This document shows, in pieces, positions 1 through 64,000 of a DNA stretch of 64,000 nt. Source of the DNA: Lama guanicoe. Taxonomy: Eukaryota. The position numbers and the translations under genes are program-made. The notes below the pieces were generated by a model, which saw nothing but the letters and a program-made list of their open reading frames with translations, made no database searches and was not told the DNA's origin. The stretch is taken from contig MU053557.1 of NCBI GenBank assembly GCA_013239625.1, forward strand, positions 4,556,123-4,620,122, read 5' to 3'. Numbering within the stretch: position 1 is the first letter of the stretch; the number at the start of each line of letters is the position of its first letter.

Positions 1-207
1 GCTTAATCTTATAGGCAATGCAGAGCACTGGAAGATTTGTGAGCAAGTGAGTATCATTGACAAGGTCATGCCTACAAAGATGCATTTAATGGAAGCATCT
101 AGAAAGGATCAGAGGGAGGGAGTTTGCAGACACGACTGATAAGGGGATTACTTCAATATTCTACATGGAAAATGTTTTTAACAGTTTTTGCTCTGGCATT
201 TAGATAC

Positions 208-306
208 CTGGAGTCATGTTCTGTGGCAGGAAACATTTTTCCTTACTTTCAGATGAGGATATAAACTCACTCGATATGGTTGGATCCTTGGAAGGAGTTT
301 CTTTAC
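208..306 (-). CDS. SH3TC2: SH3TC2 coding exon 2 (99 nt, phase 1/1): (G)[32 protein letters not shown]
   Basis: Minus strand has a tcctccag acceptor at 307-308 and a CCAG|gtatct donor at 207-206. The translation matches recalled human SH3TC2 [33 protein letters not shown] and joins exon 1 in frame. Confidence 0.96.
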
Positions 307-1817
307 CTGGAGGATATCAAATGAAAGATCATTTGTGAGAGTATAAGAAAGTTATAAGCAAGGATTGCAAGTTTTTGTCAAGTCGCCATTTCTTCTCCAG
401 GGCTGGTGGCCTGGAAGAATTTTAATTGTTATCAACATTGCCTTATTATTACTTAGTACTCAGATGTTATCAAAGAACAGTGACACATGCTCTCAATCCT
501 GCAGCAGCCTGGGTGTTCCCACTTTATTTAAAAAAAAATTCCCCCCCATAGGTCAGATTGAGTCCCATGGCTTAGTATACTGAAGGTGCTTGATATATGC
601 TGAACCTACAAGGTCATTATAGATCTGGCTACAGCAAGGTGGATAACAGAAGTACTGGAGCAGAGCAAGGGGCAGTGGAATCTTTAGGGAGATGGCTGGG
701 GCATGGTTGTAATGGCCCTGAAATGTATGATTGTCCCCAGACTGCCCTTCTGTCTGCCCAGTCCTGTGTGGGACTTCTTTCCTCCCCAGCTCTCCAAAAT
801 GTTCCCGTCTTTGCAGCTGTAAAACTGGAATGAAAAGGAGAGGAAAGAAGATCATGGCACAGACTAGGCTTAGGGAGGAGGCTATTTTGATGGCACAGAG
901 GTGAAAAAAGAAGACTGAAGCCATAAAGCACAAGGAAGTAGATATAAAAGAGTACAAGGGAATCTCACAAGTTATTCGTATGGAATATGGGCCTCCTTCA
1001 TGGTATCCTCAAAATACAACAAGAGGACTCAAGTTCTTAACCCATTACTTTCGGTTACTCTGTTGTTTTGAACACGCAACTGCTCAAGCACTCTACTATG
1101 GGGTCAGAATATTATGAGCATTACCTGATACTGGAAAGAGGGGTTTGGAATCTTGGCTCAAACACTATTTGTGAGTCATTCATCTAATTCACCCAACTTC
1201 TTCAACTGTAAAATGTTGATGGGTCAAAGTCAAGCAGACCTACTAGGTTTGCATTCTGGACCTGTGCTTCTGTTGATGCAGCCCTAAAATGATAAGGGAT
1301 GAAGTAATCACACTCCATCCAGTCACTGCTGATTAAAGCTGAACTCAAATCCTCGTATTGCTGCCAGGAGTCTGCCTCCTTCTGTCCCTATATACTGGGA
1401 TTTTGAGACCCAAGCTGTGGATCTTCCATTTCTTCATAGTGGAAACAGTTAGTACTTTTTGGCGGGTGATGAACAGGGAGAATGAAATAGATTTTGGCTT
1501 GAACAGGCTGAAGGAGAGGACCATCAGTTCACAGCTCTTCATCTAGTAAATCTTGTTAGGGGTCAGTGCTGAAAGCTAGCAGCTTAGCTGGAAAGCTGGC
1601 AGTAATGAGCTGTAGTCGACCAGGATCATTTTGTAGTTCTGCCCCCAGGAACCAAAGGTAACTGCAGCAGAAAGGCTCTGGCTTGGGAATCATGAGATAG
1701 GAGTCTAAGCACAAATCAGAGTCTCCCATACATTAGTTAAGTCACGTTCATCAAGATATTTCATCTATTTTTTGAGATTTCGCTGTTCCCAGTGATAAAT
1801 GAGGGCTTAATCTAAAT

Positions 1818-3013
1818 TAGTGCTTCTCAACCATGGCTGCCTATTCAAATCACCCAGATTGCTTTTTGAAAATATCAGTGCTTGGGCCTCATCTCCAGAA
1901 ATGCTGGTTTAAGTCGTTCGTACTGCACAGCCCAGTCACAGGCATTTTTTTTTCCCTTTATTTTAAGAGAGGTTTTGGGCCCCACCGCGGGGCGCGCGCA
2001 CCCCTCAGGCGAAGGTGAGGGGTTCTGCCTACATGGCAGGGGTGGTTACTGCACGCTTTGGAGGAGTGGAAGCTGGGGGAGTCCGGTACTTCAAAGCTCC
2101 CTCTCGGATGGCTAAAGAAGGAAGGCTTTCTCATCGAGGGCGAGTCGTCCCCCACCCCACCCTTCGGGCCCACGGAGGCATGTGAAGAGGTGCCACCTCC
2201 CGGCTGGGCGGGGTGGGGGCTGCGGCCTGGATAAGAGTGGCGCCAACGTGAGCGTTCGCGGTCAGCGCCGGGAAAAGCCTCCGCTCACTCAGGCTCGTCC
2301 GTTTGCCTCACGAGGGAGCTCGTCTGAAAAGTCTGACAGAGCCCCCGCTTCTCTTCGCCCAGCCCGCCACAGTCTCTCACACGCCCGCGTGCAAGCCCGG
2401 CGAAGGGGAGGGGGGCCAAGGCCGTCCCGCCCGGCGAGCCGTGACGGCGACCACGACGAGGCACCTGCCCCCCACCAGGCGGACAGGCGTGCCTCCCTTA
2501 CCGTCTCACCCCACTTCCCCCCCACCGAAGAGAGCTGCTCACGGGACGCACCACCGCAGTGGGGACGCGAGGGGCTCGCCAGGAACAGGAAAACGTCGCC
2601 ACCGCTCGGCCTCGGCACCGGGGGGACGACCTGGAGCGCTGCGGGCGCACCGCGGAGCGCCGAGCGAGACGCGCGCACGCACGACGGGGGGCACGCAGCG
2701 CCCGTGAGACGCGCCGAGACGCCCAGGCCAGAGTGCCCGCTGCGGCAGGCGACCCCCGCCCGGCCGGCACCTTGAGGCATGGGCGGGAGACCGAGGTCGG
2801 CTGGACTCCGCACCGCGGCCTCCCACACGCCACCAACGGGCGGGGAGGAGAGGCCAGGGGCCCGCAGACAGGAAGAGCGGCCCCTTTCGCCATGAACGTC
2901 TATCCCTCGTCCGACCCTGCGTAGGCCCCGCCCAGGAGAGCGCCTCGCCACATCTATACAGGTATTTTTCTCCAGTTCCCCAAATGATTCTTTGAGCCAG
3001 TTATTAAGAACCA
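1818..3013. mobile_element. MER5-like hAT-Charlie MITE split in two (1818-1949 and 2958-3013) by the ETS retrocopy
   Basis: tagtgcttctcaacc..aatcacccag..gggcctcatctccaga on the left continues as atttttctccagttccccaaatgattct..ttaagaacca on the right. Confidence 0.7.
1950..2957 (-). pseudogene. Retroposed pre-rRNA 5' ETS fragment (A'/01 motif to just past A0) with poly(A) remnant; forms an intronic CpG island
   Basis: Minus strand begins ATAGATGTGGCGAGGCGCTCTCCTGGGC...GACGTTCATGGCGAA...CCCCGCCCG..GGCGTGTGGGAGG..GGTGCGG..CCGACCTCG, collinear with recalled human 5'ETS from GATCGATGTGG. Near 2140-2075 it reads CCCTCGATGAGAAAGCCTTC..TAGCCATCCGAGAGG..GTACCGGA, like the A0 region. T-rich tail at 1950-1964 on plus. 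TSD ACAGG(C/T)ATTTTT at 1938-1949 and 2958-2969. Confidence 0.88.
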
Positions 3014-3739
3014 TACGTCTACATAAAGTTTTCAGACTTTAATGAGTGTATGAATCACCTGGGATTATTGATAAAATGCAGATTGTGCCTCAGCAGTTAA
3101 AAGCCTGAGTTTCTGGATTTCAGATGTGCTCCCAGGAGATGCTCTGGACCCAGGGTCACACTTGGAGTGGCAGCCTGATTCCCTCCTCTAGGACAAAGTT
3201 TGAAAACTGGTATACCAGAGGCCAGAGGCCACAGAAAACCCACGAACATTTTTTTTCTTTTTTTCCCCACAGAGTTAATTTTTAAAGTTTGAATTGCTCT
3301 ACATCATTTAGAAATCAGGGTGTTTTACATAACCCAGATGCTTGCCTTGGCTTTGAAAACTGGAAAAACTATTGCCTGGGGCCTTCATGCTCATCTGGCA
3401 ACAGTTATCTGGGACTGGGTGGTTGCTGCCATCTCTGTGGGGCATTTGTTCTCTGGTCATCACAGTCCCCAAACCGCCAGCTCACTCATTTACACCCAGC
3501 CCTGGCAAGCTTTGTGAGTTTATCCCTGTTGTAAGGATACATGAAAAGAGACAATGGCCTGAGGACCATGAGGGCCTCTGGCATTAGCCCACCTTGAAGA
3601 AGGAAGTCCAAGATGGTGACCTTGGTTTGGAGGAGAGGGCGGGATGCACAGCTCTTAAAGGGCATGTGAGGTTTAGAGCGGAAAATTGCAGAGTTTTTCA
3701 GAGTGTGATTTGTGGATAGTCTGCATTAGAATTATTTAG

Positions 3740-4550
3740 GTGCTTTTTAAAAAAAAAGATACCGATAAAGAAAACAAACAAATAAACTTGGAGCAAAACA
3801 GAGAAGAGTATCTGCATAACTTGGGGTAGCCAGTGATTTCTTAAACAAGATGGAAAAATACTACCCACCAAAAAAAGTAATGTGTATATTGGCATAGAAG
3901 GAGCTGTAGACAATATGTATGTTCATCAAAGAATTCAAATCCTGAATATATAAAGAATGCTAAAAATATTTAGGAAATAGGTAGGTAACCCACTAGAAAA
4001 ATGGGCAAAGGCCTTGAATAGGCATTTCACCAAAGATAATATCCAAACAGCCAATAAATTTATGAAAATTTTCTCAAGCTCATCAGGAAAATGAAAATAA
4101 AAACTACAATGGAACATCACTACACAGATTGGCAAAAATGAAACAAACAAACAGGTAAAGCCAAGTGTTTATAAGGATACACAGCAACTAGAACTCCTGA
4201 ATACTGCAAGTGTGAGAATAAATTTTGATAATTTTCACTTTGGAAAACTGTTTGACAGTATCAACTCAAGCTAAACATATGCACAGATACACATGTATAA
4301 GATTCAGCAGTTCCACCCACTATTATCCCAAGTAATACATACATATGTTCACCAGAACATATCTACTAAAATACTCAGAGCAGTAGCAATTCATAACAGC
4401 CCAAACCTGGCAACAACTCAAATGTTCGTCAACACTAGAATAGGTAAGTAAATGATGATATGTATGATTAAATACAGTATACCAATGAGAAAAAATGAAT
4501 TAACAGCTATAGGAACCTTGTGAAAATTTACCAGGCTATATACATATAAT
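3740..4550 (+). mobile_element. Old L1 3' fragment
   Basis: Degenerate ORF2 C-terminal and 3' motifs (aaaatgggcaaagg..aataggcatttcacc, cactttggaaaactgtttgacag, acagcccaaacctgg). Confidence 0.8.
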
Positions 4551-4962
4551 TTCATACACAATTCTGTAGGAATGATAGGTTCCCCTCCCAAAAAAAGATG
4601 AATTTTAAAATATTTCTGAAACCCTCCTCACTTAACTCTACCTGAGAATATCTAGGGGCAGAGTCAGGAGACATGCGTTCTTAACTAGCACCTTAGGGGT
4701 TTCTTATGTTCTCTACAGTATGAATCTCTGGAGTAGAACGAGCCAATGCACCAAATGCTTTGGGACCTATGAACCAGAAGACAGCTCCTTGGGAAACAAT
4801 AAGGAAATCTGGAAAAGCAGTGAGCTCTTAATAGTTGTGCAGGGATTTATAGTTTACAGAGCTCTTTTACACATGGAATTATATTTCAGCATGAAAGAAT
4901 TTGAAGACTTGAGCTGGGCTTTGAAAAAGAACCAGAGATCCCAACAAGAAACTATCACACAG

Positions 4963-6228
4963 GGGAGTGGCCAAGATGGTAGAGGAGGAAGACCCTAAGC
5001 GCACCTCCTCCCACAGGCACACTGAAATTACAGCTATTTACAGAGCAACTATTGATGAGGAAGGCCAGAAGACTAGCAGAAAAATCTTCCATAACTACAG
5101 ATATAAAGAAGCAGCAACAAAACGGGTGGACAAGTAGAAGAAGCAGAGACATAATATAGTCAAGTCCCACACTCCAAGGTGGACAACCCGCAGATGGGAG
5201 GATAATTACAATGGTGGAGGTTGTCCCCCAGGAGTGAGGGGTCCAGGCCCCACCTTTGTCTCCCCAGCCCAAGGGTCCTGGATCAGAAAGGCAAACCTCC
5301 AGAATATTTGGCCAGAAAATATAGCTCTGGTGACCAGAGGGGAGTGCACTGCTGGGATGCATAAAACATCTCCTGCAAAAGACCACTACTCCAAGGTCAG
5401 GAAACATAATGAACCTACCAAATATATCAATGGACAGATCATCTAGACAGAAAATCAATAAGGAAACACTAGCCTTAAGTGACACATTAGACAAGATGAA
5501 CATAATATATATAGAACATTCCATCTATTCCATACATATCCTTTTCAAGTGCACATGGAACATTCTCTAGGGTAAATCACATGCTGGGTCACAAAACAAG
5601 TCTCAGGAAATTTAATAAAATTGAAATCATATCAAGCATCTTTTCTGAACACCAAACTGTAAGATTAGAAATTAACTACAAGGGAAAAAACTACAAAGAG
5701 GACAAACATGTGGAGGCTAAATAATATGCTGCTAAACAACCAGTGGATCACTGAAAAAAATCAAAGAAGAAACTTAAAAAAAAAACAAACCTGGAGACAA
5801 ATGAAAACTAAAACACAATGATCCAAAATCTACTGGATACAGCAAAAGTAGTTCTAAGAGGCAGATTTATGATGGTACAAGCCTAACCTGAAAAACAGGA
5901 AAAATCACAAATAAACAACTAAACTTACAGCTAAAGGAACTAGAAAAAGAGGAACAAACAATAGAAACTAAGAGCTTGTTCTTTGGAAAAATAAATACAA
6001 ATGATTAACCTTTAGCCAGACTCATCAAGAAAAAAAGAGAGAGGACCCAAATCACAAGGGAAAAAAATTTTTTCCTTTTCTTTAACTTTGTGTCTGTAGA
6101 AAATGATGGATGTTCACTAAACCTATTGTGATAATCACTTCATGATGTATGGAAGTCAAGCCTTTATGCTATACACCTTAAAATTTTACAGTGCTAAATA
6201 TCAGTTATATCTCAATAAAACTGGAGGG
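4963..6228 (+). mobile_element. Internally deleted L1 (5'UTR + ORF2 endonuclease-region piece + 3' terminus) with degenerate 17-bp TSD
   Basis: Starts ggggagtggccaagatgg. ORF2-like tcaatggacagatcatctagacagaaaatc from ~5427. Ends ..ctcaataaaactgg. Flanks are aagaaactatcacacag (4946-4962) and aaaaagctatcatatag (6229-6245). Confidence 0.75.
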
Positions 6229-6317
6229 AAAAAGCTATCATATAGAATAAAAATAAATTACCTTCTGGAAGCTAGTTTCAGTTTTATTGTTATTATTGAT
6301 CAGAGAAAGTTACTACA

Positions 6318-6722
6318 TTCAATTAGAATGTTTTTTAATTTATTTAAAAACTGCCAAACTGCTTTCCAAAGTGACTGTACCATTTTGCATTCCTATCAGT
6401 AGTGTGTGGAAGTTCTACTTGTTTCACATCCTCATCAACACTTGATAGTATCATTCTTTTTCATTGTAGCCATTCTAGTAGGCACACAGTTTTAGCTCAT
6501 TGTTTCAATTTACATTTCCCTGGTAACTAGTGGTGTTGAGACTTCCTTCATTTGCTTATTTTCCATCCCTATATTTTCTGACTGAAAGTGTCTGTATTTT
6601 TTAATTGGGTTGTTTACCTTCTCATTACTGAGTTATAAGATTTTTTGTGTGTTCTTGATACAAGTATCAGATATATGGTTTACAGATATTACCCCCCATC
6701 TGTGGCTTCCTTTTTATTTTGT
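6318..6722 (-). mobile_element. Old L1 fragment, antisense
   Basis: aactgccaaactgctttccaaagtgactgtaccattttgcattcc.. is typical antisense L1 ORF2 3' sequence. Confidence 0.8.
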
Positions 6723-9286
6723 TGGTAGATTTATATGGGTGGTGGAAAAGCAGGATTACTGATAAAGAGATCAGCAGGATAGTGGTGAGTGAATTCTGCG
6801 TGCACATGAGCTGGCAGAGGACACACCGGAGAGGTGGGTGATCATGGAGCTAAAATTGTTAAATGTAGTAGAATCAGGATAGGGAGAGCATTTTAAGGAA
6901 GGTGGAGGAATTTAGAATGGATATAGCAAGGAATAGGGAGCCATGAAACACTCCTGAGCATGAGAGTGGCAAAACAAAAGTGGAAATTCTACCTCAGGTA
7001 GCACAGGAAGCACAGGGAGAGGCAAGGAGGAGAGGCAAGGAGGCCAGGTGGAAAACTAAATGGCAGTCAAGGGGTATGAGTGTGAGAATGTGGACTGTGA
7101 TCTTGACAAATGTGAAGTCAGGGAATAAAGTGAATGACACTGTATTTTAACGTAAGAAAAGGGAAGATCTTTTGGCATATTGAATATGAGAGTTAAAAAT
7201 GAGGAGAGCAAATCATTATAGAAAATGAATATTAGAAGGGAATAAGAAGGTCATTGAGTTCCACTCTTAATTTTACTGTTGAGAAACTAAGGCCCAGAGA
7301 GGAGTGGTGATTTTACCAGGGTCAAACAGCAATTTAGCAACAGAGTCAGAGGCCATCCAAATCACTGGATGCAGACCTTGTTGTTTCCACTTCAGAAACC
7401 TAACCTCAGAACTCTGAGGTCTAGGTCTCCAACTGGGAAATATTTCACTCACAGAAACTTGCTGGAAATGAGGATTCACCCCCATTTCTCCTCTCTCAGT
7501 CTCTCTTTGATCCTTCCCATCCACCACCACTCCCATCTTTAAGAAGAAAACTAACCAATAAACATTTCCCTGCATGTTTTTTTTTCCTCCACCCGCAGTT
7601 TTCTTCTTTGACCAGACAAGTATACCACCGGCAGTTTTTATATTGTAAACCCATATTGTCTTTGTTGAGACAGATGCCAAATTAGAACTACAGCTATAGC
7701 TACGTGAATATATCTTAGACCATAATGATGAACCAAAGAAAAAACAACTTGCATAATGACATCATTTTAAATTTAAAAATCATCAAAATAAATTCTTTGC
7801 AATGATTATAAGCACACAGACATATAATCAAAGCACAAAACCACCATGAATGTGATTAATTTGGAAGAGGGAGAGAATGGAATGAGACTGGGAAAAATTA
7901 CCAGGGGACCCTAAATGTATCTGTAATGTTTTATTTTTCCAAAAAGTAAAAGAAAGGAATAAAGAAATTCTGAAGATAATATGACATAAAGTAGAATTTT
8001 GCATATTCTAATATTCTCTATTATCAGTATGTTCAAAATGCCTCACATGTTTTTAAAAGTTCAAATGTGAAGCATTGTTTACTTGTGTCAGCATTCATTA
8101 CCCACCCCCATCTCCTATAATTATGCTGATGGTTCATATTTACCAAAAATGTTGAAAGTTACAAACACCAGGGATCAATGTAGCTAAGTGTATCGCTCCT
8201 ACATCCTCTGTTTAAGGATGTAGGTCTGCCAGGTTTCTTCAAGATAGTTTTAAAAGATAAGGGGGCAATGCTAGAAGCTTCTAGACCAACAAATCTTGGC
8301 ATGACTTGCTCTATGATCCTAAATGAACATCTGTAGTTTAACAGTGGCAAGAATCTCCAGGCGCCCAGAAGTCAGAGATGAGGGCAGTTACCTGAAACCC
8401 ACCCCTACCCACGGGCAATAGGAAGGTTTATGTGAGCAAGTGAGAAACGTCACGGAAACAGATGCTGCAGGCAGAGTCTATGTATGCAAACGCAGCACAC
8501 CAAGAGGGCATCAGGGACAACGTTTGTCGTTGTGACACAGTATGGTCAACCAGCTGGGCAGCGGTCCAGGGCTCAGTGTGGTCAAGAGCCTTCTCCTTCC
8601 CTGCCTCCCTAACCCCTGAGGACTGTTGGTCCTCACTGTTGACTCCTACTGAAACAGACACAATGGCAGAAGCAGCCTAAGAAATGGGTACAGACTCCTA
8701 CTCTGGTGGAGTCGGGATTTAGAAAGAAGGGATGTGGGGTGGTCCCTATTAGCTAACAATAAAACAGCCCACAATTACTGAGGGACTGTCCAAAGCTAGA
8801 GGCACTGCTAAATCCAAGAGATGAATGATCTGATTTCGTCTTCACAAAAGGTCCATGTGATAGATACTGGCTCACATGGATCACCATTAGGTCCAGTTTC
8901 CAGACTGGAAAACTGAGGTTCGAAGAATAAAAGAGACTTGCCTAAAGTCACGCAATCATTAGGTGACTCCAGGATGTGTCTTATACTTTGTTCCATTTCT
9001 CTAGGATACATAGGAGAACCTAGAAGGGGATGTTTATAACAACTGGCCTCAGACCTACAATACCCATATCACCCTTCCTAGGGAAACGCCCTGACAAGTA
9101 GGGAAAACAGTTGGGAGACAGCATGAAAAACCTCAACAGAAATGAGTATCAGGCTGACTCTTGGTGAAAAAAATGAATACAGGATGCCAAACAATTCAAT
9201 GGCAGGAGTCTAGTGAAACAACAAAATAATTGGCAGATAGTGTCATAAGGACTTTGAGAATGCTTTCTTCAGAGTTGGTTAGCCGT

Positions 9287-9316
9287 TTGGTTGGTTGGTT
9301 GGTTGGTTGGTTGGTT
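9287..9316. repeat. (TTGG)n microsatellite
   Basis: Read directly. Confidence 0.95.
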
Positions 9317-10406
9317 ATGAACTACAGAATTCTTTTAGATGAAATCTTGGGCTGAAAACAGGATGTCAAACAGAAGCACAGCTGTTCTGGCTGAAGGTAG
9401 GGGTCAGGGAGCAGAGGCAGTTCTCCCCAAGACACTGGCCAAGTTTAGAAACCCCTCATTTTATAGGTGAGCAGAGGGAGGCCCAGAGGGAGTAAGATAT
9501 GCTAGGGTCATAAAGATGTGATTAATATGGCTTGTTTTATTCATTGTGCTTAATTAATTACTTGCCAGGTTGTTTTAAGTATTTCACATGTAGGCTTAAT
9601 CCCCACAGCCCTATGAGGAAGGTATAATTATATCATAAAATCTACAGATGAGGAAGCTGAAACACAGAGAGGTTAAATAAAATTGCTCAAGGCAAGTCAA
9701 AAGAACCAAGATCAATCAAGTCCAGATGTTCTGGCCTCAAAGGCCAGGTGGCTAACCAAAATGATACCTGCCTAAGAGGAGGTAGACTGAGTCCGGTCTA
9801 GAACCCAGGTCCCTGACTTATAGGCAGTCATCCTTCATGTCCCCCCAGCCCCCATGCAATGTCTGCTCCCATGGGGTGCAGTGACAACAGGGTCAAGGGG
9901 GAGGGTCTGAAAAGTGTATACATCTTCAAAATCTGGAGAAACAGAATGTTTCCTAGCTGAAGGTCATCCCTTTTGTGCCAAGGACATTATTTGGGGGTTT
10001 GTTTGCTTATAGTTGTAGTCTGGGAGCCTCTCCCTGCTGGAGATGCCAAGGTGCCTAGGCTGGGACTTCAGGCAGAGGAAGCAGAACATAGCTGCTTCAG
10101 GTTCACTTCTAGAAGCTCTAGTACCTTCCACAGTGTCGAAGCCAGGTCCTAAGACTACAGGTGGGAGTAATCTATCAGACCAAAGCCTTGGCTGTGGGTT
10201 CTCCTGGGCTCCTCCACCAAGGAAACAAGGCAGGAAAACGTGGAATCCTAATAAAGGTTAGAAAGGATTTCTTGATGTAATGTTCTTCTGTCTCCCAAGC
10301 AAGTCCTCCTCCAATCCACACTTCTCTCCCAAAGCCACCACTCATCCTGATGAATGCCATACATGAGACCTTGATCCTGCTCTGGAAAGAGGCAAGGAGC
10401 TTGCAT

Positions 10407-10514
10407 TAGGGTGATCAACCTCCCCAGTTTGCCTGAGATTGTCTCGGTTTTAGCACTGACTACATCCTGGGGAAGCCCTCGGTTCCAGGCAAACTGTGAC
10501 AGTTGGTCACCTTA
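10407..10514 (-). mobile_element. MER81-like hAT-Blackjack MITE at the position orthologous to human MIR584
   Basis: TIRs tagggtgatcaac / gttggtcacctta. Minus strand TAAGGTGACCAACTGTCACAGTTTGCCTGGAACCGAGG aligns to the recalled pre-miR-584. It lies ~540 bp into SH3TC2 intron 1. Confidence 0.75.
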
Positions 10515-11052
10515 TGGCAAGTCTCAGAATGCAATTTCTTAGAGCAATACCTCTAATGGCCTCAATTTGACACACCGAAAAAAAAAATCACACTGTAAGA
10601 GGTAGGAGGCACGAGACTGCCTGTTTTTCTCCAGTAACATCAACCCTGATGAAAATAGGGTTGGATGACTGAGGCCACGTTTAAGACCACCCCTGGGTCC
10701 CAGAGGAACTCACTGCCTGAGCTTTCTTCCTGACCTAGGGAATCTTGGGAGGAAAGGAAGGAAAGGCTTTGTCATGCCCTGGGAATGTCAGCCAAGAGCA
10801 GCTCTCTGCCCTCCTTGCAGAGTGAGCTCAAAGCCTCTTTCTTCAGGAGAGGTAGATGCTCCCCAGGCCTCACTCCCTTTTCACAAGCCCCGAATGACAA
10901 ACACTAAGGGAGAGAGGGAGGAGAAGGAGCCAGAAAGCACAACCATCTCCTGCCTTTGGAAGAGCAGTTCCCCCAACCCAGCAGTTCTCTGAGCCTTCAC
11001 TGGACCCACCACCTCGGCCAAGCCACAGGCCAGAGCCCCCCAGGAAACTCAC

Positions 11053-11104
11053 CTGGGCCCCAGGACAGACTTGGCTCCCCCGAGATGCAGAAGCAGCCAC
11101 CCAT
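11053..11104 (-). CDS. SH3TC2: SH3TC2 coding exon 1 (52 nt): MGGCFCISGEPSLSWGP(G)
   Basis: ATG at 11104-11102 and CCAG|gtgagt donor. Matches recalled human MGGCFCIPRERSLTRGPG with its N-terminal Gly/Cys lipidation motif. The phase 1 end fits exon 2. Confidence 0.96.
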
Positions 11105-11769
11105 GTGTGCACCATCCTCCCTGGACCGAGGCCCCTGGGAACACCAGCCAGAGGAGCATGGGAGGGAACAGCCTCCCAGTGGTGTCCCTCCTCCCGCCTC
11201 CTCCCTGGCACACGAGGGACCAAGTCCTGCTCAGTGCACAATGCAGCCTTTGATATCCTGGCTGCAGCAGGAGGCCCAGGGAGGATGGGAGGGGCAGCCC
11301 AGCCCTCAGGACCCATAGTCCTTGCACTGTCAGGCCTCTGACTAGGGAGCAGAGCTCCTCCCTGCCTCTCTGCAGATCACTTCATGCCTATCAGGCTGTG
11401 GCACATTCCACACATTCTAGGATTGAGACACACAGTATGGTTCTTGTCGGGGTGGTCAGGGTGGGGGAGGAGGGCAGAGAGCATCCCAGGAATCAAACTG
11501 CTGTTCTTGCTCCCTCCCTGACTGGCCTGGCCCACACTGACCTGCCTGCCACTGGGAAAGGGCTCCCCACCCAGCCTCTCTCTGCAAACACCTCCCTTGG
11601 TTGTCTGGGTGAAGCTGGAGCTGTGGGCGCAGCATCTCACCTCACCCCCAGCAGCATCAGCGAGCCAATCCCCAGTCCTGGCTCCCAAAGTCTTGGTCAG
11701 AAGGAATCCCAGAAATCACCTGATGTAGCCCAGCATCTTACAGGTGAGAGGATGGGGGACCAAGTATGT
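11105..11769 (-). promoter_or_regulatory. SH3TC2: SH3TC2 5'UTR and proximal promoter, with a dimeric SOXE-type site ACAATG-n4-CTTTGA at 11238-11253
   Basis: Lies directly upstream of the ATG. Two inverted SOX half-sites with a 4-nt spacer are visible. SH3TC2 is a known SOX10-regulated Schwann-cell gene. The TSS cannot be placed exactly. Confidence 0.7.
11242..11769 (+). repeat. Near-identical tract 1, copy A (pairs with 37289-37815)
   Basis: About 6 differences in ~528 bp by eye. Confidence 0.97.
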
Positions 11770-13029
11770 GAAGGATACAAGTATGCACAAAAAATGGGCC
11801 CCACCAGACCAAACTCTTTACCATTTTGGATAAGGAGCAGGGAAGGGGTATGCAGTTGACACAGTATGGCTGAATTTCATAAAATCACCCATGACATCTC
11901 CTAAAAGAGACGGAGAAAATACTATTGAATGCCAACGAGGTTAGACAGAGGCCAGACTGATCCAATAACCAAGCTCAAGGATCACTAATTACTTACTGTT
12001 TCCCTAATGCCAGGAGCCAAGGTCAGTGACGAGTGGTCTAAAGAGTGAGGAGCTGTGGGTCGAGGGAAGGCAGGGTCCAGGCGGCCTGCCTTGCAGGCTG
12101 CTTGGAGGCTAGACTTGAGGTCAGTCTCACAAGCACTGTAAGGAGAGAGGTGGCCTGGTCAAGTTCATATTCTGGGAGGAGCACTGGGGTGACAATGTGA
12201 AGGACAACCTAGGGGTCCGTCTCACTGGAGTGATCTGGGGCATCCGATGCACGCATCAGCTCAGCCCCAGGTGACAGGGTCTCAGCCATGTCTCTGAAGT
12301 CTGGCTTCAGTCTCCATGCTGACTCATCTTGACTCCCAGTGGCTGGATGTTCCCTGTGGCGCCGGCATTCATCATACATTACTTCGTTTAAATCTCGTAA
12401 CAGCCTCATCATACCAGCATTGTCATCTCTATTTTGTAAGTGAGGAAACTACCGCAGAGGGGTGTATAACTTGCCCAAGGCCCCACCATTTATGAATGTC
12501 AGATTTAAGGCTTGAGCAGGTCTAGTTGATTCCACAGCCCAAGAACTTCACTTTCATGATATTCAGGCTCTCTCTATGCCTACAATGAGGAAGGATTCGG
12601 TGATCTGATACTGAGGCTTCTGGAGCTAGCTGACCGCTTCTGGAGGGTCTGCGATAGGGGTCTGGTGTGGGGAAAGAGAGTGCAGGGCAGAGCATCTCTC
12701 TGATCACAAAGCCACCGTGGAGGATATTTTTCTGCATAGATCTGCTTAGAGTATCCACTTCCATAACATATCTCATGTCTTTTCCCTCACCAAAGCAGTG
12801 TTTTAAGTATGAATTAGAATGTTTTCTTGGGCCTAACATTAAAGGGTAAGGGTTTCTTTAGAAAGCAGCCACTCAAAACTTTGGGAGGTATGTGAGAATC
12901 AGTGAAGAGAAACCAAGGTCTAACTTGCACATGATGACAAATGCTCAGACTTAACATTTCTCCTTGACTTGCCTGCGCACCATTCCTAGACAGGCACATC
13001 AGCAGAGGTCAGAAATTGTAAATGATCAA

Positions 13030-15130
13030 GACCAACCAGTGGAAGGATCCCTAGGCCATCTGTCAGAGAGGACACCCCAAGGCAGTTGGTTGAGACATAC
13101 ATTTTGGCAAATCTGAAATAAATGGTTCATTCTCAATAAAGTCAGTGCTTTTCTTGGGATGCAAGAAACCAGTGCTTCTCTGCTTATGGGTAGCTCAGAT
13201 GAATTAGCAAGAACAAAGAGCTTTCCAAACAGAGAGAACAGCAAGTGCAAAGGCCCTGGGGCTGGAACTTACCTGGCATGTTTTAAAAGAAAAGCATGTA
13301 TAGTTGGAATCTAGTGAGTCAGGGCAGGATATAGATGTGAGGTCGGAGAAAACAGCAGGAGGCCAGATTGTGTAGGACCTTGAAGGCCATTTAAGACTTC
13401 AGCTTTTAGTCCAAGTGAGAGAGGAGTCAATGGAAGACACTAAATAGAGCAGTCACATGACTGACTTGTGAGGGCAGACCTAGAAAACAAATGCAGACCA
13501 TATGAGAGATCAGAACAACAGGTCCCTTATTCAATCGCATTATTCCGTGAACAAATATTTACAGAGCATCTGCAACATCCAGGCATTGATCTAAGTTGTA
13601 AGGATACAGCAGTGAACACAACAGACAAAAGACTCTCCCTTGTGTAGCTTACATTCTAGTGAGGGAAGAAAGACAAGAAACAGAATATATAAGTACCTTA
13701 TGCAGTGTGTTAGATAGCAGAAAGTGTTATGCAAAAAAAAGAATGGAACTGCCAGAGTAGAGGGGCTGCAGTTTTCAAAAGGGTGGAGAGAGAAATTGTC
13801 ACTGAGAAGGTGACAAATGAGTGACATGAGGAGAGGGCAGGGGGATCATCGGCATCCTGCAGGAGCCCCTGCCAGGAAAAGGGAAGTGCCAGTGCAAAGG
13901 CCCTGAGGCAGAAGTGTGCCCAGCTAGAAAAGGAGCAGGAGAGGGTATAACTTGAGCAGAGTAAGAATAGGGCAGGAAGCAGAGGGCACCCTCAAAGGAG
14001 TAATTAAAAGAGTTTAAAGAAAGAACTATTCACCAAAATGTGGGCAGGGTTAAAGTGAACCAGCAAGGCTGGTGAGGCACCCTAGGGCTGGGAAGACTAA
14101 AAAGTCGTTAGCATCCCTAAGGCTGAAGGGACAAGAGGAGAGAGTGGCTGTCAGAACATAGCAAGAAATGGCTGCAGGCCAGAGCTGACAACAGGAGCTG
14201 TATCATTAATAGAGGAACACAGCCACAGGCTGGCCAAGGCCATGTATGCACAGGGGCCAGAGGAATAAATGCTCCATCCTCTCACCTCCTGTCTTCCATT
14301 GACTGAGCACAACTGGAAGCCAAAGGATGAGAGAGCTGAGCTGAGGACGCCTGTGAAGGCCAGCATCCAGCAGAACAAGGGAGAGAAAGGTGAAGAGGGG
14401 TCCAAAGGATAACTAAAGACCGTCCAGTGCGGGGGGAGAGGGATCAGCGTCCCAAGGATGCCGAGCTTGCTAGACCAGTGTGGGGGCGTGGCTGTCACGC
14501 TGAGTGAAATGGCAGCCACTGCAGCGGTTTGAGCAGAAGAATGATGATGTGATTTATGATCTGAAAGAATTGTAGGAGCAGGAGGCGACTGCAGTAATCC
14601 AAGTAAGAGGAAGTGTGTCTTGGGCCAGGGTGGGGGCAGCGGAGGCAGTGAGATGTGGCGAGATTCTGACTTACTTTGAGGTGGAGGCAGAACTGTCTGC
14701 AGATGAAACACAGGGTGTGAGAGAAGGAGGAGTGAGGGGGGTTCCCCATGTTTGGGCCTGAGCACCTGCAAGGAGCATGGTAGCCATGACTGGAGAGGAG
14801 ACATCCGGAGGTTGGGGCAAGCTTGGCTGATTGGTTGGGTTGACGTGTTGAGTATGAGAAGTCTATTCTCCATCCACTGGAGGACGTGGAACAGGCTGTA
14901 GGATACCCAAGTCTAGAGTTCAAGGGAAAGGCCTCTACTGGAAACTTAGACTTGGGGCTCATGGGGATATAGACACATACTGGAGATATGAGGAGGAAGT
15001 TAGCATGTACCAACGGGAAAAGCAAAGAAAGCTGCATGGAGGAGGTGGCGTGTGACTGTGGCCCTTGAAGGATGAAATTTTGACAGGCACACATAGGTGG
15101 GAAGAAAAAAGCCATAGCAAAGGTGCTAGG
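13030..15130 (+). mobile_element. L2 fragments with a nested MLT1-like LTR piece (~13985-14390); the same composite recurs at ~42540-43860
   Basis: L2 motifs (gtgcaaaggccctgagg, ttcaatc..aacaaatatttac). Shared diagnostic string ggaactgccagagtaga..gctgcagttttca..gtcactgagaaggtgacaa at ~13745 and ~42768. Confidence 0.65.
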
Positions 15131-15390
15131 ATTGACAGTGGGGACAAGTTCAGGAAACAGTACTTCGGTTCAGATGAGCCCGAGGACGGATGATGGAGAG
15201 AGCAGAGATGGAGGCCTGTGAGTTTCTGGTTCAGTCATCAGTGACCTATTTATTCAGTGAACATTACTGGTTGCCTACTTTAAGCACTGTGTTAGTTGTG
15301 GACATTAAGAAGAAGAAGAAGAAATGCTGACGGAGCTCTTATTACATGCTTATGTGAAAATTCCACATCTAATCTTCACCCCCTACTTAA

Positions 15391-16683
15391 AGATCAGGAC
15401 ACCAAGAGTCTGGTGACTCGCCCCAGCTCACCCGGCTGACAGGACACAGCAGAGTCAGGACTGGAGCCCGGGAAGGGACTGCAGGGCCCTGGTCCACACC
15501 ACTCTGCCGGGGGGCCCAGCCGTGTCTGTGTGGTATAGTTGGGCGCCCTTGGAGGTGCAGACAGGTCACTGCGCCAGGGGTGAGGAGTTACCCACACTTT
15601 CCTCTTGCCAAGGGTCAGCCGAGGAACTGGCCCAGCAGCTCTGGGGAGGAGGTGGGGCTGCTGACCAGGGCAGAGGTCATCACACTGCCGGCTTTGACCT
15701 CACCAGGGGCTGCCGACTTCTCTTTCTAAAACATCAGTTTCCTGTTTCTTGGCTCCCACAGCCAACCTTAGGTCAAGGGCAGGCAACTGACGCCTCACCC
15801 TGAAAGGTTAGCAGTCAAAGTGTCTTTATAGTAATGGGTCCACTCCCCAGCCCATGTTAAAGATAAAGAAACTGAGGCCCATAAAGACTGAGTCATGTGT
15901 TCAACACTTACAGACAGTTTTGTGGCAAAGCCTATATGAGAACTCAGACCTCAGGACTCTCAGCTCATCATTCTTCCACGAACCATGCTAAACTAATCAG
16001 TTCATGTTTTAAAAGTAGGGTCCCCAGTGAGCAGGCTGGGACAGGAGGGTGTGTGTGTGTGTGTGTGCACGCATGCACCAAGTACAGGATACAAGCCGAG
16101 GTCTGACACTCCCCACCACTCCCGGGGAAAGGAATTTCTCCTCAGTCCAACTTACCTTTAAGAAAAGTTCAGGTTTTATGCATCTGACCCAGTGAATGGG
16201 ACAGGAAGGAGGTGCCCTTCCATCCAGCGAGGCCACCTCGGGTGTCTTTTCTGGAGACACTCGCACCCGGGCACCAACAGGCCGTGCAAGCAGCATGGCT
16301 GGAAATAGTGAGAAATGGAAGGGACATCAATGCCCATCAATGTGAAAACAGTCAAATACTGATGGTGCATTTAGTCAGCAGTGAAAAAGAATGAAGCAGG
16401 TCTAGATGGAGAGTCAAGGAAAGATTTCCAAGCCATATTATGATGCAAAAACTGAAGAAACTTGCACACAGTGATAGCGTGTGGCCCCACTTATGTACAG
16501 AAGCACACTATATATGTGACTTTGAACATACAGGAAGGAGACCACATCAGCCTGATGATGGTGATTTGTTCATTCACTCCACAGGTGCACATCCAGGGCC
16601 CTCCCCATGCCCCTGGCCCTTGGCTGGATGAGGGGTCAGCAGAGCCCAGAGCAGACAACACCCCTGCCTCCTGTAGCCAGGTG
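15391..16683 (+). repeat. High-identity tract 2, copy A (pairs with 45058-46353); ~85% to 15727, then ~96%
   Basis: Read directly. Duplicated ORFs MFNTYRQF.., MMQKLKKLAH.. appear in both copies. Confidence 0.97.
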
Positions 16684-18684
16684 GAGGGAGGGGGTGAAGG
16701 GAAAGGAACATGATGTCTTTTTCTCGTATACACTTCTGTGTTATAGCAACTTTTCCAGCCACAGTGTTTCATGGTGTTGCCATAATAAATACAAAAAGAT
16801 AGGAACAAAGAGAAGGTGGAAGAAGAGAAGGGAGGAGAGGTGCCTAGATAAGAACAGTGTGTCAGGAGTGGTCGTGGAGGGTCACTTTCGAGCTGACATA
16901 CTCTGGACCTGACTTGAGAGATGGTCTTTGTACCGAGCATCACAGAAGGACCAATTGGAGACTGCCAGGCACAATGTCCACAGCATCTTAGCAGGAAGGA
17001 GGCACATTCCAGGAATAGCAAATCCCGTTACTCCCTACAGTTTCTTGATAGCCTTCAGACAGTGCTGCCTGTAGCTGGTTACAGCCCCTAGAGGAGGAAA
17101 ATTTTAAGCCGAGGATCATCTTCTGGGTCTGATGCTGTGAAAACAGCTGCACAGTCTTCTGGGATTGTGGTCTTGCAGACGTGGCTTTACACCCTCTGCC
17201 CCTGATCTAGTGCCTCCATCTGACCAGCAACCTATTTAGAGGGTCCTCACTGGTGCTGGGATCCAGAGGGTGCAGAGGAAGCCTCTTCTCTTCTTGAAGG
17301 TGCCACACCTCTGCTCAGTCTACCCGAGAGAAGATGGCACGATTGGCTACATGGATTACACTGAGGGACACGTCCTTCCCTACCAGAGCACCTCCCAGTC
17401 TTTGGGCTTGTCCTCTTCTCTCTGCAGAGGAATTGGCAAGACAGCCTTACTGGCCAGAAGGGTAACAAACAGATCTTACCGCCACTCTGATCAACTTACC
17501 TCCCTGGTCAACTTAGGCACTAGATTTGTGGGCAGACAACCTGAATTCAAATCCAGGCTCTGCCATTCTCCAGCTGTATGCTCTTTAGCCCATTTCTTCC
17601 TTTATAAATAACAGTAACAATAATAATTAAGTGGAGGTAACAAAGCAGTTCTACCTCACAAAGGGGCTGTGAGTGTATAACAAGGTGTTTATGGGTGTTT
17701 TCCACTTGTGCAAATCGTGCAAGTGTGCGTGTGCATAGGCACGCACACAGGTCACTGTTCCACTAGTCTTAGGCATGCTCGCCTCGCGTCTGGAGCGGTT
17801 AGGACTCTGAGGAGGAAGAGGCATCCTACATGAGCAGGATGTGCCCGTCAGCTGTGACAGAGACAAAACCTTGGTTCCAAGTAAAACCAGATCTGCCTGT
17901 CCTCAGAGATAATCGGAGAGATTCCTTTCTGTTACCTCGGGCAAAGGCATCCAGCCGAGGCACCCTAGCTGCATGTCTGTCCTTTCTCCTCAATTGGCTA
18001 ATATTTTCAGCAGACAGGAATTTTACAAGGTGTTTACTTAAGAAAGAAAATCTCATACTGAACTATTTTCATCATGATATTTGGCTTTGTGATCTAAGGA
18101 AATGTGTATCTCTCTCTCTCTCTCTGTCCTGGTGTTTTGTAGATAAATTTTGTTGGGCGACCTTGGGCACGTCAGCCATTTCCCCTTCAGTGCTTTCCCC
18201 TCTTCCTTAGGTGATGTAGCTTTGAGTCCCCACACCATTCAGGTCTTGCTCCTGTGAACACTGTCCAAGCTGCTCTGGAAGTGGGGACCCAGATTTCCAT
18301 CCTGTTGTCCAGCACAGCTTCGTCTTCTGCGTTCAGCTCCGAGGCGCTGTCCCTCCTTTGTTTCACTTACTGTACTTCCGTTAATAGATCCCAAGCTTAC
18401 ATCAGGAGACCACTCACATTCTATCCACTGGTAGAGATTTACCAGAATTCAGATGCTTAGATCCTGCCCAACCATGGTGTATCATTATCTCTGGTAGCAG
18501 GGTGATTGGAGGTCTTCTTTTAGACACATTCCAGGTGATTCTAATGTGCATCCAGACTTTGGCAAATAATCCCCGAGAGGTTTCTTTTGCGGGGATGAAG
18601 GGCAGTCAGGTGTAGCAAGGATGTGAATGCCCATTTCTGCTTTCTTATCTTGTGATCCACACCAAAGTTAATTAAAAGCCTTCA

Positions 18685-18699
18685 CCACAAGAGGGCAGC
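18685..18699 (+). promoter_or_regulatory. CTCF-like motif CCACAAGAGGGCAGC (copy A)
   Basis: Matches the CTCF core; paralogous to 46934-46948 (shared flank tgatccacaccaaa). Confidence 0.6.
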
Positions 18700-19291
18700 A
18701 CATGCAGGGAGTTTGGACTCAATGCAAAGAGTCTGAAAGAGTTCCTTTTATTCTTCAAGATCCACAAAGAATCAAATAAGACTTACAATTGTGCAGGAGT
18801 TCCCCGTTGACAAATCCCTCCATCTCATTACATCCTCACACCACATCCGTGACATAGCGGTTGGACCTGACGTTTTTGTAAGTGATGAAAAGGTTGTCTG
18901 AGAGAAATCAGGTGACTTCTCCAAGGTCTTATTGCTAGTAATTGGCAGAGCTGGATTTTCCCAAACATTCCAGCCAGCAACAGCACATACAGCAGCTTTC
19001 ACCACTTAAGACATCCAGGAAGACATGAACCAGACATACACACAGTGCCCAACCCTCAAGTCCTGCCTCAGTCAACATCTATCTAACAATAAAGATCAGA
19101 ATGATTTCAGCCTACGCAGAACCACACATGTGCAGGGGTCACACAAACAATCAGAACAGTTTTATCATACATGCATTTAACTTGAAGGGTTTCAGCATTA
19201 CATGAGCAGCCAGGGAAAGTAGGAAAGAAAAACCATTTAAATAGGGTAGCCAGGGCTTCTCAAACGTTAACAATGGATGTAAAATCTCTGA

Positions 19292-19789
19292 TGTAGTAGG
19301 CAGAACAGTGGTCCCCAAAGATGCCCTAACCCCCAGAACCTGAGAATATGTTACCTGTCCAGGCTGAAGAGACTTTGTTGATAAGGAATTTGAGACGGGG
19401 AGACTGTTTGGATTATCCAGATGTAATCACAAGGGTCCTTATAAGAGGGAGGTAGGAGGGTCAGAGTCAGAAGAAGATGTAAAGACAGAACTAGAAGCAG
19501 AGGTCAGAGTCAGAGGAAGTGGTCCGAAGATGATACTATGATGCTGGTTTTAGATGGAAGAAGAGGCCATGAGCCGAGGATCGTGGGAAGCCTCTAAAAG
19601 CTGGAGAAAGCGAAGCATGGATTCTCCCCTAGAACTTCCAAAAGGAATACAGCCCTGTCAACACCTTGATTTTATTTATCCCAGTAAAACCCACTTCAGA
19701 CTTCTGATGTCTAGAATTTTAAGATAAGAAATTTGTGTGGTTTCAAGCCATTAGGTTTGTAATTACAACAGCCTCAGGTAACAAATACA
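19292..19789 (+). mobile_element. MLT1 (MaLR) solo LTR, MLT1C/D-like
   Basis: tgtagtaggcagaa..ccccagaacctgagaatatgttacc..acaccttgatttt..ggtaacaaataca, with TG...CA ends. Confidence 0.85.
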
Positions 19790-22711
19790 CCTGGGCACTG
19801 GTGAAGTGCAGGTCCTCACCCCGGGCCCAGGCAGGGCGGGGAGCTCTAGCAGGGGCTCTGTGTGGTGCCGGTGCGCTGGCCCTTGGACCGCACTTTGAAT
19901 AGCAAGCCGTCGGCAACTCCCCTGCAACCATTCCTCCAGTGACTGGAGGCCTCCACTTAGCAAGGAAGGGAAGCAGTCTTGGAGACAGCGTTCTTCTGAG
20001 GTGGGCCAGCAGGACAATGTGATGAGTGAAAGCATGGAGAATATGAAGGAAAGAGATGGGTGGCTGGTGTAGGTCGTAGGTAAGGCCACAATATAAACAG
20101 GGAGAAGGGCGGCAAAGGGGTATATGGGGGCAGAGTGATAAGAAGCTGATTAGAGAGGAATAAGAGAATTGCTGGTCATAGTGAGTGCTGGCCTGGGCTG
20201 GCTGTTAGGAGTTTGCAGGGGCCCAGTCATGGGAGCGGATGTCTTTCTTCCAGCAGCCTTGAAACAGAGCAGGGACAGCAGACAGTTCCCAGCTGGCAAA
20301 GCAGGCGTGGCAGGGAGACACTGGGGCAAGAGACTCAGGGGCTGGTGAGAGAGTCACAAAAATGGGTGACAGAGTCAGGCTGGATGTGGAGGCAAGGCAG
20401 GTGGAAAGGGATATGAGAACAGGGACGGACTGTGACAGGAGGTCTTAAGAATAATGTCCAGCAGATTCAGGAGGATACAGGGAGAGAGAGAGCGGAAAGG
20501 TGGAGGGTGCAGAGGTGAGTTTCAGATGTCGTATTTATAAAGGTGGAGGGTGAGAAGGAGCCCCTGCTGAGGGGGAGGGGTGAGACAAGCACCATCCTGC
20601 AGGAAAGTCAGGCATTCTGCTTAAAATGGCGTCATTGCCATAGTAACACATGCATAGAAAAGTTCAAACTGCATACGGCTATAAAGTGCAAGTCCCCTTT
20701 CAAACCAGCTCACCCCCAACCAAAGTTTAGTCCCTTCTCTGGAGGCAACTACTGGCAATTTGGAGTGTCCTTCCAGACCTCTGGCTCTGCATTCCAGACA
20801 CTTGTATAGATGATCCCATTTCGGGGAGAAAGATTGTGCACACATACGTTATATACACATGGGGTGTGTGTGTGTGCGTGTGTGTATGTGTGTGTATTCC
20901 TGATAGGATCATATGTATTATCCCATGTATTAATTTGCTCACTGCTTCACTCTTGGCACTGGAATCACCTGACATTGTGAGAGTGACAACTCTGACTTGG
21001 CCTGTTTCACCTGGCTTATCGCTGGACCCCTCAAGCAGGAATGATGGGAGTTCTCTGTGGAGCAGAGAGCCTTAGTGAGGGCAGCCCACGAAGGGTGAGG
21101 TGACAGCCATGGGTGAAGTTGGCCCAGAGGTAAAGGTAGAGAAAGTGTGTCCTGATGGTTTTTCCATGTGGTTTTCCAAAGTCTAGGAATATTTTCCTTT
21201 TGGGGGTGGGAGATGTTCCTCACCCTTCCTGGAATCAAAACAAACTTCTAAACAAAGAGATCCTTTGATTCCATTCCTTTGACAGGAATTACCCAAGATA
21301 CAAGTCTTCTGACAGCTTTCTCAACTGAGCCCCATGGAGAATCCCAGCCCAGTGGCCCTCTCAGTGGCCACCAATCGATGTGGACATCCTCATGGGTGTA
21401 GCATCTTATATCTGTTGACCCCTTCATGTCCTTATAATTGTGCAGGGGAGAGAAGACTGTTTTCTCATTTGAAGTTATTTGAGGTTTTTAGATGGTCCAG
21501 GTTTCAACAGCCTAATTCATCACAGCCATCTGGGCAGGGTGAAAAGTACCCTAGACAAAGAGGTGTGGGGCCCACATTCAAGTCTGGAGCTGCCCTGCCC
21601 CAGTATGAGGCTGAGAGGCTGAGCTGCTATCCAAGGGTGGGGCTCCTCAGCTATAAAATGTACCCCCTGCCTTGTTAGTTTTATGGACTGATTGGGAGGA
21701 GAAAATCAGAAAGATCCCCGAAGCATTTTTTGTTAATTGTGAGTTGCTGGGAAGCACTGGGTGTGCTTCATTAAGCCAAGGTCACCCAACTGGGGAAAAT
21801 GGTCCCAGAGAAGGAAGTTAATCTCAGCCTGGAATAGAGAGAGAGGACTCAAGACCATGTTGCCTTCCTATATGAATTTATGCTGCTGTGAAAGCACTTT
21901 CATTCAGGGCCACACAAGCCTGTGAAATAAAGAGGCAGGGCTAGAGCTTACTGCAATTGCAAGAGAAGGGCTGGAGACCGAGAAGGGAAGCAACCAGAAG
22001 CCTGCTCCTCTTTGCCTGGTCCCTGTCTGAGTATTTCTCCCCAAGGGGATGGACACAGCCATACAGACTAGTTTTATTTAACAACATTGTGATTGGCTCA
22101 GAGGAAAGACCACACCCGGAAATCTGCTTGGCAGCAGAGCTCACCATACATTCCCAGGCAGGAAAATGCAACCGGGCAGGAATGTACTGAGGAAGGTCTA
22201 AAAGATTGGCACGAGGAGAGAGGTGCTGGATCGGTGCAAGTGAACGATGATACTGAGAGTTAACATTGAAGGACATATGGATGCACTATACTATGTATTT
22301 TAATGAGTTTCCTCATTTAGTACATCACAACCACCCAGTCAGGTAAGTACTGTCATTATCTCCATCTATAGGTGAAGAATCTGAGACCCTGGGAGGCTGA
22401 GTAAATTTCCAAAGGTCATCCATCTGGCAAGTGATGAAGCCAGGAGTCAGAACCTGGCAGGCTGAGTCCAGCACCGGGCTCTTGACCAGGGAACCATGGA
22501 GTTTCCCTAATTTGTGCTTTGGCAAAGAATAATGCAATATACTTTTATAGAGCCCTGGAGCATGGAGAGTGGAGAAAACACTGAAGATGAATTGAGGGAT
22601 TGATTCAACAAGTATTGATTAAGCACCAACTGTAGGGCAGGCATTCACTAACCTAGGTTGGGAAGGAAAAGTGAGTACAGTGAACAGGCACAATCTATTC
22701 TTTCATAAAAC

Positions 22712-23550
22712 TAACAGTCTCATGGGGAAGAGAGATGATAAACAACTGTAACAAATGAATCAGTGATAAGGGGTACGAAGGGGGAGGTAGGGACAGAAGT
22801 TAAGTCTTCTTAACCCCTAATGTCTCACCCACTTGTCCAGCCGCCACCTTCCACACTTGAGGAAGATGACGCAGACGGCACTGATCTGCTCAAGACCAGA
22901 CTACACCCATCTGTTTCCAAGCAGGATTAGAAGCTAACACTGTTTCCTGCAACGCCAATCCTTTCTTCACAGCCCCTCCCGATGACGTGTCTGTTTTCCT
23001 ATCATCGTCTAGCCGTTATACCCCAGTACCCAGGAAAGGGAAACAGCGCTCAGGCATCCCCTTGCTGGCCCCAGGACACAAAGGCCCCAGCCACTCCCCA
23101 GGACCCAGGGAGAAGCCTGGGCAGAACGTGGCCTGGATTACGCGCCGGCGCGTCCACCAGGTGGCAGCAGCGAGCGGCCGCGTTGCCCCCGCCCTGCCTC
23201 CCTGTGGTCCACACCCTCTTTGGGCTCCCGAGCTGCTGGGCTGCAACAGTCGGGGTGTGAGGCGGTGTGAGCGAGCAGGCGCTGCCAGCTTGGCTTCTGC
23301 CCGGCAGTCGAGTCCCAGGAGCAGGAGGGTCTGGGCGCCCGTATCCTCTCTGCCTCCTCCTCCCTCCTACTCTCACCTGCACCTGTTAGTCCGCACACCT
23401 TAAAGGCCAGTGGCTACAGCCAAGACGGGAGACGGGAGACCGGGCAGCAGGAGGGAGAGCACCTGAGGATACAGAGCTAGCGCTGCCCTTTCACCCCTCC
23501 AGGTGATGAGTGAGGTCAGAAGATCTGAAGATTTAAAGGAAACCGGGGCC
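22712..23550 (+). pseudogene. Decayed duplicate of the ABLIM3 5' end: promoter kept, exon 1 deleted, exon 2 truncated before the ATG
   Basis: 22712-22992 matches 56531-56812 with one indel. The rest is ~85-90% identical, lacks the counterpart of 57012-57248, keeps acceptor ccag|GTGATGAGTGAGG at 23502/23503 and stops at ~23550. Confidence 0.92.
23154..23168 (+). promoter_or_regulatory. CTCF motif CCACCAGGTGGCAGC in the pseudo-ABLIM3 promoter
   Basis: Canonical motif, identical to 56983-56997. Confidence 0.7.
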
Positions 23551-23600
23551 AGAGAGAGAGAAGGAAGGGAAGGAAGGAAGGAAGGAAGGACTGACGGAAG
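23551..23600. repeat. (AG)n/(GAAG)n microsatellite at the end of ABLIM3 homology
   Basis: Read directly. Confidence 0.9.
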
Positions 23601-23604
23601 GACA

Positions 23605-24420
23605 GACAAGGCATTCAAGTTAGAAAGGAAGAAGGAAAACGATTCTCAGGTGTCATAATCTTGTAAGTGGAAAATCATAAGGAATCCAATTTTTAGAAAA
23701 AGTATTAGAAGTAGTAAACAAGTTTAGCTAGTTTTCACGATATTAAGAACAATGTACAAAAATCAGTTATTTTCTGTGCACTAGCAACAAACAATCCAAA
23801 GATGAAATTAAGAAAACAATTCAATTTACCAAAGCATCAAAAATAATAAAATGCTTAGAAATATATTTAACAAAAGGAATGCAAAACTTACACTCTGGAA
23901 ACTACAAAAGATTGTTGAAAGAAATTAAAGATCTACATAAATGGAAAAACCTCATGTTCATGGATTTGGAAGACTTAATAGTGTTAAGATGGCAATGCCT
24001 CAATCAATCTGCAGATTCGATACAGTCCCTGTCAAAATCCCAGCAGCTTCATCTTTTTTTAGAAATTGACAAGCTGATACTAAAATTCATGTGGATGTTT
24101 TAGGGACCCAGAATAGCCAAAACAATCTTGAAAATGAAGGATAAAGTTGGAGAACTCACACTTCTCAGTTTCAAAAGTTATTATTAAAGCAATGGAAATC
24201 AAGACAGTGTGGTACTATCTAAGGATAAATCACTGTAATAGAATTGAGAGTCTAGAAATAAACCTGTGTGTCTGTGGTCAGTTAACTTTCCACTAGGATA
24301 TCAAATCAATGGAGAAAAGAATACTCTTTGAACAAGTGGTGCTGGGACAACTGTGTAGCCACATGCAAGAGAATGAAGCTGGATCCTTACCTCACATCAT
24401 GTAAATAAGTTAACTCACAG
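23605..24420 (+). mobile_element. Old L1 ORF2 (RT region) fragment at the junction of the two duplicated units
   Basis: ORF 23879-24103 (NYKRLLKEIKDLHKWK..EIDKLILKFMW) is L1 ORF2-like. Confidence 0.88.
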
Positions 24421-25003
24421 TGATGGAAACTTAGCCTTGCTTTTGACCAAGGAGAGCCTGATTTATTTTGGCATTGAGGCAGCTACTGGCCTTCTGAAGA
24501 AAGTGTCAGGCTTTGGCCCTTAAAAGGACTGGGAAGAAAGAGCCCCCACTTTCCCTGCTGTCTCACCTTTGACATAGTTGTAACATCCCAGGACTGGCTC
24601 TGAGAATCCTCTGTAAGTGTTAGAGTGTCAAATGTACTGAGATTGTGCTGTGAGCTGAGAAACTGTATGGTGAGCTGAGGTGCTGACCAGCCTTCCTAGG
24701 TGAGTTCAAATAATCACAGCCTCTGTTACTGAGAGACCCCTGACCTACTGTCAATCATATCATATCCTCAAGTCTCAGGAGCGTTAAGAGGTTGGGTGCA
24801 CCTGGCTTAATATTCTCCCTACTTCCACTGAAGCCTTGGATGTTTTATACCAATTGTACCAATCAACTATTATCTAAGTCATCAGCTCAGTTGTGACCAT
24901 AGCTCCAAATTCATGGTAGCATTGGAACAACCCTACTTACAGTTAAAAAGACCTTATTGATCTTGAGAGTTTTGGACCCTCAGAAGATACTAGGAACTTA
25001 TAG

Positions 25004-25133
25004 TCAGCTAGTAGGCAGATGTTGTATCAACATAGCAACCTGCAGGGAAGCTGGCACATCTGACTTCCTGTCACTTCCCTGGATCCAAAGAGAACATCTC
25101 ACCTTGTCGCTGAAGAAAGTAGAGTTCTTGCAC
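25004..25133 (-). pseudogene. Decayed SH3TC2 internal exon (exon 9 equivalent)
   Basis: Translates CKNSTFFSDKVRCSLWIQGSDRKS/frameshift/CASFPAGCYVDTTSAY*L versus recalled human [44 protein letters not shown]. Acceptor AG is mutated to AT; there is a frameshift and an in-frame TAG. Confidence 0.88.
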
Positions 25134-27740
25134 ATGAATTAAGGCCACAGACCTGCCACTTTCTGCACTTCACCCTGGGATGTGGTGGGAGACCATCCAC
25201 CCGCATTGCTCATGGCTGAACCCTGCCTCAGCATCTCATTCGTTCATGATATAGTCAAGCTCCCAAGTAAGAAAAGCTGTTACCAGCTCATGAGTGTGGA
25301 GCTGAGCTGAACAACTGCTGACTAGATCAAAGCAAGAGTGAAAATGCTGCTCTCAACAGCACCGTCTCTCAGGCAACAAAGCCAGTTCTTCCCTTCACCC
25401 TGTCTTTTCCTTGAGGCTGCATGGTCCCCACTTTCCTGGGAAATGCAGAAGGGGTTAAATGTAAAGGTCAGAGAGAGACCATTAAATGAAATTTCTTTAT
25501 AGTTAGGCAATTTGAGGGAGAAATCTAGGGACAGGTGATACAATGTTGAGAAACCATGAAGCAAGGCTGACTCTAGTCAGAAGGAAGCTTGTACCACTGT
25601 TACAACAAGTCCGTTGTGAGTCATTAAGAAAATCACAGAATTGCTAAGGGATGGGAAGTGGGGTTGAAGGAATGTCAGGGGGCTGGAAGAAAATGATCAC
25701 AACAACAGATCTTTATGCCCACCCTGCTAGGTTCCAAGCTTGGCTAAAACTAACTTTCCTACTAAGGTGTTGGCATAGAAGTAAAGAATTTTCAAACTGG
25801 AAGATTTTTTAGAAAGTATCCAGTCTAGAATATATCTAGATACATTTTAAAGCCCCATCTAGACCTAGAGAGACACTTTTTAAGTTCAGAATCATTTTTT
25901 TAAAGAGATACAACTTGGGACTTAATAATTAATAACAAAAATCACTAACTGAGTGCTTATTTTGAACCAGGCACTGACATGAGTGCTTCATGTATATTAT
26001 CTCATTTAATCCTCACAACAGCCCTTTGAGGCAGCACTGTTACTGTTTCTTTGTTACAGACGGAGAAAGTGAGGCACAGAGCGATGAAATGCTTGCCAGA
26101 GTCACACTGCCGGGCTGTCGTAGGGCAGGGCACAAGAAGAGCAAGGTAGAGGACAGGGTGTAGAGTGGGGAAGGGGTCAGCAACCCTGTCACTTTCCTTC
26201 TCTCCCACAGCTCAGAGGACCCTGTTTGAAAACACCCGATAAAGAAAACCAGAGGATAAACTGAATCACTCAAGGTCAAGGTAGGATAAACTGTGACGAA
26301 GATTAATATTTTAATGCGTATTTAGCTTTAAAGATAGGGAAATCTGTGGGAGCCAAAAACAAGCGCTGAATTCAAAGCCGTGTGAGCATGCCAGAGCAGA
26401 TGCCATGGGGATCCCATGAAACCATGGGGTGGGAAGTGGGGTTGAAGGAATGTCAGGCGGCTGGAAGAAAACATGGCCCTCAGGCCTGGGCTGGCCTTCT
26501 AATGCCCACCCCTGTGCCCCTTACAGCGATGACCTGGGGCCTCTGTAAGGCAGGAGCGCAGGACTTGTGCTCCCTGCATGAAGCTTGAAGCCTGAAAATG
26601 TTGCTTTTCCATCACAAAGAAATTGGAAAAACTTCCTTCTGCCTTCAGAGGACACCCTGAAGAAGCCGTGCATCTGTGAGAAAAAATCAAACCCCCAGAC
26701 TCACTCCTTGAGAAGGTGTAGGATCTGAATTTACTCCTAATTCCTCAGGAATCCCAGTCAGGGAAGTTGGTGACAAAAATTGGCCCTTGGATGTTGATTC
26801 TCTAGAAAGGCAACAGACACAATTGGAAAAACTACTCTATAAGGATAGTGCAGGGCTCATGAGAAGCCCATTTTTTCAAATGTTGAAGACTAGTTCAGAG
26901 TAGTTCATAATTAAAGAGATATGAATCACTCGAGGAAATTAATTACCTGGAGAGGAAACCAGCAGATGCAACTAGACAGTGAATTAGAATTGCAAGAATG
27001 GGAATAAAAGAACTGGAAATGAAAGTTTTAGAATAAGTATGTTAAAATAATTTAAAAGATTTTTTAAAATTAGGAACTGTACTGAAAGAATAGAGCATTA
27101 TGGGCAGACAAATTTAATAAATACCTAAATACAGCTCCTAGAAACAAACAAACAAACAAAAAATATTGCAATCCAGGACTCACTGGATAGGTTAAACAAA
27201 AGAGTCAACACAGCAGAGGAAAAAAATCACTGAACCTGAACACAGATCTGCAGAAATCACCTGGAATGTAGCTGGAGAAACAAGGTAGAAACTACGAAAG
27301 AATTAACTATGCAAGACAGAGAATAGAATGAGAAGTCGAACATGATCTAGCAGAACTTCCAAAGGGAGAGACTGAAAGGGAGTCAGTATTCACAGGGAAA
27401 ATGACTGAGAATATTCCAGAGTGACAACATGAATCTTCAGGCTGAAAAAGCTCATTAAGTTCTCAAGAGGGCAAATAAAACTAAAATATGATTTCTGTTT
27501 CTCTCAAGGTTTTATCCATTCTGATTTTTCCCCCAATCCTCATTTCTGGGTTTGATTTCCATTTCACTTAAGTGTCCAGTTTTATAGAATGAAAGAATTA
27601 AATCAAAACACAAGGACATAAATTAATAAAATAAAAAAACAGAATATAGGAAGAAGGAAATAACAATGATGAATGATAAAATCAATGAAATATTTCTGTG
27701 TTTTAAGGACTCATTTTCAACCTGCTGCTGTTATAGAATT

Positions 27741-29191
27741 TAAAAATAAAATTTTATTGAAGTATAGTCAGTTTACAATGTTGTATCAGTTTCTGGTGTA
27801 CAGCATAATGTTTCAGTCATACATTCTTTTTTTATAGGCTACTACAAGATATTTAATACAGTTCCCTGTGCTCTACAGTAGAAATTTGTTGTCTATCTAT
27901 TTTATATATGTCAGTTAGTATCTGCAAATTTTAAACTCCCAATTTATCCCTTCCTACCTCCTTCCCCACCTGGTAATCATTATTTTGTTTTCTATGTCTG
28001 TGAGTCTGTTTCTGTTTTGTAAATAAGTTCATTTGTGTCTTTTTTTTAAGATGCCAAATATAAGTGCTATCATATGGTATTTTTCTTTCTCTTTCTGGCT
28101 TACTTCACTTAGAATGACAGTCTCCAGGTGCATCCACATTGCAGCAAGTGTCATTATTTTATTCTTTTTTGTGGCTGAGTAGTATTCCATTGTATAAATA
28201 TACCACAGCATCTTTATCCAGTCATCTGTTGATGGACATTTAGGTTGTTTCCTTATCTTGGTTATTGTAAATAGTGCTGCTATGAACATTGGGGTGCATG
28301 TATCTTTTCAAATTAGAGTTCACTTGGAATATATGCCCAGGAGTGGGATTGCTGGATCATATGGTAAATCTATTTTTGTTTTTTAAGGAATCTCCATACT
28401 GTTTTCCATAGTGGCTGCACCAGAATACATTCCCTTCTGCCAACAGTGTAGAAGGATTCCCTCTCCAGCCTTCATTTCTAGCCTTTTTAATGATAGCCAT
28501 TCTGACTGGTGTGAGGTAATACCTCATTGTAGTTTTGATTTGCCTTTCTCTGATAAATAGTGATATTTAGCATTTTTCGTGTGCCTATTGGCCATTTGTA
28601 TGTCTTCATTGGAGAATTGCTTGTTTAAGTTTTCTGCCCATTTTTGGATTGGGTTGTTTATTTATTTTTTTGTTATTAAGTTGTATATGATTAAGGAAAT
28701 TAAAGATGATTCAAAGAAATGGAAAGTTATCGCATGTTCTTGGTTTGGAAGAATAAATATTGTTAAAATGGCCATACTACCCAAAGCAATCTACACATTT
28801 AATGTGATCCCTATCAAATTACCTAGGACATTTTTCACAGAACTAGAACAAATAATCCTAAAATTTGTATGGAATGACAAAAGACCCAGAATTGCCAAAG
28901 CAATACTGAAGATAAAGAACAAAGCTGGAGAAATAACCCTCCCAGATTTCAGAGAATACTACAGAGCTACAGTAGTCAAAACAGCGTGGTGTTGGTACAG
29001 AAACAGACATATGGATCAATAGAACAGAATAGAGAGCCCAGAAATAGACCCATAGACTTTTGGTCAATTACTCTTCAACAAAGGAGGCAAGAACATACAA
29101 TGGAGAAAAAAACAGTCTCTTCAGCAAGTGGTGTTGGAAGAACTGGACAGCTGCATGTAAATTAGTGAAGTTAGAACTCTCCCTCACACAG
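27741..29191 (-). mobile_element. Relatively young 5'-inverted L1 (antisense 27741-~28687, inverted sense piece ~28688-29191)
   Basis: Minus ORF MFIAALFTITK..QPKCPSTDDWIK. The plus ORF switches to [28 protein letters not shown] at ~28688. Degenerate TSD tgctgctgt..gaatt at 27723 and 29192. Confidence 0.88.
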
Positions 29192-32100
29192 TGCTGCTGT
29201 GGAATTAGTTACTGATGCTGGACTCTGCTTGCTTCGCTAACACAGGCTACTTTCCATGTGCAGATCAGAAGTCCCCTTCTGGCGCAGTTTTACTCTCAAT
29301 GTACTACCTGGATGGTCAGAAATGCCTTCTGGAGGGAAGCTGGAGGAGATACACCAGCACAGGGAGGGAAGCTGTGGGAAGAGGATGGAGACTTCAGCAA
29401 ATGCTGGACCACTTTCAGAAACCTGACACCAAATGAACACAGACTAAAAGTGACACCTAGTGGCTCAGTCACCAGCACAGCACACAGGGATGATGTCCAG
29501 GACTTCCACACCCTGGCTGCTGCTTGTAGCAGCTTGTTTGTAGGGTTTTCCTTTGATTGCTGCACTTCATGGATGTCTGTATTCTAGAGGGTGCTTTGAG
29601 GGTGTGAATAAGCCAGTCCTCCTCTCCTCCCATCCCTCCCTGTCTCCTGCTCACTTTCCCCTTCCCTACTGACCGTGCAATCCCTGGTGCATGGGGTCCC
29701 ACAGGGGACCACTGTGCAAGTAAGGAGAAGGTCTCATGTCACCACTGCGATATGGGGATGACGTTCTTTAGGACGAGTGTGCCTCTTACTACTAAGCCAG
29801 CTAAAATGTGATGATCAGATTAATTTAGTAGTACCAGGCTGTTGAAATTCAGGGTCGGGTATAAGATGCTGGGGTGCCAGTGTAGACAAGCTATTCTATC
29901 ACAAGAAGGTCTCAGTGAGGCCTGATTAGGTCTGCCTCACTTCTGCACACAGGACTGAACTTATCTTTCTAAACTCTTTAGCAATTGCCAATTTAAGAGA
30001 TTGTTCTGCATAAAATGGTAGCTAAGATGCAAAACCCCATAAGAGCATTATAGAATCTAACACCACTCCCACCATTCAATTAAAATTGTGTCTCACTCAC
30101 CACCAGTAGTAACCACAACAATAAGAAGAACTAATGTATATTGATCATAAACACGCGCTATGCCTGGCACCATTCTGAATGCTTTACATGTATTAGGTCA
30201 GTTACACTTACGACAATCCTATTAGGTGAATACTAATGTTATACACATTTTATAGATGAGAAAACTGAGGCATAGAGAGCTAAACTAATGTGTCCAGAGT
30301 CACTGAGCTCATAAGCTAATGCAGACACATGATGTTCTCACGTGGCCCCAGGGTGCCTTTGAGGCAGCCTGGCTCTGAAACTCTGTAAACCATTAAGCTG
30401 CACTGTCTCCGAATGTCCTCCATCAGCCAGTCCCAAAGGCCTTTCCTCAGTCCACCCTGCTTTCCTCTCTGGGGCCTGCAACAGTGTTAACCATCCCTCA
30501 ACCTCCCCGGTGGCTGGTTCCTTCCTCCCAGCCTGCTGCTGTCTCTCTCGCTCTGTTTCGTTCCTCTGCTCTCCAAACGGAGGCATCCTCCAAGGTTCTT
30601 CCCCACCAGCCCTATTTTCCATTCTCTTTATTCTTTCTCCCTTTCACCAGGACCGTGGTTGCAGCACTCAGTGGATTTAACTAATGTCAGGACCCTGGGG
30701 TTCCAGACCCAAGGCTCAGCCCTTTCACTCCTGGGGTCTTCACCTTCCCCCGTAGGAAAATGAGGGGATGGTTCTTACCCTGGCTGCACACTAGCCCCAC
30801 CTGGTGGTGGGATTAGAAGGCCATGAGAAGGTTAGGGGTGGGAGCAGCTAGGCCATTTCTAGAATGAATGTGCTTTCCTGAGCAGCAGTTTGGAGATGTA
30901 AGTTGTTTTGAAATTGTCTTCACGCTTCTTAACATATTAGGGGGCTCTTCAAACGCTTACTGATGTGTCCAGGCCAAGTTGCTCCAGACTTAGAAAGCTG
31001 AGTGCAGTTTCCTGGTATCCTCCTTAAAGGTCTCCTGCCTTGGGCTCAAATCCCCATAAAACGGACTACACACAGCCCACGCAAAAGCCAGCATTTACTC
31101 CAACATCCATGTTTGCCCTACCTTCTTCCTCATCCCGTGTCCAGTAAGATTTCTTCTTTATAGAAAAGCAGGCTGAAACCTATGAAATTCTAATAATGTC
31201 TAGTCCTTCAGCACACTTATAAACATGGCTTATCTGTAGTGATACTCCCCTCCTTCTAGGCTTGCTCTCTAAGAAGCAAACACCTGTTTCATTCTGTTCT
31301 GGCTATTTTTGGTCCAGATTTGGCCCTTGGATATGTACTATCACAGTGCTTCTTGTGCACATTAATGTGGAAATAAATTGTCTGAAATTGTCTTAAATGC
31401 GAGTTCAGTTTTCAGCTGTTCTTAGGTGTAGTCTGAAATTCTACATTCCTCCCAGGTCACGCTGAGGTTTCTGGTCTATGGACCACAGTTTGAATAGTGA
31501 GGGTCCGTAATGTTCACTGGAGGGGACGCTTAGTGTGGAGAACAAAGGATCTCCAAGATGACAAGTGGAAAAATCCCTTATTCCTTTCAGCCATGAGCTA
31601 TCTTAACCCTCCATCCTCTGCATAAGGTCGCTTTCTGCATAAATCTGCATGAAGCCAGTATTTCCTGGACGATGTAAAACATTCATCAGATTAAGTGGCA
31701 TCCCCTTGTTTTGCTTGGTTTTGCTTTGTAACCATAACTTCCCTATCATGAGTCGTTCTCCATGGAGAGGGTGGATGAGCCATTTCCTGCCGCGGCAATA
31801 CAGGTGCTGTGCCCCAGTATCCTTCTTTACCCTCTGGAAAACCCTGCTGCCTAAGCCTGCTATAAGCAGACAATTCCCCCGTCTGTTTCCCAAAGCTATG
31901 GCATCGAGTATCTGGAACTTTTATACCCTGGCCTGCTACTGTCTCTTGCTCAAGACAAGTTCCTATTTTCAAGAAGCCATCGAGATTGCACATCTGTCTC
32001 AGTACCTTGCCTTTAGTAGGTGATCAATAACTTTTTTCCAGTTTTGATTGGTTATCTTTATTAGATACCAATAAAGTATCTCCCTGGAGACAGAGAAGCC

Positions 32101-32889
32101 ACATTCTTTACGTGGCATTTCAGAGGAATGGTTAACATTTGCTTTAGATTTATTTACAGACCATTTGGGATATTTCAAAATATCCATGTCCATCTATGTC
32201 CTCTTCAGGGATTTACTTCTTGTAATGTTTAGAGCCAGATTAATTCCTTAATGTCAACTTCTACAGATTGGCTGTGCTGTCTCTTGGGCTGCCTGCTCCG
32301 TGCTTGCCTGAAATTCTGCTTTGAACTGTAGCTAGCCATGGTCTGAATGTCCCTTCTCCTTAAAGCCAGGTCATTTTTATCAAGAATCAGTCAGTTGAAT
32401 CAGCGTGTTACAGGTGACAGAATCTCAATTCAGTGAAGCTCAGCAGAGAGGGAGAGAGAAACTTCAGCCTCTGATCAGAGGAGACACAGTAAAGGAAAAG
32501 ATAATTGAGCTGCGCCTGAAAGGATGCAGACAATCCTAAGTGAAGGTGTGCAGGAGAGCATAAAAGTATTGGGAAAGAAATGGATGAAAACTTGGCAGTC
32601 AAATGTGCAATGTCGGTTTAGCAGATAATACAGAGTCCATGTTAACTGTGGCCAAAAAAATGATATGAAATGGAGTATAATGAGTCATGACATGAGGGTG
32701 AAAATGGCATCCAGACTGTGCAGCGTTTTGTATGTCCGCCTGAAGAGATTTAAATTAACCTTGTAGGAAATGCTGAGTGATGGAAGATTTGTAAGCAAGT
32801 AAATGTCACAAAGTTAATGTCCTTGCACAGATGTGTTTTGTTGTGGTGTCTAGCTCATCTGCAGATGATATATGAGTCTAAGCATGAGT

Positions 32890-35800
32890 AATAATCTTCC
32901 CAAATTTGGTTTACCTTGGTGAATGTACCAAGTACATGAGGAAAAAAATGTCTATTCTATAGTTACAGGATATAGTGTTGCAGAAATATTAATTACGTAA
33001 AATGATTGTGTGATTTACAGGTCATCTTTATTTTTACAGTTTGGGGGTTCCTCCAATTGTGTGCTATTTAATTGTTGAGAGAGGGTGTTAAGATCCCCAA
33101 TTGCGATTATAGAATTTCTATTTCTCCCTTTGATTCTCTCAACTGCTTCGTTGTATATTTTAAAGATCTATTTTTCAGTACATGTATTAATAATGATTAT
33201 ATGTCTTTTTGTGTACAATTTCAGCCACTCCAACCTTATTACACTTACAGCTTACATGATATCTTTTCAATCCAACTGCTTTTACCTTATCTTTGAATTT
33301 AAAGTATGTATCTGGTCAATAGCATACAATTGGGCATTACTGTCTTTACAATCAGTTCTGGCAGTCTCTCTCTTTTAATTAATGTTATTTTACAGTCTAC
33401 TGACCCTTATGGTTTGTATTGAGAAGTCAGTGGCCTTTGGAATTGATACTAAAGAAAAACTATTTATGACAGTTGTTAAAGATGGTAAGGAAGACTTTAT
33501 TCAGGAAGAGTCTACTGCAGTGGGATTTTGCAGGCTCGACTCCAAATGCAACAGGGACAAGTGGAGATTTGTAGCCAAGGAGCAAGGTGGGGTCAGCAAA
33601 TTACTCTATTGTCTGGATGTGCCACAGTTTGTTCACCTCCTGAAGGACATCCTGGTTGCTTCCACGTTTTGGCAATTATGAATAAACCTGCTGTAAACAT
33701 CCTTGTGCAGGTTTTTGTGTGAGCATACTTTTTTGATTCCTTTGGGTTAACGCTAAGAAGTGTAATTGCTAGATCATATGGTAAGAGTATGTTTAGTTTT
33801 GTAAGAAGCTGCCAAATTGTCTTCCAAAGTGGTTGTACTATTTGCATTCTCACTAGCAATGTATGAGTGTTCCTGTTGCTCCACGTTCCCTCTAGCATTT
33901 GGTGTTGTCAGTGTTCTGGATTTGGGGCATTCGAATTGGTGTGTAGTGGTATTAATTTGCATTTCTCTGATGATGTATCATGTGGAGCATCTTTTCATAT
34001 GCTTATTTGCCATCTGTGTGTCTTCTTTGGTGAAGTGTCCATTAAGGTCTTTGGACCATTTTTAATTGGGTTGTTTGTTTTCTTATTGTTGAGTTTTAAG
34101 TGTTATTTGTATATTTGGGATAACAATCCTTTATCAGATGTGTCTTTTGCAAATATTTCTTTTTAGCCTCTGGCTTGTCTCTTCATTCTCTTGGCAATGT
34201 CTTTTCTGGAGGCAGAAGTTTTTAACTTAATGAAGTTTGGCTTATTATTCATTTCTTCTATGGATCATGTCTTTGGTATTGAATCTAAAAAGGCATCTCA
34301 ATACCCAAAGTCTTGTCGGTCTTCTCCTAGGTTCTCTGCTCGGAGTTCTGTAGTTACACATTTAACGCCTAAGTCTATGATCCATTTTGAGTTAATTAAT
34401 GGGAAGATTATAAAGTCTATACCTAGAATAGACACAGGTCTAGATGTTCAGTGGTTCCAGCTCCATTTGTTGAAAAGACTACTTTCCCTCCACTGTACTG
34501 CCTTTGCTCCTTTGTCAAAGATCGGTTGACTGTATTTATGAGAGTCTTATTTCCTGGGCTCTCTATTCTGTTCCATTGATATATTTGTCTTTTCTTTCAC
34601 CAGTACCAAACTGTTTTGATTACTGTAGCTTTATAGTGAACCTTGAAGTCAGGCAGTGTCAGTTCTCCAACTTTGTTATTCTTCTTCAATATTGTATTGG
34701 CTGTTCTTAATCATTTGCGCCTCTATATAAACTTTAGAGTCAATTTGTCGATATCCTTAAAATAACTTGCTAGAATTTTGATTGGGATTCTGCTGAATCT
34801 GTAGATCAAGTTCAGAAGAACTGACATCTTGACGCTATTGAATCTTCCTATGCATGAACACAGAATCTCTCTCCATTTATTTAGTTCTTCTTTGACTTTA
34901 TTCATCAGACTTTTATAGACTTTCTCATATAGATCTGGTACACGTAAATATTTCACATTGGAGGTACTAATATAAATGGTATTGTGGTTTTAATTTCAAA
35001 TTCCACTTGTTCATTGTTGGCATTTAGAAAAGCCATTGACTTTTGTATGTTAACCTTATATCTTACAACCCTGCTGAAATTGCTTATTAGTTCCAGGAGT
35101 TTCTATTGATTCTTTTCAGTTGTCTATGTAGATGATCATATCATCTGTGAACAGTGTCTTCAGTCTCACTTCCCAATCTGTATACCTTTTGCCTCCTTTT
35201 CTTGCCTTATCGCATCATGAAGGACTTCTAAAATTAATAGTTCAGTTAATGTTATCATGGTCTATTTTTCTCCACCCATTTACTTTTAATCTACATGTGT
35301 CTTTCTATTTAAAGTGGGCTTGTTGTAGACAATGTGTAGTTGGGTCATTTTTTTTAATCAATTCTGTCTTTAATTGGTACATGTAGACAATTGAAATTTA
35401 AAGCAACTATTGATATATTTAAATTAATGTCTACCATATTTGTTACTGTTTCTACTTGCTCTCTTTATTCTTTGGTCCTATTTATGTCTTCCACTCTTTT
35501 TCTACCTCTTGTGGTTTTAACTGAGCATTTTATATGATTTCATTTTCTCTTCTTTCTTAGCATATCAGTTATACATCTGTTTTGTTTTTAGTGGGTTCCC
35601 TAGAGTTTGCAGTATACACCTACAACTAATCCAAGTCCACTTTCAAATACACTATACCACTTCACAGGTAATGTGAACACCTTATAATAATAAAATAATC
35701 CTGTTAAAAAACAAAATTCAACTGGATAAATTTGAAGATTCCATTGAAAAAAAGGAACAAAGAACAAATGGAAACAAAAAAACATAATGACAAGATGATA

Positions 35801-37105
35801 GAGTTAAACCCAACCGAGTAATAATTACATTAAATGAAAATGGCCTAAACTCTCCATTTAAGGGGGAGGATATAGCTCAGTGGTAGAGCACATGCTTAGC
35901 ATGTACGAGGTCCTGGGTTCAATCCCCAGTACCGCCATTAAATGAATAAATGAATAAGTGAATGAATGAATAAATAAATAAATAAATAAAACTAATCACC
36001 CTCATTTAAAATTCAGAGATTGCCTGATTGAAGAAAGGAACCTAGATACATAAATATAAAGACATAACTAGGATAGAAGTAAAAGGATGAAAAAGGAAAT
36101 GCTATTTAAATATCAAAGGAAAGTTGGCATGCCTGTAGTACCATCAGTTCAGTAAGCTTCAGAGCAAGGAATATAACCAGGAATAAATAGGGATACTTCC
36201 TAATAATAAAGGAGTTAATTCATTAAAAAGACATACAATATTAGAAGTGTGTGCAGCTAACAGCACAGCTTAAAATACACGAGGCAATAAGTAACAAAAC
36301 TGAAAGAACTAGAAAACAATCTACCATTTTAGTTGGATATTTCAGCAGTTCTCTTTCAGTAATTAATAGAACATTAGACCAGAAAAAAAAAATCAGTAAG
36401 GATACAGAAGACTTGAACAACGCTTTTAATCAACTTGACCTAGTTGAATTTTATATAACAATGCCCTCCCCCAATCAAAATAGACGTTCCTTTCAAATGC
36501 ATGTGAAACATTCACCAAGAAAGTACATATTCTGGGACAAAAAAACAAATATCAAGTTACTTGAAGGATTGAAAGCATACGAGTAGGTTCTCTGAAGACA
36601 GAGGAATTAAATTAGAAATTAATCAAAGAGATGTACCTGGAAAATCCCCGAATATGTGCAAATTAAATAGAACACTCCTAAATAACTCAGGGGATGTAGG
36701 AGAAATCATGAAGGAAACTAGAAAATAGTCCGAATGTAATACAACCTGTCAAAATTTGGGAATGCAACAAAAGCAGTGCTTTAGAAAGGGAACTTTATAA
36801 CATTAGGTGCTTATATGAGAAGAAAAGAAAGTCTCAAATCAATTACCTAAGCAAGTCAAATTAAGCAAAAAGTAAGGAGAAGGAAGAAAGAAAATAGTAC
36901 AAGTAAGAGCAGAAATCAAATAGAAGTTGAACAAATAAATAGATGTTAACTAAACTTACTGCGATGATCATTTCACAATATATGTAAGTCAAATAGTTGT
37001 GCTGTGCACAGACTTATACAGCATTGTGTGTCCATTTTATCTCAGTAAAACTGGGGCAAAATAGAGAATATCAACAAAACCAAAGAACTATTTCTTTGGA
37101 AAAAC
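32890..37105. mobile_element. Nested L1 cluster (antisense ~32.9-35.7 kb, sense ~35.75-37.1 kb) with small LTR-like pieces
   Basis: Minus ORFs RMFTAGLFIIAKTWKQPGCPS and KWREILCSCIGRFNSVKMSVL; plus ORF KKKISKDTEDLNNAFNQLDL. Confidence 0.85.
35862..36002 (+). mobile_element. Camelid Vic-1-like tRNA-derived SINE
   Basis: ggggaggatatagctcagtggtagagcacatgcttagcatgtacgaggtcctgggttcaatcccc carries A and B boxes, then (TAAA)n. Flanked by catttaa on both sides. Confidence 0.85.
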
Positions 37106-37288
37106 AGGCTCTACATCCCTCTGACCCAGGGATGCAGAGATAGCCACCTCTGTCTGCACCACCCTTTCAGGGCTGAGGTACCAACTGCCATCGGCCTGAA
37201 TGGTGTTGGGGGGGCACCTTGCTAACGATGTCCCTCCTCCAACTCCTGCCAGAAACATGAGGGACTCGAAGTCCTTCTCAAAGCACAG
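37106..37288 (-). pseudogene. Decayed SH3TC2 exon 1 / 5'UTR: ATG changed to AGA (37151-37149), splice donor lost to L1
   Basis: AGA GGT GGC TAT CTC TGC ATC CCT GGG (RGGYLCIPG) aligns with ATG GGT GGC TGC TTC TGC ATC TCG GGG. Collinear with 11070-11241 at ~70%. Confidence 0.88.
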
Positions 37289-37815
37289 TGCAGCCTTTGA
37301 TATCTTGGCTGCAGCAGGAGGCCCAGGGAGGATGGGAGGGGCAGCCCAGCCCTCAGGACCCATAGTCCTTGCACTGTCAGGCCTCTGACTAGGGAGCAGA
37401 GCTCCTCCCTGCCTCTCTGCAGATCACTTATGCCTATCAGGCTGTGGCACATTCCACACATTCTAGGATTGAGACACACAGTATGGTTCTTGTCGGGGTG
37501 GTCAGGGTGGGGGAGGAGGGCAGAGAGCATCCCAGGAATCAAACTGCTGTTCTTGCTCCCTCCCTGACTGGCCTGGCCCACACTGACCTGCCTGCCACTG
37601 GGAAAGGGCTCCCCACCCAGCCTCTCTCTGCAAACACCTCCCTTGGTTGTCTGGGTGAAGCTGGAGCTGTGGGCGCAGCGTCTCACCTCACCCCCAGCAG
37701 CATCAGCGAGCCAATCCCCAGTCCTGGCTCCCAAATTCTTGGTCAGAAGGAATCCTAGAAATCACCTGATGTAGCCCAGCATCTTACAGGTGAGAGGATG
37801 GGGGGCCAAGTATGT
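37289..37815 (+). repeat. Near-identical tract 1, copy B: duplicate of the SH3TC2 promoter
   Basis: Direct repeat of 11242-11769. The duplicated ORFs in the supplied track (MAHSTHSRIE.., MGARTGDWLA..) confirm it. Confidence 0.97.
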
Positions 37816-39894
37816 TGAGGCTGTGCATGAATGAAATTTAGTTGCATGAAACAAACCTCATTTGCCTTTTGGATAGTCAGCAGAGCAGATGACATAGTGA
37901 GCTGAACTTTGGAAAAGCCTCCCATGAGATCTTGCAAATGAGATGGGAAAAAGTGTGGGCTGAATCCAAATAAGGTTAGACAGACTGATGACTGATTTAA
38001 AGACTACTAATAAGTTACTTTCTTGCTCTCTTGGATGCTATGTTCAGAGCAGGTTCTTAGTCACGGCTCTCATTCCATTCCAGGCCAAATTTTAATAGTC
38101 TTGGATGAAGGCATAAATTCATTTCTTTAAATAATGTTGAATGAGTGCCTACTCTGTACTGAACACTGAGTGACACTGTTGAGTGAAAACAGAGCCCCTG
38201 CCCTCAAAAAACCCACAGTCCATTGAGGACTGAGAGGTCAGTCAAAGTGTCAGAAAAATGGTTGTGCAGTAACGGCTGTGACAGGGCGAAAGGGAAGTCC
38301 TGTAAGAGCACATCAAAGGCGACTTTCATCTAGGTGGCAAAATCAAGGAAGACTTCCCTGCAGAAGTAACTTTTAAGTTAATATCTGAAAGATACGTAAG
38401 AGTTACAAAGACAAGAGGGAAGAAGAATTCCAGAGAGAGGGACCAGTGTGTCCCTCCAAAGCCCTGTTCCAGGGGGGAATACGACTAGTGTGAAGGAATG
38501 AAAGGCCAGTGAGCCGAGGCGAGGGCACAGGGAGCCCTGAGGAGCTGCATTCATCTGCTAGAATGTAAGCTCTATGAGGGCAGAGAATTTGTGTTATTTT
38601 GCTCACAGCTGTGTCTCCAGTGCCTAGAGCCATGCCTGCCTCATGTAGGTACCAAGAAATATTGAGTGAATGAATGAATGCTGATGTAGGAAGCTGGTAG
38701 AGTACGTAAGGGATATGAACAATAGGTGTTTTGTAGTGCTTTAAGCAGAGGGACATTGTGAACTAATTTCTCTGTTTCGTAGAGATTAGCCTGGCTTCAG
38801 TGTGGAGAAGAGACCAGAGGGGGCAGGAATAGATGTGTGGGACCAGCTAGGATAAGCATTCTATTTCTGGATGAAGGCAGATCAAACTAAGCTGTGGTAC
38901 TGCAGGGAGAGCAGAGTGGAGAGTATTAAGAGATGTTTAAGGGACTTGTTGAGGACCTCCTGGACATGAGCTGGTCAGAGTCATTGTTGAGGTTGGACAG
39001 ACGGTGAATAGGAAAACAGAATCAGAATTCACCATTATCTCAAAAACCTCGATGGAAATGTCACAGTAAGATAAAAAGCACATGAAATAAATGTAAAAAT
39101 ATTAAAATACAATGACACAAGTACAGAGTGGGAAACAGCTAAAAGCAACACATATAAGAAATATGTCAGAGTTTTAGGCACCCTCAAGCTCCAAGTATGA
39201 ATTTATCTGTAAATGAGGCTACCAAACATTAACGCAATGTAGGCCACATGAGGAGATTTACTGTGTCAGAAAACAAGATGGCGAGCCTTGCTGTTCTCTG
39301 GGCCGGCTAATGGGCTGTGCATTCAGCTCTAGATGACAGATACTAAAATAGACATTTATTGATGGGAACTTCCTGAGAAAAGGGCAATAACTCAGCAAAG
39401 CAAGTCATCAAGGAATACCTTAGTTAACAGAGGACATTTAGCAAACATGAGAAAAAACTCGGAGGGAACAGTCACATTTCAGTGCTTAAAGGCTCTCATG
39501 AGAGATTGTACTTCTGTGGTCTCTGGGAGTCTAATCCAGGGTGAGCGTAACAGGACGAAAGATTTCCACTTAGTGACAGAAAGAGTTTCCTAAATCAATC
39601 TGTCCCAAAATAGAAAACTTCAGCAAGCCTGGAGCCTCCTTGGGGGAGAGTAAGCAGATGAAGGCTAAGCGAAGGCGGAGCCAGGTCATGAAACACAAGG
39701 CTTGTGTTTCTGGCTGCTTGGATTCTGAGCTTGATTCTCAAAGCAACGTGGAAACGTCACGAGCATTTTAAAGGAGGCCTGCATCGTGTTCCAGTTTATA
39801 TTCTGGGAGGACCACTTCAGGGTTGAGGATGCCCTGGGCGCGAGCCTCACTGGAGTGGTCAGGCGTGTCCAGAGCATGCGCCAGCTCACACCCA

Positions 39895-41700
39895 ACTGCT
39901 GATTCTCTGACTGAGATTGCATTGAACCTGTAGATCAATCTGGGGAGAAATGACATCTAGACAACACTGACAAATCCACGAATGCAGCATGTCTTTCCAT
40001 TTGTGTAGGTCTAGTTCAGTTTCTCTCATCAATGTTTTATAAATGTGAGCACATAAATCTTGCATGTATTTTGTTAGACTTATCTCTGTGTTTTGTGGTT
40101 TGGGTACTGGTGTGACATATTGTTTGTAGAGTCTTTAGGATTTCCTACCTAGATAATCATGTGATCTGTAAGTGAAGACAATTTTCATTTCTTCCTTTCT
40201 AATCTTAGTATTATTTATTTTTTGTTCTTTCTTTCAGTACACCTTTGAATAGTAGTGAGGGTGGATATCTTTGCCTTGTTTCTGATCTCAGGGATAAGCA
40301 TTCAGTCTTTTATACATTAAATATGATGTTAGCTATACATTTTCATAGTTGACCTTTATTAGATTGAAGAACTTCCCTATTATTTCTAGTTTCATGAGAG
40401 ATTCTTTTATGAATGAATGTTGACTTTTTCCAAAGTGCTTTTTTCTGCATCTATTGAGATAATCACTTTTTATCAGTTGATATGGTGATTGCATTGATTA
40501 ATTTTTGAATACTGAACTAACCTTACAAGGATAAACTCTCGTCTTCACTATGTGTTATCCTTTTTATATATTGCTCAATTTAATTTACTACTATTTTGCC
40601 AAGGGCTTTTGCATCTCTGTTTGTGAGGGATATTTGGGCTGTAGATTTATTTTCATGTAATGTCTTTGTCTAATTTTGGTATCAGGTTAATACTGGATTT
40701 ATAAAACAAATTGGAAAATATTCCATCCTCTTCCATTTTTTGGAAAAAAAAAATTCTCTAGAATTGGTATTATTCCTCCCTGAAGTGTTTGGTAAAATTC
40801 ACCACTGAACTCATGTGGACTAGGAGTTTTCTTTGTTGGAAAGTTTTTAGCCACAAATTTAATTTTTTAATAGGTATAGCATTGTTTGGACTACCCATTT
40901 CTTCCTGAGTGAGCTTTGGGAGTTTGAATCTTTCAGGCAGTTTTTCGATTTCATGTAAGTTCTCAAATTTATTGGTATAAAGTTGTTCATATTATTCCCT
41001 TATTAACCTTTTAATTTCTATTGGATCTCTAATAAAATCTTCTCTTTCATTTCTGATATTGGTAACTGGTATTTTCTCTCTCTCTCTTTTTTAATTGAAC
41101 ATAACAGATAGAAATTTATAAATTATAGTTTCATGGATTTTCCCTATTATTTTCCTGGTTTCCATATTGTTGATTTCTGCTCTTATCTTTATTTCCTTCT
41201 TTGTGCTTCCTTTGTGTTTAACTTGCTTTCTTTTTTATAATTTCTTAAGGTGGCTTAAGCTAAGATCACTGTTGAAACTTTTCTTCTTTAAAAGTAATTA
41301 ATGTCATACATGTTCCTAAAACATTTCTTTAGCTGTATCACACAAATTTTTACATGTGGTGTTTTCATTTGTCTAACTCAAAGTACTTTAGAATTTCCTG
41401 TGTGATTCCTTCTTTGATCCATGAGTTATTATTTAGAGTGTATTTTTAAATTTCTAATTATTTAGAGTTTTGGAGGCTGTATCTCTAGTTTTATTTCTAG
41501 TGTAATGCTATAATGGTCAGAGAACATGCTTTGTGTTATTTCAGTCCTTATACATTTGCAGAGGTGTGTTTTGTGGCCTAGAATGTGACTTACTTTGGTG
41601 AATGTTCCATGTGTACTTGAAAAGAATGTTTACTTTGCTATTGTTAAGTCGAATACATGTTAATTACGTCAGGTTGGTTGATAGTGTCCTTTGAGTCTTC
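39895..41700 (-). mobile_element. Old antisense L1, present only in copy B
   Basis: Minus ORF MSFLPRLIYRFNAIS and long T-rich L1 sequence. It interrupts homology with ~12270. Confidence 0.85.
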
Positions 41701-43869
41701 AACCACATGTTGGTTGAAAGTTTCCTCAGAGTCGTTCTGTTCCTTCAGTCTCCTTCACGTCTTCTTCAGGAGTCATACAATCATAAATATGTATGCACCT
41801 AATAATAGAATTTGAGAATACAAAAAGCAAAATAGTGTAACTAAAAGAAAGAAAACCACAGTTGTGTCTGAAGACATCAACACTGAGAGCACAAGTAGAT
41901 GAAGAGAAGTTACAAGAGAAAAGAAGAGAAAAAGTAGAAATTCAACCCATATTTCTTCATCATCAGTATAACCTCACCATCATTAAACATTTATTGTCTC
42001 CCTGAGATATGCTTTACCATCAGGGGTTGAAAACTTCTATGTCTACAAGGGCCAAGCAGTTGCATAAGTTAGTGGAGTTGGCTGGGTGACATCTGCTTTA
42101 GAGGAGGTCAGAGAAGCAACAGAAAGAGGTATAGCCCTGATGCACAGGAGGGGACATGGCCAGTCTAAGGAGGAGGACCCCGCTCAGCTGTTATAAAATG
42201 AGAAACATGCTGTAAAATATGACCAGACTTTCTTATTTGGCATGGAAACCAGAAATCCATGTCTTCAAGTGAATATCCCCATTTTTTTAATGTTGGAAAG
42301 GTAAATCAAAATAATACTTGAAACACTGTGTGGACCGATACTTTAGTACAAACAAACTTGCCTGCAGGCCAAGTCCAGCCCAAGGGCCTTTTCTTTGCAA
42401 CCTCAGATATAAACGCTAATAATTCTTCCTCTTGGAGAGCTCACAATTTAGTTGGAATTACAAGATATGCACTTGCGTTATACGTTTCAAGGGAAACCAT
42501 GGTGGGCGCCATTGAGAGATAAGAACAAAATGGGATGTATTCAAACTTTTTCTCATTCAGCAAACATGCATTTATCACCTACTGTGTTCCAGGTGTTATT
42601 CTAGGTAGTGGAGATTCATCAATGAAAAAAACAGATGAAGTCCTTGCCCTCAAGGATCTAAAAGTCTAGTGAGAGGATAAAGACAGTGAAAAATCATAAA
42701 TGAATAAATTATGTAGTGAGTTATAAGAGGATATGTACTTTTTTTTTAATTAAAAAAAAAAAAGATTGGAACTGCCAGAGTAGAAGAGCTGCAGTTTTCA
42801 TTAGGACAGAGAGAGATGTGGTCACTGAGAAGGTGACAACTGACCAAAGATTTGAGGACGTGAGGAAGGGTGCGTGAACATCCAGGAGAAGAGCATGCCA
42901 GGAGATGGGAATAGCCAGTGCAGAGACCTGAGGCAGGAGTGCATGCTAGAGGAAGACCAAGCTAGAAAGTGTTGCTTGAACAGAGTATGCCAGGGTGAGG
43001 GATCAATCATGTTTGGGAAGAAGCCAAGAGCACCTTAAAAAGGGGTCATTGAGGAGTGTTAAGTAGAAAGGCTGTTTGCAAAGCTATGCACAGAGTTAAG
43101 ACAAACGAGCAAGGTCATGCCCTGGAGAGGTAGCACTAGCTTGATGGCTCTAGCACTTCTAGGCCAGAAGAGGGCAGCAGAGAGCAGGATTTCTGGAACC
43201 TCGAGTGGGCTGGCCGTGGGACAGGGCTGCTGGCAGGAGATGTGGTCTTTGGTGAAGGAGCACAGTCGTGGCCACAACCAGGCTTGGCAAGGAAGGAAAC
43301 AGAAGACTAAATACCTCAACCTCTCTCAGCTCCCATTTCCCCTTCCAGTACCACAGCCTGCCACCAACTGATCTAACTCCAAGCCAAAAGGCAGTGGAGC
43401 ACATTTGAAGATTCCTGTGGCCACCCTGCTGATGAGGAAAGGAGAGGGGAAAAGTCTGGAGAATGGATCCGGAGCGACAAAAGGAGAATGTCCAGGACAG
43501 AGAGAGTAGAGGGAGGTGAGGCTTGTGGTTTTGTAAAGCATGGTAAGCCATTGCAAAAATATTACATTTTACTCTAACTGAAATGTGGAGCCACTGCAGG
43601 ATTTTTTAGCAGAAGATTGATATGTTGACCTTTAATTTGCAAAGAATCACTCTTGCTGTTCTGTAGAAATGGGCTGTGGGTGAGAGAAGGGCAGGAGTGG
43701 AGTCTCCTGGCCTTGACTTGGACCTCGGTGATGGTGGAGATGGTGAGAAGTGTTCTGATTCTGGATATATCCAAATAAATCTAAAAGATTTCTAGTTGGA
43801 TTAAGTGTAGGATGTAGGAGAAAGAGAAGCATCAATAGTGACTAATGTTTTGGTCTGAGCACTCAGAAA

Positions 43870-44560
43870 GATGGATCCAGCGATCCCACTTCTAGGTACG
43901 TATCTGAAGTAAATGAAATCACTCCTTGAAAAGTTATCTGCACCCTTATGTTCATTGCAGCATTATTTACAATCGCCAAGACATGTAAGCAACTTAAGTA
44001 TCCACTGAAAAATAGATAGAAAATGTGATATATAGACATAGATAAATATGATGGAATATTACTTGCCATGAAAAAGAAGGAAATCCTGCCATTTGCAACA
44101 ACATGGATGGACCTTGAGGGCATTATGCTAAGTGAAATAAGTTAGAGACGAATACTGCACGACCTCACTTACATGTGAAATCTAAAAAAAACAAACTCAG
44201 AGAATAGATGAGTGGTTGCCAGAGGAGGGAATGAGGAGGTGGGCAAAGGGGGTGAAGGTGATCAGAAGGTACAAACCTCTGGTTATAAGATATATATAAG
44301 TCCTGAGGATGTAATGTACAGCATATTGCCTATAGTTAATGATGCTGTATTGTGTACTTGAAAGTCGTTGAGAGAGTAGATCTTAAAAGTTCCTACCACA
44401 AGAAAAAAATTGTGATTATGTGAGGTGATGGATGTTAACTGGACTTATTGTGGTGATCACTTCACAGTTCTATGCATATAACAGATTATCATGTTGTACA
44501 CCTAAAATGAAAACAATAGTGTAGGTCACCTATATCTCAAAACTGGAAAACAAAAGTAAT
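43870..44560 (+). mobile_element. L1 3' end (L1MA/MB-like), present only in copy B
   Basis: atgttcattgcagcattatttacaat..acatggatggaccttgagggcattatgctaagtgaaataag followed by an A-rich tail. Confidence 0.88.
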
Positions 44561-45057
44561 TTTGAAAAAGAAAATTATAAGAACAGTAAAACCAAAAAAA
44601 CAAAAGAAAGAAAGAAAAAGCAAATATATTTACAGAACACCAACTTTGTGCTGGACACTCTTCCAGGCACCAGGGACAAAGCAAGGAATGAAACTGACCA
44701 GGATCCCCACTCTTGTGGAAGTTTCAGAATGACGTTTGTCCAGCATTAGCAAAGACCCACCTGGCAAGAAAGGTCTCTTTCTGGAGACTCACCTACAGCC
44801 CTAGTCCAACAGCCTCTTATTTCTCAACTATTTTCTACTCTACCCTCCACATCAAGACTCCCAGATGCCAGTTCTTTGGTTTTTATAACTAACACTTTGT
44901 TTAAAATTTTATATTTTAGTGAGGAAAACTCTTTTTATATTACATGTAATAATATAAATACATTTTGGTCAACAAAGTGAAAAATAAAAGAAAAAACAAC
45001 TTCACTTAATCCTTACAACACCCCATTAGAGCTTTACTAACATTGTCCCCAGGTTAG

Positions 45058-46353
45058 AGATCAGGACACCAAGAGTCTGGGTGACTAGTCCCAGCTCACC
45101 CACTGACATGTCAAAGCAGAGTCAGGGCTGGAGCCCGGGAAGGGACTGCAGGGCCCTGGTCCTCACTACTCTGCCAGGAGGGCCCAGCAGTGTCTGTGTG
45201 TTGTAGCCCGACTGCCATCAGAGGTGCAGACAGGTCACTGCACCAGGGGTGAGGTGTTACCCAGACTTTTCTCTTGCCAAGGGTCAGCCGAGGTACTGGC
45301 CCAGCAGTTCGAGGGAGGAGGTGGGGCTGCTGACTGGGGCAGAGGTCACCATGCCACCAGCTCTGACCTTACCCGGACTGCTGACTGCTCTTGCCAAAAC
45401 ATCAGTTTCCTGTTTCTTGGCTCCCACAGCCAACCTTAGGTCAAGGGCAGGCAACTGACGCCTCACCCTGGAAGGTTAGCAGTCAAAGTGTCTTTATAGT
45501 AACGGGTCCACTCCCCAGCCCATGTTAAAGATAAAGACACTGAGGCCCATAAAGACTGAGTTATGTGTTCAACACTTACAGACAGTTTTATGGCAAAGCC
45601 TATATGAGAACTCAGACCTCAGGACTCTCAGCTCAGCATGCTTCCACAAAACATGCTAAACTAATCAATTCATGTTTTCAGATTAGGTTCCCCAGTGAGC
45701 AGGCTGGGACAGGAGGGTGTGTTTGTGTGTGTGTGTGTGCACGCACACCAAGTACAGGATACAAGCCCAGGTCTGACACTCCCCACCACTCCCGGGGAAA
45801 GGAATTTCTCCTCAGTCCAACTTATCTTTAAGAAAAGTTCAGGTTTTATGCATCTGACCCAGTGAATGGGACAGGAAGGAGGTGCCCTTCCATCCAGCGA
45901 GGCCACCTCGGGTGTCTTTCCTGGAGACACTCGCACCCGGGCACCAACAGGCCATGCAAGCAGCATGGCTGGAAATAGTGAGAAATGGAAGGCACATCAA
46001 TGCCCATCAATGTGAAAACAGTCAAATACTGATGGTGCATTTAGTCAGCAGTGAAAAAGAATGAAGCAGGTCTAGATGGAGAGTCAAGGAAAGATTTCCA
46101 AGCCATATTATGATGCAAAAACTGAAGAAACTTGCACACAGTGATAGCGTGTGGCCCCACTTATGTACAGAAGCACACTATATATGTGACTTTGAACATA
46201 TAGGAAAGAGACCACATCAGCCTGATGATGGTGATTTGTTCATTCACTCCACAGATGCACATCCAGGGCCCTTCCCATGCCCCTGGCCCTGGGCTGGATG
46301 AGGGGTCAGCAGAGCCCAGAGCAGACAACACCCCTGCCTCCTGTAGCCAGGTG
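45058..46353 (+). repeat. High-identity tract 2, copy B
   Basis: Direct repeat of 15391-16683; the near-identical core is 45396-46353. Confidence 0.97.
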
Positions 46354-46575
46354 AGGGTGTGGGGTTGGTAGGAGAAGGGAGAAGAGCATTATCTCTCTTT
46401 TAAAAGTGCTTTGTGTTATCTGAGGTTTCTAGCAACAGTTATTCACATATGAAATATGTTGTTGTGAATATGTAAATATGTAAATAAACAAAAGAAGAAG
46501 GTGGTGGGAGAAGAGAGGAGGAGGAGAAATTCAGGGCTGAGTATGGCGTGTTGGAGGGGCTCTAAAAGGGGCCTG

Positions 46576-46686
46576 AGGGAGGGGGAGGGTATGCTTAGCA
46601 TGCACGAGGTCATGGGTTCAATCCCTGGTACCTCCTCTAAAAATAAATAGACCTAATTACCTATCCCTACCAAAAATAAAAATTCC
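46576..46686 (+). mobile_element. Vic-1-like SINE lacking its A-box; perfect 12-bp TSD
   Basis: ggggagggtatgcttagcatgcacgaggtcatgggttcaatccc. TSD aaaaggggcctg at 46564-46575 and 46687-46698. Confidence 0.85.
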
Positions 46687-46933
46687 AAAAGGGGCCTGTG
46701 AGGTCTCCTTAGGCACTGACATCACAAGAGGCGTCAAAATCCCTGGAGAGAAAGTCACTGGAAAACTGTATATACCTCCTAGATGATCTTGATCAGCTGA
46801 AATTTTGTTAAATACTGCCTGTGGGGTTCCTTTCACAGGGATGAGGATTAGGGTGTAGACTCCGGGGGACTTCAGTGCCTAGCTCTCCTTTCTTAATCTT
46901 CTGATCCACACCAAAATGAAGTTACAGACTTAA

Positions 46934-46948
46934 CCAGCAGAGGGCAGC
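46934..46948 (+). promoter_or_regulatory. CTCF-like motif CCAGCAGAGGGCAGC (copy B)
   Basis: Strong consensus match; paralog of 18685-18699. Confidence 0.65.
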
Positions 46949-47169
46949 ACAGGCAGGTTATTTAAGCTGCAGAGGAAACAATCTCACCTGAGGAAACTAT
47001 GGTCTTCCCACAGCTCCAGGCTTCCCGGTCGCTCCGAGGATTATTTTAACTGAATGAGATCGGGGTTCCTAACCTCTGATGATGTAAGTCCCATGTATGC
47101 AAAACTATCATTGGCTTGGAGCAACGGAGGATTTTTTTGGTGAGTGTTTTATTTTTCGTTACTCAATTC

Positions 47170-47374
47170 TAGTGGTTCTAAACCTAAGGCAGTTTTGCCT
47201 CCAGGGGGACATATGATAATATCCAGAGACATTCTTAGTTGTCACAGCTGGCTCCTACCTTCCAGTGGGCAGAGGCCAGAGATGCTGCTAAACCACCTAC
47301 AATGCACAGGAAAGCCCCCACCGCAAAGAATGATCCAGCCCAAAATATCAGCGGTGCCACCGTCAAGAAACCCT
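47170..47374. mobile_element. MER20-like hAT-Charlie element
   Basis: tagtggttctaaac..agaggccagagatgctgctaaaccacctacaatgcacagg..aagaaaccctg. Confidence 0.8.
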
Positions 47375-50300
47375 GCTCTATTCAGTCCACTCATGCTGAT
47401 CCATATCTTTGGCAATTTATTGAATGATCATTCAACTGTTCCCGTAGATCACAGGAAAGGAAGAGATGATAGGCAGCTGTTCAAATTGGACACCTGAGAG
47501 TTACTACTTCCCATTGAGCAGGAAATTTAGTGGCTGAGGGGTCCTGTGGTTAGATTTGAATGTCAGTTCTGCCCTAGACAAGCTGAATGGAAACAGGCAC
47601 ATTATACAAAATCTCTCAGCTTTCATTTCCTCTGATGTCAAATGACTATAATCCCCAGGAGGGCAGGGACTCTCTCTATTTGGGGCAACAAAGTATATAC
47701 ATTCTCCTCGCACATAGCAAGTCCTGGTGTGCTTATCTAAGGAATAAATAATACCTGACTTGCTTATGATCTTTTTTAAATCTGATATTGATTGCTACTT
47801 TTAAAAATCTTGAATGTTAGGGATTATTTTTATTAACTGCACTTGTCCTAGCAGAGCCAGACCTGTACTGCATAATAGGTATAGGATCCTGTACTACGCA
47901 TGTACCAGTATTGGTGGTGGGAAAGACTGTAGGCTCTGGTCTCAGATAGCCTGGGTTTAAATCTAAGTTCCACTCCTACTTGATTTACCCTCTCTGTGCC
48001 TCAGTTTCTCTATCTGAAAAAATGGGGTGATAACAATTCCCAAGTCACAGAGTACTTGAAAGAATTGAAGTTAAAGGAGATAATGAAGTCAAAGCTCTTA
48101 GCCCAGTGCCTGGAACACAGCAAGCTCTCAGCAATAGGAGGCTTCATAATGCGTTTGGCCTCCAGCCTCCAAATCAAAGGCACCTCCTCAGTTAACTCTC
48201 CAGCCAGAAGTGGAGGGTCAGTACTGACATCAGAATCTGACCCCAAAGGCCAGGCTGACCCAGCTCCTTTCTGCTGCATGGAAATTCAGGAGCTCACCCT
48301 TACTCCCCACTCCATGTGCTGGAACGAGGGGTTTTGGAACAAACATTCAATATTCTTCTGTGTGCCCACTTAGTCATATTCAAAATACAGCCCCCATGAT
48401 TATTTACACAGAATTTTCATTCTGCTAAAGGACCAAAGAACACTAATAAAGATGTGAAACCTGAAAATTGTTTGGGGAGCAGAGAAACAAATGAGAAAAA
48501 GAAAACTGCAGCCTTTGATTCAATAATGAATTTTGCATAAAGGGCTCCGTATTACAGTGCACCAGAGACCATCCTGCCACACACTCTGCATTCCATTTTT
48601 TATGAGAAGGAGGAAAATGGAAAAAAAAACACACTAAAATGATATTTAGGGCATATTAAAGAAAGTGTATTCAAGCATGTATCTTGATTTGAGCACGTGG
48701 ACACAAACCATTTATATTTTATAGCATAGTAAAAGCTGGGAGTTGAAAAGAAGCATCTAGCCCAATCCTTTCATCTTCTAGAAGAGCAGATTGGAGCATC
48801 TGGGCATTAAGTCACAGGCCCACACTTCAGCCTTGTAATGGCCGACTTGGAAGAGGAGCCACAGGGCTTGTCCCTTCGTCCAGTCCTGCCTGACTCTGGG
48901 ATTTGGCTCCTGACAGGAGCGGACTGGAAGGAAACTTGGGTCCTTCTTCTCCAAGTGCACTCTTCTCACTGGGATTGCAAAGGTCACACATTCCCGTAAT
49001 CTTTACTGAGCACCTACTATGTGCCAGACGCCATTCTTGGTGCTTGGGCTCCAGAAGAGGACAGGACAGGTACTTGCTCCTACTGCCTGTAACTTCCAGT
49101 GGGCCACACAGTGGATAAAAGTGCATGAACAAACTGAGCAACATAATTTCTGGCAGTGTTCCATTCTCCAGGGGAATTTAAAACAGCACATGTGAGAGAG
49201 GGACTGATGGGGAGGTGACTTGGAAGGCCTCTCTAGGCGGGAACGTTCACTAGAGACGAGACCTGAACCACGAGAAGGAGCCAGTCACATGGACATTGGA
49301 GAGAAGATGGTCAGATCAGAAGGAACTGCAACAATGAATGCCTGGGGCAAGTGTGGGAGGCGGGGTGCACAGAAAGGAAGCCTGCATGGCTGGAACAGAG
49401 TGAGTGAGGGGGAGATGCCAGGAGAGGCGGTCAGAGCCCGGGCAAGGCCATGTGCTGTGGTGCAGGCACTCGCCCAGCATCTCCCTGGAAGGTGGAGGCA
49501 GGGCTAAGATTCAGACTGGAGCCTCCAGGCTCAGTTTTCATGGTTCTGTGTCAACTGTGCTGGGCAGACCCGTCCATCATGTTGAGTCACCAGGAGGTCA
49601 GTTGCAGGAGGACCCTGACGCACTGGACTCTGGCCACGTTGTGCTCACTCTCAGGACCTGGCATGGGACAGGCCTCCAAAGGCCAAGGGAGCCCGCAGGG
49701 GTCAAGTGACCAGACAGCATGGCGATGAAAAGTGGACCCTCCCTTCCCTTTAGTCACAGAGACCCATTCAAGGTTAGTCAGTCATGAATCGGCCCTGCCA
49801 GCCGAGAGGAAGGGCTCAGTAGAGCCTGGGGCTAATTTTTTAACTGTTATCAATTTTTAATCACCCAAGGACTTGTGAATACATTTTTCTTTTTTTTAAA
49901 TGAAAGAAAACATGATCCTTAAGGCTCGTGCCCCTGGAGCCCCCCTCCAACCCTGGTCATTTTGTTAGTTCTCCATCGCTGTCCCACTAGAGCTGAATAC
50001 TATTACTATCAGTTAAATGGGAGGCCTTCCAGACCATTTCTTATGTCTTAAAATGCATATGTGTTGTACTCCTGGAGAAGATAGTGTGATTTTTACAGGT
50101 TCATTTAAATAAATTGTAGCATACTACATGTGATGGCCCTGCAACTTGTCTTTGCCCCCCCACCCCCCACACCACACAGACACACACACACACCAGAAAA
50201 CAGGTCTTGAATAGCTATCCAGGTTATATAAACGCCCACCTCATTTTACTAATCGCCGTGTAACACTCCTTTGTATGATGTGCCGCAGTCTATCTCCCTA

Positions 50301-53300
50301 CGAATTGTCATTTAAACTGTTTCCCACTCTTTTTTGCATTACAAGTAAAATAGTGCAATGGAGTAAGCAGTAAAATGCTGCAGTGGAACTTCCTCTCTGC
50401 CCACTTTGTGAATGCTCCTCTTTGTCAGAAGGAGGACTTTGCTCTTAGATGCAACCCCCAAATGGAAGCAGAATCAGCCGTGGGAATTTCTGGCAACCAA
50501 ATGGTCACCTAGAACCCAGAGACCTTGCCTCAGCACTGCCGTCCTCACCATTAGCCCGCTGCAGGCTGTTTGCCAATTCCCAACGCCTTTTGGATTCTGT
50601 AGAAAGAGGAACTTGTTTTTGATGAACTCTAAAAACTCTCACAGTAATGACAGTCTAAAACTCTGTGATCCCAGGTAGTGAACGTGTAGGGTTCTCTCAC
50701 AAGTGGAAGTTTGATGCCCTTTCAGAGGTCATGAGGTGCTTGCAGAAGGCCTGTGGATTGTAGTGTGACCCTCCAGGCAGTGGCACACACTGTAATGGTG
50801 AGATGGCTGGTGCACATACGCCGCTGAGATCTGCTGGCCCTTCTCCGTGGCCGTCCTGGATAGCAGGGCATATGATGTCACCTTTTGCAAATTCTGTGTA
50901 AATAACTAAGTTATAATGAGTGAGGGGGAAATAATCCCCACCTACTTTGCATAGACTTTAGTCTACAAAGCACACAGGTTCTCATTTCATTCCTGGAACA
51001 ACCCTGAGATACACACAGGAAAGGGAGAATTATAATATATTTTATAATAATGTTAATGGACTTGTTATTCATTACAGCCAAGTAGATTAAGACAACAAAG
51101 ATTAACTGGTTGCCCAAGGCCACGCAGCTAGGAAGGGAGGGCAAAGCTGGAACCCAGGTCTTCTGATTCCCTGTCCTGTTCTCATGCACAGGGCAGCACT
51201 GGACTTTCCAGCTGCATGGCTGTGAAGACCTGTCTGTAATCCTTAAAAGCTAGGAGAAATATGCATCCTTAGCAGATTCTGAAGGATTTAGTGGAAGACC
51301 ATATTCAGAGATAGAATTTAGGTCTTAAAGAGCCAAGCGAATAGAGGGAGGAGAGCCAGATTTTGGGGGAGAGGGCATGGGAATTAATGTAACTGAACTC
51401 TAAGAAGAAATGAATAAGTTCAAGTTGTCTGAGGGGCTTTCACTCCACACATTAAGTAAAGACCTTCTCTGGAATACCTGAGCTAGCTGGTCACAAAGTC
51501 CTCTCTAGGGACTTGGCAATTAAGCTGAGACCTTGGGGATAAGCAGATTCCAGCTTTGCAAAGAAACAGGAGAAAAGCAAACAAGGTATAGGCAACAGCA
51601 TATGTGAAGTTTCCAAGATGGACAAACCCACTGAAAGGCCAAGGAGTCCCTCTGTGCAGGGAGCCAAAGGGGAGGGGGGGATATAAAATAAGGTGGGCCC
51701 CCGCTACTGACTGCTCTGGGCTCAGATGGGACTTGAGGGGATCTTAAGGAAATGACTGACTTTATTCATGGGAAGCACAGCAGAGGAGGTTTCTGCCAGG
51801 AGAAGGACAGGTGGAAGAGAAAGTATGGATGAGTAATGAGTAAGAGTCAGTCCCTTAATCCGTAAAGTGGAAGAGTCGGATAGAAGGTCACCGAGGTCCC
51901 TTTTAGGTTGGGTGTACCAACACTGCAATAGCCCAGAGGAGGCTGGCCAAGGGAATGGCAGGCCCTAGTCCAGCCCTCACGACTCCCGGATTCCCATCCG
52001 GAGCTGGCTCCACCCCAGCTCCTTGCTTCTGCTGGCAGGAAGGAGGTTCAGGCTGCGGTCGGATGTGAGCGTGAGGCCTCCGCAGAGCCCCGCGGTGGGA
52101 CCGTCTGCCCGGAGCGTCCCCACGGCCAGCGCTGCAGCCTCCAACCCGCTGGCCTCAAAGCCAGTTCCTTTGTTCCCCCCAGAAGCTTCCCAAAGACCGC
52201 AGGAACCCCTTTAATTTTCCTTAAACATTTCTCCACAAAACAGTATGAGGAACAGGAGGAAAAGCATGGCCCTATGACAAAGCTGCCTCCGCTAGAAAAA
52301 CCAGCCTGCGACCTGCCAATTCCTTAGGTTTCAGGGCTCCCCTGGGAAGCAAAGAGGTGCAGACATGGAGTTAGGAAGCACCATGCATTTCCTGGCGGGA
52401 AGAGCACTCTCCACTCAGGACCTGGGTCTCGGCGCAACCCAGCGGTGCCCCTGGGGGATCAAGGGCCCTGCACCAGCCTAGAACATGGTCAGACTTGCCC
52501 AGCTCCAGCCACAGGACACTCAGATGCTTAGAGTGAAAGGAACCTTGGGACTCAATCTGTTTCAAGCCTCCATGTATAAATGTGGAAACTCTGGCCCAGA
52601 GAGGGTCACCTTGCAAATCAGTAAGGTTGTTCCAAAGTGAATAAAGCCAGGTGTGTGAGCATTTACTAGATGTCTGGCACTGTGCTAAGTTGTTAATGTC
52701 TCCCTGCTGTTAGCACTCAGTGACGTAGGCACTGCTATGATCTCTGCTTCACACACTCAGAAGCTGTGGCCTAGAGAGGTTAAGCCACTTGCCTAAGGTC
52801 ACACAGCTGTGATGAGTAGAGCTGGGATTCTACTCCAGACCACTGTATCCCACTCCCCAGGCTTTGACATCCTGCTGCATCAGGACTGTAAGCAGCATCT
52901 CTGACCTCCCAGTCCATTTCCACCCCAGGTTTGTTAATCCTGAATGTGGTCTTGACTATGTGCCTCCCACTCAGCTCTTCCACAAAGAAGCCGGCACACC
53001 TGTGTCCTGGCCTCCCTCCCCCACGGACCTTTGACTCTTTTTTGCCACTTAGTTCTGCACTCTCTCCTTCCCCCAGCCCTACACCAAATCAGCATGGTGG
53101 TTCCCTCCTCTTCAGCCTCAGCTCAAATGCCAGCCGTTGAGGAAGACACCTGTTTCCAGGTGTCCATGATTGCCCCTCCGCTCTTACTTTGCAGATTGTA
53201 ATCATAAGTCTGTGTTTACTTATGTATTGACTCCTCCCCCTATTTCTGGTCAACATGGTGCCTGGCATAGAATAAACAATCAGAAGTTGTTGAAAGCATG

Positions 53301-56300
53301 AAAAAATGAACTAAAAACCTTAGTCCTTCAAATTAATGTCTGCCCAGATCTCTCACATCTAACACTTGTCCAGCTGACTTGGTTAAACCTACATAATCCA
53401 AAAACTTACCTTAATCCAAGGGCCTGGTAATTAGGAGTGTGCCCTTCCAGGTCTTTCTCTATGCATTATAGGTATACATACATGTAGCACCTACATAGGA
53501 TCCCATTTGTAGAAAAATGATTTCACTATTTTAGATGATATATTGTATATATCCTATATGTTCTCTATATTATATATGTATTATATCATACATAATAAAA
53601 TATACCCACATATATACATTATCCCAAAGAACATACTATATATATGTTTCTGCAATGTTCTTTTCTTATTTAATCACATACAATGAAAATCTTCCCTCAC
53701 GACCACATGTAGATCTGTCTCATGTTAACAACTGCATACTATTTTTCAAATAAAAATAAAGGGAGTACTCCCTCTTGGTGAGATATTCAAACAGCCTAGG
53801 GATGGCAAGTAGAAACTCTCAGATCACAAGCACCTCTGCCTAGCCTTCCCATCCCTCACAGGCCAGAAGGATTTTGTGTTCAAGAGGAGGATGGATGAGA
53901 GCGTACCCATGAGTGGACGGGAGCAGCGCAGGAGTGGACAGGAGGCAGGCTGATGTGGAGGGCAGACGTGTAGGATGGAGCTGGAAGGGCACACGAGAAA
54001 GGCAATGGGAAAGAAAAGCTGGGGGTCTAGGGCTGTGTCCGTCCATAACAGCAATGAGGGGGCAGAGAGTGGGGAGGGGAGCCAGACCACTCTGTGTGGG
54101 GACAGGAAGTCAGAGAAGAAGAGAAGCGTTATAGGGGGAGCACTCGGAGTGAAACTGGCCCCCCAGCTTTCCTCTTTCCCCCTGAAGAAGGTGGAAAGTC
54201 TGTTTCCCAATGGTTTTGCCAGCTGGTTTTCCAACACCCAGGAGCATTTGACTATTTCCGAGGGAGACTTGTTTATCTCCATTCTGGAGTCTTAAAGTTC
54301 AAAACAAACTTCCAAACAAAGGGACCCTCTGCTCTTCGGGTCTCGGCTCCATTCTCTTGCAAGGGCAGAGCCAGGATTCTGCTTTCCTGATGATTTTCAC
54401 AGCCCATTCCACCGAGGATCCCACCCCCAGCTTCCTCCTGCGTCTTTCCCGGCTGCCTCCATTGTTGTGGACATCCTCACCCGTATAGCTTCTCTAGCTT
54501 CTTTTAACCCTTTTCTCCCCATCCTTGAAATTGCGCAGGGAAAATGAGATTGTTTCCCCAACAGAAGCTAATCGAGGCTTTTTAGAGTAGATCCATGGTC
54601 CCTTCAAAGAGCTGAACTCATCAGCAGCCCGCTGGGTTAGGTATTAAAAAGAACCCTGGACATGAAGAGCTGGTCAGTTAAGCCCTCTGTCGTTGGAGAA
54701 CTCTGAGGCATATTTTCATGGCCACTGCTCTGTGGAAAAGCCCAACAGGTCAGTAGAAAATTGACAAGACTGTCTTAGGGGGTGAGTATAAGTGAGGGAT
54801 GATACTAATAATTAACATATGTCAAGTCTTCACTTGCCAAGCATTACACTGAGTACTTTCACACACACAGCATTCCGTGAGGTAGGCACCATATTATAAC
54901 CGTTTTACAGTTGAATATGAGGCTCACAGAGGCTGAGTCTCTTGCTTGGAAGTGATGGAGCTGAGATTGAAAATCAGCCAGGCTGGTAAGTGCTCCTGGG
55001 CTCTTAACCAAGCCACCACCTGGTTTACCTGATTCACACTTGGCTGAGTTAATTGTTGTCTACCTCCACTTCCCACCAAAGGATTTATGTTCTAGGAGGG
55101 CAGGGTCCTTGTTTGTCTTGTTGTCCCCACCTGCCAGCACAGGGCCAAGCACAAAGTAGATACTCAGTAAATGAATTAATGAATGAAAAATACGCTTTTA
55201 TTTGACTATGTAAACCTGAACTCTGAAAAGTTCTGCAAACCTTGAGGCTTTGGGTGATAACTTAGTGTGTTCAGTGAACAGGCCTATTAATTTTACATAT
55301 TTAATTTATATGAACTTTCTCCCAGGGAAAAAATATCTTTTTTTCTAAATAGTAGAACCTAGCAAGGTACATGTAACTTGGGGATTGGATAAGGAATCTC
55401 AATCTGAGAAATGTAGGAGGTCTCTAACGAGATCTTTGGGACTCATTTAAATAATTATTAAGCACTACTGTGTTTTGAAAGCTGTTCTAGGCCTTTTCAG
55501 AAGCAAAGAGGGGTCTGTGAATCACCTGGGATCCTTGTTTAACATGCAGAGCCAGAGAACCAGGAACCATTTTTTGCAGATCTCTCAGGTGATTGTTATA
55601 CAAACAAAACTGTGAGGAGGTTGCAGTTACACCTCCTCCACTCAAAGAAATTCCTAAAAAGCTATTGAAATGTGTTTCAAATCCAATGACCCTTCAATTT
55701 ATCTAAAGATCCTTTAACTGCTATCACGTCTTGGGGTCAAGAGCCATATCAAATTTTTTCACTCTGTGTAAGGCAGAAACATTGTGTTTATCTAAAAAAG
55801 ATGTTCTTTTCCTAGTTTTAAGAGGAGGGCTATCTACCCTTACCCTGACATCCCAGATTCTGGTGCCCTGACTCACTCTCACAAGGGACTACGCTAGAAA
55901 TGAGAAGATATGGTTCAGTTCTGCCACCAGATGCTGTGTGTCTGAGGGCAGGTAGCTCAGCCTCTCTGACCCACTGTTTCCTTATCTATAAGTTGGGGAT
56001 GTGTTCACAGCTTTTTGATTCTATGCATACTCTAACCAGAGTCATTCTGTAGACAGGGACTATGTGGCCTTTCAGTCTTGTTTTTCTACTCAAAAGTGAT
56101 GCTTCTGTGACCATGAACTAGGTTCACAAGGTGACAGGGTAGGTAGTCAGGGAAATATAAAGAACCTCACCCCACTGAATTAATCATGGCCAAGAAAATC
56201 AGAATAAAGTTTTCTGTAATACACGCCTACAAAAACTATAGGGGGAAAAAACAACTTTTGGACAAGAGTTAGTGGCCGTACAAAACTGGGTGAACCAGTG

Positions 56301-56530
56301 AGGTTAAGTCATGAGGCCACATGCCAGCTCTTTGCCTCAGACAGGGAAGTGTTTCAAGGTGGGGATTCCTAGACCTTCTACTCTGAGGGCTTCGTGATAT
56401 TAGACCCAGAGAAGACCCAGGACGTTCTGTCAACAAATATTTATCGATACCTACCACGTGTTGGGTGCTTTTCTAGGTATTGAGGGCCTGGCAATGAATC
56501 TTACGGATAAGACCCATACTTTGATAGAGT

Positions 56531-57000
56531 TAACAGTCTCATGGGGAAGAGAGATGATAAACAACTGTAACAAATGAATCAGTGATAAGGGGTACGAAGG
56601 GGGAGGTAGGGACAGAAGTTAAGTCTTCTTAACCCCTAATGTCTCACCCACTTGTCCAGCCGCCACCTTCCACACTTGAGGAAGATGACGCAGACGGCAC
56701 TGATCTGCTCAAGACCAGACTACACCCATCTGTTTCCAAGCAGGATTAGAAGCTAACACTGTCTTCCTGCAACGCCAATCCTTTCTTCACAGCCCCTCCC
56801 GATGACGTGTCTATTTTCCTATCATTGTTTAGCTTTTAGAACCCAGTACTCAGGGAGGGGAAACAGCGCTCAGGCATCCCCTTGCTGGCCCCAGGACGCA
56901 AGGGCCCCATCCATCCCCCTTCACTCCCCAGGACCCAGGGAGAAACCCCGGCGGGGCGGGGCCTGGATACGCACCGGCGCGTCCACCAGGTGGCAGCAGC
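56531..57000 (+). promoter_or_regulatory. ABLIM3: ABLIM3 promoter: CRE-like TGACG half-sites, CCAAT, GC boxes, CTCF motif at 56983-56997
   Basis: CpG-rich region with ggggcgggg boxes at ~56950-56961, directly upstream of exon 1. Confidence 0.75.
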
Positions 57001-57171
57001 GAGCGGCCGCGCCCCCCGCGCAGCCACGCCGCGAGCCCGCATCATGGATGTCGAGCTCTCCTATTTCGCTTCGCTCGCCTTGGAATTCGAGACCCCAGAA
57101 GAGGACCAGGATTCATGAGCCGGTCGCAGGGGCCCGGACTGGGGCCTCTGGCTCCCGACACTGGCCGAGAG
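57000..57171 (+). other. ABLIM3: ABLIM3 5'UTR exon 1 (start approximate), containing uORFs
   Basis: Inside the CpG island; strong donor GAG|gtgagt at 57171/57172; next acceptor ccctttcaccctctag at 57543. Confidence 0.75.
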
Positions 57172-57630
57172 GTGAGTCCTGGGGCGGGCCGCTGCTCGCG
57201 GCAGCCGGGCGGGGACGCGCTGCCCAGCTGAGCCGGGCGCCCCGCGCGTTGCCCCCGCCCTGCCTCCCTGTGGTCCACACCCCCTTTGGGCTCCCGAGCT
57301 GCTGGGCTGCAACAGTCGGGGGTGTGCGCGAGCAGGCGCTGCCAGCCTGGCTTCTGCCGGGCAGTCAGGTTCCAGGAGCTGGAGGACCTAGGCGCCCGTA
57401 TCCTCTCTGCCTCCGCCTCCCTCCTGCTCTCACCTGCGCCAATTAGTCTACTCGCCTTCAAGGCCAGTGGCTACAGCCAAGACGGAGAGGGGACAGCACC
57501 TGAGGATACAGAGCTAGCATTGGACTGCCCTTTCACCCTCTAGGTGATGAGTGAGGTCGGAAGATCTGAAGATTTAAAAAGCAACGGGAGCCTACGTATT
57601 GAATGAAAGATCCAGTGCGAAGGCATCACC

Positions 57631-57643
57631 ATGAACACGAGCA
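57631..57643 (+). CDS. ABLIM3: ABLIM3 first coding bases (MNTS + 1 nt) in exon 57544-57643
   Basis: atcaccATGAACACGAGCA|gtaagt. Recalled human ABLIM3 begins MNTSIPYQQ, and ABLIM3 is the known divergent neighbour of SH3TC2. Confidence 0.9.
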
Positions 57644-60600
57644 GTAAGTGGGTCCTCCTCTCCTTTGCCATGGGAACAGGGTGGGGGCGGGAGGTGCAGG
57701 AGCCTGCGCTGGGGCTGCCTCGAAGGAGGAAGGAAGCCTGGCCCGGGGTGGACACCAGGCCCCCAGACTCCTCCTTGGTCCTTTCTGTGCTCCCAGGCAC
57801 AAGGATATGGCTTCAGCTTTTCATGATAATTTAACTAATGTTTTATCGGCAGCGTCACTCGCCTCTGTGGGGAGGCTGCTTGTCTCCTTCTAGCAATGCC
57901 TGGGAAGGCCTAGGAAGCAGTAGTGTGGCCATTGTCTGACTGTGGGGGCTCTGAGGAGACCTCCCGGCACACAGCTGGAAAGCCATGGAAGGCCCAGCTT
58001 GCCCTGGAGCTGGGAGGAGCAGGGAGGCTGGCCCTCCCGCTGGTGGGTGGGTGGATGTGGGCAGGCCCTGGGATAGGAACCAGCAGTTTGATAAACAAAT
58101 CATCAGGAAGCCACCTTTGGATCTGGAGGTTGTGAAATAGCCCGCTCTTGTGTGCAGGCAGCCCCATGGGCCCAGGGCTGATTTTTTCACACACCTGCAG
58201 GCTGTCTAGCCATCCTGTGAAAGAGGGAAAAAGAGACAAGCCTTTGGCCAATGTTTCTAACATGCTGGAGGCAGCAACTGCTTTGCAGAGCCAGGACCAG
58301 ACATTTTGCTGCTGAGCTGAGCCTCAACTGCTGAGAAATGCAGTAAGAAGTACAAGGAGGCCCACTCTATTTCTCTTCAACATCATTCCTTTGCCCATGG
58401 GCTGCTGGGGCAGGTGGTCTGGGCACCACCCTAGAGGGAGGTCTGGGTTCAAGCCCCTCCTCCTGCCACTGGGCCAGCTTAGCTTGCCTGGGTTATTCAG
58501 CAGCAGGTGGGGTTGTTGAACTGGAGAACCCCTAGGAACGTTCACTTCCCTGGGTCTATGACTTCGCCGTCTCCTCTCTGGATCTCAGATTGCTCATTGT
58601 AAGATGAGAAGAGTTGAATTAGAGGTCTTGCTAAGCTAAGAATCTGCAAGTTTCTTCTAAAAAAGCTAGAACTGAGAAGCAAGGCCCGAAAAAATCAGTA
58701 CTTCTGTGTCAGACCAAACCCAGTTTCTTCCCCTCCCTCCATTTCAGGGCTGTTGGCATGGAGGGGAGGAAAACAAAGCGAAAGCCAGGGAGATGGAAAT
58801 GAAATATATTTATTTACTATGTATTTGTATGACTCATCTCTCTGCCGTCTTCCTTTGTGTATTACATAGCTATGCTAAGCAAGCGATTGTAGCTGGACTC
58901 CCTCTGCCTCTTACAGCCCAAGCATTTTGACTCTTGATTGTGATCATCTGGAAAGGGGCTGGGGCTTCACACCAGGCTGAGGAGAAGAGCAATATTAGGT
59001 AGACCTGACCACCTAGTGGGCCACGTATTTGCATCCGTGTGCTTTCGACGAGTAAAGATGTGAACTGCCTGTCACTTCCCACTATCTCTAGGGAAAATAT
59101 GTATTTATGGGAGCTCTTTCGCACTAAATGACAGAAGAGAAAGATGGCTCATCTGTTTTTCACGGAACTAAGAAATAAGGAAATAAGTGGCTTGCCCTTC
59201 TCTCTGAAATTGTAAGGAGCTCTTGTCCCATTAGCAGCACTGAGTATTCCTAAAAGAAGGAAACGGAATTTACTTTTTTTTAGACATAACAACCAATAGA
59301 ATTGAATACTGCAGAAGAAGAGAGTGCATTTTTGTTAGTCCTCTTCTCCCACAGTATTCAATTCTACTGGTTGTTACGTCTTAAAACCCAATCCTCATGC
59401 CCGCAGTTAAACCTAAGAGAAACTCTTACTCAATTTTTCTTTCCCTTCCTCCTACCGAGGCCTCACTCTTTACCAAGCACTGTGCTATGCATTTCACCTG
59501 CACCTTCTCCCCAGAATCTCCCACCCAGCCTGTGAGACGGGCATTATTGCTCCAGTTTTACAGGTGAAACCTTTGAGCCAAAGTTCAATAACTTCTTCAA
59601 ATCATGCAGGTGATTGTTGGATTATGAAAGGTACTTGGGTGCATAACATTTTTGACAGTGCGGACTGTTCCTAATGAGAGATTTAAATGTCACCATTGAG
59701 GTGGGGGCGGGGCAAAGCATGCGCTGATTATTAGGCTGCTAATCGCTTCACCTGTGGAGCGGTGAAGTGGAGCGTGCGCTGCGCGTGAGAGTTGATAGAG
59801 TTCACGCCTTGAAATCAGGTGATCCCAGGTTCTAGTTCTTTCGGCTGTATGGTCCTCAGCATAATTGTCTTATCTGCAAAATGGGAATGGTGCGACCTAC
59901 CTCAGCACAGAACGGAGATAAATGTTCATGTGTAAAATTGAGAGAGTGGTATCCGGGCAGGGCTGGTGTCTTGTGAGCGATGGTGGCCAGGCTGTCATCA
60001 TCACTGCCGTGGTCATTGTGGTTCTTGTCCTTGGCTTTATGACATTAGCAGGCAAGTCACTCACCCTCTCAGTGTCACAACTTTGTCATAAATTCAGATG
60101 AATATGGAAGTGTGATCTTGAGGATTAAACAGGATTGTGACAGATTGCTTTGTAAATATGTGTAAATTGTTTTTATTAATAAGAAACACGTGTCTCAGAT
60201 GGCAAATCCAGGGTAGTGCCCAGTGACTCATCAGAGTACATTTTAATTTCATCAGTATTCTTTCTTCTGAAATCTAGCTGACCTTTAGCATGCCACAAAG
60301 CAGGACCATGAGAGGAAGGGGTAATTTTGGAGATGACCGAGTAGGGTCCAGACCTGGCAGAATGCAACAGGTGGGCTCCAGCCCTTGGAGCCAGTAAGGC
60401 AGACGGGGAGGAGGGCTCCTTACAGAAAGAACAAGATGCCAAAGGCATGAGCAGGACTCCCAGGCTAGTACTGACATGGTTCCTCCCATGGGCCAAAGGC
60501 TTCAGGGTAAACAGAGCCATCATTTCTACCTTGGCCTCTGTGGGGTGGGACTGCTTCCCCTGCAGGCACCCAGCCTAATTCCAAGGATCTGTCTTTTGAC

Positions 60601-61719
60601 TCCTGACCTGCTGAGGCAGCCCCTTAACTGGCCTCCCTTTACCCACTCCAGCCCCCTCCAGTCTCCCCCCACCCCACTGCATCATGCTCTGCTTAAAATG
60701 CAGATCCCATTGCTCTTAAGATGCAAGAGGAAAGCCCTCAGCAAGGCCTGCAGGATCCCCTGTGGCCCGGCCTTGCTCACGGCCCCAGCTCATCCACACT
60801 GCACCATTCTCCAGTTCCCATCATGTTTGCCTCCTTCCATTCCCCTGAGGACCTGTTCCTTCCTCCTGGAAAGCTCTCTCTTCCTCCAGCACCAGCCCCT
60901 CTGCCCAACACCCCTCTTCATCCAGGCTGGCTTCCTCCCACTACCGTTCCCCAGTTCAGCTCACATCCCCCAGTGTTGCTCTCCGTGCACCTTGGCCCTG
61001 TTCTTTAGGAACCTTGTCTCCGCCATCACACACTCACTCCTGTGGTCTCTGGCCATTTTCCTGCACCCACAGAGCAAGGAAGGCACTGACTCGAGACCCC
61101 TCACTCTCACACAGTCCCCAAAGCCATGAGGGCTTCACCACCTAATGTGCGTTTTCTTACACAACAATAAATCTTTGGTTATTCTACGTCAGTGTCTCCC
61201 AGCCCCACGTTGGCCCCAGGAGTTCCCAGGTCAATTCAGTCTCCACTGGGTCCACAGCCAGGGGCGTTGACTTGACCCCAGAGCGTCAGAGGCCCTGACG
61301 GCCTCTCTTGCCCTTTTAGATTCATGCATATACAGTACCAGGTTGATCATCTTCCTGAAGGCTTCCTGAAAGCCATGGCTCCCCTACGTACAGAGCCCAG
61401 TGCTGGGTACAATACCAGCGAAAAATGCTAATTTTCAACTAGAGGATTTGGCTCTTACGACACCATCATTTCAGAACTTTGCTCTCTACTCAATGGCCAG
61501 CTCAACTCCAGGAGAAAGGAGCTGAATCTGAAGTTGAGTTAAGATCCTAGAAGAGAGGCAGAAAAGGTCTGAGGGCCAGGATTTTGTAGTTGTAAGAATA
61601 GAAGTAGGGGAGAAGATCCTTTGGGAGTTAACATCCGCGTGGCCTTGCACCTGACTGAGTTATAAGGTGAAGGAGGTGGGGAGTTGGCGTTAGGGTCTCA
61701 GCAGGGAACAGATGGGCGA

Positions 61720-62100
61720 TTTGAGGGGAGTTAAACAGGAGTCTTTGCCAGCGTGCGAGGAGGGTGTAGGGAAGAGAGCAAGGAGAAGCCAGGGTGGCCC
61801 AGGACCGTTCTTACCACGACTGCCCCCAGCCTAAAGAGGCAAGAAAGAAAGGAAGCCGGAGGCCCAGCTTGCTGCAGGGGAAGGTCTGCAGGGAGGAGTG
61901 GTGGCCCCGGGCTCCCAGAAGGCAGCTCGCCCTCGGCCACACCCCAAGGAAGGAACTGGGGAAAGAGTATCTCGACCTCTCTCTCCTTCCTCCCCTGGAT
62001 TTCCTGCGGCGCTCCCCAACCCCACCCCCGGGGCCCAATCCAACCAGGAGCCACAGGGCAAGGTAGGCAATTGATGGGCCCATCAGGGTGAGCCTGACCT
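61720..62100. mobile_element. Old MLT1-like LTR fragment
   Basis: Resembles the 13985-14390 element (cccaatccaaccaggagccacagggcaagg..gatgggcccatcagggtgagcct). Confidence 0.55.
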
Positions 62101-62977
62101 GGGACATCGCGGGGTCGAGAAGGAGCAGAGTGGCCCTCAGGAGGCGAGGGATTTCAGAACTGATGACACCCAGACAGGGAGCATAGTGACCTTCCTCAGC
62201 TAATGTCGTTGCCCAGGTCAGGAACTGTATGAATTCCTGAAGAAAAGGATCCATTATAAACACAAACACAGGAGGGTGCCCTCTAAAGCAATTCTCGACT
62301 TACAAAACAGATGAAATAGAGATGATTGTATATTTTATAAGGATAGAGACTTTTTTTTTTAATCAGTGCTTACTGGGTGAATGGAGCACTTGTAGACAGA
62401 TGACCACTTGAAGCTAAGTGGGGGTTAGAGGAAGAGTGTAAGGAACAATGTTAAAACCACCCAAAATGAGTCTAGCACATCTCTGCAAATCCACAGTGTG
62501 ACTTCAGGAGCACTTGCATTGTGTAAAGGAAGCAGTGTCAATTCTGAACTCCAGCTTTCCTATCTGGCAAAAGCTTTATCTGGCTAACATCTGCTGTTTC
62601 GAATGGTCAACAACTGGCCGGTACCCAGCATTAGCCAGATACCATTGTAAAGAACAGAAAACAGCCAGAAGTGTTTAAGCACCTCTTACTTGTTGGATAT
62701 TTTGCCGGTTAAATCGTTCTTCTGCAGTTCTTAAGGGCACAGACTGGAACTAAATAGCTGGGTTCAAATTCCGGCCCCGCCTTTGACTTGCTGTGTGTGC
62801 TTGGGCAGGTCACTTATCTTCTCTGCACCACATCTTGAATGATAATCTCAGGAAGTATAACAATAGTGAGTTGTTAAAATGAATAAATAAGTTAATAGTT
62901 GTAACCTAAACAAGTGCTTAAGTTGCTTAAAACAGCACCTGGCATATAGCAGATGTTTGTAAAACAATAAAAATAGT

Positions 62978-63399
62978 GTATATTACTTTGCTGGAGCTGC
63001 CATAATGAAGTATCACAAACCAGGTGGCTTAAATAAGAGAAATGTATTATCTCACAGCTCTGGCGCTTAAACTCCAAAACTAGAGTATCTTCAGCGGGTT
63101 GGTTCCTTCTGAGGCCACAGGGAAAGGATCTGCTCCACCCAGGCCTCTTTCTTGGTTGTGGATGGCCGTCTTCTCCCTGTGTCTCTTCACATCATATTCC
63201 CTCAGTGTGTGTCTGTGTCCAAATCCCCCTTTTGATAAGGACACTGGTCTTTCTAGATTAGGGCCCACCCTAATGACTTCATTTTAACTTGATTACCTCT
63301 TTAAAGACCCTTACTCCAAATACAGTCACATTCTGAGCTACCAGGGTTTAGGATTTCAACATATGAATTTCAGGGAGGGGACCCAATTCCACCCATAAC
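62978..63399 (-). mobile_element. MLT1 solo LTR (MLT1B/C-like)
   Basis: tgtatattactt..ctgccataa..ggtggcttaaa..tctcacagctctgg..attagggcccaccctaatgacttcattttaacttgattacctct..cccataac. Confidence 0.85.
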
Positions 63400-64000
63400 G
63401 TGGTGTCTGTTAAGTAAATGACTCCTCAAAGAGGAGACTTCCCTGTGGATCAGTTTTCTCTGAGTGTCAGCTACTCCCCAGGGCTAGTGTAGGATGCTGA
63501 TAGCTATCTACCTTGTCTTGATGTTTCATCCCTAATTTTACCACCTCTGACCAGCGGAGATAGAGTCTGTCCACGAGAACTTGAAGGGGACTCTTCATAG
63601 GTAGAAGGTCCCCAGAGAAGAGGACCGCAGTGACTTGGTATTCCACAGTCAGTCTGTCTGCAGAAAACACACTCCCCCCTCACCCCCTATTCTGGTCATT
63701 GTGCACGACTGTAGCGTTTCAGCAGTGCAACGGCATTTACAGCCACAGGATTGTGCTTCTGCCTGCCTAGCTCCTGGGAATGTCCTCCACGGTGGATAAG
63801 AATTGGTTTGTTCATTTGTTCACACAACAAATATTTACTGACCACCAACTGCGCCAGGCATATTGCTGGAAATATAGCAGTAAATATAACAGGCATGGTC
63901 CTTCTCTTCATGGATCATATAGGGGCCAGCTGGTGGCCATCATGATGGAACATGTTTTATTTGCCCTACACCAGGTTTTCAATGAACTTGAATTATTTGC

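Follow-up and report, generated by a model that had tools for sequence, protein, structure and literature searches.

A probable LINE-1-type retrocopy of a processed, A-tailed 5'ETS fragment of pre-rRNA and its dispersed sibling copies

Processed retrocopies produced by L1 include mRNA processed pseudogenes as well as copies of non-coding RNAs, among them the small nuclear RNAs. The locus described here lies in a 64,000-nt stretch of Lama guanicoe DNA (hereafter the window). Like L1 processed retrocopies, it matches an RNA collinearly, without the surroundings of the gene, carries an A tail and is bounded by a target-site duplication with an A-rich start; together with its sibling copies, it occupies dispersed, unrelated sites with no evident self-mobilisation. 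The template differs from that of usual L1 retrocopies in not being the product of a gene; here it would be an excised by-product of an RNA polymerase I spacer that survives only briefly in the nucleolus. In contrast to mRNA retrocopies, the tail would derive from surveillance oligoadenylation and not from mRNA polyadenylation.

The closest described RNA is the human 01/A'-A0 by-product. For this by-product, 22 of 22 cRT-PCR clones began at 415, 416 or 419–422 (one at 424), the 3' ends of the clones fell at 1534–1634 and a full-length 01/A'-A0 fragment was never seen (PMC6239190). Xrn2 does not use the A'-A0 fragment as a substrate, and a conserved element bound by protein and U3 is present at the 5' end of this fragment (PMC3061060, PMC3964915). 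In the mouse, adenylation of 5'ETS RNAs is confined to the 3' end of the A'-A0 fragment, and the adenylated ends map at A0 plus or minus 2 nt (PMC4057207). Sites proposed from nanopore data (i.e. C1609-U1627 and C1671^C1672) are stated in 45SN1 numbering, which is not convertible to the probe numbering used here, and no support was drawn from them (PMC13201660). The closest described DNA sequences are the rDNA-like pseudogenes, which resemble the present copies in being rDNA-derived sequences at non-rDNA loci that decay without concerted evolution. These pseudogenes are described as degraded near-full units that include the IGS, together with a low-level rDNA-like signal, whereas the copies described here have RNA-defined ends, tails and duplications; the text of the source contains no mention of retrotransposition, polyadenylation or a target site (PMC5381670).

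GC content was 0.62–0.80 over about positions 1950–2960 of the window as compared to about 0.4 in the flanks. The GC-rich insert occupies positions 1950–2957 (~1 kb) with its RNA sense on the minus strand, and its features are listed in Table 1. The body of the insert was collinear with positions 1755–2842 of L013, the genome's own rDNA unit (BLAST, E 5e-67), and in a local alignment of body and unit 747 columns were identical, 177 were mismatched and 218 held gaps, i.e. 81% identity over aligned bases. The unit is a true rDNA unit in which pRNA (1120–1205) and 18S (4770–6638) are followed by 5.8S and then the start of 28S. In full, the equivalent of the body is L013 about 1752–2856, or human about 421–1606. 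Alignment to this rDNA detected no 18S sequence, promoter, leader or IGS in the insert, and the rDNA comparison found that the window copy holds no leader from upstream of A' and nothing from downstream of A0. The proposal in an initial annotation of this DNA, that a GC-rich insert of ~1 kb follows the 5'ETS without 18S sequence, was therefore upheld. As judged from its sequence, the insert very probably arose by L1-type retrocopying of a 5'ETS fragment that began at A'/01 and had been processed and A-tailed.

Table 1. Features of the insert and its surroundings, with positions in the window, and the loci carrying dispersed copies
Feature	Position or locus	Strand	Basis or remark
Split interspersed repeat (putatively MER5-like), left part	1815..1937		C5752 paralogue match
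Target-site duplication, tail side, ACAGGCATTTTT on + strand	1938..1949		11/12 identical to 2958-2969
A-rich 3' tail, 15 nt, AAAATAAAGGGAAAA in RNA sense	1950..1964	-	boundary with A5 of the duplication ambiguous
Retrocopy body, 993 nt, 5'ETS-derived	1965..2957	-	BLAST, collinear alignment, human probe anchors
Conserved block TTCTTTAGCCATCCGAGAGG	2100..2119	-	equals human 1409-1428; placed at L013 2678-2697 by the body/L013 alignment
5' end of the copy, ATA then GATGTGG; start of block conserved downstream of the A'/01 site	2948..2957	-	GATGTGG at L013 1755
Target-site duplication, 5'-end side, ACAGGTATTTTT on + strand	2958..2969		11/12 identical to 1938-1949
Split interspersed repeat, right part	2970..3035		weak terminal-inverted-repeat-like match to left part
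Dispersed loci	C1176 (window), C6145, C5895, C4216, C7321, C6774		

Four different queries of the genome recovered the same closed set of three rDNA contigs and six dispersed loci, so that five further copies accompany the window copy at unrelated sites in the same genome. The search for siblings with the same 5' end that had been suggested for this locus thus yielded five more copies, mostly with the same ends. The 5' ends of five of the six copies were located at L013 1750, 1751, 1752, 1752 and 1752/1753, i.e. within 4 nt; the C6774 copy is partial (L013 about 1771–2290, then unrelated sequence) and was left out of the end counts as its 5' end is not fixable. The 3' ends were at L013 2856 (window and C5895), 2859 (C4216, followed by A15) and about 2826 (C6145), with three of these ends lying within 4 nt of each other (human about 1606–1609) and the fourth at ~1576. 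The C7321 copy runs from A' through the whole ETS, about 1.9 kb further than the others, into an A-rich tract of 18S. Apart from the C7321 copy, no long dispersed copy was recovered by genome queries with other spacers (5'-A', 498 nt; A0-site 1, 1877 nt; ITS1, 1689 nt; ITS2, 1277 nt). Detection is biased in this comparison, as A'-A0 has slowly evolving blocks, so that present-day rDNA recovers its old copies more readily than those of faster-evolving spacers. The sibling set itself derives from plain DNA queries, including two further siblings, from which shorter or 5'-truncated copies may escape. The sole retrocopying of the A'-A0 segment matches the mouse, where adenylation is found only on the 5'ETS fragment that ends on the A0 side (PMC4057207).

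Human positions were assigned by locating in L013 four oligonucleotide probes with stated coordinates, i.e. 472–502 (at 1803–1834), 1409–1428 (at 2678–2697, 0 errors), 1582–1601 (at 2832–2851) and 1622–1639 (at 2872–2889). The transfer rests on these four oligonucleotides and assumes that the stretches from the anchors to the ends are free of indels. A gap of 52 nt on the 5' side was bridged from the anchor human 472 = L013 1803; the human spacing across this gap is one that we take to be correct, and the reported letters G420 and U422 fit. By this transfer, human A0 (G1642/1643) falls at L013 about 2892/2893. The 5' ends of the copies correspond to human about 419–422, the 01/A' doublet (human 414–416 / 420–422; sites transferred from human), and their 3' ends to human about 1576, 1606, 1606 and 1609, short of A0 and in all four cases inside the published human range. 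These placements altered the picture at the 3' side, as the 'A0 motif' reported earlier in the insert is the block TTCTTTAGCCATCCGAGAGG, situated more than 200 nt upstream of A0, and the copy, described as extending ~145 nt beyond A0, stops 33–37 nt upstream of the A0-equivalent. An end ~35 nt short of A0 fits the idea of a decay intermediate better than the earlier placement did.

The copies are therefore like the human by-product in that their 5' ends are at the doublet (about 419–422, human 415–422), their 3' ends are short of A0 (about 1576–1609, human 1534–1634) and the 5' side is intact while the 3' side is heterogeneous (PMC6239190). The human by-product was, in the same source, an RNA in cultured cells, whereas the sequences here are old DNA copies in the germ line of another mammal. 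A difference was observed with respect to the mouse, whose adenylated ends lie at A0 itself (PMC4057207) whilst those of the copies fall short of the human-equivalent A0 by about 35 nt, and this observation runs against the explanation favoured here.

Marks of insertion were examined at both ends of the window copy. The direct repeat ACAGGCATTTTT/ACAGGTATTTTT adjoins the insert on either side, in agreement with the earlier description of a 12-bp duplication with one mismatch and an AAAAAT start on the insert strand. An equally good local match between the two 30–40-nt flanks, with position not required, was obtained in 33 of 2000 shuffles. For the siblings, shuffling gave such matches in 51 (C4216), 40 (C6145), 423 (C5895) and 346 (C7321) of 2000 cases, and the duplications of C5895 and C7321 are by this measure not better than chance. 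A clear L1 endonuclease target motif is limited to two copies, those of the window and C4216, whose duplications begin AAAAA in the RNA sense; the motif is less clear for the other three. For the host repeat, described earlier as MER5-like, flank searches of the available sequence collection gave no match, and a genome search found one paralogue (C5752) matching about window 1817–1897 at 80%, which covers the left half only. The two flanks matched each other weakly in the manner of terminal inverted repeats (score 10).

The poly(A) remnant noted previously was confirmed as the A-rich tail at 1950–1964. All four sequencing runs compared carry the other letter at position 1960, so that the tail there reads A8 GGG A4. 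The uninterrupted A-run of the window copy is short, with 4–9 A preceded by A4TA3GGG in the assembly or by A8GGG in the four runs. An AATAAA poly(A) signal had been considered in the tail and was dropped, its T being private to the assembly. After the equivalent point, both the genome's own rDNA (L013) and the rDNA of another mammal (L020) are G/C-rich with no A-run. GCC follows TTT in both rDNAs and is kept in the C4216 copy, indicating that in the window and C5895 copies the A's that come after TTT are untemplated.

These ends bear on whether reverse transcriptase could have started internally on a long pre-rRNA, through internal priming or template switching, in which case the 3' end would be an artefact of priming and only the 5' end an RNA terminus. 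The C7321 copy ends in an internal A-rich tract of 18S, indicating that internal priming on A'-cleaved precursors can happen. At the site in question, however, there is no A-run (CTCTTTGCCTGC in the own rDNA, CTCTTTTGCCTAATG in the other mammal), three independent copies end within 4 nt and carry untemplated A's, with A15 in C4216, and the ends lie within the in vivo 3'-end range of the human by-product. An internal start is accordingly regarded as very improbable for these copies.

The flanks of all copies gave no match to the 10-kb rDNA unit, so rDNA homology was not found to continue beyond the duplications, and they were mutually unrelated except for one shared L1 stretch in opposite orientation. 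The window copy itself is embedded in unrelated, single-copy DNA. Positions 1700–3200 were covered by single contigs in X1, X5 and X6 and by three contigs that overlap in run X2, with 2–5 letters differing. Both junctions were bridged by contigs from four organisms, indicating that the insert is not an assembly artefact. At least 0.83 of sampled words were present in 14 DNA runs (6 studies, 4 organisms); in RNA runs X15–X20, only 0.07–0.21 of sampled words were present. Transfer of rDNA at the DNA level, by break-repair capture or segmental duplication from the nucleolar organiser, has a precedent in the degraded rDNA-like DNA found at many human non-rDNA sites (PMC5381670), and degenerate rDNA units do occur in this assembly (C9248, C3535). 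Neither such a transfer nor an artefact agrees with the data, as the ends are discrete and match positions of RNA processing, there is an untemplated tail as well as a target-site duplication, promoter, leader, IGS and 18S are all absent, the flanks lack an rDNA match and both junctions are crossed by contigs from the four organisms. This origin is considered the least probable of those weighed.

The phylogenetic relationships of the copies were assessed with maximum-likelihood trees that took in all 10 rows, of which C6774 fills less than half of the columns. The tree of non-CpG columns was an unresolved star, whilst with all columns the copies formed a weak clade (89/93, branch length 0.037), which is attributed to parallel CpG decay. 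A clade would be expected if one founder ETS retrocopy had acted as a master for a small retroposon family whose shared ends were due to descent, and the window and C5895 copies do share a tail, both reading AAAATAAA after CTCTT(T). Set against a master copy are the dissolution of the clade into the star on non-CpG columns, the T in the window tail that is private to the assembly and replaced by the other letter at 1960 in four runs, and the variation of the 3' ends among copies (L013 2826, 2856 and 2859). The C7321 copy, moreover, extends through about 1.9 kb more ETS into 18S and cannot descend from a 1-kb master, and no promoter is evident for transcripts that would start exactly at the first base of a copy. 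Descent from a master copy is judged highly unlikely, if marginally less so than an internal start.

The preferred explanation is LINE-1-type target-primed reverse transcription producing a processed retrocopy from the 01/A'-A0 by-product, the 5'ETS piece that cleavage at A'/01 and A0 sets free. 3'-5' decay would have trimmed the template RNA from A0, with oligoadenylation by a TRAMP/PAPD5-type machinery of nucleolar surveillance, and the resulting A tail may have let L1 reverse transcriptase prime at a T-rich nick. All copies being full length at the 5' side may be due to the escape of the protein- and U3-bound 5' end from Xrn2. The original suggestion, that the L1 machinery copied a processed, tailed spacer RNA beginning at A'/01, is supported by the shared 5' ends, the untemplated tails and the unrelated sites.

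End branches on non-CpG columns measured 0.13–0.20 substitutions per site. The insertions would thus be old, at tens of millions of years on mammalian neutral rates that we assume to apply. The copies share several states with the rDNA of the other mammal that are absent from the present rDNA (e.g. a block deleted there), supporting the view that they preserve older 5'ETS sequence and agreeing with their earlier portrayal as a fossil of both the cleavage position and the ETS. As rDNA copies are homogenised, such old spacer sequence is otherwise unrecoverable, and the copies provide a dated sample of it.

No prior description of such 5'ETS-fragment retrocopies was found in the literature searched. 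Owing to the very short life of the 01/A'-A0 fragment, the mapping of its ends is recent and was done in perturbed human cells. The six copies are genomic fossils in another mammal that agree with human in the 5' doublet and in the zone of 3' trimming, and this agreement argues for ends that are conserved in the pathway, as opposed to artefacts of cell lines. The copies further indicate that RNAs tagged for exosome decay can serve as L1 templates. A wider reading is offered tentatively, and we would not give it even chances: 01/A'-A0 retrocopies may be a recurrent, undescribed class of mammalian processed pseudogene, through which surveillance-tailed nucleolar waste RNA reaches germ-line L1 and in which decay-intermediate ends and ancestral spacers are recorded at nucleotide resolution, each copy being a ready-made 1-kb CpG island that might stay resistant to methylation over tens of millions of years and could give rise to regulatory elements or orphan promoters.

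The CpG content of the insert was compared with sequence criteria for CpG islands (at least 500 nt, GC of at least 0.55 and an observed/expected ratio of at least 0.6). With 993 nt, a GC content of 0.705 and a CpG observed/expected ratio of 0.88, the insert has the composition of a CpG island, and the 64 kb contain one other region of this kind; the ratio in the flanks was 0.10–0.16. Retention of this composition suggests that the copies may have been largely unmethylated in the germ line since their arrival. For a neutral insert of such age a ratio of 0.88 would not be expected, which counts against the explanation favoured here. The CpG density retained by the copies offers a natural test of whether DNA rich in CpG acquires an unmethylated state, and maintains it, at any site of insertion.

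The GC-rich insert is very probably an L1-type retrocopy of a 3'-trimmed, A-tailed 01/A'-A0 by-product (i.e. the spacer piece between the 01/A' and A0 cleavage sites of the pre-rRNA 5'ETS), made by the ordinary processed-pseudogene route from an unusual template. GC content rises from ~0.4 to 0.62-0.80 across window ~1950-2960. On the minus strand the insert opens at 2957 with ATA-GATGTGG, and its body closes at 1965 with ...CCTCTCTT before an A-rich tail. The 12-bp duplication with one mismatch described in the initial annotation abuts both insert ends (11/12 identical), and the span assigned there, 1938..2969, coincides exactly with the stretch from the start of the left repeat to the end of the right one. 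The contig carrying the window is 6.4 Mb long, in an assembly of 2.05 Gb. Of the words sampled from window 1700-3200, a share of at least 0.83 was present in each of 14 DNA-type runs (six coded studies, four coded organisms). This stretch was spanned whole by single contigs in the assembled runs X1, X5 and X6 and by three overlapping contigs in X2, with just 2-5 differing letters. An assembly artefact was ruled out by these contigs, which cross the whole stretch; the four organisms, one per run, differ too little here to give any depth of age. At window 1960, inside the tail, the assembly reads A (+ strand) and contigs of all four runs read T, the tail in the runs being A8 GGG A4. Because all four carry the other letter, the tail-interrupting T, with its AATAAA look, is private to the assembled individual, either as a variant or as an assembly error.

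A search of the insert against its own assembly hit three short contigs, together with several loci on large ones. The insert was collinear with positions 1755-2842 of L013, the genome's own rDNA unit, within the 5'ETS (BLAST E 5e-67), and local alignment gave 747 identical positions, 177 mismatches and 218 gap columns. No 18S sequence was present, as previously noted; nothing upstream of the A' region was present either, and no homology to the 10-kb rDNA unit was detected in the 600 nt compared on each side of the insert. Two more rDNA units, L014 (G000:C9248) and L015 (G000:C3535), differed by 7-9% from the C658 unit across A'-A0 and had much weaker 18S matches (1169 and 1197 bits vs 1688); these are probably degenerate copies escaped from homogenisation, or poorly assembled ones. 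A 23-base L013 stretch retrieved five metagenome contigs (L017-L021, 99.3-99.7% alike), presumably host DNA, carrying the rDNA promoter and 5'ETS of another mammal; these served as an outgroup and read GATCGATGTGG where the genome's own rDNA reads GACCGATGTGG.

Table. Coordinates of the insert, the rDNA unit, the ends of the copies and the human probes
Feature	Position	Human position	Remark
Direct repeat, left copy	window 1938-1949		ACAGGCATTTTT
Direct repeat, right copy	window 2958-2969		ACAGGTATTTTT
Tail (minus strand)	window 1964-1950		AAAATAAAGGGAAAA, then AAAAA opening the repeat
pRNA family (promoter-associated)	L013 1120-1205		complete rDNA unit
Transcription start	L013 ~1253		presumed from the GCTGACACGG box, whose consensus is our assumption
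18S	L013 4770-6638		
5.8S	L013 8328-8480		
28S	L013 from 9758		
5' end, C6145	L013 1750		
5' end, C7321	L013 1751		
5' end, window copy	L013 1752		
5' end, C4216	L013 1752		
5' end, C5895	L013 1752/1753		
3' end, window copy and C5895	L013 2856		...CTCTT(T), then A's
3' end, C4216	L013 2859		...CTCTTTGCC, then A15
3' end, C6145	L013 ~2826		then 50-nt A/T-rich tail
Probe hA'	L013 1803-1834	472-502	6 errors
Probe a	L013 2678-2697	1409-1428	0 errors
Probe d	L013 2832-2851	1582-1601	3 errors
Probe e	L013 2872-2889	1622-1639	1 error

The insert's own genome holds at least six pre-rRNA retrocopies that start at A', counting the insert itself. The sibling search suggested in the initial annotation was performed on the assembly with four queries (the insert, the rDNA segment and the C7321 and C4216 copies), each returning one closed set of three rDNA contigs plus the window's contig (C1176), C6145, C5895, C4216, C7321 and, as a partial match, C6774. 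Five 5' ends lie 2-5 nt ahead of GATGTGG, at the first bases of a block conserved between the genome's own rDNA and that of the other mammal. At the position of the 3' ends these rDNAs read GCTGCTCTTTGCCTGC and GCTGCTCTTTTGCCTAATG, respectively, and therefore the A's of the copies are not templated. The C7321 copy has the common 5' start, continues through the remaining ETS and ends in an A-rich tract of the 18S, GACGAAAAATAACAATA (L013 ~5285-5300), followed by further A's; its template was an A'-cleaved precursor, with internal priming. Candidate duplications adjoin the junctions in all five copies. Out of 2000 shuffles, the best match was equalled or beaten by 33 for the window (between-flank match equal to the 11/12 repeat, junction position not required), 40 for C6145, 51 for C4216, 346 for C7321 and 423 for C5895, so that, taken singly, three duplications exceed chance and two are weak. 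The copies have mutually unrelated flanks, except for a 70% match, in opposite orientation, between the C5895 5' flank and the C4216 3' flank, which we take to be L1 because the C4216 flanks appear to us to resemble L1.

Control queries were cut from L013 and searched by the same method as A'-A0. Beyond the rDNA contigs, A0-site 1 (1877 nt) matched C7321 only, ITS1 (1689 nt) gave 47-155-nt matches only, ITS2 (1277 nt) gave 65-278-nt matches only, and 5'-A' (498 nt) gave two 150-190-nt matches. No long old dispersed copies of these segments, C7321 apart, were found in the assembly; such copies were thus found for A'-A0 alone, a comparison biased towards A'-A0 because old copies of it stay recognisable through its slowly evolving blocks. 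As the ETS tail of C7321 shows, old copies of the segment after A0 are detectable at least in patches. The two 5'-A' matches (G000:C7365:15121-15307 and G000:C4396:83155-83306) match the first ~190 nt of the 5'ETS with 85-86% identity and may be further rDNA fragments or duplicates of a spacer promoter. A 70-nt ITS1 match (query 423-492) on a large contig, G000:C1972:6749090-6749159, is 99% identical, far too similar to be old.

Human rDNA oligonucleotides, with coordinates from the supplementary table of PMC6239190, were placed in L013 by script; probes b, c and hA0 had no credible placement there. The block initially taken for A0 proved to be probe a, which lies upstream of A0 by >200 nt. 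In human, A0 is reported at G1642/1643 (PMC13201660, Table 1), equivalent to L013 ~2892/2893. Probes d and e are equally spaced in both species, placing the 3' ends at 2856 and 2859 at human ~1606 and ~1609, and 2826 at ~1576. L013 1751-1753 corresponds to human 420-422, provided that the 52 nt up to probe hA' are free of indels, the spacing in human being our assumption. The reported human letters G420 and U422 fit the motif. In the cRT-PCR data of PMC6239190, 22/22 clones of the human by-product were 5'-intact, at 415, 416, 419, 420, 421 and 422 (one at 424), with 3' ends between 1534 and 1634; the full-length fragment up to 1643 was never seen there, probe 1622-1639 gave no signal and probe 1582-1601 a weak one. 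The copies agree on both sides (5' ~419-422, 3' ~1576-1609). The A'-A0 fragment is described as unaffected by Xrn2 and exosome-dependent, the sequence directly downstream of A' staying protein-bound and anchoring U3 (PMC3061060), and as accumulating upon RRP6 or MTR4 knock-down (PMC3964915). Adenylated 5'ETS RNAs reported for mouse cells terminate specifically at A0 (plus or minus 2); hardly any do so at A' and none at site 1 (PMC4057207). In that report the segment specificity is like that of the copies, but the exact 3' end differs, which is a point against a plain one-to-one correspondence. A preprint (10.1101/2021.06.09.447752) places a conserved 11-nt motif 5 nt past the processing site, a position that fits the upstream member of the 01/A' doublet. 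No description of ETS retrocopies was found in the literature searched, mostly outside subscription journals, and an older report is possible; the main paper about dispersed rDNA-like sequence (PMC5381670) leaves retrotransposition unmentioned in its text.

Kimura distances on CpG-free columns of the A'-A0 alignment were 0.22 between the window copy and its own rDNA, 0.32 between the window copy and the other mammal, 0.28 between the two rDNAs and 0.24-0.37 between copies. The maximum-likelihood tree of non-CpG columns was an unresolved star, with end branches of 0.13-0.20 for the copies and a stem of 0.089 for present rDNA. Using all columns, the copies were united by a short branch with weak support (89/93, length 0.037), the pattern expected of parallel CpG decay. 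Copies and outgroup share several states lost from present rDNA, such as a block deleted there in the alignment. We conclude from these comparisons that the insertions were independent and drawn from an older version of the rDNA. The end branches, converted at neutral rates of 1-2.2 x 10^-9 per site per year, would make the insertions tens of millions of years old; this age is rough, and misalignment of GC-rich sequence inflates it.

The insert (1965-2957) has a GC content of 0.705 and a CpG observed/expected ratio of 0.88 (109 CpG in 993 nt), as compared to 0.10-0.16 in the flanks, 0.25 in the whole window and 0.64-0.98 in the siblings (L004, L006, L008, L016 and L011). Such retention is unexpected given the non-CpG end branches. 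Of 43 CpGs common to both rDNAs, the window copy covers 38 and keeps 22, against 41/56 for the control dinucleotide GpC, indicating that CpG decay was only slightly faster than the control and far less than in methylated DNA. On the simplest reading, the copy would already have been a CpG island when it arrived and would since have largely escaped methylation in the germ line. Only one other region of the 64-kb window is island-like; that region, at ~56600-57600 (GC 0.59-0.72, observed/expected 0.62-0.76 in 500-nt windows), is possibly a promoter. Directly past the element split by the insert, a second interspersed-repeat-like stretch (3040-3180) may be a DNA transposon remnant of the same type. 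A tRNA-Ala with anticodon AGC was predicted at window 35866-35937 (+) by Rfam (44.1 bits) and ARAGORN.

Follow-up and report, generated by a model that had tools for sequence, protein, structure and literature searches.

In the 64,000-nucleotide stretch of Lama guanicoe DNA analysed here (the window), the nerve-myelin gene SH3TC2 and the right-hand gene, putatively the actin-binding gene ABLIM3, lie head to head, and the question raised by the DNA between them is how three non-coding tracts can be present twice in nearly identical form within a background that has diverged by about 35%. We found that an old duplicate lies between the two genes and that the gene count is not raised by it. Gene conversion of the three tracts, which an earlier note on this DNA had named only in passing, is the main biology of the locus.

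Tandem duplication between SH3TC2 and ABLIM3

The tandem duplication was confirmed. All eight anchors proposed in the earlier note were recovered on the plus strand and in the right order, and an extra one was added. The anchors (copy 1/copy 2, all on the plus strand) were as follows:

3-102/32755-32853, SH3TC2 intron-2 anchor, 73% over 96 columns, nhmmer E 4e-5, the weakest anchor
11078-12005/37125-38027, collinear, containing tract T1
12042-12273/39647-39898, diverged, 67%
13503-14774/42513-43871, diverged, 65% over 1237 columns, the alignment crossing both nested-insertion junctions
15380-16881/45047-46570, collinear, containing tract T2
18456-18734/46708-46984, diverged, 66%
21053-21566/54109-54672, diverged, 70% over 21133-21565
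22171-22536/54745-55057, the extra (ninth) anchor, presumably MIR-like, 47 bits against 23 for the next copy
22684-23547/56503-57588, containing tract T3, copy 1 being without a counterpart of 57008-57244

Two of the extents proposed before had to be revised: the anchor given as 13640-14100/42640-43120 was found but proved to be much longer, and the one given as 15391-17000/45058-46780 was found to end about 120-200 bases earlier. The background identity of 65-75% was roughly right, the low-identity anchors measuring slightly lower (61-73%); between the copies the background had 66% identity (K2P 0.46). Outside the three tracts the off-diagonal was present and collinear but not continuous, because 5386 of the 12470 bases of copy 1 (11078-23547), or 43%, were aligned.

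When tiles of positions 1-32000 were compared with the window, 112 off-diagonal matches were obtained at E<1e-3 and none with the reversed window. The longest increasing chain took in 11 of the 20 merged plus-strand blocks (p=0.0007, repeat matches counted too). In all ten anchor segments the collinear match outscored every other match of the same DNA (for example, 112 against 22 bits), which argues against the low-identity anchors being independent repeat copies. The evidence also includes non-repeat DNA, namely the SH3TC2 exon relics described below and the 21053-21566 anchor, for which the rest of the window showed no matching repeat (94 bits against 5 for any other match), as well as shared insertion junctions: in 13503-14774/42513-43871 one repeat is nested inside another, which we take to be an MLT1-like LTR in an L2-like host, and the junctions are the same in both copies. 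The sole off-diagonal match of 3-102 was 32755-32853, a copy-2 relic of SH3TC2 intron 2. Matches between intron 1 and 24.4-37.1 kb were discarded as anchors, being out of order and repeat-like.

Gene remnants and the junction of the copies

The left gene was shown to be SH3TC2 by named mammal proteins. The gene parts and LINE-1 fragments were as follows:

208..306, minus strand, SH3TC2 exon 2 of the functional gene (copy 1), frame open and bounded by AG and GT, 84% identical to named SH3TC2 proteins
11053..11104, minus strand, coding part of functional SH3TC2 exon 1, open frame with start codon and donor
23598..24420, plus strand, LINE-1 ORF2 fragment over the junction of the copies, E 6e-13 to solved ORF2p
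25005..25135, minus strand, dead internal SH3TC2 exon of copy 2, residues ~334-378, frameshifted
34442..35198, minus strand, LINE-1 fragment in copy 2 only, apparently common to ruminant copy 2
37125..37305, minus strand, dead SH3TC2 exon 1 and 5' UTR of copy 2, without its start codon and donor
57544..57643, plus strand, putative ABLIM3 first coding exon, with AG, ATG at 57631 and GTAAGT in the sequence

The dead exon 1 and 5' UTR matched copy 1 at 63% and then at 80% identity. The internal exon relic at 25005-25135, the leftmost surviving part of copy 2, had a profile iE of 3e-7 against 1.8 for the best control and was matched by 58 of 86 query proteins; together with the ninth anchor, it showed that the duplicated unit extends far into SH3TC2, to the left of the window, an extent that the earlier note had understated. 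With a profile of the first ~460 residues, copy 2 gave no SH3TC2 exon relics from the interval that separates exon 1 from the residue 334-378 exon, and no trace of exon 2 or of unique DNA from intron 1 was detected in it.

We take the exon with splice sites at 57544/57643, coding for MNTS, to be that of ABLIM3. SH3TC2 and ABLIM3 are reported to share one region in both chicken and human, and the right-hand gene is putatively ABLIM3 on the basis of this exon and of the shared region; the putative exon frame had no match in the protein atlas. In copy 1 the putative ABLIM3 first exon, whose donor in copy 2 is at 57172, is deleted, with a junction at 23178. The duplication breakpoint could be placed only within 23547-25005, beneath the LINE-1 or next to it, and copy 1 begins to the left of the window.

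The earlier description of functional outer halves (SH3TC2 exons 1 and 2 are open) and dead inner halves meeting across an L1 at ~23.6-24.4 kb held, the element being LINE-1 ORF2. Its statement that all intergenic regulatory DNA had gained a second copy and no extra gene was right as to the gene-less duplicate, but "all" was overstated, because 43% of copy 1 aligns, copy 1 is without the putative ABLIM3 first exon, and relics of exon 2 and unique intron-1 DNA were not found in copy 2.

Three near-identical tracts

Three non-coding tracts with graded edges had core identities of 99.4%, 98.5% and 100%, and correspond to the SH3TC2 promoter (T1), a middle element (T2) and the putative ABLIM3 promoter (T3):

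11259..11758, unstranded, T1 core of copy 1, SH3TC2 proximal upstream DNA ~155-655 bases before the ATG
37306..37804, unstranded, T1 core of copy 2, identical to copy 1 in 496 of 499 columns
15380..16683, unstranded, T2 of copy 1, candidate enhancer, with strata at 86%, 96% and 98.5% identity
45047..46353, unstranded, T2 of copy 2, paired with 15380-16683
22712..23537, plus strand, T3 of copy 1, dead ABLIM3 5' half, stopping before the ATG
56531..57578, plus strand, T3 of copy 2, a promoter rich in CpG, followed by the putative first exon, with its donor at 57172, and the first intron of a functional gene that we take to be ABLIM3

The T1 edge at 11178-11258 had 80% identity, T2 held an identical run of 207 bases, and T3 was identical in 281 of 281 columns and then at 89% and 92%. 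The longest identical run between the copies was 374 columns, against at most 67 in 2000 shuffles. The GC content of the converted DNA was 52-59% against 46-49%, promoters being GC-rich in any case. T2 and T3 contained weak repeat-like DNA, and a comparison of species showed strong conservation of T1 (9-16% at first and second positions). The high identity between the copies sits in non-coding DNA, so coding constraint is excluded. In peripheral nerve, SOX10 binding has been reported just upstream of SH3TC2, where T1 sits (PMC3413122).

Of the words of 11000-13000, 20-30% occurred in two RNA runs, which is not evidence for a divergent transcript. Metagenome motif scans gave either no matches or one chance match in unrelated GC-rich DNA, and a PDB search with the ORF P0145 gave none.

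Gene conversion of T1

DNA of other mammals was read back from the protein letters of spurious mammalian ORFs aligned on the window, so that silent sites were invisible, and the taxa of these ORFs were assigned by likeness only. The two window copies of T1 differed at 3 of 424 sites (0.7%), whereas the window and the Bos-type copy 1 differed at 22 of 289 (7.6%). The bases at 11448, 11437 and 11379 (the last one CpG-like) were common to both window copies and occurred in 0 of 26, 0 of 26 and 0 of 33 other rows, respectively. In the T1 tree the window copies were sisters (96/97), and a copy-2 clade was rejected (p-AU 0.0008 and 0.002). At the sites readable in this way, the shared derived bases and the rejected clade show the similarity of T1 to be due to gene conversion and not to constraint alone; for T2 and T3 the identity profile suggests conversion as well.

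In a tree of 22 rows, three ruminant copy-2 rows formed their own clade (98/98) and not species pairs, which speaks against a recent homogenisation of T1 in these animals. Chimeric assembly may account for the mixed ruminant alleles P0089, P0104, P0130 and P0140. The four flank/patch combinations seen in bovid-like ORFs were not accepted as demonstrating that conversion is ongoing, since chimeras of short reads would look alike.

Age of the duplication

Among 94 ORFs reading T1, 14 (in 7 clusters) were of copy-2 type, 71 of copy-1 type and 9 were assigned to neither. Copy-2 T1 was present in the window, in six ruminant-like clusters and in one unplaced, more distant mammal (P0132); no copy 2 from a primate, rodent, afrotherian or xenarthran was seen among the ORFs examined. 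Of 35 readable diagnostic sites of the flank, P0132 agreed with copy 2 at 23 and with copy 1 at 9, while flank-spanning copy-1 orthologues in the same alignment matched copy 1 at 19-29 and copy 2 at 5-11. The tails of ruminant-like copy-2 ORFs matched 34707-34582 at 60-64%, against 41-54% for other L1 pieces. The flanks thus group by copy and not by species, since P0132 goes with copy 2 and the ruminant tails join the copy-2 LINE-1. The placement of P0132 outside Cetartiodactyla was unsupported (p-AU 0.28).

Because copy 2 occurs in ruminant-like mammals and in one more distant mammal, these likeness-based assignments show the duplication to be older than the camelid-ruminant split. The divergence per copy was ~0.23-0.25 substitutions per site, which suggests that it probably occurred on the placental stem or before the placentals. 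An early eutherian age, as the earlier note suggested, would fit this divergence and a date before the camelid-ruminant split, but copy 2 was not seen in other orders.

Proposed history and alternative explanations

An old duplication followed by repeated non-allelic conversion of three tracts in a diverged background is, in our judgement, very likely. A single tandem duplication would have run from beyond the SH3TC2 residue ~334-378 exon, across the shared upstream region, to the ABLIM3 first coding exon. Because the genes point apart and both breakpoints would have fallen within genes, the outer halves would have stayed whole and the inner halves died, as is seen. The copies would then have drifted to the ~66% identity observed, with large blocks gained or lost, while repeated conversion, shown for T1 and likely for T2 and T3, would have overwritten one copy with the other. 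Conversions at differing times and with differing end points would have left the nested strata of 80-100% identity. Purifying selection on promoter elements probably kept the tracts similar enough for continued conversion, which would halt before the parts needed by the live gene alone.

A younger, cetartiodactyl-only duplication whose background is inflated by misalignment is an unlikely alternative that draws on the fact that every placed copy-2 sequence is cetartiodactyl-like, P0132 being unplaced, and on a background transition/transversion ratio of 1.3, below the simulated 1.5, which hints at misalignment. Against this, 66% identity corresponds in simulations to a true K of ~0.45-0.55, the relic exon by itself gives a K of 0.22-0.30, and P0132 has most of the copy-2-specific changes. 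Less probable still is that the cores look nearly identical through an artefact of assembly or polishing, a collapsed repeat over a real old duplication. Of the 24 runs listed, 16 contained 91-96% of the words of 11000-13000, which speaks for copy 1 only. Strata at 80, 86, 89, 92 and 96% cannot stem from a collapse, which copies 35% apart do not undergo. An artefact could at most have rounded, for example, 97% up to 99-100%.

Purifying selection alone on an old duplicate, without exchange, would agree with the conservation of T1 across mammals, ruminant and cetacean ORFs being near-identical in its core. We consider it very improbable and, for T1 on the ORF-derived rows, largely refuted, because the paralogues are about 10 times closer than the orthologues, camelid-only bases occur in both copies, the copy-2 clade is rejected, and T2 and T3 hold weak repeat-like DNA. 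Hardly credible is the absence of any duplication, the anchors being independent L2, MIR and MLT copies and the tracts separate small recent duplications. Several anchors are indeed repeat-like and the diagonal has large gaps, but the collinear matches are the best ones in all ten segments compared, a non-repeat anchor exists and copy 2 occurs in other mammals; the SH3TC2 exon relics, with the nested insertion whose junctions both copies share, refute this explanation.

Significance of the locus

A targeted literature search on SH3TC2/ABLIM3 duplication and gene conversion found no report of this duplication. What is new is long-lived mosaic concerted evolution acting on the promoter DNA of a gene-less duplicate. 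To our knowledge, the mammalian examples in which conversion has gone on for tens of millions of years concern two live genes and come from screens requiring exons, and a class of promoter conversion in gene-less duplicates may escape such screens. The locus offers a natural setting in which to ask why conversion continues at ~35% background divergence, and tract ends, direction and retention could be followed through the hundreds of mammal genomes that are public.

A wider reading, possible but doubtful, is that of a placental-wide gene-less duplicate more than 100 million years old, with the SH3TC2 promoter, the middle enhancer and the ABLIM3 promoter live in both copies and synchronised by selection and conversion. 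If so, a crossover in any tract would restore one unit with no exon lost and yet the duplicate persists, which would mean that the doubled elements are needed. SH3TC2 is the gene of the neuropathy CMT4C; in humans the tracts would then escape reliable mapping and give rise to alleles with conversions or deletions at its promoter. Should copy 2 be kept in humans, care would be needed in variant calling and ChIP mapping at T1.

Comparison with known systems

GBA/GBAP1 and SBDS/SBDSP1 are examples of gene-pseudogene conversion pairs, behind Gaucher and Shwachman-Diamond diseases, and, as in them, the live locus can be altered through exchange with its dead counterpart. Those duplicates are young and similar throughout, whereas exchange here persists at ~35% background divergence and avoids coding exons. 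Both diseases are mentioned in a paper on gene conversion (PMC2720389).

An old eutherian inverted-repeat duplicate, from a 2007 study cited in PMC3961182, is likewise kept similar by exchange and mostly non-coding, but it is inverted and exchange flips the genes, while the SH3TC2-ABLIM3 repeats are direct. A crossover between direct repeats would delete one unit. The eutherian inverted repeats are reportedly homogenised along their length, whereas the copies studied here match in three short tracts only. The flip/flop inverted repeat of Saccharomyces, as described in PMC9731477, has likewise been homogenised within species for millions of years, but in yeast, in inverted orientation and with live genes.

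The closest likeness is to BMP8A/B, DDX19A/B and TUBG1/2, for which Carson and Scherer (2009, PMC2720389) described long-lived mosaic concerted evolution: these, too, are old neighbouring duplicates with near-identical patches in a diverged background. Their patches cluster by species, which here was seen in T1, though not in the three ruminant copy-2 rows, and they have raised GC; the GC of our tracts, given above, may simply be that of promoters. In each of those pairs both genes are live and conversion takes in exons and introns, whereas here the inner halves are dead and promoter or intergenic DNA is converted. The screen, as set out in that paper, required two consecutive exons and the intron at >97%, and would for this reason have missed the SH3TC2-ABLIM3 locus; SH3TC2 is absent from the main text of PMC2720389. 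The locus works like the class that Carson and Scherer described and lies outside it by the authors' definition.

Anatomy of the two copies

The window DNA is mammalian. In copy 1, the left unit of the SH3TC2-ABLIM3 duplication, the start of SH3TC2 is live and that of ABLIM3 is dead, and copy 2 carries the live ABLIM3 start at its right end, which we take to be the exon at 57544-57643 coding MNTS. The SH3TC2 features are:

11053-11104, minus strand: SH3TC2 exon 1, frame open in the sequence
208-306, minus strand: SH3TC2 exon 2, frame open in the sequence
25005-25135: frameshifted SH3TC2 exon (residues about 334-378), copy 2, right of the LINE-1, profile search iE 3e-7
32755-32853: SH3TC2 intron-2 relic, copy 2
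37125 onward: dead SH3TC2 exon 1, copy 2

Searching with the exon-2 peptide gave one relative, and from it came 85 proteins with E<=0.001 out of 939 candidates; most of them carry the name SH3TC2. The relic exon at 25005-25135 was matched by 58 of 86 proteins and, in the profile search, reached iE 3e-7 vs 1.8 for the best control; beside it lies a 46-base direct repeat (25648-25693 and 26426-26471, 96% identity, 778 bases apart). With a profile of the first ~460 residues, no further SH3TC2 exon relics were found in copy 2 beyond this exon and exon 1. The frameshifted exon and the other copy-2 relics indicate that the unit is larger than was thought in the earlier note and reaches left of the window.

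The copy-1 ABLIM3 half is cut off by a LINE-1 ORF2 fragment before it reaches the ATG, and has no counterpart of 57008-57244, a putative first exon including its donor. The flanks of this deletion (at 23178 in copy 1) are 89-92% identical on either side, suggesting that it is younger than the earlier conversion of T3, the ABLIM3 promoter tract, or survived it. tRNA-derived short repeats at 35866-35937 and 46591-46648 (85% alike; Rfam tRNA match) are confined to copy 2 and were therefore inserted after the duplication. A self-complementary element at 10373-10551 (E 3.5e-7) probably derives from a DNA transposon that had terminal inverted repeats, and weak inverted similarity was seen at 29279-29720 (E 2e-4). 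SH3TC2 intron 1 includes a CpG-rich 1-kb block of 69% GC (1945-2955), presumably resembling an rRNA 5' external spacer retrocopy. SH3TC2 and ABLIM3 are placed in a single region in papers on chicken and human.

Reality and age of the duplication

All eight paired similarities listed in the earlier note were recovered, collinear and on the same strand, with a ninth at 22171-22536/54745-55057. At E<1e-3 there were 112 off-diagonal matches vs none with the reversed window; 11 of 20 merged blocks were in increasing order (p=0.0007), and the collinear partner scored above every other copy at 10 of 10 segments. The diagonal is patchy, 5386 of 12470 copy-1 bases being aligned. The refuting case set in the earlier note, low-identity anchors made by independent repeat copies, fails because the anchor at 21053-21566 has no second match apart from its partner, the alignment of a 1.3-kb anchor crosses both junctions of a nested insertion in both copies (families we take to be L2 and MLT1), and copy 2 contains SH3TC2 exon relics. 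For this species the duplication is confirmed, with good support.

Outgroup DNA came from ORFs called by gene callers in non-coding mammal DNA (12 matches of 29 candidates, 39 of 8000 scored, then cluster members; two large clusters represented by 15 of 20 and 15 of 36 members). At least 94 sequences read T1, the SH3TC2 promoter tract: at least 71 of copy-1 type (one on a 14-bit match alone), at least 14 of copy-2 type in seven clusters, and at least nine assigned to neither. Annotated SH3TC2 N-terminal extensions of bovids and elephant shrew (P0008-P0012, P0013, P0016; upstream of 11104) also read promoter DNA, in frames varying from species to species; they are likely annotation artefacts, yet useful as outgroup DNA. 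Six of the seven copy-2 clusters resemble the named N-terminal extensions of Bos and Capra and are on that basis called ruminant-like. The tails of the three ruminant-like copy-2 ORFs tested match the LINE-1 at 34707-34582, which occurs in copy 2 only (60-64% vs 41-54% for other L1 pieces), which suggests that ruminants lost ~2.5 kb from inside copy 2. The outgroup ORF P0132 retains the entire dead exon-1 flank (76 bits on copy 2 vs 22 on copy 1) and agrees with copy 2 at 23 of 35 readable diagnostic sites, against nine for copy 1. With taxa assigned by sequence likeness, these ORFs and P0132 show that the duplication predates the camelid-ruminant split.

Background identity between the copies is 66.2% over 2808 columns (K2P 0.46); simulation with the same aligner places the true K behind 66% identity at 0.45-0.55, or roughly 0.23-0.25 in each copy. 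Measured against eight live orthologues, K is 0.22-0.30 (+-0.07) for the relic exon, compared with 0.05-0.14 for live exon 2. In neutral DNA the branch from camelids back to the boreoeutherian root measures about 0.16 and that to the placental root about 0.18, so the event would fall on the placental stem, later than the shared LTR-like insertion.

Gene conversion

The cores of T1, T2 (the middle element) and T3 were identical at 496/499, 576/585 and 281/281 columns, with shoulders of 80, 86, 96, 89 and 92%; the longest identical run was 374 columns, never above 67 in 2000 shuffles. Such nested strata are the expected trace of repeated conversion with differing end points.

With T1 outgroup nucleotides inferred from protein sequences, the bases common to both window copies at 11448, 11437 and 11379 occurred in 0/26, 0/26 and 0/33 other rows, and 11429 and 11542 were nearly window-specific (20/21 and 13/14 other rows differ). 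The window copies differ at 3/424 sites, vs 22/289 against Bos-type copy 1. The tree took 22 of 36 rows, the rest being near-duplicate, short or possibly chimeric (P0177, P0130, P0137, P0140, P0145, P0089, P0090, P0134, P0142, P0097, P0147, P0096, P0139, P0094). In it the window copies were sisters (96/97), and a copy-2 clade was rejected (p-AU 0.0008; 0.002 without P0132, itself not firmly placed, with p-AU 0.28 inside Cetartiodactyla). These reconstructed rows show T1 conversion after the camelid-ruminant split; T2 and T3 were probably converted too, the outgroup comparison covering T1. Three ruminant copy-2 rows cluster with each other (98/98) and not with ruminant copy 1, so conversion has been episodic and lineage-specific, which counts against constant homogenisation. 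Bovid-like ORFs (P0089, P0111, P0137, P0140; P0090, P0091, P0120 set) display all four flank/internal-patch combinations, and cetacean-like copy 1 in the same set two patch types, reflecting either conversion polymorphism or chimeric contigs; ruminant alleles mixing patches of both copies may be assembly chimeras.

Mechanism and regulatory content

The duplication, the death of the inner halves and the divergence of the copies are demonstrated here. Constraint on promoter elements probably left the tracts alike enough for continued recombination: from one mammal to another, T1 differs by only 9-16% when first and second positions are compared. T1 ends ~155 bases short of the SH3TC2 ATG. The pentamer at 11238, present in copy 1 alone, is presumably SOX-like, and a motif pair in both copies presumably TEAD-like. 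SOX10 peaks are reported immediately upstream of Sh3tc2 (PMC3413122), SOX10-responsive elements are cited at the SH3TC2 locus (PMC4879868) and human SH3TC2-DT is divergent transcription off the SH3TC2 promoter (PMC7318790). A crossover within any tract would give back one intact unit, and yet both copies were long retained. This is a hint of a possible use for the extra DNA, though the retention would also be accounted for if such crossovers are rare.

Comparison with known duplications

A targeted literature search, mainly of open-access main texts, found no earlier report of this duplication, although it may already be visible in genome-browser self-alignments. Its nearest known parallels are BMP8A/B, DDX19A/B and TUBG1/2 (PMC2720389), and the SH3TC2-ABLIM3 locus behaves alike; but that class is defined by a pair of intact genes whose exons are converted, a feature absent here, which makes this locus a variant of the class.

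Follow-up and report, generated by a model that had tools for sequence, protein, structure and literature searches.

Recurrent non-allelic gene conversion probably maintains three near-identical, likely regulatory islands in an old tandem duplication of the interval between SH3TC2 and its head-to-head neighbour

The window analysed here, a stretch of 64,000 nucleotides of Lama guanicoe DNA, covers the interval between two genes arranged head to head. Homology confirms the minus-strand gene as SH3TC2. Indeed, two of its exons (11104-11053 and 306-208) match P0003, and the P0003 search returned 86 proteins, most of them named SH3TC2. On the plus strand, at 57.0-57.6 kb, lies a gene that we take to be ABLIM3; its exon 1 is non-coding, with a donor at 57172, and its exon 2 (57544-57643) carries the start codon at 57631. 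A 2014 paper by Brewer et al. is said to deal with SOX10/CREB elements of SH3TC2. SH3TC2 causes the CMT4C neuropathy (PMC10638072), in rodent nerve SOX10 binding lies directly upstream of the Sh3tc2 start (PMC3413122), SH3TC2-DT is a human divergent transcript (PMC7318790), and SH3TC2 and ABLIM3 lie within one 1-Mb window in chicken (PMC7402339), a synteny that backs the name given to the neighbour. The features on which the description of the locus relies are the following.

208..306, minus strand: SH3TC2 coding exon 2; its translation matches P0003 (E 3.9e-4)
11053..11104, minus strand: coding part of SH3TC2 exon 1, live, in copy A; start codon and GT donor present
37125..37288, minus strand: remnant of exon 1 and leader of SH3TC2 in copy B; 29% different
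22993..23550, plus strand: spare CpG-rich promoter of the neighbour gene, in copy A, from alignment to the live copy
56813..57643, plus strand: live CpG-rich promoter and exons 1-2 of the neighbour gene (presumably ABLIM3)
13498..14570, unstranded: background block of copy A; paralogue 42509-43647, 29% different

One old tandem duplication spans the interval between SH3TC2 and this neighbour, which is likely ABLIM3. Self-alignment of the window reveals collinear direct-repeat homology between copy A (~11078-23550) and copy B (~37125-57592), with an A-to-B offset that widens from 26.0 to 33.8 kb along the duplication. The inner exon copies are dead, as the preliminary description had claimed. 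In copy B, SH3TC2 exon 1 has lost its start codon and its left side is cut by L1-like sequence; in copy A, a 237-bp deletion at 23178/23179 takes out the neighbour gene's exon-1 donor, and the copy of its exon 2, from 23503, has no start codon. SH3TC2 and the neighbour gene therefore each retain the outer first exon. Five blocks of the duplicated background show 24-30% A/B divergence, and the one at 13498-14570 is presumably an L2-like element with a nested LTR-like insert. The sole Rfam match reported in the window, at 35866-35937, is tRNA-like and corresponds to a tRNA-like SINE, which points to a camelid, and nothing rose above the Rfam threshold at 1850-3050.

Three islands, set out below with one of their shoulders, stand out from this background.

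11242..11769, unstranded: island 1, copy A, promoter and 5' leader region; left edge 138 bp upstream of the SH3TC2 start codon
37289..37815, unstranded: island 1, copy B, spare SH3TC2 promoter region, from alignment and HMM
15728..16683, unstranded: island 2, copy A; contains a MIR-like fragment; putative enhancer
45396..46353, unstranded: island 2, copy B, from alignment and HMM
22712..22992, unstranded: island 3, copy A; left edge inside an L2-like fragment
56531..56812, unstranded: island 3, copy B; exon 1 of the neighbour gene lies ~200-480 bp downstream
15380..15727, unstranded: older shoulder of island 2, copy A; paralogue 45047-45395, 13-15% different

The islands are real, and their HMM edges (11242-11758, 15728-16682 and 22712-22992) agree with those first proposed for them. 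Between copies A and B we counted 5 mismatches in 527 aligned bases and one indel in island 1, 24 mismatches in 954 aligned bases and two indels in island 2 (97.5%, slightly higher than the ~96% originally claimed), and no mismatch in 281 aligned bases, with one indel, in island 3. Under a 28% background, the chance of obtaining the cores of islands 1, 2 and 3 would be 1e-64, 1e-96 and 1e-38, respectively. The longest A/B identical runs all exceed 200 bp (250, 207 and 232 bp), the one in island 1 lying at 11384-11633. Overall, A/B divergence comes in layers of 0-1%, 1.6-4%, 8-13% and 24-30%, with shoulders at 13.1%, 11.4% and 8.3%, and the near-identical tracts lie inside older collinear paralogy and are bordered on either side by copy-specific sequence, as expected of conversion tracts. 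At assumed rates of 1.5-2.5e-9 substitutions per site per year, island 1 would be ~2-3 My old and island 3 less than ~3 My, ages within island 2 would range over 3-14 My, and the shoulders and the background would date to 18-48 My and 70-120 My, respectively.

The identity had also been said to run through old repeat fragments, and this stands for two of the three named (MIR-like, L2-like and L1-like). In searches within the window, the MIR-like piece has 5 matches to dispersed copies (E 0.0015-0.43) and the L2-like piece 3-4 (E 3e-5 to 0.13). The L1-like name of the piece at 16310-16540 is unconfirmed because its paralogue was the sole match. The MIR-like fragment of island 2 shows 3 differences in 109 columns between the copies. 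At island 3, the left edge splits one L2-like fragment: 40/103 columns differ to the left of it and 0/33 to the right (Fisher p 1.6e-6). Homogenisation thus covers neutral DNA, as conversion would predict.

How do the two copies of island 1 compare with those of other mammals? Our readout consisted of amino-acid translations of mis-called ORFs lying over this non-coding DNA, found where they extend the N termini of SH3TC2 models from bovids, deer, rodents and afrotherians and as short unnamed ORFs, whose clade labels are inferred. The ORF searches gave 23 matches in one case and 31 in another, plus cluster members, and 29 ORFs, ruminant-like A and B types included, were aligned to the window. 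Two pattern scans of metagenomes gave no match. An ORF that continues into SH3TC2 exon 1 was called A-type, and one that ends like camelid 37270-37245 was called B-type. As these ORFs were found by similarity and are stop-free by construction, the readout is biased towards conservation, and nothing can be read from the stop codon at 11379. Several ruminant-like forms have B-type ORFs, and so does one other mammal, P0299 (score 497 against copy B, 462 against copy A), from which it follows that copy B is older than the camelid-ruminant split. No ORF match was clearly a copy B from a primate or a rodent, P0302 and P0304 being ambiguous.

The residues that camelid A and B have in common are absent elsewhere at four codons (11448, 0 of 22 covering sequences; 11439 and 11430, 0 of 24 each; 11457, 0 of 20), all inside the 250-bp identical run. 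At 11448, 11439 and 11430, both ruminant copies and most outgroups have one alternative residue in common. These four are the ones relied on among 11 flagged camelid-shared codons; 11575, 11570, 11551, 11545, 11542 and 11297 were set aside for want of a clean outgroup or for few rows, as was the stop codon 11379, and P0099 has the camelid residue at 11527. Since shared lineage-specific changes are impossible under independent conservation, island 1, read here at the amino-acid level, was homogenised after the camelid split. The grouping by species inside the tracts that the preliminary description had named as a sign of conversion is in this way borne out for island 1.

The limits of island 1, as read from these translations, vary by lineage. 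Ruminant-like A and B differ over 11472-11412 as well as at the end nearest the gene. Among the 25 ruminant-like ORFs that cover the central segment, one form is found in 10 of 11 A-ended ORFs and another in 9 of 11 B-ended ones, three having no end; the mixed forms (3/22 end-typed ORFs) could be either chimeric contigs or genuine conversions. At 11454 and 11412, camelid B has the states of the A lineage; the latest camelid sweep of island 1 thus likely ran from A to B. The residue at 11542, common to ruminant A and B, is a weaker sign of a separate ruminant exchange. An F residue at 11235, common to camelid B and ruminant A, may reflect a B-to-A transfer or a single-base change.

Cross-species ORF codons also delimit a conserved core within island 1.

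11245..11434, unstranded: conserved core of island 1, 190 bp

Here ruminant A matches at 58-60/63 codons, ruminant B at 53-58/62-63 and two outgroup ORFs at 56/63, and the central part of the island matches at 19-30/39-42 codons in other mammals. The neutral camelid-ruminant difference is assumed to be ~20%, and the simulated median core match was 39/63 codons at 20% difference and 57 at 5%. The core holds a tandem CATTC motif at 11403-11418, presumably TEAD-dimer-like, whose flanking codons are nearly invariant across mammals and whose spacer codon occurs in four states. Ruminant-like B retains an ancestral residue at 11271 that has changed in ruminant A. Purifying selection on this core likely seeds island 1. 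The identity of the islands had been ascribed to conversion rather than to purifying selection. The cross-species states of island 1 uphold conversion, but the opposition itself does not survive, because the core is conserved between orthologues, and in this island both forces appear to act.

We therefore favour, with good though not full confidence, a reading in which repeated non-allelic gene conversion maintains the likeness of the islands and purifying selection on short regulatory cores likely provides the seed. Selection would slow the divergence of the cores, leaving runs of ~200 bp or more available for pairing, and conversion tracts would recopy the cores and drag adjacent neutral DNA along. 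Conversion needs a few hundred similar bases (PMC3924837), a need that the longest identical runs fit. Elsewhere, insertions and deletions, such as the L1-like sequence left of 37125 and the 237-bp deletion at 23178, would have stopped exchange. The latest camelid sweep of island 1 would then have copied the live copy A onto the spare copy B. The same mechanism may hold for islands 2 and 3, for which the evidence comes from within the window.

Could the copies instead be duplicated conserved non-coding elements, each held independently by purifying selection? The closeness of the proximal 190 bp of island 1 to its ruminant orthologues does speak for this, and there goes part of the way towards what had been named beforehand as the sign of plain conservation, orthologues roughly as alike as paralogues. 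That likeness is confined to 11245-11434: the central part is identical between the camelid paralogues and poorly matched in other mammals, and the camelid-only states found in both copies contradict independent conservation for island 1, which leaves this explanation highly improbable. We give as little credit to an assembly or polishing artefact, or to three recent small duplications. Island 3, with no substitution at all, is what an artefact might look like; however, B-ended ORFs exist in other mammals, and polishing would not turn 70% identity into collinear islands with graded shoulders and diverged homologous flanks. The most that an artefact could do is lift the last percent of identity. 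A neutral leftover, in which conversion continues by chance in the last insertion-free stretches and selection plays no part, would account for the old repeat fragments within the islands and for the stopping of exchange at large indels reviewed in PMC3924837. It is nevertheless improbable in view of the two islands out of three that adjoin first exons, the core of island 1 conserved across mammals, and a background divergence suggesting 70-120 My at the assumed rate.

A stronger competitor, and the reading of the preliminary description, although still one that we regard as more likely wrong than right, is that the spare elements (island 1 in B, island 3 in A, and both copies of island 2) are functional as enhancers or alternative promoters, selection favouring their likeness. 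Ruminant-like B holds most core codons despite its ancestral residue at 11271, which suggests that B may itself be constrained. The spare CpG-rich promoter beside island 3 retains 21 CpGs against 21 or more in the live one, in aligned columns (A 11 and 14, B 11 and 17), together with an intact motif at 23154, within a 38-bp identical run, that we take to be CTCF-like. Moreover, two fox SH3TC2 models start with 8 residues, and only these, matching 54224-54247 in the B region. On the other hand, candidate SOX sites are altered in copy B.

11238..11253, plus strand: candidate SOX dimer site at the left edge of island 1

In camelid B the first half-site, at 11238, is altered, and in ruminant-like B both candidate dimer sites are, through residue changes at 11445-11442 and 11249-11238. 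The island limits also move between lineages, and conversion from the live copy would by itself hold a dead copy similar. Finally, the live and spare CpG-rich promoters differ by 8-11%, so that conversion has ended in the promoter proper. A bolder form of this idea, which we put forward as speculation and consider unlikely, is that the duplication was retained purely for its regulatory DNA: each gene would draw on the spare promoter in the other half, whether as a distal enhancer or as an alternative start, and conversion would have matched the gene-less elements to the live ones for more than 60 million years across laurasiatherians, perhaps also in humans at the CMT4C locus.

Recurrent conversion, the explanation that we retain, is a known process. 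What is unusual here is its inverted form, with regulatory DNA evolving in concert while the exons are dead, and we found no account of it for this locus. Indeed, long-lived concert usually goes with coding sequence and the promoters of paralogues normally diverge fast, a pattern that is reversed here. Together, the dated layers and the lineage-specific limits offer a compact test of whether non-coding constraint sustains conversion. If humans keep copy B, the promoter copies could misplace short reads or ChIP peaks and donate promoter variants. In literature coverage that excludes most subscription papers, we found no description of a duplication of the SH3TC2-neighbour interval. The supplements of PMC5100263 have no SH3TC2 or ABLIM3 entry, those of PMC7430845 gave one gene-list entry when searched for either gene, and the available part of PMC3706849 mentions segmental duplications for another gene only. 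Human ectopic conversion is treated in a preprint (bioRxiv 10.64898/2026.08.26.747289).

Several known systems resemble this one in part. The interlocus conversion of duplicates reviewed by Fawcett and Innan (2011, PMC3924837) has in common with it mosaic identity and the need for a few hundred bases, and conversion there likewise ends at insertions or large indels and persists under strong purifying selection. In the yeast duplicates of that review, however, long-lasting concert is almost always coding-only and non-coding homology is lost, whereas here the exons are dead and the non-coding DNA is concerted. SIGLEC11 and SIGLEC16P (PMC5701461) are alike in their repeated lineage-specific conversions, which include upstream DNA, in boundaries that vary among species and in a non-functional partner. 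They are primate paired receptors whose converted 2-3 kb includes coding exons, which are excluded here, and the present duplication appears much older. The HBB-to-HBD case (PMC4390247) offers independent promoter conversions between old eutherian tandem paralogues, but both are whole genes, while no gene stands behind the spare copies of the SH3TC2 interval. Duplicated control regions of bird mitogenomes (PMC8435663) show similar piecewise homogenisation, degenerating duplicate parts and conflicting section trees, although in a mitochondrial and therefore different recombination setting. Conversion has also been proposed as a source of similarity between the promoters of mammalian paralogues (PMC10100218), but such similarity normally drops fast with duplicate age, whereas the islands described here are 97-100% identical.

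Two stretches, both on the minus strand, may represent additional upstream exons of SH3TC2, judging from matches to protein models of other mammals:

54224-54247, minus strand, copy B region of the old tandem duplication: candidate far-upstream alternative first exon
12227-12313, minus strand, beyond island 1, a segment near-identical between copies A and B: candidate upstream exon

P0178 and P0185, both SH3TC2 models from fox, match the first at their N-terminus (8/8 residues, E 1.8e-4). No GT donor is found at this site in the camelid sequence, and the copy A paralogue has a different reading. The second is matched by the N-terminus of P0234, an SH3TC2 model from elephant.

Intron 1 of SH3TC2 contains a CpG-rich block (1950-2950; GC 70%, CpG observed/expected 0.89), one end of which is T-rich and whose flanks carry similar 12-mers. 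Rather than a promoter, this block resembles a retrocopied 5′ external spacer of pre-rRNA; an Rfam search over it gave no match above threshold.

Two tRNA-derived SINEs, presumably both camelid Vic-1-like, lie at 35866-35990 and ~46580-46660. The latter is present in copy B only, and is an insertion that followed the duplication. A 46 bp direct repeat (25648-25693 and 26426-26471) is identical at 44 of 46 positions, with a spacing of 778 bp. Immediately after L1-like DNA, the stretch 29200-29590 looks by eye like decayed coding sequence and is possibly a processed pseudogene.

On the plus strand, splice-donor-like sites are located at 11743 and 37789 for island 1, and at 16681 and 46351 for island 2, a further near-identical segment; the right edges of both islands fall at or just past these sites. 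A non-coding transcript running divergently, comparable to the human SH3TC2-DT, may have exons here.
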